Assembly: GCA_963704885.1 (NCBI GenBank)
Contig: CAVPIB010000016.1
Span: 1 to 44,171, forward strand
DNA length: 44,171 bases
Source: an uncultured Actinomycetes bacterium
GTDB lineage: Bacteria > Actinomycetota > UBA4738 > HRBIN12
Direction: 5' to 3'
A program made the position numbers and the translations under genes. The notes beneath the pieces were generated by a model. It was not told the origin of the DNA. It saw only the letters and a program-made list of their open reading frames with translations, and made no database searches. Numbering within the stretch: the stretch's first letter is position 1; each line of letters begins with the position of its first letter. Shown here piece after piece: positions 1 through 44,171 of this stretch.

Positions 1-10
1 TGACTGCCAT
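1..10 (-). CDS. Probable start of a gene running off the left edge
   Basis: Minus strand reads AGGAG-cgcgag-ATG GCA GTC; a TAGGCT -10-like hexamer lies at 53-48. Only three codons are visible. Confidence 0.4.
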
Positions 11-177
11 CTCGCGCTCCTAACAGGTGATCCGGACCGACCGATACAGCCTACCCGCGCTTCGGACGGAAAGTCCACCAGATAGGTCGGATTCAAGATC
101 TAGGGACCGACCGGCCATCGGCAGGTGCGGGCCAAGCGCGGCTCAGACGGCTTGGAGGGATCCGCCCGAACGCCGTA

Positions 178-203
178 GGGAGCCGCCCAGAAGGGCGGCT
201 CCC
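178..203 (-). terminator. GC-rich hairpin downstream of the carbonic anhydrase gene
   Basis: Perfect 11-bp stem GGGAGCCGCCC-AGAA-GGGCGGCTCCC, about 22 nt past the stop at 226; no U tract. Confidence 0.65.
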
Positions 204-225
204 GAGCGGGGATAGCGACGTGCGA

Positions 226-732
226 TCAGCTCACAGGCACGACCTCGCGGATCTCTCCGGTGCCCACGTCGTAGACGTGGCCGGAGACCGAAACGTCGTC
301 GGGCAGCGAGTCGAGCGAACGAAGCGCCTCGACATCGTCGCGAACGCTTTGGTCAAGGTCGGAGAAGGTCAGGAAGTCGGCCTCCCCGACGTCAACGCCC
401 TTCTCGTTCCGGATCTTGTCGCGCAACACATCGTCCGTGAACGTGGCCATCCCGCAGTCCGTGTGGTGGATGACCGCGAACTCCCGGGTCCCGAGCAACC
501 AGCTCGAGACCGTGAGCGATCGGATCGCGTCGCCGGACGCTCGCCCTCCAGCGTTCCTGATCACGTGGGCGTCTCCGATGTCGAGGCCGAGCGCCTTGGC
601 CGGGTCGATCCTCGCGTCGATGCACGTGAGGATCGCGACCCCACGGGCAGGAGGGATCTGGAGGTCGCCGCCGTCGAAGTCTGCGACGAACGCCTCGTTG
701 GCCTGAAGCATCTTCTCGAGCTCGCCCATCAT
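226..732 (-). CDS. Beta-class carbonic anhydrase
   Basis: Zn motifs LTCIDARI, RNAGG and HHTDCG. Start placed at ATG 732, which overlaps the upstream TGA (TGATG). Confidence 0.92.
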   Translation of the reverse strand: MMGELEKMLQANEAFVADFDGGDLQIPPARGVAILTCIDARIDPAKALGLDIGDAHVIRNAGGRASGDAIRSLTVSSWLLGTREFAVIHHTDCGMATFTDDVLRDKIRNEKGVDVGEADFLTFSDLDQSVRDDVEALRSLDSLPDDVSVSGHVYDVGTGEIREVVPVS

Positions 733-1574
733 CAACCCACCTCCACCGGTGCGCCCACGAGCGAGCCGTACTCGGTCCACGACCCGTCGTAGTTCTTGAC
801 GTTCGTGTAGCCGAGCAGCTCCTGCAGGGCGAACCACGTGTGAGACGAGCGCTCCCCGATCCGGCAGTATGCGATCACCTCGCGATCGGAGGTGATGCCC
901 TCCGCCTCGTAGAGCGCCTTAAGCTCGTCGGCGCTCTTGAAGGTTCCGTCTTCGTTCGCCGCCTTCGCCCAAGGGATGTTCGCGGCCCCAGGCACGTGGC
1001 CGGGAACCTGCGACTGCTCCTGAGGCAGATGGTCGGGCGCCAGCTTCTCGCCCCGATACTCCTCCGGAGAGCGAACGTCCACCAGCCCTACCTGACCTAT
1101 CTTGGCGATGACCTCATCGCGCCAAGCGCGGATCGCAGGCCGTTCAGCGCCCTGGATGGTGAGCCCGGTCGCCGCGTAGGTCGGAACCTCCTGCGTCAGA
1201 GGCCGGGACTCGAGCTCCCATCGCTTCCGTCCACCGTCCAGGAGCTTCACGTCGTCGAACCCGCGGAGCTTCAAGATCCAGTACGCGTATGCCGCGAACC
1301 AGTTGTTGTTCCCTCCGTACAGGACGACCGTGGTGTCGATCCCGACGCCGGCGGCCGACAGCAGCTTGGCCAGCTCGTCTTGCGACACGTAGTCCCGCCC
1401 GACCTTCGTATGCAGGTCGGTGCTCCAGTTCCAACCCACCGCCCCTTCGATGTGACCCTTGTCGTAGGCGGCGCTGTCCTCATCCACCTCGATCAGGCGG
1501 ATCGCGTCATCACCGATCCGGTCTTGCAGCCAGTCGACGTCGACGAGCACGTCCGGCTTGGCGTAGTCGGTCAT
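732..1574 (-). CDS. Thiosulfate/3-mercaptopyruvate sulfurtransferase (two-domain rhodanese, CysA/SseA type)
   Basis: GHIEGAV, LLDGG, DVRSPEEY, active-site YCRIGERSS and NYDGSWTEY; SD GAAGGAG before ATG 1574. Confidence 0.95.
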   Translation of the reverse strand: MTDYAKPDVLVDVDWLQDRIGDDAIRLIEVDEDSAAYDKGHIEGAVGWNWSTDLHTKVGRDYVSQDELAKLLSAAGVGIDTTVVLYGGNNNWFAAYAYWILKLRGFDDVKLLDGGRKRWELESRPLTQEVPTYAATGLTIQGAERPAIRAWRDEVIAKIGQVGLVDVRSPEEYRGEKLAPDHLPQEQSQVPGHVPGAANIPWAKAANEDGTFKSADELKALYEAEGITSDREVIAYCRIGERSSHTWFALQELLGYTNVKNYDGSWTEYGSLVGAPVEVG

Positions 1575-1620
1575 CCGATCGCTCCTTCCACCCGGTTCCA
1601 ACCGGTCCCGGGAACGAGAA

Positions 1621-1640
1621 GAGGCCGCGTAGGCGGCCTC
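1621..1640 (-). terminator. Leader hairpin (candidate attenuator) upstream of the rhodanese gene
   Basis: Perfect 8-bp stem GAGGCCGC-CTAC-GCGGCCTC followed by TTCTCGTT on the minus strand. Confidence 0.55.
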
Positions 1641-1667
1641 GGACGGTTCGGTTCCGGGATGGCGGAG

Positions 1668-1739
1668 CTAGGGCCGCGAGAGCGTCGGCGTCTCCCGGAG
1701 GACGCGCGTGGGCATACAGCACAGGCGGGATGGGATCAT
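1668..1739 (-). CDS. Putative Cys-Cys leader peptide MIPSRLCCMPTRVLRETPTLSRP
   Basis: Hand-translated 23-aa sORF with tandem TGC TGT codons upstream of the hairpin and rhodanese; may extend to CTG 1775 behind GGAGG. Confidence 0.55.
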   Translation of the reverse strand: MIPSRLCCMPTRVLRETPTLSRP

Positions 1740-1775
1740 CGCCCCAACGAGCCCACGGCAGCGAGTGCGGATCAG

Positions 1776-1800
1776 ATTCCTACCTCCACGGTCGGGAATT
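1776..1800. promoter_or_regulatory. Imperfect palindrome resembling an Rrf2-family (CymR/IscR-like) operator
   Basis: ATTCCTACC-TCCAC-GGTCGGGAATT upstream of the sulfur-transfer operon; the regulator identity is inferred. Confidence 0.4.
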
Positions 1801-1857
1801 GCAGGTGCAAGTATCCCGGTGACCCTCGTGGAGTGTCAAGGGGAAGCTCGCGCCAGC

Positions 1858-2220
1858 TCAGAAGATGCCGAGCGCAGCCTTGGCTTCCTCGGACATCATC
1901 TCGGGGTTCCATGCGGGGCGGAGAACCATCTCGGGCCGAACCTCGCCCACGCCGTCGATGTTCGCGAGCAGGGCTCTCATCTGGTCCTCGATCATCGGCC
2001 CGATCGGGCAGCCCATCGTCGTGAGCGAGTATTCGATGTCGACCCCTCCGCTGTCATCGACGCGGACCTCGTAGACCAAACCCAGGTCCACGATGTTTAT
2101 CCCCAGCTCGGGATCGAATACGTTCTTGAGAGTTTCCAGCACCTGCTCATCCAAGGTCGGCGGTCGGCCGATACTCGTCTGGACGTCTGTATCCGCAGCT
2201 ACGGTTTCCTGCTCGTTCAT
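1858..2220 (-). CDS. Metal-sulfur cluster assembly factor (DUF59/SufT family)
   Basis: DPELGINIVDLGLVY, LTTMGCP, PAWNPEMMSE. Confidence 0.93.
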   Translation of the reverse strand: MNEQETVAADTDVQTSIGRPPTLDEQVLETLKNVFDPELGINIVDLGLVYEVRVDDSGGVDIEYSLTTMGCPIGPMIEDQMRALLANIDGVGEVRPEMVLRPAWNPEMMSEEAKAALGIF

Positions 2221-2303
2221 AGGGAACCTTCCGGGGTCGGTGGCTCTATGGCTCTATCCTGTACGAAGCGTACTTCCTCGGACGCGAAAGGGGCCCGAAG
2301 CTC

Positions 2304-2942
2304 GTGCTCACGATCCGCGCATTGATCGTCGATGACCATCCCGTCACCCGGGAGGGCCTTCGGACGGCGCTCGAGCTCTCCGAGGACGTCGTCGTCATCG
2401 GAGAGGCCGCCAGCGGAGAGGAAGCGGTAGAACAGGCCCGTGAACTAACGCCTGACGTGGTGTTCATGGATGTCCGCATGCCGGGCATCGACGGCATCGA
2501 GGCGACCCGCCAGATCCTTCAAGCCGCGCCCGAGACCAAGGTGATCCTCATCACGATCGACGACTCCCGCAACGCGGTGTCTCAGGCGATCCAGGCGGGG
2601 GTCTCCGGATACCTATTGAAGGACGCCTCCGCCGATACATTGGTCGACGCGGCTCGCAGCGCGATCGAGGGCAACGCCATGATCCACCCCCAGATCACGA
2701 AGACGTTCATCGAAGAGGCCCGGCTGGGCGACGCCACCTCTGGTACCACACCGCTCTCGAAGCGCGAGCGAGAGATCCTCCAGCGCGTGGCCGACGGCGC
2801 CACCACGAAGCAGGTGGCCGCCGATCTGGGCATCTCGCCCCACACGGTCAAGACCCACCTGGAACGGATCTTCGAGAAGCTGGGCGCGAACGACCGGGCA
2901 CAGGCGGTCGCGATCGCCATCCGGCAGGGCATAGTTCACTAA
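2304..2942 (+). CDS. NarL/LuxR-family response regulator
   Basis: [23 protein letters not shown] and a C-terminal HTH (LSKREREIL...ISPHTVKTH). Confidence 0.95.
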
Positions 2943-2985
2943 CGGTCAGCTCAACCCGCCCACCGGGGTACCGATACAGACACGG

Positions 2986-4173
2986 ATGAAGGTCTTGCTG
3001 TGCGATTCCGCCGATGAGGTCACGCGCCTCCAGTTCGCGTTGCTCGCGCGTGATCCACTGGCAGAGGTCCAAGTGACCACCGACGCCGAACGCGTGATCG
3101 AGCTCGCGGCCGGGTTCCAGCCCGACGCGGTGGTGACCGAGTTGGGCCTGGAGGGCCCCAAAGACGCCGAACTGGTGCGCCGGCTGCGTGACGCGGCTCC
3201 ACTGTCGGCGATCATCGGCTGGACGCGCCTACGTGATCCCGGTCGCCTCTCACGGGTCCTGGCCGAAGGGGCTTCCGGATACCTGCTCAAGGAGGACGGG
3301 GTCGAGGAGGCCGCGCAGGCGATCGAGTCGGCCGTGGGCGGAGCGATCGTCCTGTCCCGCAGTGCCGCGGCCCTCCTCGGGGGCGAGCTGAGCGACGCAC
3401 TCACACGGGTCGCCGAGCTCGAGGTCGAAGCCCGCGAGATCCACCAGCAGATGCAGGATGGCACTAATGCCAAATCCGAGTTCCTGGCGAACGTGTCCCA
3501 CGAGCTCCGGACGCCGGTCACGGTGGCGAAGGGGATCGCGTACGTGCTTCGCAATCCGAGCGTCGGCGACGAGGAGCGCGCCGAGTTCATAGAACAACTC
3601 CAGAGCTCACTCGACAAGCTGGCAGGGCTCGTGGACGAGATCATCGCGATCTCGGAGCTCGAGCAGGGGACGTTCAAGCTCGAGATCGACTACATAGACC
3701 TGGCTCCGTTGATCGAACAGGCCGTCAGGGAGGTAGGCGCTCACTACCCTGCGGTGCCTGTGCTCCCGCATCTCCCGCTGGCGCTGTTCGCCTTGGCGGA
3801 CGGATCGCGGATCTACGGCGTCATCCAGGAGCTGCTGGAGAACGCGTGTCGGTACTCGCCAGAAAACGTCGCTGTGGAGATCCGCGCCCGCGTGATGGAC
3901 GAGGGCATCGTGATCTCGGTGACCGATCAAGGGGTGGGGATGGACCGTGAGATCGCCTGGCGGTCGTTCGAGCAGCCGTTCTCGACCGGCGAGGCCACCC
4001 TGCGCAAGGAGAAGGCAGGCGCCGGCGTCGGGCTGCACCTCTCGCGGCAGTTGGTCGTACGGCACGGCGGGATCTTGTGGACCGACCCCGTGCCGGCAGG
4101 AGGCACGCGTGTGTCGTTCTGTCTCCCTTCGCGCGCCGGCGCGCGGTTCGCCGCACCTCCGGGCGCCGCCTGA
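2986..4173 (+). CDS. Cytoplasmic histidine kinase with an N-terminal atypical receiver domain
   Basis: H box FLANVSHELRTP, N box ELLENACRYS, G1 DQGVGM, G2 GAGVGL; REC-like N-terminus; no TM segment seen. Confidence 0.9.
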   Translation: MKVLLCDSADEVTRLQFALLARDPLAEVQVTTDAERVIELAAGFQPDAVVTELGLEGPKDAELVRRLRDAAPLSAIIGWTRLRDPGRLSRVLAEGASGYLLKEDGVEEAAQAIESAVGGAIVLSRSAAALLGGELSDALTRVAELEVEAREIHQQMQDGTNAKSEFLANVSHELRTPVTVAKGIAYVLRNPSVGDEERAEFIEQLQSSLDKLAGLVDEIIAISELEQGTFKLEIDYIDLAPLIEQAVREVGAHYPAVPVLPHLPLALFALADGSRIYGVIQELLENACRYSPENVAVEIRARVMDEGIVISVTDQGVGMDREIAWRSFEQPFSTGEATLRKEKAGAGVGLHLSRQLVVRHGGILWTDPVPAGGTRVSFCLPSRAGARFAAPPGAA

Positions 4174-4245
4174 CCCAGGAGGCCCGCCAACCCCGGCTGG
4201 CAATCTTCGAGGTCCGCGACTATCCTCCGCGCGGGGGATCGGCGG

Positions 4246-4977
4246 TTGCGGAGAGCCATCCTGGGGATAGTGGTGGTCGTGACGGGTGCGGGCTGCACCC
4301 CGTCTATTTCCGACACGGATCCACCCGGCGCGATCGAAGCCATCCGCATCCAGAAGTCGCCTTCTCCCTATTCGCAGGTGACCGCCGGATCTATCCGGGC
4401 TCTCGTCCCGGACGGCTGGAACGCCATCGATGCCTCGAGCGGGGGCCGCCAGGGGTTCTTCGCTTCCCCCAAGCCCCAGGCCTGGTCGCGTATGGACGGT
4501 GCGACTGAAGGGATCGCGGCCACGTGGGTCGACGCGACGGCGGTCGGCGTTCCCTCAGACTTCTACTACCTGGCGGCCACCGGACCACTCTTCTCTCGAC
4601 TGATCCACTCCCCCGACTGTCGGGCCGAGTCGCAGGAGGTCTTCCTTGACAACGAACCGGCCTTCGCCACCGGGTCCCAGGACTCACCCGGCGACTACAT
4701 GGCGCGCGGCGAGGGCACGTGTCATGCGCGGGGACACCGAACCCGATGGGCGTACTTCGTAGCAGCACCCGGGTTCGGTCCGGTGAGACAGCTGGGGATC
4801 CCCAAGTCGGGGCTCTACGTGGTGGTGGCGGTCCTGCATGACGGTCAAAGAGCGGGACAGGTGCTCCAACGGTTGATCGCCCGAACGCGTTTCGGCGATG
4901 CCGCGATCAGGGATTTCGTCCGCCTGGCTCGCGGGCGGATCTCGGTCGCCCCCGCGACCGCGGCGACCACGGTCTGA
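4246..4977 (+). CDS. Hypothetical lipoprotein
   Basis: MRRAILGIVVVVTGAG-C signal with lipobox-like Cys; fills the gap to convergent gcvT. Confidence 0.7.
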   Translation: MRRAILGIVVVVTGAGCTPSISDTDPPGAIEAIRIQKSPSPYSQVTAGSIRALVPDGWNAIDASSGGRQGFFASPKPQAWSRMDGATEGIAATWVDATAVGVPSDFYYLAATGPLFSRLIHSPDCRAESQEVFLDNEPAFATGSQDSPGDYMARGEGTCHARGHRTRWAYFVAAPGFGPVRQLGIPKSGLYVVVAVLHDGQRAGQVLQRLIARTRFGDAAIRDFVRLARGRISVAPATAATTV

Positions 4978-4981
4978 GGAT

Positions 4982-6100
4982 CTACCTCGGGCTCCGGTCG
5001 ACGAACGGCGGGCGGACGACCGTCGCGATGCCCCGGCGTCCACGGATGTCCACCTCGACCTTCGCGCCGAGATCCACGACATCGCCAGGCCACAGGTACG
5101 CGAGCGCTATCCCTTTCTGGAGCAGAGGGGAGAACGTCCCACTCGTGACCTCGCCGATCAGTAGATCCCCCGCGAACACGGGGTAGTGCGCGCGGGGGAT
5201 GTGCCGACGATCCTCCATGAGCAACCCCAGGAGGCGGCTCGGCAACCCCTCCGCCTTCTGGTGGACCAGCGCCTCCCGACCCCGGAAACGCCCCTTGTCG
5301 AGCGCCACCGCCCAACCAAGTCCGGCCTCCAGAGCGGTCGATGCTTCGAACAGGTCCTGGCCGTAGAGGGGGTACCCCATCTCGAGCCTGAGGACATCGC
5401 GAGCGGCGAGCCCGCAGGGAGCTCCCCCGAAGGGCTGCATCGCCTCGGTGAGCTCGTGCCAGAGGTCGAGTGCGATGTCCTGGTAGGTGAAGAGCTCGAA
5501 ACCGATCTCACCCGTATAGCCCGATCTGGTCAAGATGACCGGTCGCCGGTGGTACTCCGATCCCGCGCACTGCATGAAGGCCAGATCGCCGGCCTCCGGG
5601 AAGAGATGGGTCATCACGTGCACCGCCTCCGGGCCCTGGACCGCCAGGAAACACCAGTCCTGGTGATACATCAGGTGCAACCGATCGTGCGCCTGCTCCT
5701 CCTCCAACATGCGCAGTACCCGCGGTGCGTTCGAGGCGTTCGGGACCACGAAGAACCGCTCTTCCTCCATGCGGTAGACGATCAGGTCCTCGATAACCCC
5801 TCCCCCATCGTTCAGGACCAGGTTGTAGAGCGCCTCACCTACCGCCGCCTTCGACAGATCGTTCGAGACCACCCCTTGCAGCATGCCGAGGGCCCCCGGA
5901 CCGGTGACGTCCACCTTCCCCAGATGCGTCAGATCGAACAGGCCGACCCGCTCCCGGACGGCCTTGTGCTCGGCCAACGCCCCCTCGTACTCGATAGGCA
6001 TCAACCAGCCTGCGAACGGAGCGAGCTTGGCTCCCAGTCGTCGATGCTCGTCCTCGAGCGGTGTGTGTTTCAGGTCCTCGGGTGCATCGCCAACATCCAC
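4982..6100 (-). CDS. gcvT: Glycine cleavage system aminomethyltransferase T
   Basis: TPL..EH, FAGWLMPIEY, GLFDLTHLG, RSGYTGEIGFE, ARDVLRLEMG, VTSGTFSP. GTG 6100 is preferred (TACCAT 7 nt upstream); ATG 6130 is the alternative. Confidence 0.95.
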   Translation of the reverse strand: MDVGDAPEDLKHTPLEDEHRRLGAKLAPFAGWLMPIEYEGALAEHKAVRERVGLFDLTHLGKVDVTGPGALGMLQGVVSNDLSKAAVGEALYNLVLNDGGGVIEDLIVYRMEEERFFVVPNASNAPRVLRMLEEEQAHDRLHLMYHQDWCFLAVQGPEAVHVMTHLFPEAGDLAFMQCAGSEYHRRPVILTRSGYTGEIGFELFTYQDIALDLWHELTEAMQPFGGAPCGLAARDVLRLEMGYPLYGQDLFEASTALEAGLGWAVALDKGRFRGREALVHQKAEGLPSRLLGLLMEDRRHIPRAHYPVFAGDLLIGEVTSGTFSPLLQKGIALAYLWPGDVVDLGAKVEVDIRGRRGIATVVRPPFVDRSPR

Positions 6101-6188
6101 GGGTGGGATGGTACGGCGCGCGCGAGGCATCGAGGACGTCGTAGCGCAGACGGTCGCTCGTGATGAGGACGGTAGACTTGCCCTTCGG

Positions 6189-7568
6189 ATGGCTGACGGC
6201 TACGACGTAGTGGTGATCGGCGCCGGGACGGGCGGGTACTCCGCCGCGCTCCGAGCGGCGCAGCTCGGTAAACGCGTGGCCATCGTCGAGCGCGACGATC
6301 GGTTGGGCGGCACCTGCCTCCTGCGGGGTTGCATCCCTACGAAGGCTCTCCTTCAGTCTGCCTCGGTGATGGACACGGTGAACCGCGCGGCCGATTGGGG
6401 CATCAAGGCCTCGGGCGAACCCGATTGGTCGGCCGTGAAGGCCTTCGAGGACGCCACCGTCGACAAGTTGGTGACCGGTCTCAAAGGCCTGATCCGGCAC
6501 CGAGGGATCGACGTGATCACGGGCACGGCTCGCTTGCTGGCAGGACCCGCGGTCGAGGTCGACGGGAGGAGGATCGACGCCGCCGACGTGGTATTGGCGA
6601 CGGGCTCCAGCCCCAAGCTCTTGCCGGGCGTCGACCTGACAGACCGGATCATCACGAGCGACCAGGCGCTCTGGTACGACACCATCCCTGCGTCGGCGAT
6701 CGTGATCGGTGCCGGCGCCGTGGGGCTCGAGTTCGCCTCGGTCTACCGCTCGTTCGGCGCGGAGGTGACCCTGATCGAGGCGCTTCCCCGCCTGGCTCCG
6801 CTGGAAGACGAGGATGTCTCTAAGGAGATCGCGAAGGCGTTCCGCAAGCGGGCGATCTCCACACAGGCCGGGGCCTCGGTCCAGGAGGTCAAGGACACCG
6901 GCGATCATGTCGAGGTCACGTATGACGCGGGCGGGGCGAAGACCGTCACCGCGGATGTCTGTCTGATCGCGGTTGGCCGCGGCCCCGTGACCGACGAGCT
7001 GGGTCTGGAGGAGGTGGGGGTCACGTTGCACGAGAAGGGGTTCGTGAACGTAGACGACCGTCTCATGACCAGTTCCGACCACGTGTGGGCACTGGGCGAC
7101 GTCGCGGCCACACCCCTGCAACTGGCCCACGTGGCCTTCACCGAGGGGTACGCGGTCGCCGAACGGATCGCCGGCCTGGACGTGCCGCCCATCGACTACC
7201 TGAACATCCCCAGGGTCACGTACTGCACCCCCGAGATCGCCTCGGTGGGGCTCACCGAAACTCAGGCCGCCGAACGCGGAGCCGAGGTCACGACCCATAA
7301 GCTCGACTTCCGGTCGATCGGGAAGGCCAACATCGTCGGTGAGGGCGGCTTCGTGAAGGTGATCGCCGAGGCAGACGATGGGCCCGTTCTCGGGATCCAC
7401 ATGATCGGTCCACACGTCACAGACCTGATCTCCGAGGCCATGCTCATAACGAACTGGGAGGCCGTGCCCTCGGAGGTCGCCGCCCTGATCCACCCGCACC
7501 CGACGCTTTCCGAAGCGATCGGCGAGGCGCACCTGGCGCTCGCCGGCAAGCCGCTTCACTCCGCGTAG
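6189..7568 (+). CDS. lpdA: Dihydrolipoyl dehydrogenase (E3)
   Basis: GAGTGG FAD motif, GGTCLLRGCIP redox disulfide, GAGAVGLE, HPHPTLSE. Confidence 0.96.
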   Translation: MADGYDVVVIGAGTGGYSAALRAAQLGKRVAIVERDDRLGGTCLLRGCIPTKALLQSASVMDTVNRAADWGIKASGEPDWSAVKAFEDATVDKLVTGLKGLIRHRGIDVITGTARLLAGPAVEVDGRRIDAADVVLATGSSPKLLPGVDLTDRIITSDQALWYDTIPASAIVIGAGAVGLEFASVYRSFGAEVTLIEALPRLAPLEDEDVSKEIAKAFRKRAISTQAGASVQEVKDTGDHVEVTYDAGGAKTVTADVCLIAVGRGPVTDELGLEEVGVTLHEKGFVNVDDRLMTSSDHVWALGDVAATPLQLAHVAFTEGYAVAERIAGLDVPPIDYLNIPRVTYCTPEIASVGLTETQAAERGAEVTTHKLDFRSIGKANIVGEGGFVKVIAEADDGPVLGIHMIGPHVTDLISEAMLITNWEAVPSEVAALIHPHPTLSEAIGEAHLALAGKPLHSA

Positions 7569-7577
7569 AGGAGGATC

Positions 7578-8636
7578 GTGGCCACGGACATCCAGACGCC
7601 CGTCGAGCACGGCGATCGTCCCCTGTCAGACGATCGCCTGAAGGCGATGCTCCACACGCTCAAGCTGTGTCGGTACTTCGATGAGCGGATGGAGGCCCTG
7701 TACCGGCAGGGGCGGCTCCCAGGGGCGATCTACTCCGGTCGTGGCCAGGAGGGAACGCACGTGGGCGTCGCGTTCGCCCTTGAGGACGACGATTCGCTGT
7801 TCCCCACCCACCGCGATCTCTCGGCACAGATCGCTAAGGGGCTGGATCTCAAACGCGTGATGGCGCAGTACTGGGGACGGATCGACGGGTACACGCGGGG
7901 GCGAGATGGCAACAGCCACATCGGTGATTGGGCCGGCAACCGAACGTTCACGGTGATCTCGCACCTCCCGATCGCCTACCCCGTGGCGTGTGGCGCCGCG
8001 CTGGCGTACAAGCGGGCGGGTGACCGTCGTGTTGCCATGGCGATCTGCGGCGACGGCTCAACCTCCAACGGTCGGTGGCACGAAGCGTTGAACTGGTCGT
8101 CGATCCAGCAGCTCCCGGTGGTGTGGATCGTCAACAACAACCAGTTCGCGTACTCCACCCCCAACACCTTGGAGTTCAACGTGGCGACGATCGCCGAGCG
8201 CGCGGTGGCCTACGGCATGCCCGGCGTCCGCGTCGACGGCGGTGACGTCTTGGAGGTCTATGGAGCCGCCCTCGAGGCGGTCGATAGGGCCAGGGACGGC
8301 GGCGGACCCACGCTCATCGAATCCGTGTCGCTCAGGTGGAGGGGGCACGCCGGGCACGACCCGGCGAAGTACATGCCGAACGAGCTGCTCGAGCGGTACA
8401 TGGCCGAGAAGGACCCCGTGAAGAACTTCGAGGAGTACCTGCTCGCCGAGGGCGTGGTCACGAAGGAAGACATCGGCGACGTCCAGGAGCTGGTCGAGCG
8501 AGAGTTCGACGAGGGCTACGAATTCGCGCAGGCCTCGCCGTTCCCCGAGCCCGGCGACGTGACGAAGGGCCTGTGGGTCGAGGACGGGTACTGGAGCGGC
8601 GACGCCGGTCGCGGCGGCGGGACGGGGCCCGACTGA
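7578..8636 (+). CDS. 2-oxoacid dehydrogenase E1 alpha subunit (TPP-dependent)
   Basis: GQEG, GDGSTSNG...NNNQFAYS TPP motif, RWRGHAGHD; SD GAGGAGG. Confidence 0.93.
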   Translation: MATDIQTPVEHGDRPLSDDRLKAMLHTLKLCRYFDERMEALYRQGRLPGAIYSGRGQEGTHVGVAFALEDDDSLFPTHRDLSAQIAKGLDLKRVMAQYWGRIDGYTRGRDGNSHIGDWAGNRTFTVISHLPIAYPVACGAALAYKRAGDRRVAMAICGDGSTSNGRWHEALNWSSIQQLPVVWIVNNNQFAYSTPNTLEFNVATIAERAVAYGMPGVRVDGGDVLEVYGAALEAVDRARDGGGPTLIESVSLRWRGHAGHDPAKYMPNELLERYMAEKDPVKNFEEYLLAEGVVTKEDIGDVQELVEREFDEGYEFAQASPFPEPGDVTKGLWVEDGYWSGDAGRGGGTGPD

Positions 8637-9682
8637 TGCCGACCCAACAGGTGGAGGCCGGTGCGGCAGGGCACGGCGCAGAGCCGCGCGGCAAGCGGAG
8701 CGAAGACGGCCAGGCGACCTATCTCGTCGCGATCGCCGAGGCGCTGTGGGAGGAGATGGAGCGAGACGATCGCGTCTACCTCCTGGGTGAAGACATAGGC
8801 GCGTACGGAGGTGCGTTCAAGGTCACGGAAGGCTTCATCGAGCACTTCGGAGCGGATCGGGTCATGGACACGCCGATCGCCGAGGAGACCATCGTGGGAG
8901 CTGCGATCGGGTCGGCGATGGAGGGATTGCGGCCCATCGCAGAGTTCCAGTACGCCGATTTCATGACCTCGGGGTTCGACGAGATCACCACCACGCTCGC
9001 CCGCTATCACTACCGCAGCGGCGTACCGCTCCCGGTGGTGCTGCGGGCCCCATCGGGCGGAGGTGTTCGGGCTTCGAACTTCCACTCCACCAACCCCGAG
9101 CCGTGGTTCGCGCATCAGCCCGGACTGAAAGTGGTGTGCCCCGCGTTCCCTTCGGATGCCAAGGGTCTGCTGAAGTCTGCTGTCCGCGACGACAATCCCG
9201 TGGTCTACCTGGAGCACAAGTGGATCTACCGACGGATCAAGGAGCAGGTCCCGGAGGATCCGGACTTCCTGGTGCCCCTGGGCAGCGCCGAGGTCAAACG
9301 ACGAGGGTCCGACGTGACGATCGTGTCCTACGGGGCCATGGTTCATCGGGCGTTGGAGGCGGCGGAGAACCTGGCCGGCCGGGGCGTCGACGTCGAGGTG
9401 GTCGATCTCCGGTCGATCGTGCCGCTGGATGAGGAGACCGTTCTCCGATCCATAGAGAAGACCGCGCGAGCGCTGGTGCTTCACGAGTCGTACCGTTTCC
9501 TCGGTGTCGGCGCCGAGGTCGCGGCCGTGATCGCGGAGCGCGCGTTCGAGCATCTGGACGCGCCGGTGATGCGTTTGGCGCCTCCTAGCGTTCCGGTGCC
9601 GTTCTCTCCCCCGCTGGAGGACGCGTTCCTTCCCCAGGTGGCCGATATCGAGGCAGCCGTCGACCGGCTGTCCGCGTGGTGA
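8636..9682 (+). CDS. 2-oxoacid dehydrogenase E1 beta subunit
   Basis: LGEDIGAYGG, DTPIAE, EFQYADF, LEHKWIY, VVDLRS; TGATG coupling at 8634-8638. Confidence 0.93.
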   Translation: MPTQQVEAGAAGHGAEPRGKRSEDGQATYLVAIAEALWEEMERDDRVYLLGEDIGAYGGAFKVTEGFIEHFGADRVMDTPIAEETIVGAAIGSAMEGLRPIAEFQYADFMTSGFDEITTTLARYHYRSGVPLPVVLRAPSGGGVRASNFHSTNPEPWFAHQPGLKVVCPAFPSDAKGLLKSAVRDDNPVVYLEHKWIYRRIKEQVPEDPDFLVPLGSAEVKRRGSDVTIVSYGAMVHRALEAAENLAGRGVDVEVVDLRSIVPLDEETVLRSIEKTARALVLHESYRFLGVGAEVAAVIAERAFEHLDAPVMRLAPPSVPVPFSPPLEDAFLPQVADIEAAVDRLSAW

Positions 9683-9701
9683 GGGGCGAGGGGGAGGAAA
9701 C

Positions 9702-10991
9702 GTGACATCCATCCAGATGCCGCAGCTGGGCGAGACGATCATCGAGGGCACCATCTTGAAGTGGCTGAAGAAGGAGGGCGAATCGATCGAAACCGACGAG
9801 CCGCTGTTCGAGATCTCCACGGACAAGGTCGACACCGAGGTGCCGTCGCCGGTCACTGGTGTGGTTACGAAGATCCTGGTGGCCGAAGGCGAGACCGTAC
9901 CCGTCGGAACGCATCTGGCTGAGATCGACTCGGGTGAGACCTCGGGCACGGGGGCGGCAACATCGTCGGGTCATCCCTCCGCGGCGCCATCCTCGGGTTC
10001 GTCTGACCCGGCCGGCGCCAAGGTTCCTCCAGGGTCCTCCTCCGCCCCAACGCCCTCTGCCCCGATAGCGGCGACCGCCGCATCGCTTCCCGATCGCGGA
10101 CCTCGCTCGCAGATCCTCTCTCCGCTGGTACGGAAGCTGGCCGAGGAGCACGACCTAGACCTGGCCGGTATCGCCGGCACAGGGACGGGAGGGCGGATCA
10201 CCAAGAAGGACGTGATGGCCGCAGTCGAAGGCGGCGCCACCTCGGCCGCACCCGCCCTGCGGGCGGTCCCTTCGCCCGCCGCCACCGGAGCGGGCGACGA
10301 GATCGTACCGATGTCCCACATCCGCAAGGCGATCGCTTCCCACATGTTGGGCTCGCTCCAGACGACGGCACGCGCTTGGAACATGGTCGAGGTCAACATG
10401 GAGGCCGTGGTCCGCCTCCGGGAGCGCAGCAAGGAGGCGTTCGCCGCGCGCGAGGGTTTCAATCTCACCTACACGCCGTTCGTCGCCCGCGCCGTGACCG
10501 AGGCCCTCTTGACCTTCCCGATGGTCAATGCCGAGCTCCGCGGCGAGGAGCTGATCGTCCGCCATACCGTGAACATGGGGATCGCCGTCTCATACGAGGA
10601 CGGACTGATCGTCCCCGTGGTGAAGGGCGCCGACACCATGAACCTGGCCGGGATCGCGCGCGCAGTGAACGACCTGGCCACGCGGGCGCGCGCGAAGAAA
10701 CTGCTCCCAGATGAGGTGCAGGGATCAACGTTCTCGATCACGAACCCCGGCCCGTTCGGATCGATCATGTCGGTGCCGATCATCAACACGCCGAACACCG
10801 CGATCCTGGCGTTCGACGCGATCGAGAAACGGCCGGTGGTGATCGACGACGCCATCGCGATCCGACACATGGTCTACATCTCGATGTCATGGGACCACCG
10901 CGTGATCGACGGTGTCCTCGCGTCGCAGTTCCTGGGCCGGGTGAAGGAGAACCTCGAAACCTGGGACTTCACCGAAGACCTGGGCGTGTAG
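9702..10991 (+). CDS. Dihydrolipoamide acyltransferase (E2)
   Basis: Lipoyl domain MPQLGE...STDKVDTEV, E3-binding GTGTGGRITKKD, catalytic WDHRVIDG. Confidence 0.95.
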   Translation: MTSIQMPQLGETIIEGTILKWLKKEGESIETDEPLFEISTDKVDTEVPSPVTGVVTKILVAEGETVPVGTHLAEIDSGETSGTGAATSSGHPSAAPSSGSSDPAGAKVPPGSSSAPTPSAPIAATAASLPDRGPRSQILSPLVRKLAEEHDLDLAGIAGTGTGGRITKKDVMAAVEGGATSAAPALRAVPSPAATGAGDEIVPMSHIRKAIASHMLGSLQTTARAWNMVEVNMEAVVRLRERSKEAFAAREGFNLTYTPFVARAVTEALLTFPMVNAELRGEELIVRHTVNMGIAVSYEDGLIVPVVKGADTMNLAGIARAVNDLATRARAKKLLPDEVQGSTFSITNPGPFGSIMSVPIINTPNTAILAFDAIEKRPVVIDDAIAIRHMVYISMSWDHRVIDGVLASQFLGRVKENLETWDFTEDLGV

Positions 10992-10994
10992 CTC

Positions 10995-11711
10995 GTGCCT
11001 CGGGAAACGTGGCTGATCGAGCCATGGGGTCAGATCCCGTACGGTCCTTCCAACGATGCGATGCACTCGCTCGCTGAGCGACGGCTCGTCGGCGAGATTC
11101 CCGACACCGTGATCCTCCTCGAGCACCCTCCCGTCTTCACCGCAGGGCGACGCTCGAGACCCGATGAACTGTTGTGGTCGTCGGCGGAGGTCACCTCGCG
11201 CGGCGCGGAGGTCCACCGCATCGACCGCGGCGGCTCGTTCACATTCCACGGACCGGGGCAGTTGGTGGGCTATCCCATCTTGGATCTCGGGCCCACGCCC
11301 GACGCAGCCACGCACCTGCGTCGCATGGAAGAGGTCGTGATCCGAGCGGCGGCCGACATCGGAGTGCGTCTACATCGCCGCGAGGACATCCAGACGGGGG
11401 TGTGGTCCGGCGATCGAAAGGTCTGCGCGATCGGTCTGCGGCTGATGCGCGCCCGCGTAACGCTCCACGGATTCGCTGTGAACTGCAACACGGATCTGTC
11501 ATGGTTCCGAGGGATCGTCGCGTGCGGTCTCCCGGATCACGGTGTCGCGTCGCTCAGCGAGCTCGCCGGGCGAGTCGTGACCGTTGCCGAGCTACGACCG
11601 CTGGTGAGATATCACACGGCGAGCGTGTTCCGACTCTCCTTCACACCGATCCCCGACGACGAGCGACACGCGTGGCCCGACGCGGTTGAGTCCTCTACAG
11701 CAACCGCCTAG
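10995..11711 (+). CDS. lipB: Lipoyl(octanoyl) transferase
   Basis: LLEHPPVFTAG, DRGGSFTFHGPGQLVGYPI, KVCAIG, HGFAVN, IVACG. Confidence 0.95.
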   Translation: MPRETWLIEPWGQIPYGPSNDAMHSLAERRLVGEIPDTVILLEHPPVFTAGRRSRPDELLWSSAEVTSRGAEVHRIDRGGSFTFHGPGQLVGYPILDLGPTPDAATHLRRMEEVVIRAAADIGVRLHRREDIQTGVWSGDRKVCAIGLRLMRARVTLHGFAVNCNTDLSWFRGIVACGLPDHGVASLSELAGRVVTVAELRPLVRYHTASVFRLSFTPIPDDERHAWPDAVESSTATA

Positions 11712-11782
11712 GGGATCCACCACCCCTTTCCGACTAAAGGTTGCCCGGAGGAGGTGTCGGTCCGCTCCGTCCCCTTCGGCAC

Positions 11783-13183
11783 TCAGGGGCACCCGCTGCC
11801 GACGCAAGCCCGGTCCATGGCGAGTCGACCCGAGAGGCGAGCCACGTCGGGGTCGTTGCCCGGCCTCCCGTCGTGCAGGAGGTTCCGGAGCTCGGCCGGG
11901 TCCCTCACGAGGTTGTAATACTCACGGAACGTCACTGACCCGTCGTCGCCGTACCACTCGATGTATTGAAAGCGCGTTCGGCGGACAGAGCCCCAACCCG
12001 GGATCGTGGGCGAATCGGCGCTCCTCCAATACTCCAAGAGCTGCCGATGCCTGGAGGTCGTTGTTAGCAGCGACCGGCCATCAAGCGGGTAGCGAAGCGG
12101 GGGGACCAGGGCGGCCGCATCGAGGATCGTCGGGAGGATGTCGACGTTCGCAGCCAGCCTATCTTCGGTCACTCCTTCATCGACGTGTTCGGGCCATCTC
12201 ATGAGGAACGGCACACCGACTGACTCGACGTAGGGGAACCGCTTCTGGTCTCCGATGCGATGCTCACCCCACAGGTAGCCGTTGTCTGACGTGAAGATCG
12301 CCAGCGTGTCGGATGTCTCTCCCGTCGCGTCGAGCTCGTCGAAAATCCGCTGCACCATGTCGTCGACCGACATCAGGGTCCTAAGCTGTTCGGCCCGAAG
12401 TCGGTTCGCCTGACCTCGCGAGAACGTCCGCCACTGCACCCAAGGCGGCTTGTCGCGGACGTTTCGCTCCTTGAAGCCAGGTCCCGGCCTCCAAGGAGGC
12501 ACGGAGGTGTCGAGATATGGCGCGTCCGATGTGAAGGGAGAGTGCGGCGCCTGCGGGGCCACGTAGAGGAACCACGGCGTCTCGTCGGACGATTCGAACG
12601 TGTGCAACATGTCCACGGAACGGTCGGCCAGGATGTTCGAGGAGTACCCCGTGATCCGCGTGACAGAGCCATCGACGTTGAACACCGGATCCACATACCC
12701 TCCGCCGAAGATCGCCCATCGGTCGAAGTTCGGCGGGTCCTGGCCAACCGGCCAAGTGGTGAAGAACTTCCCGGCGATCCCGGTCTGGTATCCGGCCTCG
12801 TGCAGGTACGCCTGGATCGTCGCCCGCTGGTCGAACGCCTGCACGGCGTCGTGGTCCGTATTCGTGTGAACACCCGTGTTGTGTGCGTAACGCCCGCTGA
12901 AGATCGAAGACCGCGACGGGCAGCAGAGCGGCGTTGTCACCATGAAGTTCGGGTAGTTCGTTCCTTGGTCTTCGAACAGCTCGCGCGTCTTCGGCATGAC
13001 CGTGAGGGTGTCGGCAGCCGCCCGCTGATCGTCGGTGACGATCAGAAGGATGTTCGGCCCAGAAGGAGCGGAGGGTGGGGCGTCGCCAGTCGCGAACACG
13101 TGGCCCAAGGCCGGCGCCAACAACGCGCCTGATGCGAGGATTGGGACGAGGCGGCGGCGGGAGGAGCGTGGATCACGCCTCAC
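11783..13183 (-). CDS. Secreted formylglycine-dependent (S1) sulfatase, N-acetylglucosamine-6-sulfatase-like
   Basis: PNILLIVTDDQ, CCPSRSSIFSG (CxPxR), FTSDNGYLWGEH, DPAELRNL; N-terminal RRR plus hydrophobic signal. Confidence 0.92.
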   Translation of the reverse strand: MRRDPRSSRRRLVPILASGALLAPALGHVFATGDAPPSAPSGPNILLIVTDDQRAAADTLTVMPKTRELFEDQGTNYPNFMVTTPLCCPSRSSIFSGRYAHNTGVHTNTDHDAVQAFDQRATIQAYLHEAGYQTGIAGKFFTTWPVGQDPPNFDRWAIFGGGYVDPVFNVDGSVTRITGYSSNILADRSVDMLHTFESSDETPWFLYVAPQAPHSPFTSDAPYLDTSVPPWRPGPGFKERNVRDKPPWVQWRTFSRGQANRLRAEQLRTLMSVDDMVQRIFDELDATGETSDTLAIFTSDNGYLWGEHRIGDQKRFPYVESVGVPFLMRWPEHVDEGVTEDRLAANVDILPTILDAAALVPPLRYPLDGRSLLTTTSRHRQLLEYWRSADSPTIPGWGSVRRTRFQYIEWYGDDGSVTFREYYNLVRDPAELRNLLHDGRPGNDPDVARLSGRLAMDRACVGSGCP

Positions 13184-13358
13184 AGATAGTCCTTCTCAAG
13201 GTCTGCGTTCGAGGCCTTCATTCAACCAGCTCAGCACCCGTTCGTGGATGGTGTCACCCGCTCCGAGGCCCTCGGTGAGGAACTCGTGGCCCTCCCGGCG
13301 ACCTCCGGCTCACCACAGCAGGCCAGGTGGTGTCCCCCGAACCCCCCGACCGGGGGAC

Positions 13359-13386
13359 TAAAGAGCCGATACGCCAGGGTCGATAA
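13359..13386 (+). promoter_or_regulatory. sigma28/WhiG-like promoter
   Basis: TAAA-N16-GTCGATAA against consensus TAAA-N15/16-GCCGATAA, placed about 30 nt before the riboswitch. Confidence 0.55.
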
Positions 13387-13411
13387 CCACCGAGACAAGG
13401 ATACCCAGACA

Positions 13412-13505
13412 GGGATACCGATAGGCAATCTGCGAACGGGCGAACCCGTCGGGAGGCGGGGGCGCAAAGCTCCAGACCCAGACCGGGTGGCTGAGCTGCC
13501 GAACA
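13412..13505 (+). ncRNA. c-di-GMP-I (GEMM) riboswitch aptamer, variant
   Basis: GGCAA...GGGA...GGCGCAAAGCTC...GAGCTGCCGAA with stems CTGC/GCGG, AGCTC/GAGCT, CAG/CTG and ACCC/GGGT, in the 5' UTR of a secreted protein. Recognised by eye, not by covariance model. Confidence 0.8.
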
Positions 13506-13522
13506 GAGAGCGGGTCATCGCA

Positions 13523-13551
13523 CCCCCGTTCCGCGGATGCCCGGAAGGGGG
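13523..13551 (+). promoter_or_regulatory. RBS-sequestering hairpin (candidate riboswitch expression platform)
   Basis: CCCCC-G-TTCCG pairs with CGGAA-GGGGG, the purine tract 7 nt before ATG 13559. Confidence 0.55.
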
Positions 13552-13558
13552 GAACACG

Positions 13559-15364
13559 ATGGCATATGGTGACGGAGGTCGTTCTTGGACCTACACCGTC
13601 CGCGAGCACCGAGTCAGTGTCTCGCTCGTGGGTTTGGCTGCCATCCTCATGCTTCTCGCGACGTTGCTGCCTCGGGGGACGGCTTCGGCTGCCGCAAGCG
13701 GTCCACCTGCTGTGCTATTCCCCGCGAACGGAGCCTACTTCGGATCTCGGGTAGCCCCCAGAGCGGGTGAGTCACAGGCCGACGCGATCCTCCGTATCGA
13801 AAGCCAGATCGGACGTCGGTTCGCGATCGACCATGAGTACTACGACTGGAATAGCTCGTTCCCGACTCAGGAACAGACGTGGACAGTGAGTCAGGGCAGG
13901 ATCCCGTTCCTCAACTGGAAGGCCGGGAGCAGCTGGAGCGCGATCGCGAATGGCTCCCAAGACGCCACTATCATCGCCCGAGCCGAGGCGATAAAGAGCT
14001 TCGGTTACCCCATGTACCTGGCCTTCCACCACGAACCAGAGGACGATCTCGCTTCGTTCGGATCCCCAACGGACTACGCCGCCGCATCTCGTCGTATCGT
14101 CGAAGTTTTCCGCGCTCGCGGCGTATCGAACGTCGCGTTCGTGTGGACGATGATGTCCTGGACGTTCAACTCACGGTCCGGCCGAGACCCTTCGGCGTAC
14201 TACCCAGGAGACGGATATGTGGACGCCGTCGGAAGCGACGGTTACAACTGGTACCCGGGTCGCGCCGGCGACAAGTGGAGATCCTTCCAGGAGATCTACC
14301 AGCCAACCAACGACTTCGCGGTTGCGCACAACAAGCCGTGGATGGCGGTCGAATACGGAGTGATGGAGGATCCAGAGGTGTCAGGGCGAAAGGCCCAGTG
14401 GTTCCTCGACGCGCTCCCCGCAGCCAAGGGCTGGCCCAACCTGAAGGCGTTGGTGTACTTCGACATGACCAAGCTCTATCCATGGGATACGGATAGCTCC
14501 GCCTCGTCCATGAGCGCATACCGGCAGATCAGCAGGGATCCCTATCTGAACCCGGGTGGGGGCGCCGTCCCCGCTCCATCTCCGTCTCCGGCACCATCGC
14601 CGTCTCCGTCCCCGTCTCCGGCACCATCGCCGTCTCCGGCACCATCGCCGTCTCCGGCACCATCGCCGTCCCCGTCCCCGTCCCCGTCTCCGTCTCCGTC
14701 TCCGATGGCACCTGGCACCCTGGCGAACACGCTCAACGGTGGCGTCCTCGGCTCGACTTTGGTCGGAGCCAGCACAGGTGGGGGAAATGGCGTTCCGTTC
14801 GACACGGTCGTGGCTAGCGGTAACGCCCAGCTCACGTATGACAACACCCATACCCGCGGCGTCGGCCTTTCAGCTCGGCACACCGTCGGCTCACGAGGCA
14901 ACTCCTACTACGAGTGGAACAATTCGCTGGGATCGCCCTCGACATGGTACGGCCGCGTGTATCTCCATCTCGACCGTGCCCCTTCGGGCGACATCCGGCT
15001 CATCAGAGTGGAACGCAACGGGAATCTCTCTGCGGTGATCGAAGTCACCCGACGAGGCACCGTGAGGGTCAGAGATGGGGCGAACAAGATCATCGCGTCG
15101 TCCACCCAACCGGTCGTCATCGGCGCATGGGTTCGGATCGAATGGATGGTCGACCATGCGACCGGGAGGGTGGCGGTCCGCTTGTTCAACAGCCCGAACC
15201 TCACGACGCCCACCGAGACGCTGTTGACCGCAGCAGGGCAAGCCATCGGCGCGAGCGCCGACGAGGTGCAGATCGGCCGCTCGGGTTCGCAGGCCTTCTC
15301 GGAGGTCTTCTGGACGGACGACCCCGCCCTCAGCACTTCGGGCTACGTTGGACCGGTCGCCTAA
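13559..15364 (+). CDS. Secreted GH26-like glycoside hydrolase with Pro/Ser linker and C-terminal beta-sandwich domain
   Basis: Signal ending ASA-A; FHHEPED acid/base, YYPGDGYVDAVGSDGYNW, AVEYG nucleophile. Confidence 0.82.
   Translation: MAYGDGGRSWTYTVREHRVSVSLVGLAAILMLLATLLPRGTASAAASGPPAVLFPANGAYFGSRVAPRAGESQADAILRIESQIGRRFAIDHEYYDWNSSFPTQEQTWTVSQGRIPFLNWKAGSSWSAIANGSQDATIIARAEAIKSFGYPMYLAFHHEPEDDLASFGSPTDYAAASRRIVEVFRARGVSNVAFVWTMMSWTFNSRSGRDPSAYYPGDGYVDAVGSDGYNWYPGRAGDKWRSFQEIYQPTNDFAVAHNKPWMAVEYGVMEDPEVSGRKAQWFLDALPAAKGWPNLKALVYFDMTKLYPWDTDSSASSMSAYRQISRDPYLNPGGGAVPAPSPSPAPSPSPSPSPAPSPSPAPSPSPAPSPSPSPSPSPSPSPMAPGTLANTLNGGVLGSTLVGASTGGGNGVPFDTVVASGNAQLTYDNTHTRGVGLSARHTVGSRGNSYYEWNNSLGSPSTWYGRVYLHLDRAPSGDIRLIRVERNGNLSAVIEVTRRGTVRVRDGANKIIASSTQPVVIGAWVRIEWMVDHATGRVAVRLFNSPNLTTPTETLLTAAGQAIGASADEVQIGRSGSQAFSEVFWTDDPALSTSGYVGPVA
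14571..14704 (+). repeat. Coding tandem repeat (PSPAPS/PS linker)
   Basis: Repeated 18-nt unit CCGTCTCCGGCACCATCG plus CCGTCT/CCGTCC hexamers. Confidence 0.9.
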
Positions 15365-15389
15365 GGCAGCGCAGCACTCGACCGACGCG

Positions 15390-15420
15390 GAGAGAGCCCC
15401 GACCATGTCGGGGCTCTCTC
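15390..15420 (+). terminator. Terminator-like hairpin
   Basis: 14-bp perfect stem GAGAGAGCCCCGAC-CAT-GTCGGGGCTCTCTC after stop 15364. Confidence 0.8.
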
Positions 15421-15430
15421 ATGTGAGAGG

Positions 15431-15459
15431 TTGCCACCCTCCACCCGCCTCGTTATCAT
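15431..15459 (+). promoter_or_regulatory. Housekeeping sigma70-type promoter
   Basis: TTGCCA-N17-TATCAT immediately after the terminator. Confidence 0.65.
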
Positions 15460-15593
15460 GAGCGCTTCGACACACACCCTTCTCCGCTGATCGAAGGGAT
15501 TCAGGGATGTGTGCGTTCAGGGTCTGGCAACTTCCCCCGCTCGGCGCCCGCGTGTCGACGGCCCGTCCCGTTTTGTTCGAATGATCGAACGGT

Positions 15594-15607
15594 AGGGAGC
15601 GCTCCGA
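15594..15607. promoter_or_regulatory. LacI-family (CebR/CelR-like) operator candidate
   Basis: AGGGAGCGCTCCGA matches TGGGAGCGCTCCCA at 12/14, with a perfect GGAGCGCTCC core. Confidence 0.4.
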
Positions 15608-15695
15608 ACGGTCGTCGTCCGTTCGATGGCGAACCCGTGATCGGCGTCGGATCGCGGCCGTCCAAACCGCCCGACCCGAGCAGGGATGGAGGTTC

Positions 15696-17414
15696 ATGCT
15701 GACACGCGACCGGAATCTTCCACACGTTTCGGGACTTAGACGAGGCCGATGGGTGACCATAACGTTGGCCGTCGCTCTCTTCTCATCGCTCCTCGCAGGC
15801 CCGCTCGCAGAGTCAGCCGCAGCCGCCTACCCGTCGAAACTGCTTCCCTCTTCGGGCCTCTACTTCGGATCGAGGGTGGGCCCGCGGGGCAATGAGACGA
15901 CGAAGGAGGCGCTCCAACGCGTTGAGTCCCAGATCGGTCGGAAGTTCGCCATCGACCACCAGTACTACAAGTGGAACGCGAAGATCCCGACTGCACATCA
16001 GAGTTGGGATGTAGACACCGGGCGTATCCCCTTCATCAACTGGAACGCGGGGAACACGGGCGGGTCACGAACCAGATGGAGCGCGATCGCGAACGGTTCG
16101 CAAGACGCGTGGATCCGCGAACGGGCAGATGCATTCATCGACTTCGGCGCACCGATCTACCTCGCCTTCCACCATGAACCCGAGAACGACCTCTCGAGCT
16201 TCGGCACACCGGCCGACTATGCGGCGGCGTCCCGTCGCATCGTGACGGTGTTCCGCGACCGAGGCGTAACCAACGTCGCCTTCGTGTGGACCATGATGGG
16301 TTGGACGTTCAATCCGCGCTCCGGCAGAGATGCTTTGGCCTACTACCCTGGTGACGCTTACGTCGACTTCATCGGCAGCGATGGATATAACTGGTACCCA
16401 GACCGCCCCGGCGACAAGTGGAACTCCTTCCAGACCATCTTCGACCCAACGAATTCATTCGCCGTGGCCCACGGCAAACCTTGGATGGCGGTCGAGTATG
16501 GGGTGCTGGAAGATCCGCAAGTGACGGGCAGGAAAGGTTCCTGGCTCCGAGACGCGCTCGCCACGGCGAAGCTCTGGCCGTCCCTGAAGGCGATGCTGTA
16601 CTTCGACATGTTCAAGGTTTATGAGTGGGACACGGATACCTCTTCGTCTTCGATGACCGCGTACCGGTCGATCGCCAACGACGTCTACGCGAATCCCGGA
16701 TCCGCCGGCACAGGTGGCGGCGGTGGCGGCGGTGGCGGGGGTGGCGGCGGTGGCGGCGGTGGCGGCGGCGGCGGCGGCGGCGGCGCCACGCTGACGAATA
16801 GCCTCGACGTAGGGCCGGCACGCGCCGACATCGTCGCGGGACAGAGCGTCTCCGCCGGAACCGCATTCAATGACGTCGGTGTGACCAACGGCGCCTCCGT
16901 GACCTACGACGCCACGCATCGGCTCGGCACGTACTCCGCGAAACACGTGCTGTTACCGAAGAGCGACTCGTACTACGCATGGACCGGTACAAGGAACGTG
17001 TGGTATGGCCATGTCTATCTTTGGATGGGGTCCCTGCCGTCCGGCGATCTTCGGCTAGTCCGTGGAACCTCGAACGGGTCGCTTCGGTGCGCGATAGACC
17101 TCCTGTCGACCGGCACCTTCCGGGTGGTGGATCAGTCGAACCGTACGATCCTCCGGACCTCGGTCCGTATCGAGACCGGCCGGTGGATCCGCATCGAGTG
17201 GAAGGTCGACCATACGCGCGGTGTGGTTGAGGTCCGGCTCTTCAACTCATCGACCGGCACGTCGGCCTCCGAGGTCGGCACCTCGGGGTCCGGAAGCTCC
17301 ATCGGGACCAGCGCGAACGAGTTCCAGTTCGGCAGGTCCGGCAGCCAGTCGTTCGCCGTCACGTTCTGGACCGATAGTCCGGCCCTCTCCTCCTCTGGCT
17401 ACCCGGCTTTGTGA
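15696..17414 (+). CDS. Secreted GH26-like glycoside hydrolase (paralog of 13559-15364) with poly-Gly linker
   Basis: FHHEPEN, YYPGDAYVDFIGSDGYNW, AVEYG; SD GGAGG; same C-terminal domain type. Confidence 0.82.
   Translation: MLTRDRNLPHVSGLRRGRWVTITLAVALFSSLLAGPLAESAAAAYPSKLLPSSGLYFGSRVGPRGNETTKEALQRVESQIGRKFAIDHQYYKWNAKIPTAHQSWDVDTGRIPFINWNAGNTGGSRTRWSAIANGSQDAWIRERADAFIDFGAPIYLAFHHEPENDLSSFGTPADYAAASRRIVTVFRDRGVTNVAFVWTMMGWTFNPRSGRDALAYYPGDAYVDFIGSDGYNWYPDRPGDKWNSFQTIFDPTNSFAVAHGKPWMAVEYGVLEDPQVTGRKGSWLRDALATAKLWPSLKAMLYFDMFKVYEWDTDTSSSSMTAYRSIANDVYANPGSAGTGGGGGGGGGGGGGGGGGGGGGGGGATLTNSLDVGPARADIVAGQSVSAGTAFNDVGVTNGASVTYDATHRLGTYSAKHVLLPKSDSYYAWTGTRNVWYGHVYLWMGSLPSGDLRLVRGTSNGSLRCAIDLLSTGTFRVVDQSNRTILRTSVRIETGRWIRIEWKVDHTRGVVEVRLFNSSTGTSASEVGTSGSGSSIGTSANEFQFGRSGSQSFAVTFWTDSPALSSSGYPAL
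16713..16784 (+). repeat. GGN trinucleotide run encoding 24 Gly
   Basis: 72 nt of GGC/GGT/GGG codons. Confidence 0.9.
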
Positions 17415-17416
17415 GC

Positions 17417-17467
17417 GTCACCGCACCGTCGACCGCCTCAGGCCGGGCTGTCGACGGTGACGGTCGA
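17417..17467. terminator. Hairpin between convergent genes
   Basis: CACCGTCGAC (17424-17433) pairs with GTCGACGGTG (17450-17459), with flanking extension. Confidence 0.6.
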
Positions 17468-17468
17468 C

Positions 17469-19326
17469 CTAACCAGGGGTCAGATCTAGGATCATGTCGT
17501 CGAAGTTGACCGCGATGGTTCGAGCATCAGGCGTGCCGATCGTCACACGACCCACCGGGACCGTGCCCGTGTTCGCCGTCCACGGTCCTAGGATCAAGCC
17601 GCCGTCCCGATAGAGCGTCCATGAGCCGCTCTCGCCGACCGTTCCACAGAGCTCGATCGTCGTCCACGTTCCCGTTTGCAGGGTGACGCCCGTCGAGACC
17701 TGAACGCCGGCGACGTCTGATCGGACGGACAGGACACGACCAGATGTGATGAGCGTCCGGATGATCGGAGCGTCGGCCGCCGTTCGAAGACGCAGTAGGC
17801 TGGCGCCGCCGATCGTCGACGTGAGGTTGACTCGCTGAGACGCACAGATCGACGCATAGTCGTTTCCCAGGAGTTTCGATGCCCACGCCCGGGAGGCGCT
17901 CGTCTCGGCCCGCACCGAGGGAACGGCAGGAGACCCGGATGCCGGGTCGATCGTGAGACCCGAAACGCTCGTCCAGTTCGAGAATCCATCGTCGAAGCCG
18001 TCGGCGAAGATCGACGTCTGTGCTTCCACGATGACGGGATCGGATGCCTGACTGCGGGCGCTCGTGTTCGGCCCGTCGCTCGCGGCCACCTCGTACACGT
18101 GGCCCGTCCCGCCCGCGAGGCCAGAGTCGGTGAACGAGACGGTGCCCGTTGAAGCGCTCGCCACGCTCCCCACCGGAGTCAGCCCTCCGTCTCGGTAGAT
18201 CCGGTATGTGAGCGTCGTCGCGAGGTCATCGGTCGAGGCCGACCAGGTCAGACTGACCGTCCCAGGTGCGTCGCTCAGTCCGGTCGGCTGGCCGGGGATC
18301 GACGGCGGGGTCGTGTCGGTCGGGCCGCCGTCGAACCGTCCGTAGAAGGGATCGCTTCCCATCGCCGCGAGTGCACCTGCCGAGCTGACGCTCGAGTTGA
18401 TCCAGAAGTTGCAGGTGGGCTTCTGGCTTCTGTCGTAGTAGAGCAAGGTCGTGAACTGTTCCCATCCAGGCTGCTGGAAGACGGCTTGAGCTTCGTTGAT
18501 CCAGTTGGCCTTCCGGCCCGGGATGAGGGGATCCTCATGGGACGCCCACTCCATGATGATGAGCGACTTGTCAGGATGGGCGAGGGCCCCAATCCCTCAG
18601 ATGAGCGGCGATCCACTCGAGCGTACGCCACGGGTTGTTGACGCCGGGCCGGCAGTTGTACCAGTTGTAGGCATCCTCCCCGACCGCGTCGACATAGGCA
18701 TCGCCTGGGTACCAGAGGTCCGCCGCCCGGCCGTCGGTCACCCAGAACGCGTACGAGGTCATCACAAAGACGTAGGTGGCGTTCGTCACGCCTTGATCTC
18801 GGAAGACCGAGATCACCTTCCTCCACGCATCGATGAAGTCCGTCGCGGTGCCGTTAGCATCGCTGGCCGCAGCCTCGGGCTCGTGGTTGAAGGTGAAGTA
18901 CAGTGGCGCGCCGTAGGCCTTGAGGCTGTCGGCCCAACCCACGATCTCGTTGTGGATCGTCGAACCGGGCTGGGCGTTGGCGATGCTCCGCCAGAGGATG
19001 ACGCTGCCGTTCGCACGCTTTGCCCTTACCGACAGGAACTCGGCGTGTCCGGTATCGCGTAGCCAGATGTCGTAGGAGCTCGGGAACGGCTCATCCCAAA
19101 CATCGAACACGCGAACCCCTGCCAGCGGGCGTCCCAACTGCGACTCGAGCGCCAGAACGGCCGCTTGCCGATCCTGACTGGCTCCGTCTGGGTACGCGCC
19201 GAAGAGGATCCTCGGTGAGGTCGTATCGGCGGTGGCCGTGTGCGAACCTGCCGCGACGGCCGTCGATGCGACGAGGAGACTCACGATCAGCAACACGATC
19301 CTCGATCGTCGTCGCGTCATCTTCAT
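17469..19326 (-). pseudogene. Secreted GH26-like + FN3 + conserved C-terminal domain protein, split by a +1 frameshift near 18585
   Basis: The N part has a signal peptide, FNHEPE and WYPGDAYVD..GEDAYNW; deleting one base in GGCCCTC gives WGLAHPDKSLIIMEW and joins ORF 17469-18554. Could be a sequencing error. Confidence 0.8.
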
Positions 19327-19453
19327 CGGGCCCCTGAGACAACGCAGCAACGCCAACGGGACAGCCGTCGTCGGACCGGGTCGCGTCTTCGAACCCAAAG
19401 CCCCTCCCCCAAAGGCCGAAACACCTAACCATGTCACGGACGGCCTCCGCTGG

Positions 19454-21076
19454 CTACCTGCTGTCGGGGGAGATCGACCGCGGAGTAGCCTCGCGACGCC
19501 TACCCCGGAATGGCCACTCGAACGCCGACAGGTGAAGCGCCCCTCGGAAACGCCAGAGCAGCGCAAGATACAGAGGTGTGACCAGCACGGCTAGCGGTAC
19601 TAGAGCCACGAGGCGTGGCCCGAGGACCCAGCGGATGATCAGCCCGAGGACCCCGTAGCACGCGATGGCGCACGTCGCGGGGATGAGCCACGCTAGGCCG
19701 AACGGGTGCAGATGAAGGACGCGGCCTACCTGGACCAGCGGGAGAAGGTTGTTCACCAGGATGCTTGCCCCCCAAGCAATCGCGGCACCTTCGATCCCAA
19801 GAGGCGGGATCAGCATCAGATTGAGAACCACGTTCGTGACGACGGCCACGATGGTGTTGAACAGGTTCCATGAGCTCTTGCCGGCCATCAAGAGGACCAC
19901 GTCGACGGGACCTACGCCCGTCGCGATCAGCATGGCGCACCCGAGGATGACCAGAACCGTCGCCGCCTGCTGATACCCGGGTCCGAAGACGGACAGGAGC
20001 GCTGGGGCCAGGACGATCATGGTCAGGTACAGGGGCCAAGCCAGCGCCATCAGCCACCAGGTCGCCGTGGCGAAGACAGATCGCGCCCGTTCCCGGTCGT
20101 CCACAGCAAGGACCTCGCTCAGCTTGGGACCGACGACTTGGATGATCGCGACCCCGATGAACTGGCCGAACGCCAGATAGCGGGTCGCGGCCGCATACAC
20201 ACCTGCTTCAGCCGGAGAACGGAGTGCGCCGATCAGCAGCGTGTCGAGCCAGAGGATCACGACCGCGAACATGCTGGCCAACCCACGCGGTGCCGTGAAG
20301 CGCCAGAACTCCCGGAAGATCGCGCTTCGGCTGACCGCCGACTCGCTATCGCCCCTCGACCGAGCCACAGCCTTCGCGAGGTATGCGATCCAGATGAGTG
20401 CGGCCACCAGCCCGAAGGCGAGTGGGCTTGCCCATGCGATCGCCAAGGCGGTGCTGGAAGCACCCGCCGCGATGACGATGAAGGCGAGGAGCGGTTGCGC
20501 GGCCGCCCTGCCCAACTTGTCGATCGCGGTTGACGGCAGCATGGTGCCGAACCCACGAGTGACGGCGAGGGCAACCGTATACGCCGCAGAGACCGGCAGG
20601 AACGGCGCCAAGACTCGGATCAACTGCGTGAGTTCGTCCCCGTTCGTGCCGTTCGTGAACAATCGCCCGAGAGGGCCGGCCAGGAGGAACAACGCGGCTC
20701 CGAACAAGATCCCAGCGACCACGACCGGGGCGAGCGCGGCGCTGATGCTGTGACGCACGTCGGCGCCGCGTCCGAGCGCTCGGTACCTGGGGATCGATCT
20801 CACAACGCCTACGTCTGCCCCCCATTGAGAGGCAGTCGCGAGGATGTTGAACACTGCGATGGCCTCGAAGAAGAGCCCCGTGGCCGTTCCACCGAGTCCC
20901 CGCGTGACGATCACGACCATCACGAAGTTGAAGACGGTGTTAACCATCACGCCGAGGAGGTTGAGCATGCCACCCCGAGCGACCGAAGCGAGATCGGCCT
21001 GGGCGATGCGATCGCGACCCGCGGCGTCAGCGATGTCCATAGATCCGGCACGGGTCGCCGACGGATCGGGCGTCAT
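19454..21076 (-). CDS. Wzx-type oligosaccharide flippase
   Basis: Many hydrophobic segments, DTLLIG...AGVYAAATR, NLMLIPPLGIEGAAIA; ATGA overlap at 21076. Confidence 0.88.
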   Translation of the reverse strand: MTPDPSATRAGSMDIADAAGRDRIAQADLASVARGGMLNLLGVMVNTVFNFVMVVIVTRGLGGTATGLFFEAIAVFNILATASQWGADVGVVRSIPRYRALGRGADVRHSISAALAPVVVAGILFGAALFLLAGPLGRLFTNGTNGDELTQLIRVLAPFLPVSAAYTVALAVTRGFGTMLPSTAIDKLGRAAAQPLLAFIVIAAGASSTALAIAWASPLAFGLVAALIWIAYLAKAVARSRGDSESAVSRSAIFREFWRFTAPRGLASMFAVVILWLDTLLIGALRSPAEAGVYAAATRYLAFGQFIGVAIIQVVGPKLSEVLAVDDRERARSVFATATWWLMALAWPLYLTMIVLAPALLSVFGPGYQQAATVLVILGCAMLIATGVGPVDVVLLMAGKSSWNLFNTIVAVVTNVVLNLMLIPPLGIEGAAIAWGASILVNNLLPLVQVGRVLHLHPFGLAWLIPATCAIACYGVLGLIIRWVLGPRLVALVPLAVLVTPLYLALLWRFRGALHLSAFEWPFRGRRREATPRSISPDSR

Positions 21077-21951
21077 GGGGCAGCCACGTCCCACGGCAGT
21101 TCTCGCCCGAGATAGTCGAACAGCGCGCGGTTCGGCTCCCGGAACCGGGCTCGGAGGAAGCCGATCGCTCGCGACGACATGCTCTCGTAGGAGTGCGCGT
21201 TCATCTTCTGGTACACAGGGAGCGATCGCTCGGCGAGTCCAAGGAATCGGAGCACTTCACGGTAGGAAGCATCAGCGTTGGAGAAGAAATCGCTACTGTC
21301 CAGGATCATCAGCTGCTCGCGTGGGAACAGGCCGCGCCACCGCCGGATCTGCGCGAGGTACAAACCCCTCGACACGTATGAATAGTGCTGATGCTCGTAG
21401 CTGTAATAGGAGGGGTCGGCGATCATCCGCTCCTCCTGCCCGGCCAGACGTTCTTCCTCCTGCTCCAGCGCATCCTCGAAGGAGAGCCCCTCGAAACCTC
21501 GTGCGACTTCGTGCTGGTAATGCGAGTAAGCGCGCGAGGCTGGGTCCCGGAGCATAAGGATGAACCGCCCGTTCGGTAGCAGCTCGGCTATCCGTGCCGG
21601 AGCCAGCGGGTGGAAGACGTAGTAGGGGCTGCCCTCTCCGGTGACGACCCGCCCACCACCTTGACGTCGGCGGCGAAGCGACTTCGCCGCCGACGTCGGG
21701 AAGTGGGACCTGTACCACCTCGGACCCCTCTGATAGTTCGTGTCGAAGTAGTGGATCCCCTTGTTCAGCACCGCCGGCAAGACGGAAGGGTGCTGCTGCA
21801 AGTACCGATACAGAGACGTCGTCCCTCCTCTTTGGGTGCCGATGATCAGGAAGTCCGGCAACGCTCGCAGCGAGGAGGTGGGCACCGTGTAGAGCCGTGA
21901 GGCGTTCTTGACTGCTCGTCGGGCATACGCCCGCGCGGTTCCGTCACTCAC
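21073..21951 (-). CDS. PAPS-dependent sulfotransferase (heparan-sulfate sulfotransferase-like bacterial family)
   Basis: 5'-PSB loop PDFLIIGTQRGGTTSLY, 3'-PB LRDPASRAYSHY, SRGLY. Confidence 0.92.
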   Translation of the reverse strand: MSDGTARAYARRAVKNASRLYTVPTSSLRALPDFLIIGTQRGGTTSLYRYLQQHPSVLPAVLNKGIHYFDTNYQRGPRWYRSHFPTSAAKSLRRRRQGGGRVVTGEGSPYYVFHPLAPARIAELLPNGRFILMLRDPASRAYSHYQHEVARGFEGLSFEDALEQEEERLAGQEERMIADPSYYSYEHQHYSYVSRGLYLAQIRRWRGLFPREQLMILDSSDFFSNADASYREVLRFLGLAERSLPVYQKMNAHSYESMSSRAIGFLRARFREPNRALFDYLGRELPWDVAAP

Positions 21952-23200
21952 GAAGACCTCTGCTCCAGCTCGCGGAGGATCCCCGCCGACAGGTCGCTGT
22001 GGACAGGCACTCCCGAGGCCCGACCCTCTTCGATGCGTAGCAGCCGCTCGATCAGGAACAGATGCAGAAGGGTTCGTCGCGACCTCGTGGCGACACCGAG
22101 CTGATCAAGCGTATCCAGCGACCGGGTCAACGCCGCGCGGCTCGCTGCGGGGACGTCGAGGCCCTCCTTGTGGAACCCAACCTCGAACCAGAAGTGGAGC
22201 GCATCGAAGCCCATCGGAACGAAGTGTTCGCTCCGCTCCCAATCCCATACGAAAAGCCTCCCGTCCGAGTAGCTCATGTTCCAGGGCGTCCAGTCACCGT
22301 GACAGCAACCGAACGTAAGCTCTTCATGTCCGTGCGACTCCTCGAGTTGCGTCAGCACCGCTCGAAGGGGTCGACCCGTCACGTCCGGCATGTCGATCCT
22401 GTCGATCCGTTCTTTCTGGCGTGACCAGTAACGACTCGGACACAGAGGCGCGTGCACGAGCCCACCGAGACTCGCCACTTCGCGGATGATCTCCGCCGGG
22501 GGGAGCTCGTTCCTTCTACCGCGTCGGAGGACGCGATGTGGATTCGGGGAGAGCACCGTGATCGCGCACCCGTTCCATTCGCCCTCATGTATCAGCTCAG
22601 GAACCTTGAAATGTCGCGGGGGCATCGATCCCCACTCGCACAGCGCGCGTGCTTCATTCTGGACCAGCCCCCTCGTCAGATCGTTCCACCCGATCTTCGC
22701 GTACGCGAGGACACGGCCCTTCTGATCCATGACCTGGAGGACGGGCTTGAGATTCGGTCGGAGTTGCCGTCCGATGGATATGGCAACCTCGATCCGGGAC
22801 TGACCGAGGATCTTCGGCAGGACGGAACCGACCAGGTCTAGCATCTCGGTGCTCGGTCCCGATCGAGAGACCGTCAACCTATCTCTGGCGATGAGCCCAC
22901 CTCCGCCGCTTCGGATCCCCACCCCGACGAGTGCCTTCCTGAGACGTGCCACCTGTGACATGGAGTCATTGAACTGACGAAGCGCCGAGGAACCTGGTCG
23001 ACCCGACGCCGGGGCGAGAAGCGTCGGGTTGGCTGCGGAAGGCACGAGAGCCCACACTCGGTCGTCGCCTCCCGGTCGGCCCCCCCGCGAGAGAACGTGA
23101 CCTGGAACCCAGAGATCTCGGGCCACAACATGTCGCTGAGCCAAACCATCGTCGGGGAGACATCTACGAGTCGCCCGTTAGATGCGATCGGCGCGCTCAA
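21948..23200 (-). CDS. APH/choline-kinase-like phosphotransferase, probably frameshifted in a G7 run at 23080-23086
   Basis: AYAKIG, HGDWTPWN, VWDWE. TTG 23200 overlaps the upstream stop (TTGA) and joins the main ORF if G7 is read as G6. Confidence 0.72.
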
Positions 23201-23417
23201 TCAGCCATCTCCGGCATGACCGGAACGGGAGCGCCACCGATTCGCGCCATGACGCTGTGCAGCCGGATCGGCAGCAGGTCGCGGACCAAGAGCTGGACGG
23301 AGGTGATCGAGATCATTCCGTCACCGGTCCCCGCACCCAGCACCCAACTGAAGTGTCGAGATCCGGCCGGGCGGCTCCGGACCCGCGGACCCAGCCCCGT
23401 GCCTCGGCAGGTGGCAT
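23197..23417 (-). CDS. Possible small hypothetical protein (~73 aa, apparently frameshifted)
   Basis: ATG 23417 overlaps the GT2 stop and TGA 23197 overlaps the next start, but they are in different frames (221 nt). Confidence 0.35.
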
Positions 23418-24376
23418 CAGATCCCCCGTCCGAACCGGTGGACGACGCGCTGCGCACGTTCGGCCGAGATCAGCCGCAGGCTCACGACGAGGGCGACATA
23501 GGCTCGCCGCTCACGCCAGTTGAGCCGCATGGCCGCCCACGCCTCCGCGCGGGCCGACCGTCGATTTCCCGCCGCCGCGAGTGCGAAGGCCCGCCTCCCC
23601 TTGAGCCTGGCGAGCCCACGCGGCTCCTCGCAGAACTCCGGAAAACGATCGAGGAGGTAGGTGATGGACTGAACGATCGTAGTCCACCGATCGGCGAAGA
23701 ACGACGACCGATGCCAGTACACGCGAACCAACGGCTGACGCACGGCAACGAGCGCGCCAAGCTTCGTCGCACGAAGCAGCCATTCGTAGTCCTCGCCATA
23801 GCTACCGGGGATGTCCTCGTCGACCAGGCCGATCGAGTTGATAACGACATCCCGTCGTGCGAGGAGCGACGACGGATGGATCTCCTGGTTCCTCGAGCGC
23901 AGGACCTGGCGGAACGTCAGGCGCTCCGTAGCGGGGATCCGCGACGTCACCCTCCCGTCGTAGATCACGTCGATCCCCGTAGCTACTAGTAGGGCGGCCG
24001 GCTCCCGCCGCAAGAGTTCGACCTGTAGTCGGAGCTTGTCGGGCAGCCACTCGTCATCGTCGTCGCAGAACGCGATCAGATCGGACGAAGAGGCCAGGAT
24101 CCCCGTATTGCGCGCCCCGGCGAGACCCGGCGACCTGTCGTTCGAGAGCAGCGTGACGCTACGACCGGGAGCGATCTCTAATCCAGGGTCGACCGGTACC
24201 TCCTGGTCGAAGACCACTTTGCACTCCACCGACCCCCCGTACCGCTGATCCAGGATCGCCCGAAGCGCGCGTCGGAGTAGCTCAGGTCGCTGACGGGTCG
24301 GCACGATAACGGACACGGAAGGCCACGTGTCTGTTCGTTCGACCTCGGATCGGTACCGCGTCTCTGCCGACGTCAC
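23417..24376 (-). CDS. Glycosyltransferase family 2
   Basis: VSVIVPT, GLAGARNTG, AFCDDDDEW, GEDYEW; SD AGGAGG and GTGA overlap at 24376. Confidence 0.92.
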   Translation of the reverse strand: MTSAETRYRSEVERTDTWPSVSVIVPTRQRPELLRRALRAILDQRYGGSVECKVVFDQEVPVDPGLEIAPGRSVTLLSNDRSPGLAGARNTGILASSSDLIAFCDDDDEWLPDKLRLQVELLRREPAALLVATGIDVIYDGRVTSRIPATERLTFRQVLRSRNQEIHPSSLLARRDVVINSIGLVDEDIPGSYGEDYEWLLRATKLGALVAVRQPLVRVYWHRSSFFADRWTTIVQSITYLLDRFPEFCEEPRGLARLKGRRAFALAAAGNRRSARAEAWAAMRLNWRERRAYVALVVSLRLISAERAQRVVHRFGRGI

Positions 24377-25329
24377 ACGGTCCTCCTGACCAGGTAGCCG
24401 TATCTGATGAGGAGCGGCCACGTGAGGGCGGTCGTCAAGCGTCGGCCGCCCGCAGCGAGTTCGCCTCGCCATGCGTCGTCAACCTTCAGCGCGAACGAAC
24501 CGTGCGTGAACCGCATCGGGTTCCCCGACACGGTGTGATCGACCGCCAGCGTCACGGTGTCCCCGGAGAGGAACCCGAGGTCACCCCGCTGCATCCTCAG
24601 TCCTTCGAGCTTCACGATCCGCTCCAGCTCCGGGCGGGGGTCGCTGACGAGGTTCTCGTAGCGAACCAGGACGCTCGGCACTCCCGTGGATCTCAGGACG
24701 TGGAACGCGAGATTGAAGGCGAGCCACTCGAGACCTGACCGCGCCGGAGTTGACCGATACATCAGTGAGGGTGCGTCCGCGGCTTCAGGGCGCCGGATCC
24801 TCTTGAGGAGTGAGTAAGCGACGCCCCGGGCGTCGCGCACGAGATGCACGATACGCAGCTCGACGGAGGGTACCTGCCGAAGGAGGAACGCCGTGGAGGG
24901 GTGCTTGGATGAATCCACGACCGTGGCGCCTTCCGCGACCTCACCGATCGCCCGATAGAGACGTTCGAGCATCCCCGTGTACGTGTGGAGCCTCCTTCGG
25001 AAGCGTGGGGACAACCAAGGTGCGATCATCAGAGGGATGTAGCGGTTCCGATCGACCGTGCGCTGCAGGCGGACGATCGCTTGAGCGTCGAGAGACTTCC
25101 ACCCCCCGAAGGCACGCTTCCCAACCGCGGCCCAGAACGGACAGTCGTGGAAAGCCCGACCGCACCCACAGAGCTCGTTGTCACGGAGGCCACGGCTCCA
25201 GAGGTGGACGACCTCACCGGCCGAGACGTGCCCCGGAACCTGGCTGAGTATCCGATCCAACAGGGTGCTTCCACTCCGCTGGCAGCCGCCGATGTAGACG
25301 GTGGAGACAGCGGGGAGTGTTCGGTTCAC
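24373..25329 (-). CDS. PAPS-dependent sulfotransferase (Sulfotransfer_3-like)
   Basis: YIGGCQRSGSTLL, VDSSKH, HLVRDARGVAYS, VRYENLV. Confidence 0.92.
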   Translation of the reverse strand: MNRTLPAVSTVYIGGCQRSGSTLLDRILSQVPGHVSAGEVVHLWSRGLRDNELCGCGRAFHDCPFWAAVGKRAFGGWKSLDAQAIVRLQRTVDRNRYIPLMIAPWLSPRFRRRLHTYTGMLERLYRAIGEVAEGATVVDSSKHPSTAFLLRQVPSVELRIVHLVRDARGVAYSLLKRIRRPEAADAPSLMYRSTPARSGLEWLAFNLAFHVLRSTGVPSVLVRYENLVSDPRPELERIVKLEGLRMQRGDLGFLSGDTVTLAVDHTVSGNPMRFTHGSFALKVDDAWRGELAAGGRRLTTALTWPLLIRYGYLVRRTV

Positions 25330-25566
25330 GCTAGTCCTTTTTCGTTCAGGCCGTAGACGGGATCGACCGGGCGCCCTGATCCACCCATGCGACCTTCTCG
25401 CCAGCCAGTCTACGTTCTTCGGTTCCGGTGGGAATCATGCGAACGATGGCTTCATCCCCTGTCGGCCTACGATCTTCTACACCGACCGGCCGCCGACCAT
25501 CGGCGTAGTTCCCCTGCTCAAGCCCTCGTCCCCATCAGACGATGGGATGGCTACACGGTGCATCGT

Positions 25567-27375
25567 ATGATGGCTCTCCAACATCCCTCCTTAGGAACGA
25601 ACGGGAAGCGTCCAGTGCCAAGTCGAACCCAGCCCAGCCACGGCTCCAGCGATGACGTCGTGGATCTTCGTGAGTACGTGGGCGTCGTCCGCCGCCGCAA
25701 ATGGCTCATCATCGCCTTCACCATCTTCTTCACAGCGCTGGCCGCAGCGTATTCATTCTCGCTCAAACCCCTGTACGCAGCCCGCGCTGTCGTCCTCGTG
25801 CAGCCACCCGACAGCCAGTCGTTCCGGCCGGATCAGCTCGTGAGCCTTGACACGGAGGCGCGGATCGTCGCGTCGGAGCCGATCGCGTTACTCGCCAAAG
25901 AGACACTGAACGTGACGGCAGACGTTACGGCGCTGTTGAAGAAGCTCTCGGTCAAGACCGCACCGGATACGCTGGTCCTCGACATCCTGTTCACGGATGG
26001 CGACCGACAGGACGCGGCGGACGGCGCGAACGCCTTCGCCCAGGCGTACCTCGACTACAAGCGCCAGAGCGCCCTTGATCGCATCGTCGCGCAGCGGACT
26101 GCGATTGAGGAGGAGATCAGCGACCTCAACGACCAGCGTCGTCAGCAGGAGCGGATCCTGTCGCGGGCGGCGCCGGGGAGCCTCGAATACGAAGATGCGC
26201 AGCAGGCGAGGGACACGATCAATAGCCAGATCGCGGTGGCCACGAGCCAGCTAGGCGCCACCGCGATCTACACCGACCCTGGGCGGATCCTCCTTTCGGC
26301 GACCCGTCCCACCACGCCGTCGAGCCCCAAGCACCCCGTCGACCTTGCGATCGGCCTCTTCGTCGGCATGTTCCTCGGGCTGATCGCCGCGTTCGTCCGG
26401 GATCGAACCGACGAACGTATCACCGGACGGACCGACCTCGAGCGGTCGCTAGGCGCACCGGTCCTCGCCGTCATACCCGCCGTCGCCGGGTGGAACAAGC
26501 GGGGTCCGGTATGGCTGGTCACCGAGCAGCAACCTCGAAGCCCCGCAGCTGAGGCTTACCGCACACTGCGCACCGCCGTGCTCGCCGCGAGCCGTGCTCG
26601 CGAGATCAAGGTGATCGCGGTGACGAGCGCCGTCCTCGGCGAGGGCAAGAGCGCGACTAGCGCGAACCTCGCCGCCGCACTTGCGCACGCCGAGAAGCGA
26701 GTGCTCTTGATCTCGGCAGACCTTCGGCGACCAAGCATCCACCACTACTACCAAGAGCCGAACTCACTCGGTCTGAGCGACGTCCTCCTTGGCGATCTCC
26801 CGGTGAATGAGGCAGTGCGTCACATGGGACCCGGCTTGTGGTTGTTGACCAGCGGGCGCTCGACGCCGCACCCGGCAGAGCTGCTCCAGTCGCGCAAGAT
26901 GGTTGAGCTCGTTCGAGAGCAACGCGACCGCTTCGACTTCGTCATCATCGACTGCCCGCCCATCCTGGGGTTGGCGGACACTCTCGCGCTGGCGCCGAAC
27001 GCAGATACGCTCCTGATCGTCGCACGCGACGAGACGTCGAAGAGCGGCGCGATCGCGCACACGCGCGAGCTCATCGATCAGGTCGGCGCAACCGTGATGG
27101 GCGGGATCCTCAACGACGCTTCATTGTCGAAGCGTGGTTCGGACGCCTACGGCTACGGCTACGGCTACGGCTACACGAGCGATGACGAACTCGAGGAGCC
27201 GAAGGAGGCGAACTCCGCGTTCGGACTCACGCTCGCGCGAGGTCGTGAGATGGGCACCGAGGTCGCGGAGCAGGATCCGATGCGTTTGCCTGATCACCCG
27301 CCCGCCAACGGAGCCTCCCGCAGCGATGAGCCGGCACACGCCGAGCCGGGGGGCACCGGCCGTCAGGACCCGTGA
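25567..27375 (+). CDS. Wzc-like polysaccharide co-polymerase / tyrosine autokinase
   Basis: Wzz-like N-terminus with two TM helices, AEAYRTLRT, Walker A GEGKS, ADLRRP, IIDCPP, Tyr cluster YGYGYGYGY (27148-27174). Confidence 0.93.
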   Translation: MMALQHPSLGTNGKRPVPSRTQPSHGSSDDVVDLREYVGVVRRRKWLIIAFTIFFTALAAAYSFSLKPLYAARAVVLVQPPDSQSFRPDQLVSLDTEARIVASEPIALLAKETLNVTADVTALLKKLSVKTAPDTLVLDILFTDGDRQDAADGANAFAQAYLDYKRQSALDRIVAQRTAIEEEISDLNDQRRQQERILSRAAPGSLEYEDAQQARDTINSQIAVATSQLGATAIYTDPGRILLSATRPTTPSSPKHPVDLAIGLFVGMFLGLIAAFVRDRTDERITGRTDLERSLGAPVLAVIPAVAGWNKRGPVWLVTEQQPRSPAAEAYRTLRTAVLAASRAREIKVIAVTSAVLGEGKSATSANLAAALAHAEKRVLLISADLRRPSIHHYYQEPNSLGLSDVLLGDLPVNEAVRHMGPGLWLLTSGRSTPHPAELLQSRKMVELVREQRDRFDFVIIDCPPILGLADTLALAPNADTLLIVARDETSKSGAIAHTRELIDQVGATVMGGILNDASLSKRGSDAYGYGYGYGYTSDDELEEPKEANSAFGLTLARGREMGTEVAEQDPMRLPDHPPANGASRSDEPAHAEPGGTGRQDP

Positions 27376-27845
27376 GCGACCGCGTTCCGCCGACTCCCCG
27401 CGTGCTGCTGGTTTGCTCGTCGGGCGGTCATCTCACCCAGCTGTACAACCTCAGGGGGTGGTGGGATCGGATGGACCGGGTATGGGTGACATTCAACAAG
27501 CCCGACGCCACATCCCTGCTCGCGGGTGAGAGCATCATATGGGCTTACCACCCAACCACCAGGAACCTGCTGAACCTGGTCCGGAACTTCGGCTTGGCGT
27601 GGCGTACTGTCGGCCGGCTGCGCCCCGACATGGTCGTTTCCACGGGTGCCGCCGTCGCATTCCCGTTCTTCCTGATCGCCAAGCTTCGCGGAGCTCGCAC
27701 CGTGTACGTTGAGGTCTTCGACAGGATCGACTCCTCGACCATGACCGGCCGGCTCTGCTACCCGATCAGTGACAGATTCCTCCTCCAATGGGAAGAGCAG
27801 AAGACGATGTATCCGAAGGGCGAGGTCGTGGGACCGCTGTTGTGA
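27372..27845 (+). CDS. PssD/Cps14F (Alg14-like) glycosyltransferase subunit
   Basis: CSSGGHLTQL, RPDMVVSTGAAVA, YVEVFDRI, FLLQWEE. Confidence 0.92.
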   Translation: MSDRVPPTPRVLLVCSSGGHLTQLYNLRGWWDRMDRVWVTFNKPDATSLLAGESIIWAYHPTTRNLLNLVRNFGLAWRTVGRLRPDMVVSTGAAVAFPFFLIAKLRGARTVYVEVFDRIDSSTMTGRLCYPISDRFLLQWEEQKTMYPKGEVVGPLL

Positions 27846-29290
27846 GTGGAGCCCGGGGCGGCGGTGAGGGGATCGGCGAAGCGGTATTCGTCACGGTCGG
27901 AACCGACCATCACCCGTTCGATCGGTTGATCGACTGGGTCGATTCATGGCTCGCGAACGGATCCGGCGGCACTGGGGCGTTCGTTCAGTACGGCACCTCG
28001 CAGCGCCCTCACGTCGCCGCCGGAGAGGCGTACCTGCCGCACGACGAGATGGCTCGCAAGATCGCATCGGCGAGGGCGATCGTCTGCCACGGCGGTCCGG
28101 GCACCATCATCGACTGCATGCGCTCGGGCACCAAGCCGATCGTGGTCCCCAGACGTCACGCCATGGGGGAGCACGTGGACGATCACCAGGTTCGGTTCAC
28201 GCGCCGGCTCGAGGAAGCGGGCTACATCAAGGTAGCTGCCGACGAACGGCAACTGGGAGCACTGCTCCGAGAGGCGCTGGAGGGTTCACCGGACTTCGTC
28301 GCCAGCAAGACCGACGACTCGGTGAAGGCTACCGTCGAGAGGTTCGCCGAGATCGCCGACCCGCTGCTCCCCAACAACCAAGACCGGGTCCGGGTCCTCT
28401 ACATCGGAGGTTGGGGACGCAGCGGTAGCACTCTGCTCGATCGTCTGCTCGGACAGATGGAGGGCTCATTCTCTGTCGGTGAGATGCGGGATCTGTGGCT
28501 CCGAGGAGTCCTAGAGAACCGCCGGTGCGGGTGTGGGTCGCCTTTCCTCGAATGCTCCTTCTGGACGGAGGTCGGGGCGGAAGCGTTCGGCGGCTGGAGC
28601 CGATCGCAGGCCGCCGACCTGCATCGACTCCGCACGAGGTACGACCGGCCGTGGATGCTGCCGGTCCTCGCGTTGGCGGCACCGTCACCTCTGGGACTCG
28701 ATCGATACGCCGATGCAACGGCGACCCTCTATCGCGCCATCGCCCGTGTATCGGGGGCTTCCGTGATCGTCGACTCCACGAAGATCCCCTCGTACGCCTT
28801 CCTACTCAGGCGGGTACCGGCCATCGATCTCAGGTTCGTCCACCTGGTGAGAGACAGCCGCGGGGTCGTTCACTCGTGGAAGAAGTCCGTCGAACGAAGA
28901 GACGCGATCGGGCACCCCGACCGGATGCTGAAGTACGGAGTGGCCTCGGCCAGCGGCCGGTACCTCATGTACAACGCGACGGCCGACCTGGTTAGACACT
29001 CGGACCTGCCTTATCTCTTCGTTCGATACGAAGACCTGGTCGCGAAACCCGGGCCCACACTGCAAGAAGTCGCCGGGTTCGCGGACCTCCCGGGGGATGT
29101 CGGATTCCTGGACGACGACACGGCCAACATAGGTGTCAGTCACACCGTGGACGGGAACCCTATGCGGTTCACCCAGGGAAAGCTCAGGATCAAGGCCGAT
29201 GAGGAGTGGCGGGCGAGCATGACTCATCGGGACCAGCGGGTCGTCGTCGCGCTGACCCGCCCCCTGCTCAAGCGGTACGGCTACTCCTGA
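27842..29290 (+). CDS. PssE/Cps14G (Alg13-like) glycosyltransferase fused to a sulfotransferase
   Basis: VFVTVGTDHHPFDRL, CHGGPGTI, GEHVDDHQ, then in frame YIGGWGRSGSTLL, VDSTK, HLVRDSRGV; GTGA overlap at 27842. Confidence 0.9.
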   Translation: MSGARGGGEGIGEAVFVTVGTDHHPFDRLIDWVDSWLANGSGGTGAFVQYGTSQRPHVAAGEAYLPHDEMARKIASARAIVCHGGPGTIIDCMRSGTKPIVVPRRHAMGEHVDDHQVRFTRRLEEAGYIKVAADERQLGALLREALEGSPDFVASKTDDSVKATVERFAEIADPLLPNNQDRVRVLYIGGWGRSGSTLLDRLLGQMEGSFSVGEMRDLWLRGVLENRRCGCGSPFLECSFWTEVGAEAFGGWSRSQAADLHRLRTRYDRPWMLPVLALAAPSPLGLDRYADATATLYRAIARVSGASVIVDSTKIPSYAFLLRRVPAIDLRFVHLVRDSRGVVHSWKKSVERRDAIGHPDRMLKYGVASASGRYLMYNATADLVRHSDLPYLFVRYEDLVAKPGPTLQEVAGFADLPGDVGFLDDDTANIGVSHTVDGNPMRFTQGKLRIKADEEWRASMTHRDQRVVVALTRPLLKRYGYS

Positions 29291-29423
29291 GAACCTCCCG
29301 GGATCGACCTGATCGTCTCTAGCGCGATCGAGCACAGCCTGTTACCGTGTCCCCCGATCAGGCTAGGCCGTTCGGAGTACGAGAGGGATCAGGCTCCTCG
29401 ACCCCGACCGGGAAGGGGGACCT

Positions 29424-32400
29424 CTGCGACATCGTCGGCGGATCGTCGGGGCGCTGATGCTCGCCGCCGCGCTAGCGACATCGGTTGTCCAGGCGCTCGC
29501 GCCGGCAGCGTCGGCCGTGCAGACGACCCACGCCGCCGCCGTGTCAGAGAACCCCGCCAACTGGACGCCGAACGTCATGAACGGCAGGGTTTTCGCGATA
29601 CTCCAGATGGGCACCAAGGTCATCGTCGGCGGATCGTTCACCCAGGTTCAGGCATCTGGCTCGAGTCAAACGTTGACGCGCAACTACCTGTTCGCGTTCG
29701 ACATGAACACCGGTACGATCGATCAGAATTTCGTTCCGCAGCTCAACAACCAAGTGGAGGCGCTCGCCCCCGGGCCCGACGGCCAGTCCATCTTCGTCGG
29801 TGGTTCCTTCAGCTCTGTCAACGGGAACACCAACTACAGGCGTCTGGTGCGTCTCACGCTCGCAGACGGGCAGCTCGTGACGGGCTTCCGGCCGAACCCC
29901 GCAACGACGGTGCGCGCTCTTGTTCTGCGAGGGACGTGGCTCTACGTATCCGGCACGTTCCAGCAGATCGGAGGCGTGAGCCGGTCGGGACTCGCCCGAG
30001 TGGATCCGGTCACTGGTGCCATCGACGCGGCGTTCGACGTTCCGTTCACGGAGCCACAGAACGGTGGCGACCTGAACGTCCGCAAGATCGACGTGACCCC
30101 TGATGGCTCGCAGCTGGTTGCGATCGGCAACTTCAGCCGGGTGGGCGGACTGCCGCGCAACCAGGCGGCGATCGTCGACCTGACGGCAAACCCCCCGTCG
30201 GTCTCGTCCTGGCAGACCGATCAGTTCGCCTTCTTCATCCCCAACACGACGATCACGTGGTGCTCTGCCGCCTTCTGGACGTATATGCACGACGTCGACA
30301 TCTCCCCGGACGGAACGTACTTCGTGATCGTCACGACCGGCGCGTACCGGGCGAACCGGCTCTGCGACACCGTGACTCGATGGGAGCTATCGGCCACCGG
30401 GCCCGGACAGCTTCCGACCTGGGTCGACTGGGCGGGAGGAGACACGTTCTGGGGCGTCGCAACCACCGGTGCGGCCGTCTATGCGGGCGGACACCCTCGG
30501 TGGATGAACAACCCATATCGCAGCAACGTCGCCGGGCCGGGCGCGGTCCCCCGTGAGGGGATCGCCAGCCTCGACCCGATCAACGGCCTGCCGTTCACAT
30601 GGAATCCCGGTCGCGCACGAGGGGTCGGGACGTTCGACATCGTCGGAACGCCTGACGGCCTTTTCGTAGGGAGCGACACGGACCGGTTCGGAGGCGAGAC
30701 CCGTCGGAAGATCGCCTTCCTTCCCTTGACGGGCGGAACCCTGGTCCCGCCCAACATCCCCTACGGCCTACCGAACAACCTCTACAGGATCGATGAAGCC
30801 ACCTCGTCGTTGACGCGCCGGAGCTTCGACGGGACGTCCTTCGGCCCGACCACCACCCTGAGCACGGGCGTGAACTGGGCGACGACCCGCGGAGCCTTCG
30901 CCCTGAACGGAAGGATTTACACGGGGCAGAGCAACGGAACGATGACGTTCCGCACCTTCAACGGCACGACGGTGGGCGGTTCCAACACCATCAACCTGTA
31001 CGGACTCGAGGTCGCGCCGGGCGGGAACAACTTCCTGATACCGGGGACGAATACGCAGGTCCCGGGATTCAACGCCCACCTCGCCTCGATGACCGGCATG
31101 TTCTTCGAGAACGGGCGGATCTACTACACGGTCTCCGGGAATCCGCGCCTCTATTACCGCTACTTCACGCCGGAGAGCCTCGTCGTGGGTGCGAACCTGT
31201 TCGTCGGCAGCAACACGCCCACGATCGACTGGGCCAACGTCCGCGGGTTGACGATGGCGAGTGGCGGTTTGTACTACTCCCTGGCGAACGGGAACCTCTT
31301 CCGAGTCGGGTGGGTGGGTGGAGCACCGTCGGGAACCCCCGTGCAGATCGGCGGCCCGGGCGTGGACGGCGTCGACTGGGCATCTCGGGGACTATTCGCT
31401 TTCGCTGGATCCACCGACACCACCGGTCCCTCCACACCGGGCACGCCGAGCGGGTCAAGCAGCGGGTTCGACTCCATCGACCTCACCTGGACCGCCTCGT
31501 CGGACCCGAGCCAACCCATCACCTATCAGATCTACCGCGACGGAGATCCGACGCCGGTCGGCTCGATCCAGAGCTCATCCACGACGACCGTCGCCTTCAC
31601 CGATACCGGCCTGATCGCGGGCAGCACCCACACCTACACGGTCGACGCCATGGATCCGGTCGGCAACATGTCGGCGATGAGCAATCCCTCCGGTCCGATC
31701 ACCGTCCTGATGGCCGAGTCGGACCCGCCCACCCAGCCGGGGACGCCGACAGGTTCTAGCTCGACCAGTTCCACGATCTCACTCAACTGGACCCCGTCCA
31801 CCGACGCCTCACTCCCGATCACGTACCGCGTGTATCGCGATGGCGACCCACTGTCCGTTGGCTCGACGACTTCCACATCCTTCGTGGACTCCGGGTTGGC
31901 CGCGGGCAGCACCCACACCTACGTCGTCGAACCGGTCGATGCCCTTTCAAACGTCGGCCCACCAAGCGACGCGTCTGTCCCGATCACCGTGATGTCCGCG
32001 ATCTTCGCGGATGACTTCACCGGAGCATCGTTCGCCAACTGGACCGGTGTCACCAACATGAGCATCGACGGCGGCACCGGCGCTCCGTCGCCGCCGAGCG
32101 CTCTCGGAGCCCCCTCCAACCAAGCCGCATTCGCGTTCCGCACGCTGGAAACCAGTTACGCCACCATGTGTGCGAGCCTGCGGGTCGACGTCACCGGCCA
32201 GAGCGGCAGCTTCATCCTCCTCCGATTGCGAACCACCACCAACGGGCCGATCGTGCGGGTCTTCTTAGGTGGCGACGGAGCGCTCAACGTTCGCTCCGAC
32301 GTATCCGGCACGTCCTTCCCATCAGGCGTAGCCCTCGGAAACGGTTGGCATCTCATCGAGCTGTGCGGCACCGTTGGAACGGCGACCTCGTGGTCGCTCT

Positions 32401-32543
32401 ACCGTGACGGGGCACTCATCGTGGATACCGGCGGCGTGAACTCAGGGGCGACGCCGATCGGGCGAATCCAGATCGGCGACAACGCCGCCAAGTCCTGGAC
32501 CGCTAACTTCGACGACGTCGTGCTGGACGACTTGCCTGATTGA
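29424..32543 (+). CDS. Large secreted beta-propeller-type protein with two FN3 domains and the conserved C-terminal domain
   Basis: Signal ending AASA-V, repeated VGGSF/SGTF/IGNF blade-like motifs, two P.TPG.P...LTW...YRDG FN3 units. CTG 29424 is proposed; ATG 29457 is the alternative. Confidence 0.82.
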   Translation: MRHRRRIVGALMLAAALATSVVQALAPAASAVQTTHAAAVSENPANWTPNVMNGRVFAILQMGTKVIVGGSFTQVQASGSSQTLTRNYLFAFDMNTGTIDQNFVPQLNNQVEALAPGPDGQSIFVGGSFSSVNGNTNYRRLVRLTLADGQLVTGFRPNPATTVRALVLRGTWLYVSGTFQQIGGVSRSGLARVDPVTGAIDAAFDVPFTEPQNGGDLNVRKIDVTPDGSQLVAIGNFSRVGGLPRNQAAIVDLTANPPSVSSWQTDQFAFFIPNTTITWCSAAFWTYMHDVDISPDGTYFVIVTTGAYRANRLCDTVTRWELSATGPGQLPTWVDWAGGDTFWGVATTGAAVYAGGHPRWMNNPYRSNVAGPGAVPREGIASLDPINGLPFTWNPGRARGVGTFDIVGTPDGLFVGSDTDRFGGETRRKIAFLPLTGGTLVPPNIPYGLPNNLYRIDEATSSLTRRSFDGTSFGPTTTLSTGVNWATTRGAFALNGRIYTGQSNGTMTFRTFNGTTVGGSNTINLYGLEVAPGGNNFLIPGTNTQVPGFNAHLASMTGMFFENGRIYYTVSGNPRLYYRYFTPESLVVGANLFVGSNTPTIDWANVRGLTMASGGLYYSLANGNLFRVGWVGGAPSGTPVQIGGPGVDGVDWASRGLFAFAGSTDTTGPSTPGTPSGSSSGFDSIDLTWTASSDPSQPITYQIYRDGDPTPVGSIQSSSTTTVAFTDTGLIAGSTHTYTVDAMDPVGNMSAMSNPSGPITVLMAESDPPTQPGTPTGSSSTSSTISLNWTPSTDASLPITYRVYRDGDPLSVGSTTSTSFVDSGLAAGSTHTYVVEPVDALSNVGPPSDASVPITVMSAIFADDFTGASFANWTGVTNMSIDGGTGAPSPPSALGAPSNQAAFAFRTLETSYATMCASLRVDVTGQSGSFILLRLRTTTNGPIVRVFLGGDGALNVRSDVSGTSFPSGVALGNGWHLIELCGTVGTATSWSLYRDGALIVDTGGVNSGATPIGRIQIGDNAAKSWTANFDDVVLDDLPD

Positions 32544-32746
32544 TCGGGCGATGAGCCTTGGCCGCCATAAGCCTTAGGTCTTTGGACCCAAGCCGGCTCA
32601 CGGAAGTCCTCCCCCTGGACCGCCCGAGCTAGACCTCCGGCCGTAGCCAGTCCCCCGCGGCGGCGGTATCGTCTTGGGGACCCCGAACGGACATGGCGAG
32701 CCATCTCGACGGACGGCTGACGTCACCGACCCAGCAGGAGGAACCG

Positions 32747-35700
32747 ATGGCGAAGCTTCCCTCCGTCCGACGGCTCGCGTCGCTGTCCACCGCACTACTC
32801 ATCGTGCTGTCGGTCCTCGTCTTCGTTCCAACTCCGGCAGTAGCCGTACAGGTCTCTCAGTCAGTCGTCGTCAACCCCAACCCTGCCGACTGGACCCCGA
32901 TGATCGAGGACGGGCAGGTCAACGCGATCCTGCAGGTCGGCACCAAGGTGATCGTCGGAGGGACGTTCACGCAGGTGCGTCGTGCGAACACGTCGGCCTT
33001 CCTAACCAGGAACTACCTCTTCGCCTTCGACATGAATACAGGAGTCATCGACCCCAACTTCGTGCCGATCCTTAATCGATCGGTCGAGGCCTTGGCCCTG
33101 GGCCCGGATGGCTCGTCGGTGTTCGTCGGAGGGGATTTCAGTACGGTCAACGGTCTGAGTTACAAGAAGGTAGTGCGGCTTAACATCGCTGACGGCAGCA
33201 TCGTGACGGCGTTCAAAGCCAATGCGAGCGCGCTGGTTCAAGACCTCGTGGCCAGGGGGGATTGGCTGTACGTATCGGGCAAGTTCACCACGATCAAGAG
33301 CACGGCACGTTCCGGCGTCGCCCGGCTTGACCCGAACACCGGCAACGTGGACGCGGATTTCGACCTTCCTTTCACGAACCCCCTTCGCGGGACCCTCGGA
33401 GTCCCCGAGATCGACGTGTCTCCCGACGGATCGAACCTGGTTGCGATCGGCAGCTTCAGCAAGGTGGCGGGGCTGGACCGGGTACAGATCGCGATGCTGG
33501 ACGTGGGAGTGACTCCCGCCGTGGTCTCTTCCTGGCAGACCTCGGACTTCCCGGTGTTCGTACAGAACTCGACGACCACATGGTGCTCCGGGAGCTTCCG
33601 AACGTATATGCGCGACGTGGACATCGCGCCAGACGGTTCGTACTTCGTCGTCGCGACCACCGGCGCGTTCAGGGCGAACCGACTATGTGACACGGCGACC
33701 CGCTGGGAGCTCGGAACCACGCGGTCCCAACCAACATCCGACGTGGGCGGACTGGAGCGGCGGCGATACCTCCTGGAGCATCAGCGCCACCGGCACCGCG
33801 ATCTACGTCGGCGGCCACTTCCGCTGGTGGAACAACCCCTACCGAGGGGACACCGCCGGACCGGGTGCTGTCGCCCGGGAGGGCATCGTCGCCCTGGACC
33901 CGATCAACGGGCTCCCGTTCAGCTGGAACCCGAGCCACGAACGCGGCGTGGGGATCTTCACGATGCCGGCCACGGAGGAGGGATTGTGGGCGGGCAGTGA
34001 CACCGACCATGCCGGCGGCGAGTACCACCAGAAGATCGCCTTCTTCCCGACCGCTGGCGGTGTCACACCACCGCCCGTCGTCACCTACTCGCTACCGAAC
34101 GATCTCTACAACATGAACCTGGCAACGGGGTCGCTCGATCGCCGCTCCTACGATCTGACCACGTTCGGCACCACTTCCTCCGTGCCGACCGGCGTGGACT
34201 GGCGGAATGCGCGGGGCGCATTCATGGTGAGCGGCAGGCTCTACACAGGGTGGAGCGATGCCACGTTCAGGGTCCAGGACTTCGACGGCACGACGATGGG
34301 CGCGCCGGCCACGATCGGTCTGAACGGGCTGGAGGTACAGCCGCCCAGCGGCTTCAACATCCCGGGCACGACCACTCGCGTCCCGGCGTTCACAACCGAC
34401 CTTCAGAGCATGACAGGGATGTTCTATTCGAACGGCCGGATCTACTACACGGTGAGTCGCCCCGGGACCACCACGACGAACATCGCCAACAACAACAAGC
34501 TCTATTACAGGTACTTCACGCCGGAGAGCCAGGTCGTAGGGGCGAACCTCTTCGTCGCCAGCAGCTATCCGGCCGACACGACGATCCAGTGGGCTAACGT
34601 CGCCGGGATGACGATGGCGAACGGCAAGTTGATCTACGCGACCACAGATAACCGCCTGTGGCGCGTGGACTGGTCGGGAACCGCCCCCACTGGGACTCCG
34701 ACCCAGATCGGTGGCCCCGGCATCGATGCGGCGAACTGGGCCTCGCGCGGTCTGTTCGTCTTCAACCAAACGGTTGACACGTTCGCGCCAACTACACCGG
34801 GCGCACCGAGCGGGTCAAGTTCGACGTTCGACTCGATCGACCTCACCTGGCAGGCTTCGGTCGACAACATCTCCCCGACCCTGACCTACCAGGTGTACAG
34901 GGATGGGATTCAGATCGGTCAGGTGATCAGCGCCTCGAAGGGCGCCGTAACCTACACGGACGCAGGGCTGCCGGCTGGCAGCACCCACACTTACAGGGTG
35001 GACGCCGTCGACGGGGCGAACAATTCGAGTCCGCTCAGCAACGTATCCAGCCCGATCACGGTACTTGCGCCAGACACCACGCCGCCGAGTGATCCCGGCT
35101 TACCGGCTGGCGTGAGCACGTCGACCTCGACGATCAGTCTGACCTGGGCCATCTCGGTAGACAACGAGAGCACCAACCTCACGTACCGCATCTACCGAGA
35201 TGGCGTCGACCCCGGGAACTTCATAGCCCAGTTCCAGAGCTCGTCAGATGGAACCGTGTCATTCGTCGACACCGGTCTCTGGCCGGGCACCGCTCACACC
35301 TACTCCGTTCAGGCGCTCGACGAAGCTGGGAACGAAAGCAACAAGGTGACATCGGACTCCATATCCGTGATGGCGGCGGTCTTCGCGGACAACTTCACGG
35401 GCGGCCTCGCAGGGTGGTCGACCGTAACCAGGATCTCGCTGGACGTCGCGAACGGGTCGTTCTCAGCGCCGAGCGCCCAGGGAACGCCCACGGCTCAGAG
35501 CGCCTACGCTTACGCCGACCTGCCAACAACACTCACGACGATCTGCGTGAGCGCCAACGTGAACGTCACGAACAGGACAACCTCTCTGGACCTGATCCGG
35601 CTCCGAACGGCGGCGAATGGGGCCGTGGCGAAGGTATACCTGAACTCTCAGGGCCAACTGGTCGTTCGATCCGACTTCGCCGGCACGCAGCAGTCGTCCA

Positions 35701-35921
35701 GCGTGACGCTGTCGACGGACTGGAACCGGATAGAGCTCTGTGGGAGTGACGTGGCCAGCTCGGGACTCTGGGACCTGTATCTGAACGGCTCTACGATCGT
35801 GAGCGGTTGGGCTGCGGATACGGGCACGGAAGCCGTTGGGCGCATCCAGATAGGCGATACAGCAGCCAAGACATGGACAGCGAATTGGGACGACGTGGTG
35901 GTTGACCAGGCGTCGGGCTGA
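32747..35921 (+). pseudogene. Tandem paralog of 29424-32543, split by a +1 frameshift near 33721
   Basis: SD AGGAGG before ATG 32747; RWELGT|GPNQHPTWADWSGGD aligns with paralog RWELSATGPGQLPTWVDWAGGD after removing one base. Could be a sequencing error. Confidence 0.85.
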
Positions 35922-35968
35922 GGCCGACCGTAGACACTCGGCCGGTCAACCGGAGGAGGGACGGCATC

Positions 35969-37969
35969 ATGAGGGGCGGATCATCGCGCCACCCGATCGC
36001 CGTGGCAGTGGTCGCTATCGTGGTCGCAGGGCTAGCCCCGGCGCCGGCCCAAGCCGTCGGTCCAGGCACGCCCTTCACTTGGGGCGGCAACACATACGGC
36101 CAACTCGGTGACGGGACCACCACGGGTCATGCCTTCCCAGCGCCCATCCTGTCCCTTGCTGACGCCATCGACATCGGCGGCGGCCGGGAGCACGCGGTCG
36201 CCCTTCGTCCAAACGGGCGCGTCTGGACTTGGGGACGCAACAACTTCGGCCAGATCGGCGATGGAACCACCCAGGCTCGTTCGTCGCCGACACTCGTGCC
36301 GGGTATCACTGGTGCCATCGACGTCGCCACGGGCCACTACCACACGCTGGCGCTCCGCTCCGACGGAACGGCCTGGGGGTGGGGATACAACGCCCTCGGT
36401 CAACTGGGTGATGGAACCACGACGAACCGCCGGAGCCCTGTGCGGATGGGCACGCTGACCGGCGTAGCAGACATCGCTGGCGGCCGCAGCATGAGCTACG
36501 CGCTTCTCGACGACGGCACCCTATGGGCCTGCGGATCGAACGCCGACGGCCAACTTGGCGACGGGACCCGTACCACGCGGACGACTCCGGTCCGCGTAGG
36601 GATTCTGGCGAACGTGGTCTCGTTCGCAGGAGGACGCGATCACGGCTTAGCGGTGCTTGGGGACGGCTCGGTCTGGGCTTGGGGCGACAACGCCTACGGT
36701 CAGATCGGGGACGGGACCTTGACCGACAGGATCTCGCCGGTCCAGGTCGGCGGGATCGACGAAGCCGTAGCGGTCATAGCCGGGGCGCATCATTCGACAG
36801 CGCTGCTCTCAGACGGCAGCGTCCTGGCGTGGGGCAGGAACAACCTTGGCCAGCTGGGCGACGGGTCAACCATAGCTCGGCGGACACCCGCTCCCGTCTT
36901 GGGCCTCAGCGACGTCGTGGCCATCGGAGCAGGCCGGGACCACACCCTGACCGTCCTCGAGGATGGAACGGCTCGTGCCTGGGGATTGAACGACTTCGGA
37001 CAGCTGGGGGATGGCACCACCACGAATCGGACCCAGCCGGTCGTCGTTTCGGGACTGTCGGGGGCGGTGGAGGTGCACGGGGGACGCGACTACTCGATCG
37101 CGATGGTCGTCGACGCTGACCCCGACGTAGCGCCTCCGACGGCGCCAGGCCAGCCGAACGGACAGAGCATCACGCCCGGCGCGATCGACCTGAGTTGGCT
37201 AGCCGCTGCCGATGACGTGAGCACGGCGCTCACCTATCGGGTGTTCCGTGATGCTTCTCTGGCAGGTACGACCATGAGCTCTTCGCCCATCGTCAGCTTC
37301 ACGGACGTCGGTCTACAAGGGGGCGACTCGCACGTATACACCGTTACGGCTTTGGATGCGGCAATGAATGAGGGTCCCGCCAGCTCGCCGTCCGATCCGA
37401 TCACTGTGGCGAGCGGGCCATCCGTGATCTTCTTCGACGACTTCTCGACAGGCACACTCGCGAACTGGACAGCGATCACTCGGTTCGCGATCGACGGGAC
37501 CGCGGGGAGCCCCTCACCGCCGAGTGCGCGGGTATCGGTCTCGGCGCAGTCGGCAACGATGGCTCGCGATCTAGGTGGGAGCTATCCGAGCGTCTGCGTC
37601 AGCGCCCGTGTGAACGTCTCAGCGCGGACGGGCTCGATAGCCCTTTGGCGACTCAGAACGGCAGCCGACGGCCCGATCGCGCGGACGTTGGTCAACTCCT
37701 CTGGCATCCTTACGATCCGCTCGGACGTGTCGGGCGTAACTCTGACCTCGGGCGTGGCCCTGGGGACCGGTTGGCACACGCTCGAGATGTGCGGGACCGT
37801 GGGCACCGCCGGCACCTGGGACCTCTACCGTGACGGGATCCGGATCGTGAACACCTGGACGGCGAACACGGGAACGATTCCCATCGGCATGTTCGAGCTC
37901 GGGAACTCCAACGCGGGCACTTGGACGGCCAACTTCGACGACATCCAGGTAGACCAGTTCCCCGGTTGA
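35969..37969 (+). CDS. Secreted RCC1/BLIP-II-like seven-repeat propeller + FN3 + conserved C-terminal domain
   Basis: Seven GxNxxGQ(L/I)GDG repeats at an exact 150-nt period (36081-36981); signal ending AQA; SD GGAGG. Confidence 0.9.
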   Translation: MRGGSSRHPIAVAVVAIVVAGLAPAPAQAVGPGTPFTWGGNTYGQLGDGTTTGHAFPAPILSLADAIDIGGGREHAVALRPNGRVWTWGRNNFGQIGDGTTQARSSPTLVPGITGAIDVATGHYHTLALRSDGTAWGWGYNALGQLGDGTTTNRRSPVRMGTLTGVADIAGGRSMSYALLDDGTLWACGSNADGQLGDGTRTTRTTPVRVGILANVVSFAGGRDHGLAVLGDGSVWAWGDNAYGQIGDGTLTDRISPVQVGGIDEAVAVIAGAHHSTALLSDGSVLAWGRNNLGQLGDGSTIARRTPAPVLGLSDVVAIGAGRDHTLTVLEDGTARAWGLNDFGQLGDGTTTNRTQPVVVSGLSGAVEVHGGRDYSIAMVVDADPDVAPPTAPGQPNGQSITPGAIDLSWLAAADDVSTALTYRVFRDASLAGTTMSSSPIVSFTDVGLQGGDSHVYTVTALDAAMNEGPASSPSDPITVASGPSVIFFDDFSTGTLANWTAITRFAIDGTAGSPSPPSARVSVSAQSATMARDLGGSYPSVCVSARVNVSARTGSIALWRLRTAADGPIARTLVNSSGILTIRSDVSGVTLTSGVALGTGWHTLEMCGTVGTAGTWDLYRDGIRIVNTWTANTGTIPIGMFELGNSNAGTWTANFDDIQVDQFPG

Positions 37970-37990
37970 AGTTGCCAGCAACTTCAACCG
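37963..37990. terminator. Hairpin between convergent genes
   Basis: CGGTTGAAGTTG-CCAG-CAACTTCAACCG, 12-bp perfect stem overlapping the stop. Confidence 0.7.
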
Positions 37991-38006
37991 CCGTGAACGG
38001 CGAGAT

Positions 38007-38747
38007 TCAAGCGTCGGCGATCAACGCGTAGCGAGGACGTCTCCTTAGCCACCCCAGCGGCCACGGATCGCGCTGCTCCACGGCCCACTCCACGTCCCGC
38101 AGCCGCGCGATGCGGACGCGGGTCCATCCGGCCTCCTGGATGGCGGCGACGAACGGCGCCGGGGAGCTGGTGCTCCGGAGCGGTAGATGCTCCAACACCT
38201 CGGGCGGATAAGGCCCGTGGTGGTCGTTTTCGGACCCCAGCACCTTCCGCAGGAGCTCCGAGGCCGCGTCCCTGAGCTCAACGAACGGGCCCTCACCGCC
38301 CCACGAACCCTCGAAGACCGCCAGCCTGCCACCGGGGACGACCCGCCGCCTCCAGCCTTCTAGGGCGACCACGGGCTCCGACAGCGTCCAGAGGACATGA
38401 CGCTCCATCACGGCATCGAACGGACCTTCGGGTGGCTCTGCCGCCGCACCCTCCACGAAGGACATCTCCAGACCGGCGGTCGCGGCCTTCTCACGGGCCT
38501 TCGCCAGCATGCCTGCCGACAGGTCCACCCCTGTGACCTGGTGGCCGAGCTCGGCCGCCAGGAGCGCGAGCGCGCCGGTCCCGGTCCCGACGTCCAAGAC
38601 ACGAGACGGAGGAGCGGGCAGCGCCCGTTCGAGTACGGCTCGCCACGCGGCCCGCTCGACGGCGTCCGACAGCGCGTGACCCGCGGAGGAATCGTAGGTG
38701 GCAGCGTCTGCATCCCACCAATCTCGGATCTGCTCGTGGACACCCAC
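38007..38747 (-). CDS. Class I SAM-dependent methyltransferase
   Basis: VLDVGTGTG, VTGVDLSAGML, FDAVMERHVLW. Confidence 0.92.
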   Translation of the reverse strand: MGVHEQIRDWWDADAATYDSSAGHALSDAVERAAWRAVLERALPAPPSRVLDVGTGTGALALLAAELGHQVTGVDLSAGMLAKAREKAATAGLEMSFVEGAAAEPPEGPFDAVMERHVLWTLSEPVVALEGWRRRVVPGGRLAVFEGSWGGEGPFVELRDAASELLRKVLGSENDHHGPYPPEVLEHLPLRSTSSPAPFVAAIQEAGWTRVRIARLRDVEWAVEQRDPWPLGWLRRRPRYALIADA

Positions 38748-38769
38748 AGCTGGCCTCGTCTCCGGTCCT

Positions 38770-39573
38770 TCAGAACAGGGCGTTCGTCAGCTTCCGTCGG
38801 AACTCGATGACGAGTAGGTCGTCGTCGCCGCGGACCGAGAACACGTCGACCATGGCGGCCCGCGCCGCGTCGCGGTCGTCGTCGAGCAGCACCAGCATCG
38901 CCTCTAGGGCCTCCCTGATGCTGCCTCGTGCGGCCAGCAGCTTCGCGGCATCCAGGGGTCCAGCCCCGTCCAGCGCGCCCCACTCACCCACTCGGATCGC
39001 CGATGCCACACCTTCCGCCTCGGCGTCTGGGAGATGCGGAGCGATCAACTCACGCGCCTCGTCCAGGTCGCCCCGCTCGGCTAACAGTCGAGCCAGTCCG
39101 ACGGCGGCCTCTCGGTTGGCGGGTTCCTTCACTAGCGCCTCTCTGTACCCGGCCTCCGCGCTTTCCAGATCACCGGATGCTTCCTCGATCCGCGCTTCGT
39201 CGGCGACCAACTCCGCCTCCGAAGGCAGGATCGCATCGATGAACGCGTTCACCTCCTGTTCGGGGTACGCGCCGATGAACATGCTGACGGGCTCGCCGCC
39301 GCTGAACGCCACGACCGTGGGGATGCCTTGGCTCTTGACGGCCTGAAGCAAGGCGTTGCCTACCTGGTTGGCATCGATATCCAGCTTCGCCAGAAGGAAC
39401 GCGCCCTCGCGCTCGCTCGCCACCTTCTCCAGGATCGGGCCGAGGGTCCGGCACGGACCACACCAGGCGGCCCACAGGTCCACGACCACCGGCCGCGCCT
39501 TCGAACCCTCCACGACGATCTGTTCGAAGTCCTGGTCGGTGACTTCGACGACGTGCTGCTCGGTGATGCTCAT
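38770..39573 (-). CDS. Thioredoxin-TPR chaperedoxin (YbbN/CnoX-like)
   Basis: VVDLWAAWCGPC, QGIPTV, helical TPR region, C-terminal RRKLTNALF. Confidence 0.9.
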   Translation of the reverse strand: MSITEQHVVEVTDQDFEQIVVEGSKARPVVVDLWAAWCGPCRTLGPILEKVASEREGAFLLAKLDIDANQVGNALLQAVKSQGIPTVVAFSGGEPVSMFIGAYPEQEVNAFIDAILPSEAELVADEARIEEASGDLESAEAGYREALVKEPANREAAVGLARLLAERGDLDEARELIAPHLPDAEAEGVASAIRVGEWGALDGAGPLDAAKLLAARGSIREALEAMLVLLDDDRDAARAAMVDVFSVRGDDDLLVIEFRRKLTNALF

Positions 39574-39666
39574 GGTTCAAGCGTACGAGACGATCGCCGG
39601 AATCGCCTGAGCCGGAGGGCGTTCAGGACGAGGATCACCTCATGATCGGTGGTCACCGCCATCGCT

Positions 39667-39942
39667 CTACCTCCCGGCCAGACGTGCAACCGCTGCCATA
39701 AGCTCTTCGACCTTCTCGTCTCCTTCGCCCTGCTCGATGCTCTCCGTCACGCAATGGCGCACATGCCCGTCCAGCAGCCCCATACCCACGGCCTTCAACG
39801 CTGCGGTGACCGAGCTCATCTGCGTCAGGATGTCGATGCAGTAAGTGTCATCGTCGACCATCCGCTGGAGCCCGCGGACCTGTCCCTCGATCCGTCGCAG
39901 ACGGTCCTGGAGGTCCTTCCTGTTCATCGAGTAGCCGACCAT
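39667..39942 (-). CDS. csoR: CsoR-family metal-sensitive repressor
   Basis: RLRRIEGQVRGL, YCIDILTQ and HVRHCV (C-H-C copper ligands). Confidence 0.9.
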   Translation of the reverse strand: MVGYSMNRKDLQDRLRRIEGQVRGLQRMVDDDTYCIDILTQMSSVTAALKAVGMGLLDGHVRHCVTESIEQGEGDEKVEELMAAVARLAGR

Positions 39943-39982
39943 CACTCACCTCTTTCGTCTATCGCGAGCGTGGGGACGAACG

Positions 39983-39999
39983 GTACCCCCCCGAGGTAT
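39983..39999. promoter_or_regulatory. CsoR operator-like site upstream of csoR
   Basis: TACCCCCCCGAGGTA: TACC...GGTA ends around a C tract. Confidence 0.7.
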
Positions 40000-40000
40000 C

Positions 40001-40165
40001 TCACATCCCCCGAGAGGCCGAGCCCCCGTCCAGGTATCCCTGCGGATCGCTCCTGAATCGGTCGAAACACCCGACCGAACAGAAGTAGTAGGTCGTTCCC
40101 TCGTGATCCCAGGCTGCTGCCGCCTCAGACTGCTCCACCGCCATGCCGCATACCGGGTCCACCAT
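40001..40165 (-). CDS. Small stand-alone YHS-domain protein
   Basis: DPVCGM...YYFCSVGC...F..DP..Y; SD AGGAGG before ATG 40165. Confidence 0.88.
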   Translation of the reverse strand: MVDPVCGMAVEQSEAAAAWDHEGTTYYFCSVGCFDRFRSDPQGYLDGGSASRGM

Positions 40166-40203
40166 CTCGTCCTCCTCGATCGTCTCTGTGCCCTCACGAT
40201 AGC

Positions 40204-40220
40204 ATACCCCCCCAGGGTAC
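40204..40220. promoter_or_regulatory. CsoR operator-like site upstream of the YHS gene
   Basis: TACCCCCCCAGGGTA overlapping a minus-strand TATGCT -10 hexamer (40206-40201). Confidence 0.75.
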
Positions 40221-40301
40221 CGGCCTATGGTCATCGGCGACCCGAGCTCTTCGCGGTGGAGGCCGATGCTAGACTCGACGCACGGTGCGAGGAGGCTCGA
40301 C

Positions 40302-41312
40302 GTGTCGACGCGGGTGACGCAGACCCCACACGAGGCTCTCGGGCTCTCCACTCAAGACGTCCTCGCCATGTATCGCACGGCCGTCGCCGCCCGCCTGCTC
40401 GACGAAGCAGCTTTCCGTCAGAACCGCATGGGTCGGGCACCGTTCGTGGTACCGGTATCGGGACACGAGGGATGCCAGATCGGAACGGCCTGGCCGATGC
40501 GTCGCGGAACCGACATCTGGCTCCCCTACTACCGCGATCTGGCGGTTGTTCTGGTGGCAGGCATGACCCCCTACGAGGTCTTCCTCGGGATCTTCTCCAA
40601 GGCCGACGACCCATCGTCCGGCGGCCGCCAGATGCCGGCGCACTGGGGCTCTCGACGCCTAGGGATCATCAGTGGCTCATCCCCTATCGCTACGCAGGTG
40701 CCGCACGCGGCCGGCGTCGCCTACGCCGTGAAGTACCGGAACGAGGACACGGTGGTGGGCTGCTGGTTCGGGGATGGAGCCACCAGCGAAGGCGATTGGC
40801 ATGAGGGGTTGAACTTCGCGGGCGTCCACAAGCTACCGGTGATCTTCGTCTGCGAGAACAACCACTACGCGATCAGCGTCCCGCAGTCGAAGCAGATGGC
40901 CATCAAGGACGTGGCCGAACGAGCCCAGGGCTACGGGTTCCCCGGCGTCGTGGTGGACGGGAACGACGTGCTCGCGTGCTACGCCGCGATGAAGCAGGCT
41001 CACGAGCGCGCCCGCTCGGGTGAAGGCCCAACCCTGATCGAGTGCAAGACCTACCGCTTCCAGCCGCATACGAGCGACGACGACGATCGGAGCTACCGGA
41101 GTCGCGAGGAGGTCGAGGAGGCTCGTCACCATGATCCGATCGTCCGGTTCGGCGCCTACCTGGCCGAACACGGCGTGTTGGACCAGCCGGGGCAGGACGA
41201 GTTGCGCGCGGAGATCAAGAGCGGCATCGACGCGGATATCGCCGCCGCGTGGGAGGCGGCGGACCCCGATCCTGCCACGGCCCTGCGCCACGTATTCGCC
41301 GAGGACTCATGA
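40302..41312 (+). CDS. 2-oxoacid dehydrogenase E1 alpha subunit (branched-chain type likely)
   Basis: SGHEG, PYYRD, SGGRQMPAH, FGDGATSEG...ENNHYAIS, YRFQPHTSDDD; SD AGGAGG before GTG 40302. Confidence 0.93.
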   Translation: MSTRVTQTPHEALGLSTQDVLAMYRTAVAARLLDEAAFRQNRMGRAPFVVPVSGHEGCQIGTAWPMRRGTDIWLPYYRDLAVVLVAGMTPYEVFLGIFSKADDPSSGGRQMPAHWGSRRLGIISGSSPIATQVPHAAGVAYAVKYRNEDTVVGCWFGDGATSEGDWHEGLNFAGVHKLPVIFVCENNHYAISVPQSKQMAIKDVAERAQGYGFPGVVVDGNDVLACYAAMKQAHERARSGEGPTLIECKTYRFQPHTSDDDDRSYRSREEVEEARHHDPIVRFGAYLAEHGVLDQPGQDELRAEIKSGIDADIAAAWEAADPDPATALRHVFAEDS

Positions 41313-41325
41313 TCGGCTGGACGTC

Positions 41326-42315
41326 GTGACCGAGAAGAACGTCGTCGCGGCGATCCGCGACGCGCTGCATGACGAGCTGGCGAGCGACGAGCGCGTGATC
41401 CTGCTGGGAGAAGATGTGGGGGCGCGCGGTGGGGTGTTCCGGATCTCCGACGGGTGGATGGCCGAGTTCGGCGAGCACCGGATCATCGACACCCCGCTCG
41501 CGGAGTCCGGGATCGTGGGCGTGGCGATCGGGATGGCGATACACGGACTCCTCCCGGTCGCCGAGATCCAGTTCGCGGACTTCATCCACCCTGCGTTCGA
41601 TCAGATCGTTTCCGAGGCAGCACGTATGCGGTACCGGTCGAACGGGGACTTCGGGGTCCCGCTCGTGATCCGAACGCCGTACGGAGGAGGGATCCATGGG
41701 GCGCTGTACCACTCGCAATCGATCGAGGCGTTCTACGCCCACGTCCCCGGCCTGAAGGTCGTCATGCCCTCCACACCGGCAGACGCCGCCGGGCTTCTCC
41801 GAAGCGCCATCCGCGACCCCGATCCGGTGCTCTTCCTCGAGCACAAGAAGACCTATCGAGCCGTCAAGGGCGACGTTCCCGACGAGCCTACCGAGATACC
41901 CATCGGGGTCGCCGACGTGAAGCGTGAGGGAACGGACCTGTCGGTGATCACGTACGGTTACGAGCTCCACCGCTGTCTCGAGGCCGCCCAGCGGCTCGAG
42001 GAGGACGAGCACGTTTCCGTGGAGGTCCTCGACGTGCGGACGATCGCACCGCTCGACATCGAGAGCATCCTGAGCTCTGTACGCAAGACGTCCAGGGCCA
42101 TGGTCGTCTACGAAGACAACCGTTCGTTCGGCGCCGGCGCGGAGATCGCGGCGACGATCGCCGAGCAGGTTATGTTCGACCTCGATGCACCCATCGTGCG
42201 GATAGGTGGGCCCGACATCCCCGCCATGCCGTTCGCAGCTCCGCTCGAGCACTTCTACATCGAGCCGGAGCCGGATCACATCTACCGGCAGATGCTGGCG
42301 CTGGCGCGCTTCTGA
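41326..42315 (+). CDS. 2-oxoacid dehydrogenase E1 beta subunit
   Basis: LGEDVGARGGVF, DTPLAE, EIQFADF, HGALYHSQS, LEHKKTY. Confidence 0.93.
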   Translation: MTEKNVVAAIRDALHDELASDERVILLGEDVGARGGVFRISDGWMAEFGEHRIIDTPLAESGIVGVAIGMAIHGLLPVAEIQFADFIHPAFDQIVSEAARMRYRSNGDFGVPLVIRTPYGGGIHGALYHSQSIEAFYAHVPGLKVVMPSTPADAAGLLRSAIRDPDPVLFLEHKKTYRAVKGDVPDEPTEIPIGVADVKREGTDLSVITYGYELHRCLEAAQRLEEDEHVSVEVLDVRTIAPLDIESILSSVRKTSRAMVVYEDNRSFGAGAEIAATIAEQVMFDLDAPIVRIGGPDIPAMPFAAPLEHFYIEPEPDHIYRQMLALARF

Positions 42316-42387
42316 CCGCCCCCGCGCCAGGTCGAAACGACGCCCAGCACCACCCGGCTAGCGTTCGTTTGCCCTATCCGCCCTGGT

Positions 42388-42414
42388 TCAGGGCGCCTGT
42401 TGCTACGTCGATAA
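42388..42414 (+). promoter_or_regulatory. sigma28/WhiG-like promoter candidate
   Basis: TCAG-N15-GTCGATAA; shares GTCGATAAC with the site at 13379. Confidence 0.4.
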
Positions 42415-42429
42415 CTCCCGAAGACGGCT

Positions 42430-44171
42430 GTGGACAAGCGGAAGAACTCGTCGAGTCGATCGAAGGGGTCTGCGGGCGCGCGTCGGGATCTGCTCGTGAT
42501 CTCGATCTGTGCCCTGGCCGCCTTCTCCATCGGCGTGGGCTTCGACCTCTTCGGTCGCGCTCACGCCTGGTTGATCTCGAGCGGGCCGGTCGCGGCTGGA
42601 AACATCCTCGCGGTGATCGTTGTCCTGGTGTTCGCCTTCGGGCTCTTCTCGATCCGCACCCTCCGCCGAGCGGAGCGGGAGGGTGAGCTCCGCGAAGAGA
42701 GCGAGAACCGCTACCAGGCCATGGTGGAGCGCGTCCCGGCGGTGGCGTACACGTGGGACTCGAGCGAAACGGTCGACGTGGATCCCGCCCTCTACATCAG
42801 CCCCCAGATCGAGGTGCTGCTCGGCTACACGGCGGAGGATTGGACCCGCGATCCCACCATGTGGAAGCAGAGCACACATCCGCTCGATCTCGAACACGTG
42901 CTCCAGGCGTGGAAGGACGCCTCGACCCGTGGGGTGACCTTCGCAGCCGAGTATCGGCTTCGAGCCGCCGACGGACACTGGGTCTGGATCCGCGACGAGG
43001 CGGTCCCGATCTCGGCCGGTGCTCGGGGTCGCCCGATCTATCAAGGCGTCATGGTCGACATCACCGAGCAGAAGCGGAGCGAGCAGCGGCTCCGCCAGCT
43101 GGTCGAGGAGCTGCCGGTCGTCACGTATCTGGCCGAAGGGCTTGACGAGGGCGAGGCTCACCCCCTTCCCTACATGGCTCCCGGGATCCTCGAGTTGACG
43201 GGTCACTCCGCGGAGGAGTGGATGAGCCGGCCCGATCTCTGGCGGTCGATGGTCCACCCCGACGATCGTGAGCGGGTCTTCGAGGAGGATCGAGCGACGG
43301 AGCGTACCGGGGATCGATTCGAGATCGAGTACCGATTCGTTCGCGACGACGGCCGAGTGGTGTGGGTCCACGACAAGGCGGTGCTCGTCGATCGCGACGG
43401 TGGCTGGCCCATCTGGCAGGGCATCATCGAAGACATCACCGCTCGACGAGAGGCTGGGGAACGACTGCGGGAAGCGGAGGAGCGGTACCGCTACCTGGTG
43501 GAGCGACTGCCCACAGCCGTCTACATCGACGCCAACGATGCGGTCGCCAGCGCCATCTACATCAGCCCTCAATACGAGCGGTTGACCGGCTACTCGCCGC
43601 AGGAGCGGCTGGCGGATCCGGATCTCTGGACCCGCATGCTCCACCCTGACGATCGCGACCGAGTGTTGGCCGAGTCAGATCGTGTGAACGACACGGGCGA
43701 ACCCTTCGACGTGGAGTACCGACTGAGGACCAAGGACGAGCGCATCGTCTGGGTCCACGACCTCGCGTACCAGTTGGAGGGTCAAGACGGGAGCCCCTGC
43801 TGGCAGGGAGTCCTGACGGATATCACCCAGCGGAAGCTGACCGAGGCCGCACTCGCGCGACGCGACAACATCCTCGAGGCGATGGGTCATGCCGCCGAGC
43901 GCTTCCTCGGTGTGTCGTCGTGGACCGAAGCGATCACCGACGTCTTGGCGGCCCTCGGGCGAGCAGGCGGCGCCAGCCGAGCGGCCGTCTACCGACGGGT
44001 GGATGACGATGAAGGAAGGCCGGGGATCGAACTGGTGGCGGAATGGACGGCAGAGGGTGTCGCACCGCTCGCGGACATCGTGAGGGATCAGCGGTTCGGG
44101 TTCGAGGAGGTGGGACTGGCGCGATGGGCCGACGTCTTCGAGGCCGGCGATCCCATCAACACGCTGGTGGA
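42430..44171 (+). CDS. Membrane-anchored multi-PAS/GAF sensor protein, truncated at the window end
   Basis: Hand-translated open frame from GTG 42430: two TM segments, three PAS-PAC units (Y(I/M)(S/A)P, HPxD, EYR, W(I/V)xD, DIT) and then a GAF-like region; no stop before 44171. Confidence 0.9.
   Translation, partial: MDKRKNSSSRSKGSAGARRDLLVISICALAAFSIGVGFDLFGRAHAWLISSGPVAAGNILAVIVVLVFAFGLFSIRTLRRAEREGELREESENRYQAMVERVPAVAYTWDSSETVDVDPALYISPQIEVLLGYTAEDWTRDPTMWKQSTHPLDLEHVLQAWKDASTRGVTFAAEYRLRAADGHWVWIRDEAVPISAGARGRPIYQGVMVDITEQKRSEQRLRQLVEELPVVTYLAEGLDEGEAHPLPYMAPGILELTGHSAEEWMSRPDLWRSMVHPDDRERVFEEDRATERTGDRFEIEYRFVRDDGRVVWVHDKAVLVDRDGGWPIWQGIIEDITARREAGERLREAEERYRYLVERLPTAVYIDANDAVASAIYISPQYERLTGYSPQERLADPDLWTRMLHPDDRDRVLAESDRVNDTGEPFDVEYRLRTKDERIVWVHDLAYQLEGQDGSPCWQGVLTDITQRKLTEAALARRDNILEAMGHAAERFLGVSSWTEAITDVLAALGRAGGASRAAVYRRVDDDEGRPGIELVAEWTAEGVAPLADIVRDQRFGFEEVGLARWADVFEAGDPINTLV

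Follow-up and report, generated by a model that had tools for sequence, protein, structure and literature searches.

To our knowledge, synechan is the only bacterial sulfated exopolysaccharide (EPS) whose pathway has chemical proof, and we know of no chemical demonstration of a sulfated polysaccharide in any actinomycete. The synechan (xss) locus reportedly has no GH26 gene, kinase-like gene or riboswitch and is said to be regulated by a two-component/STAND system. The locus described here resembles it in joining a Wzx/Wzy-type pathway to sulfotransferases, going by the available part of the account for Synechocystis sp. PCC 6803 (PMC8205485), but it comes from another phylum and envelope type, and the likeness is one of description. 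The first member of the present cluster family to be studied genetically is wps-1 (wpsA-wpsK, AMIS_7280-7380) of Actinoplanes missouriensis (Tezuka & Ohnishi, Appl Environ Microbiol 2026; PMC13390465). According to the accessible part of that report, the genes of the cluster were knocked out one by one, and a sulfated exopolysaccharide was proposed without chemical proof, verification of the product being awaited by its authors. The same part states that normal sporangia require every wps gene but wpsD, as well as the sat/APS-kinase gene next to the cluster, and that the cluster uses a GT26 enzyme of the WecG/TagA family.

The window, a 44,171-nucleotide stretch from an uncultured actinomycete with a 3-Mb genome, contains a 26-kb block (11631-38006) in which all the elements of the original prediction, listed there as one contiguous block with a c-di-GMP riboswitch, were found in place. 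The block encodes a sulfatase, three GH26 proteins, Wzx, a Wzc-type tyrosine kinase, a GT2 enzyme, PssD/PssE, three sulfotransferase domains, a kinase-like protein and three more secreted proteins (two with propeller and fn3 domains, one with RCC1 repeats). Gene families were called by Pfam and NCBIfam profile matches and the riboswitch by Rfam, and the profile matches support the predicted Wzx/Wzc-type polysaccharide locus with three sulfotransferase domains. We give a probability of about 70% to the reading that the block is an accessory island of the wps-1 family, with a Wzx/Wzy-type pathway whose product is a heteropolysaccharide of the cell surface or extracellular space and which would operate, sulfation included, as proposed below. 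The features are as follows.

11631..38006, no strand: strain-variable island (alignments to contigs C18 and C11 of the same assembly; GC content)
11783..13183, minus: secreted S1-type sulfatase (PF00884, 162.6 bits; SGSH_C, 59.5 bits)
13429..13503, plus: c-di-GMP-I riboswitch aptamer (RF01051, 52.2 bits against a gathering score of 35, E=1.8e-7)
13514..13562, plus: expression platform hairpin, pairing the Shine-Dalgarno run (about 13547-13552) and the start codon (13559)
13559..15364, plus: GH26A, with signal peptide, GH26 catalytic domain, Pro/Ser linker and type-1 C-terminal domain (PF02156, 21.5 bits; cut-off 20.2)
15696..17414, plus: GH26B, a GH26A paralogue that shares its type-1 C-terminal domain and has a Gly-rich linker (PF02156, 22.9 bits; cut-off 20.2)
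17469..19326, minus: GH26C, with GH26 domain, fn3 and type-2 ConA-like C-terminal domain (PF02156, 25.5 bits; cut-off 20.2)
19454..21094, minus: Wzx-type flippase (PF01943, 57.7 bits)
21073..21951, minus: sulfotransferase ST1, counterpart of WpsH (PF00685, 55 bits; PF13469, 54.6 bits)
21948..23144, minus: kinase-like protein of APH/choline-kinase-type fold, counterpart of WpsI (PF01636, 23.0 bits, just below the cut-off of 23.2)
23417..24472, minus: GT2 glycosyltransferase, counterpart of WpsA (PF00535, 71.5 bits)
24373..25329, minus: sulfotransferase ST2, counterpart of WpsB (PF13469, 49.2 bits)
25387..27375, plus: Wzc, with chain-length (PCP) domain and tyrosine autokinase (PF02706, 55.9 bits; TIGR01007, 143.2 bits against a cut-off of 108)
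27372..27845, plus: PssD/Cps14F-type (Alg14-like) membrane partner (NF041549, 120.5 bits against a cut-off of 110)
27788..29290, plus: PssE/Cps14G-type (Alg13-like) glycosyltransferase fused to ST3 in one ORF (PF04101, residues 33-178; PF13469, residues 205-435)
29457..32543, plus: PropD, a secreted DUF5122 beta-propeller with two fn3 domains and a type-2 ConA-like C-terminal domain (PF17164, PF00041, alignment A3, fold)
32693..35921, plus: PropE, a PropD paralogue split by a frameshift at about 33700-33720
35969..37969, plus: secreted RCC1-repeat propeller with fn3 and type-2 ConA-like C-terminal domain (PF25390, 357 bits; PF00415, 266 bits)

The block is a discrete insertion/deletion unit that is present or absent according to strain. 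Contig C18 aligns to window positions 5006-11630 (96.6% at the nucleotide level) and 38007-39631 (98.7%) and joins lipB to the methyltransferase gene, with about 47 bp where the island would be, and C11 carries 5.7 kb of different content at the same site. The GC content of the island is 63-65%, against 67% for the genome. Of the bounds predicted for the block, lipB and a methyltransferase, the methyltransferase gene lies outside it and is retained in the island-free C18. The regions of 11 relatives, selected by ST3 matches on long contigs, all have Wzx, ST1, kinase and ST2-type genes within 40 kb, as the prediction that the genes co-occur would have it, and 6 of them occupy the same E2/lipB or methyltransferase/Trx site. 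Since the block behaves as a single insertion/deletion unit and its core genes co-occur in relatives, it is more than a chance neighbourhood.

A survey of the phylum seeded with the kinase gene gave 80 loci, 64 of them of at least 19 kb. Among the latter, Wzx was found in all 64, a sulfotransferase in 61, Wzc and a Wzy-like gene in 59 each, GH26 in 50 and GT2 in 43, and the kinase gene lay no more than 400 bp from ST1 in 48 of the 80. The core occurs across Actinomycetota, including cultured Actinoplanes, Planobispora and Longispora. On sequence similarity and gene content, the block belongs to a gene-cluster family that is widespread in actinomycetes and includes wps-1.

The link to wps-1 runs through a locus of A. 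campanulatus (L113) that has the published wps-1 gene content, in the form of sat/APS-kinase, Wzz, Wzy, kinase, sulfotransferase, Wzx, methyltransferase, GH26, DUF4262, GT26, a further sulfotransferase and GT2 genes. Seven gene families are shared with the window at 26-45% identity (ST1 45%, GT2 45%, ST2 43%, Wzx 36%, kinase 33%, Wzc 28%, GH26 26-29%). The original prediction held the system to be undescribed and without a characterised equivalent in Actinomycetota; as wps-1 is matched in gene content by an Actinoplanes locus that has this core, going by the accessible text of the 2026 dissection (PMC13390465), "undescribed" no longer holds. Common to the two clusters are Wzx, a chain-length protein, GT2, sulfotransferases of two different families, a kinase-like protein and GH26; neither contains a priming transferase gene, and each depends on PAPS genes. 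They differ in that PssD/PssE replaces GT26 in the window, that a third sulfotransferase is present, fused to PssE, and that Wzc is complete with its kinase domain, whereas L113 has the Wzz domain alone by Pfam. The window lacks Wzy, DUF4262, an in-cluster methyltransferase and adjacent sat/cysC, and goes beyond wps-1 in the sulfatase, a second and a third GH26 gene, three secreted proteins of propeller or RCC1 type and the riboswitch. What is new here is the riboswitch before GH26A, the PssE-sulfotransferase fusion, the set of secreted proteins with a common ConA-like C-terminal domain, and the presence or absence of the island at strain level.

ST1 matches heparan sulfate 3-O-sulfotransferases (E about 1e-18) and the bacterial 3rnl (1e-23). 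The kinase-like protein has HGDxxPWN and DWE motifs that are invariant across nine orthologues, a weak match to choline kinase 4r77 (E=0.006) and APH-labelled Atlas clusters from Actinomycetota. Inspection of Wzc shows a Walker A motif (GEGKS) and a tail reading YGYGYGYGY. PssD and PssE resemble the split Alg14/Alg13-like pairs PssD/PssE of Rhizobium and Cps14F/Cps14G of Streptococcus pneumoniae (NF041549/NF041548); PssD exceeds the curated cut-off, but PssE scores 83 bits, below its cut-off of 120, and carries a sulfotransferase fusion that is absent from the family description. Seven relatives have matches to this fused protein that span most or all of it, with query starts between residues 1 and 95. 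No Wzy or priming transferase gene lies within the block. The original prediction had suggested seeking both elsewhere in the genome: Bac_transf genes are present on contigs C4 and C6, and no intact Wzy was found (0 matches to PF04932) in the genome searched, which is 97% complete and has 16,000 bases read as N. Genes for PAPS synthesis, also expected, are present as sat (ATP sulfurylase, 342.6 bits) and cysC (APS kinase, 209.3 bits). Three findings had been named as fatal to the prediction, namely genes that do not co-occur, a genome without PAPS synthesis, and sulfotransferases acting on lipids or small molecules; the first two are contradicted by the results above, and the PssE fusion argues against the third. 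The likeness of ST1 to heparan sulfate 3-O-sulfotransferases also counts in favour of the prediction.

In the scheme that we infer for the substrate and the order of steps, a priming transferase encoded elsewhere would start an undecaprenyl-diphosphate-linked repeat unit, to which PssD/PssE and the GT2 enzyme would add sugars. Three cytoplasmic PAPS-dependent sulfotransferases, one of them fused to PssE, would sulfate the unit on the inner face of the membrane, and at the same stage the kinase-like enzyme would probably add phosphate. Wzx would then flip the unit, and Wzc would control polymer length and export. Outside the cell, the secreted GH26 enzymes, whose catalytic glutamates are intact, may trim or release the polymer, and the propeller and RCC1 proteins may bind or act on it. 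From the sulfotransferase and PAPS genes, the surface polysaccharide is probably sulfated.

GH26A (residues 66-323, about 260 residues) matches the clostridial GH26 module named "Endoglucanase H" in the PDB (2bv9, 2v3g and others) with E=1.8e-25, and both glutamates align to chain positions 109 and 222, which we take to be the acid/base and the nucleophile. The window proteins differ in their added C-terminal ConA-like domains and in their place within a biosynthetic cluster. Alignment A4 gives 46% identity between the C-terminal domains of GH26A and GH26B. The C-terminal domain common to the secreted proteins has a predicted ConA-like fold (pLDDT 82.6 in the model of the RCC1 protein), for which binding or catalysis is putative. 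The suggestion that the block forms a write, erase and read module for its glycan is a tentative one: this fold gives no more than a candidate "read" domain, the c-di-GMP link is confined to one GH26 gene of this genus, and the sulfatase occurs in none of the 11 relatives' clusters, none of the 64 full-length loci and 1 of the 80 loci overall. By inspection the sulfatase has a CCPSR motif and an N-terminal hydrophobic leader containing RRR; FGE (PF03781) was not found in the genome search.

Other accounts of the product and its secreted partners have some evidence behind them. Instead of a free or capsular EPS, the product could be a secondary cell-wall glycopolymer linked to the wall, or else an oligosaccharide that is sulfated and moved en bloc to secreted proteins. 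In the second case the oligosaccharide would be accepted by the co-encoded proteins whose linkers are rich in Pro/Ser/Thr, with the Wzy_C-domain protein serving as an O-oligosaccharyltransferase. The WecG/TagA family, to which the GT26 of wps-1 belongs, builds wall-teichoic-acid linkage units; the "Wzy" of the relatives is recognised by PF04932 alone (36.4 bits), a domain also found in O-antigen ligases and PglL-type transferases; the linker of GH26A is a long PSPSP stretch; and the secreted-protein genes run in the same direction as the biosynthetic genes. We nevertheless regard this as unlikely, as Wzc with its full PCP domain, tyrosine kinase domain and Tyr-rich tail is typical of export of high-molecular-weight polymer, the frequency of GH26 endo-glycanases among the 64 long loci suggests a polymer substrate, and no LCP ligase was seen in the window. 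Less probable still is that foreign plant or fungal glycans are the targets of the secreted GH26, propeller and RCC1 proteins, which would be foraging enzymes or adhesins and mere neighbours of the biosynthetic genes, with the riboswitch serving nutrient acquisition and not turnover of the cell's own matrix. The nearest solved GH26 structure, "Endoglucanase H", is presumably CtLic26A, a beta-1,3-1,4-glucanase (lichenase) from a degrader of plant biomass; GH26A/B and the ConA-like proteins have paralogues beyond the island (C8:105408-107093, C4:770853-773320); and riboswitches of this class stand before assorted secreted proteins in other genera. Against this, in-cluster GH26 spans distant actinomycete lineages, the secreted-protein genes are missing together with the biosynthetic genes in C18, and deletion of the GH26 gene wpsE disturbed sporangium formation in A. 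missouriensis, according to the accessible part of the report (PMC13390465). That the sulfotransferases leave the polysaccharide alone and act on a lipid or small molecule, such as a sulfolipid or a secondary metabolite, seems very improbable. ST2 and ST3 have a single weak match to a solved structure, the polyketide-synthase sulfotransferase domain 4gox (E=0.0047), and sulfated glycoside antibiotics are known from actinomycetes, as the available part of one source indicates (PMC13291958), but the fusion of ST3 to the PssE glycosyltransferase suggests that the substrate is a lipid-linked sugar, close linkage of ST1 with Wzx and the kinase is seen throughout the phylum, and Pfam found no PKS, NRPS or lipid-synthesis genes in the island.

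A further possibility, doubtful but the strongest of the alternatives, keeps the identity of the locus as an EPS island and holds that it is non-functional here, makes no polymer and is heading to the deletion seen in the co-assembled strain. The locus may indeed be decaying in this strain, since frameshifts break two of the secreted-protein genes and the island is absent from a co-assembled strain (C18 being an island-free and C11 a reduced 5.7-kb haplotype). The prediction of six large secreted proteins holds as to the genes, but GH26C is split at about 18554-18571 into ORFs in different frames (18571-19566 and 17469-18554) and PropE into overlapping ORFs in different frames (32693-34000 and 33687-35921). 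Neither frameshift lies in a long homopolymer run, and the orthologues in relatives are in a single frame (GH26C, in G005 and G017) or contiguous (PropE, in G006). The missing Wzy points the same way: the sole homologue of the relatives' Wzy (C4:2412-3643) is in six pieces with stops, within a degraded GH26-like and Wzy-like gene pair at C4:91-3643. On the other side, Wzx, ST1, the kinase, GT2, ST2, Wzc, PssD, PssE-ST3, GH26A, GH26B, PropD and the RCC1 protein are all intact long ORFs, and the frameshifts may be assembly indels. An off-cluster polymerase is also normal in the lineage, as the clusters of G004 and G006 lack Wzy and G006 has an intact copy on another contig; that of the host could lie in unassembled sequence or among the bases read as N.

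Under the preferred reading, of a working EPS island, regulation by c-di-GMP would enter at GH26A, the first ORF downstream of the riboswitch. Apart from the aptamer, the window gave no Rfam match and the genome no RF01051 match; the aptamer is full-length and above the gathering score, and its fold is backed by covariation among 28 aptamers of the order (compensatory changes in 12 of 18 pairs; 97.5% of cells paired, against 82.5% when shuffled). It differs from the RF01051 (GEMM-I) class in its short P3, its five variable-loop positions, its platform, which is a Shine-Dalgarno/start-codon hairpin for which no terminator-like T-run was found, and in the gene controlled, a GH26 glycosidase within an EPS island. 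Our literature search found no c-di-GMP-I riboswitch before such a gene in actinomycetes. Orthologous aptamers precede GH26A in G004, G005, G006 and G010, an arrangement seen only in this genus; the predicted c-di-GMP link of the system is limited to one GH26 gene and one genus. In all five leaders of the genus the platform has a folding energy of -28 to -31 kcal/mol, and the Shine-Dalgarno run and start codon are almost fully paired in four of them, the start codon of the G006 leader being 26-40% unpaired. By hiding the ribosome-binding site and start codon, the platform would let the riboswitch govern GH26A translation. Folding models keep this hairpin closed in every modelled state and so do not account for switching; we lean slightly to c-di-GMP binding as the off state. 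The genome has eight GGDEF matches.

The island in the window (11631-38006) lies in a host genome of 3.0 Mb, assembled in 20 contigs, that is 97% complete with 4.5% contamination and in which the window is contig C16 (44,171 bp). The original prediction proposed for 11783-37969 an undescribed, c-di-GMP-linked sulfated polysaccharide system, and Pfam and NCBIfam scans of the long open reading frames (ORFs) recovered every element that it had listed.

Features of the island (window coordinates, strand, description)
11783-13183, minus, sulfatase (PF00884, 162.6 bits)
13429-13503, plus, c-di-GMP-I riboswitch (RF01051, 52.2 bits against a gathering score of 35)
13559-15364, plus, GH26A, secreted GH26-type protein (PF02156 above cut-off)
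15696-17414, plus, GH26B, secreted GH26-type protein (PF02156 above cut-off)
17469-19326, minus, GH26C, secreted GH26-type protein in two ORFs (PF02156 above cut-off)
19454-21094, minus, Wzx (PF01943, 57.7 bits)
21073-21951, minus, sulfotransferase ST1 (Pfam)
21948-23144, minus, kinase-like protein (Pfam)
23417-24472, minus, GT2 (Pfam)
24373-25329, minus, sulfotransferase ST2 (Pfam)
25387-27375, plus, Wzc (PF02706, 55.9 bits; TIGR01007, 143.2 bits against a cut-off of 108)
27372-27845, plus, PssD (Pfam/NCBIfam)
27788-29290, plus, PssE fused to a third sulfotransferase domain, ST3 (Pfam)
29457-32543, plus, PropD, DUF5122-propeller/fn3 protein (Pfam)
32693-35921, plus, PropE, DUF5122-propeller/fn3 protein in two ORFs (Pfam)
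35969-37969, plus, RCC1-repeat protein (Pfam)

Two further contigs in the assembly define the ends of the island. C18 aligns to window 5006-11630 (96.6% nucleotide identity), 38007-39631 (98.7%) and 40208-44171 (99.6%), and has about 47 bp between lipB and the methyltransferase gene where the window has the island. C11 carries 5.7 kb of other content at this site, including a PKD-domain protein and a propeller/fn3/ConA-like remnant. Region 11631-38006 is thus present in one strain, absent from another and reduced in a third, and these limits are nearly identical to the block ends predicted originally. The methyltransferase gene, kept in island-free C18, and a Trx-TPR gene form a conserved flank outside the island. 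Comparison of the whole of C18 and of C11:20546-35575 with window 3932-11630 and 38003-44171 gives three haplotypes of one chromosomal site in one bin (C16 with the 26-kb island, C18 empty, C11 with 5.7 kb), which shows strain heterogeneity within the bin. Presence in one strain and absence from a co-assembled one is what diversifying selection on a surface structure would be expected to produce. A mobile-element origin was considered and rejected, as the Pfam results for the window included no integrase, transposase or tRNA. The island is flanked by two sets of 2-oxoacid dehydrogenase E1 alpha/beta genes (7578-10991 and 40227-42315), the left set with E2 and lipB; further left lie genes for glycine-cleavage T protein (4982-6130) and lipoamide dehydrogenase (5883-7568).

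Animals and algae are well-established producers of sulfated polysaccharides; among bacteria, to our knowledge, such polymers are established only in cyanobacteria. The resemblance of the synechan (xss) system to the island is one of pathway logic. For one sporangium-forming actinomycete, Actinoplanes missouriensis, the possibility of a sulfated polysaccharide was raised in the paper on its wps-1 cluster, wpsA-wpsK (Tezuka & Ohnishi 2026, PMC13390465). As described there, wps-1 comprises GT2, sulfotransferase, GT26, DUF4262, GH26, methyltransferase, Wzx, sulfotransferase, kinase-like, Wzy and Wzz genes and was deleted both whole and gene by gene; normal sporangia required all wps genes except wpsD, together with an adjacent sat/APS-kinase gene. 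The product is proposed there to be a sulfated exopolysaccharide, for which the authors state that chemical verification is awaited (PMC13390465).

A locus of Actinoplanes campanulatus (L113) has exactly the gene content and order of wps-1. Window proteins are identical to those of L113 at 45% (ST1), 43% (ST2), 45% (GT2), 36% (Wzx), 33% (kinase), 28% (Wzc) and 26-29% (GH26) of positions, and by this gene-by-gene identity the island is, at the sequence level, a variant of the wps-1 cluster family. Shared with wps-1 are a Wzx flippase (PF01943), WpsH-like and WpsB-like sulfotransferases of different families (ST1 and ST2), a WpsI-type kinase next to the WpsH-type sulfotransferase, GH26 (WpsE), here in three copies, and counterparts of the GT2 (WpsA) and chain-length protein (WpsK). 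The island differs in having the additional ST3, PssD/PssE in place of a second transferase, no counterpart of WpsJ (Wzy) and, by Pfam, no GT26 (WpsC), DUF4262 (WpsD) or methyltransferase (WpsF). The flanking methyltransferase was rejected as a WpsF counterpart; it has no match to L113 and is retained in C18.

A search with the PssE-ST3 protein gave matches in 44 of the order's 61 genomes, the host genome and unpublished G008 and G049 included. The 40 kb around the matches was examined in 11 relatives chosen for long contigs, and the expected co-occurrence held, with Wzx, ST1, the kinase and an ST2-type gene in all 11. GT2, Wzc, PssD/PssE, GH26 and propeller or RCC1 proteins were also present in most, and the sulfatase in none of the 11 clusters. 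Six relatives (G004, G005, G006, G010, G017 and G022) carry the cluster at the same E2/lipB or methyltransferase/Trx site; the island is therefore old there, and the empty state of C18 most simply reflects loss.

At the level of the phylum, a named genome collection was scanned with the kinase alignment (A1) and 80 loci were kept, all from records whose titles name Actinomycetota or one of its lineages. Many come from metagenome-assembled genomes of uncultured 'Actinomycetes bacterium', and others bear the titles Gaiellales, Microthrixaceae or Acidimicrobiia; cultured carriers include Actinoplanes, Dactylosporangium, Virgisporangium, Longispora, Catellatospora, Planobispora, Stackebrandtia, Nocardioides, Actinomadura and Micromonospora matsumotoense. 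Among the 64 loci of at least 19 kb, in counts conditional on the kinase as seed of the scan, Wzx was present in 64, a sulfotransferase in 61, Wzc in 59, a Wzy-like protein in 59, GH26 in 50, GT2 in 43, a propeller/fn3/ConA-like protein in 29, PssD in 24 and the sulfatase in none. Kinase and ST1 genes are adjacent in 48 of the 80 loci. The kinase marker was found in 19 of the 61 relatives, with unpublished G008 included in that tally, and in 37 of 401 genomes drawn evenly from the phylum (E<=1e-10); about ten of the 37 are weak matches. The four unpublished genomes (G008, G049, G059, G034) enter the named tallies only and are the sole basis of no claim. The same gene core is widespread, including in uncultured soil lineages and in cultured genera where the chemistry is testable now. 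Among the cultured carriers are Planobispora rosea JCM 3166, Longispora albida DSM 44784 and Actinoplanes spp., with loci L068, L074, L107 and L113.

ST1, ST2 and ST3 match PF00685 and PF13469 above cut-offs, and inspection gave putative motif pairs that we take to be 5'-PSB and 3'-PB (GTQRGGTTS / RDPASRAYS, CQRSGSTL / RDARGVAYS and WGRSGSTL / RDSRGVVHS). ST1 matches heparan sulfate 3-O- and N-sulfotransferases (E 1e-18 to 1e-13), as well as a sulfotransferase of bacterial origin (1e-23). For ST2 there was no more than a weak match to a solved structure, and ST3 forms a fusion with PssE both in the window and in seven relatives. By inspection, neither the sulfotransferases nor the kinase shows a signal or membrane segment. 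The heparan-type matches, the fusion and the lack of such segments suggest that sulfate and phosphate would be put on the lipid-linked unit at the cytoplasmic face; the fusion itself points to sulfation on that unit and is a testable feature. The stop and start codons of the kinase-like gene and ST1 overlap. The kinase-like protein matches choline kinase weakly and falls in atlas clusters that are APH-labelled or without a name; HGDxxPWN and DWE are invariant across nine orthologues in A1, so that its catalytic core looks intact. Wzc consists of a PCP domain, a Walker-type kinase domain and a C-terminal Tyr cluster, read by inspection as a YGYGYGYGY tail.

Two functions that the original prediction sought elsewhere in the genome were located. 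PAPS synthesis is encoded on contig C1 by ATP sulfurylase (C1:672272-672898, 342.6 bits), with a PAPS-reductase-family gene beside it, and APS kinase (C1:832630-833085, 209.3 bits), and a priming transferase by two Bac_transf genes, on C4 and C6. The gene immediately upstream of APS kinase encodes a type I phosphodiesterase/nucleotide pyrophosphatase (C1:831222-832619, L150:5222-6619; PF01663, 147 bits). Outside the island, a fourth ST2/ST3-type sulfotransferase (C4:835532-836455, 40-42% identity) is encoded about 35 kb away from the Bac_transf gene at C4:870115-870678. C6:15987-39437 is a possible second polysaccharide locus, with Bac_transf (C6:15987-16511) and a Wzc-like kinase domain (C6:38583-39437), and C6:21295-21708 gives a partial ST1-like match (40% over 155 aa).

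Inspection of the translations found a clear N-terminal signal-like hydrophobic segment in six of the seven proteins called secreted; in PropD the called N-terminus is short and the segment less clear. The sulfatase has the C-x-P-x-R site (CPSR by inspection), and the maturation enzyme FGE (PF03781) had no match in the host genome. GH26A matches the solved GH26 'Endoglucanase H' (E=1.8e-25), with glutamates in HE and VE/AE motifs aligned at chain positions 109 and 222, which we take to be the acid/base and nucleophile of Clostridium thermocellum lichenase Lic26A; GH26B and GH26C also have HE and xE motifs. GH26C, PropD, PropE and the RCC1 protein share a type-2 C-terminal domain of about 185 aa (alignment A3, 61% mean column identity), modelled (pLDDT 82.6, pTM 0.81) as a ConA-like jelly roll with Foldseek TM scores of about 0.6-0.68. 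Its top Foldseek matches are mixed (glucuronan and alginate lyases, calreticulin, sialidase lectin domains and carbohydrate-binding modules); the domain may be a lyase or a lectin, the modelled fold fitting binding and catalysis alike. A different, type-1 C-terminal domain (A4), without BLASTP similarity to type 2, is common to GH26A and GH26B; its ConA-like assignment is not relied on, given a poor model (pLDDT 64.5) and Foldseek TM scores of 0.3-0.48 to ConA-like lectin domains. Outside the island, C8:105408-107093 encodes an intact full-length GH26A/B paralogue (50-52% identity) and C4:770853-773320 a LamG/fn3 protein with repeated fn3 units and a type-2 C-terminal domain.

The c-di-GMP-I riboswitch is the sole Rfam match in the window and lies 55 nt before the GH26A ATG. 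It scores 79.7 bits against an order-specific model (R1, from alignment A5) built from 28 of 30 listed aptamers, two unpublished ones being left out. RF01051 has one match in the host genome and is present in 28 of the order's 61 genomes, unpublished G059 and G034 among them; its carriers within the genus are the host genome, G004, G005, G006 and G010, where it always precedes the GH26A orthologue. With R1 a riboswitch was found in only two of the 80 kinase-centred loci, both among the closest relatives, so the link to the cluster is a genus-level novelty. The aptamer fold is well supported, with compensatory changes in 12 of 18 pairs and 97.5% of cells paired, compared with 82.5% in shuffled and 30-46% in slid controls; none of 500 shuffles reached the observed value.

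In all five genus leaders, the platform is a conserved hairpin (-28 to -31 kcal/mol) in which the G-rich Shine-Dalgarno run is base-paired to CCUCC/CCCCC and the start codon to CAU. This hairpin has no T-run, so that control is most likely exerted at translation initiation; the promoter/terminator scan found no terminator in 13100-17600. When the leaders were folded freely, with the aptamer enforced, or with the P3 3' strand blocked, the hairpin stayed closed throughout and coexisted with the folded aptamer; in these modelled folds 'ligand bound = off' fits slightly better than the opposite. The minimum-energy folds of G004, G010 and G006 contain a candidate competing helix between the P3 5' strand (CAGACC) and the platform (GGUCUG), with one double change in G006; the helix does not free the Shine-Dalgarno run and is a possible lead only. 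Between GH26A and GH26B, a sigma-70-like promoter match (15431-15459, plus strand, 10 of 12 positions) is no more than chance expectation; if it is real, the riboswitch would control GH26A alone.

Elsewhere in the order, 22 downstream ORFs were scanned. Fourteen encode small secreted CAP-domain (PF00188) proteins (one from unpublished G059; L121:1644-2108 and L124:977-1438, among L116-L145, are examples), four have no family (one from unpublished G034), and single cases are an RTX-repeat, a Pel9A-like beta-helix and an ice-binding-like protein. As judged from these ORFs, the regulon is one of extracellular proteins. In the remaining case, from G021, the riboswitch precedes a sulfatase (L141:1594-3003) 37% identical to that of the window. 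The host genome has eight GGDEF matches. For actinomycetes, no published c-di-GMP riboswitch on a cluster glycosidase came up in a literature search, mostly outside subscription journals; this added feature is testable.

Our main reading, to which we give a probability of roughly 0.7, is that the island encodes a wps-1-type Wzx/Wzy-dependent pathway for a probably sulfated glycan, accompanied by accessory hydrolases and ConA-like proteins, one hydrolase being under c-di-GMP control in this genus. That the product is instead a wall-linked polymer, or that proteins are glycosylated, appears unlikely. It is less probable still that the hydrolases are foraging enzymes merely neighbouring the pathway, and a non-glycan target of sulfation is very improbable. 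A fuller version of the main reading is speculative and rather doubtful as a whole. In it, the riboswitch of this genus would gate a secreted GH26 endo-glycanase as the release or remodelling step of a sulfated and phosphorylated, glycosaminoglycan-like surface polymer; the glycosyltransferase-sulfotransferase fusion would sulfate the polymer's lipid-linked repeat unit; the propeller and RCC1 proteins with the ConA-like domain would be a dedicated matrix-binding or matrix-cutting set; and the core pathway, found in about one in ten sampled Actinomycetota species, would serve as a general matrix system throughout the phylum rather than one peculiar to sporangia.

Whether the pathway still operates in this strain is a separate matter. 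No Wzy was found in the window and PF04932 had no match in the host genome; the intact Wzy sought elsewhere did not emerge, the sole homologue of the relatives' Wzy being a broken copy in six pieces (C4:2412-3643). Seven of the 11 relatives (G005, G010, G017, G026, G036, G054 and G058) have a Wzy-like membrane protein of about 470 aa inside the cluster, and the copy scanned, from G017, matches PF04932 (Wzy_C, 36.4 bits). The clusters of the window, G004 and G006 are without this gene, which G006 carries intact on a separate contig. GH26C and PropE, whose orthologues in relatives have one uninterrupted frame, are each divided into two ORFs by frameshifts, near 18560 and 33710 respectively; these may be sequencing errors or real decay. 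That the island no longer works in this strain we consider somewhat unlikely. At the very start of contig C4, degraded GH26-like and Wzy-like genes occupy several frames with stops (C4:91-3643, L146), and this stretch may be what is left of another wps-like locus, or poor sequence at the contig end.
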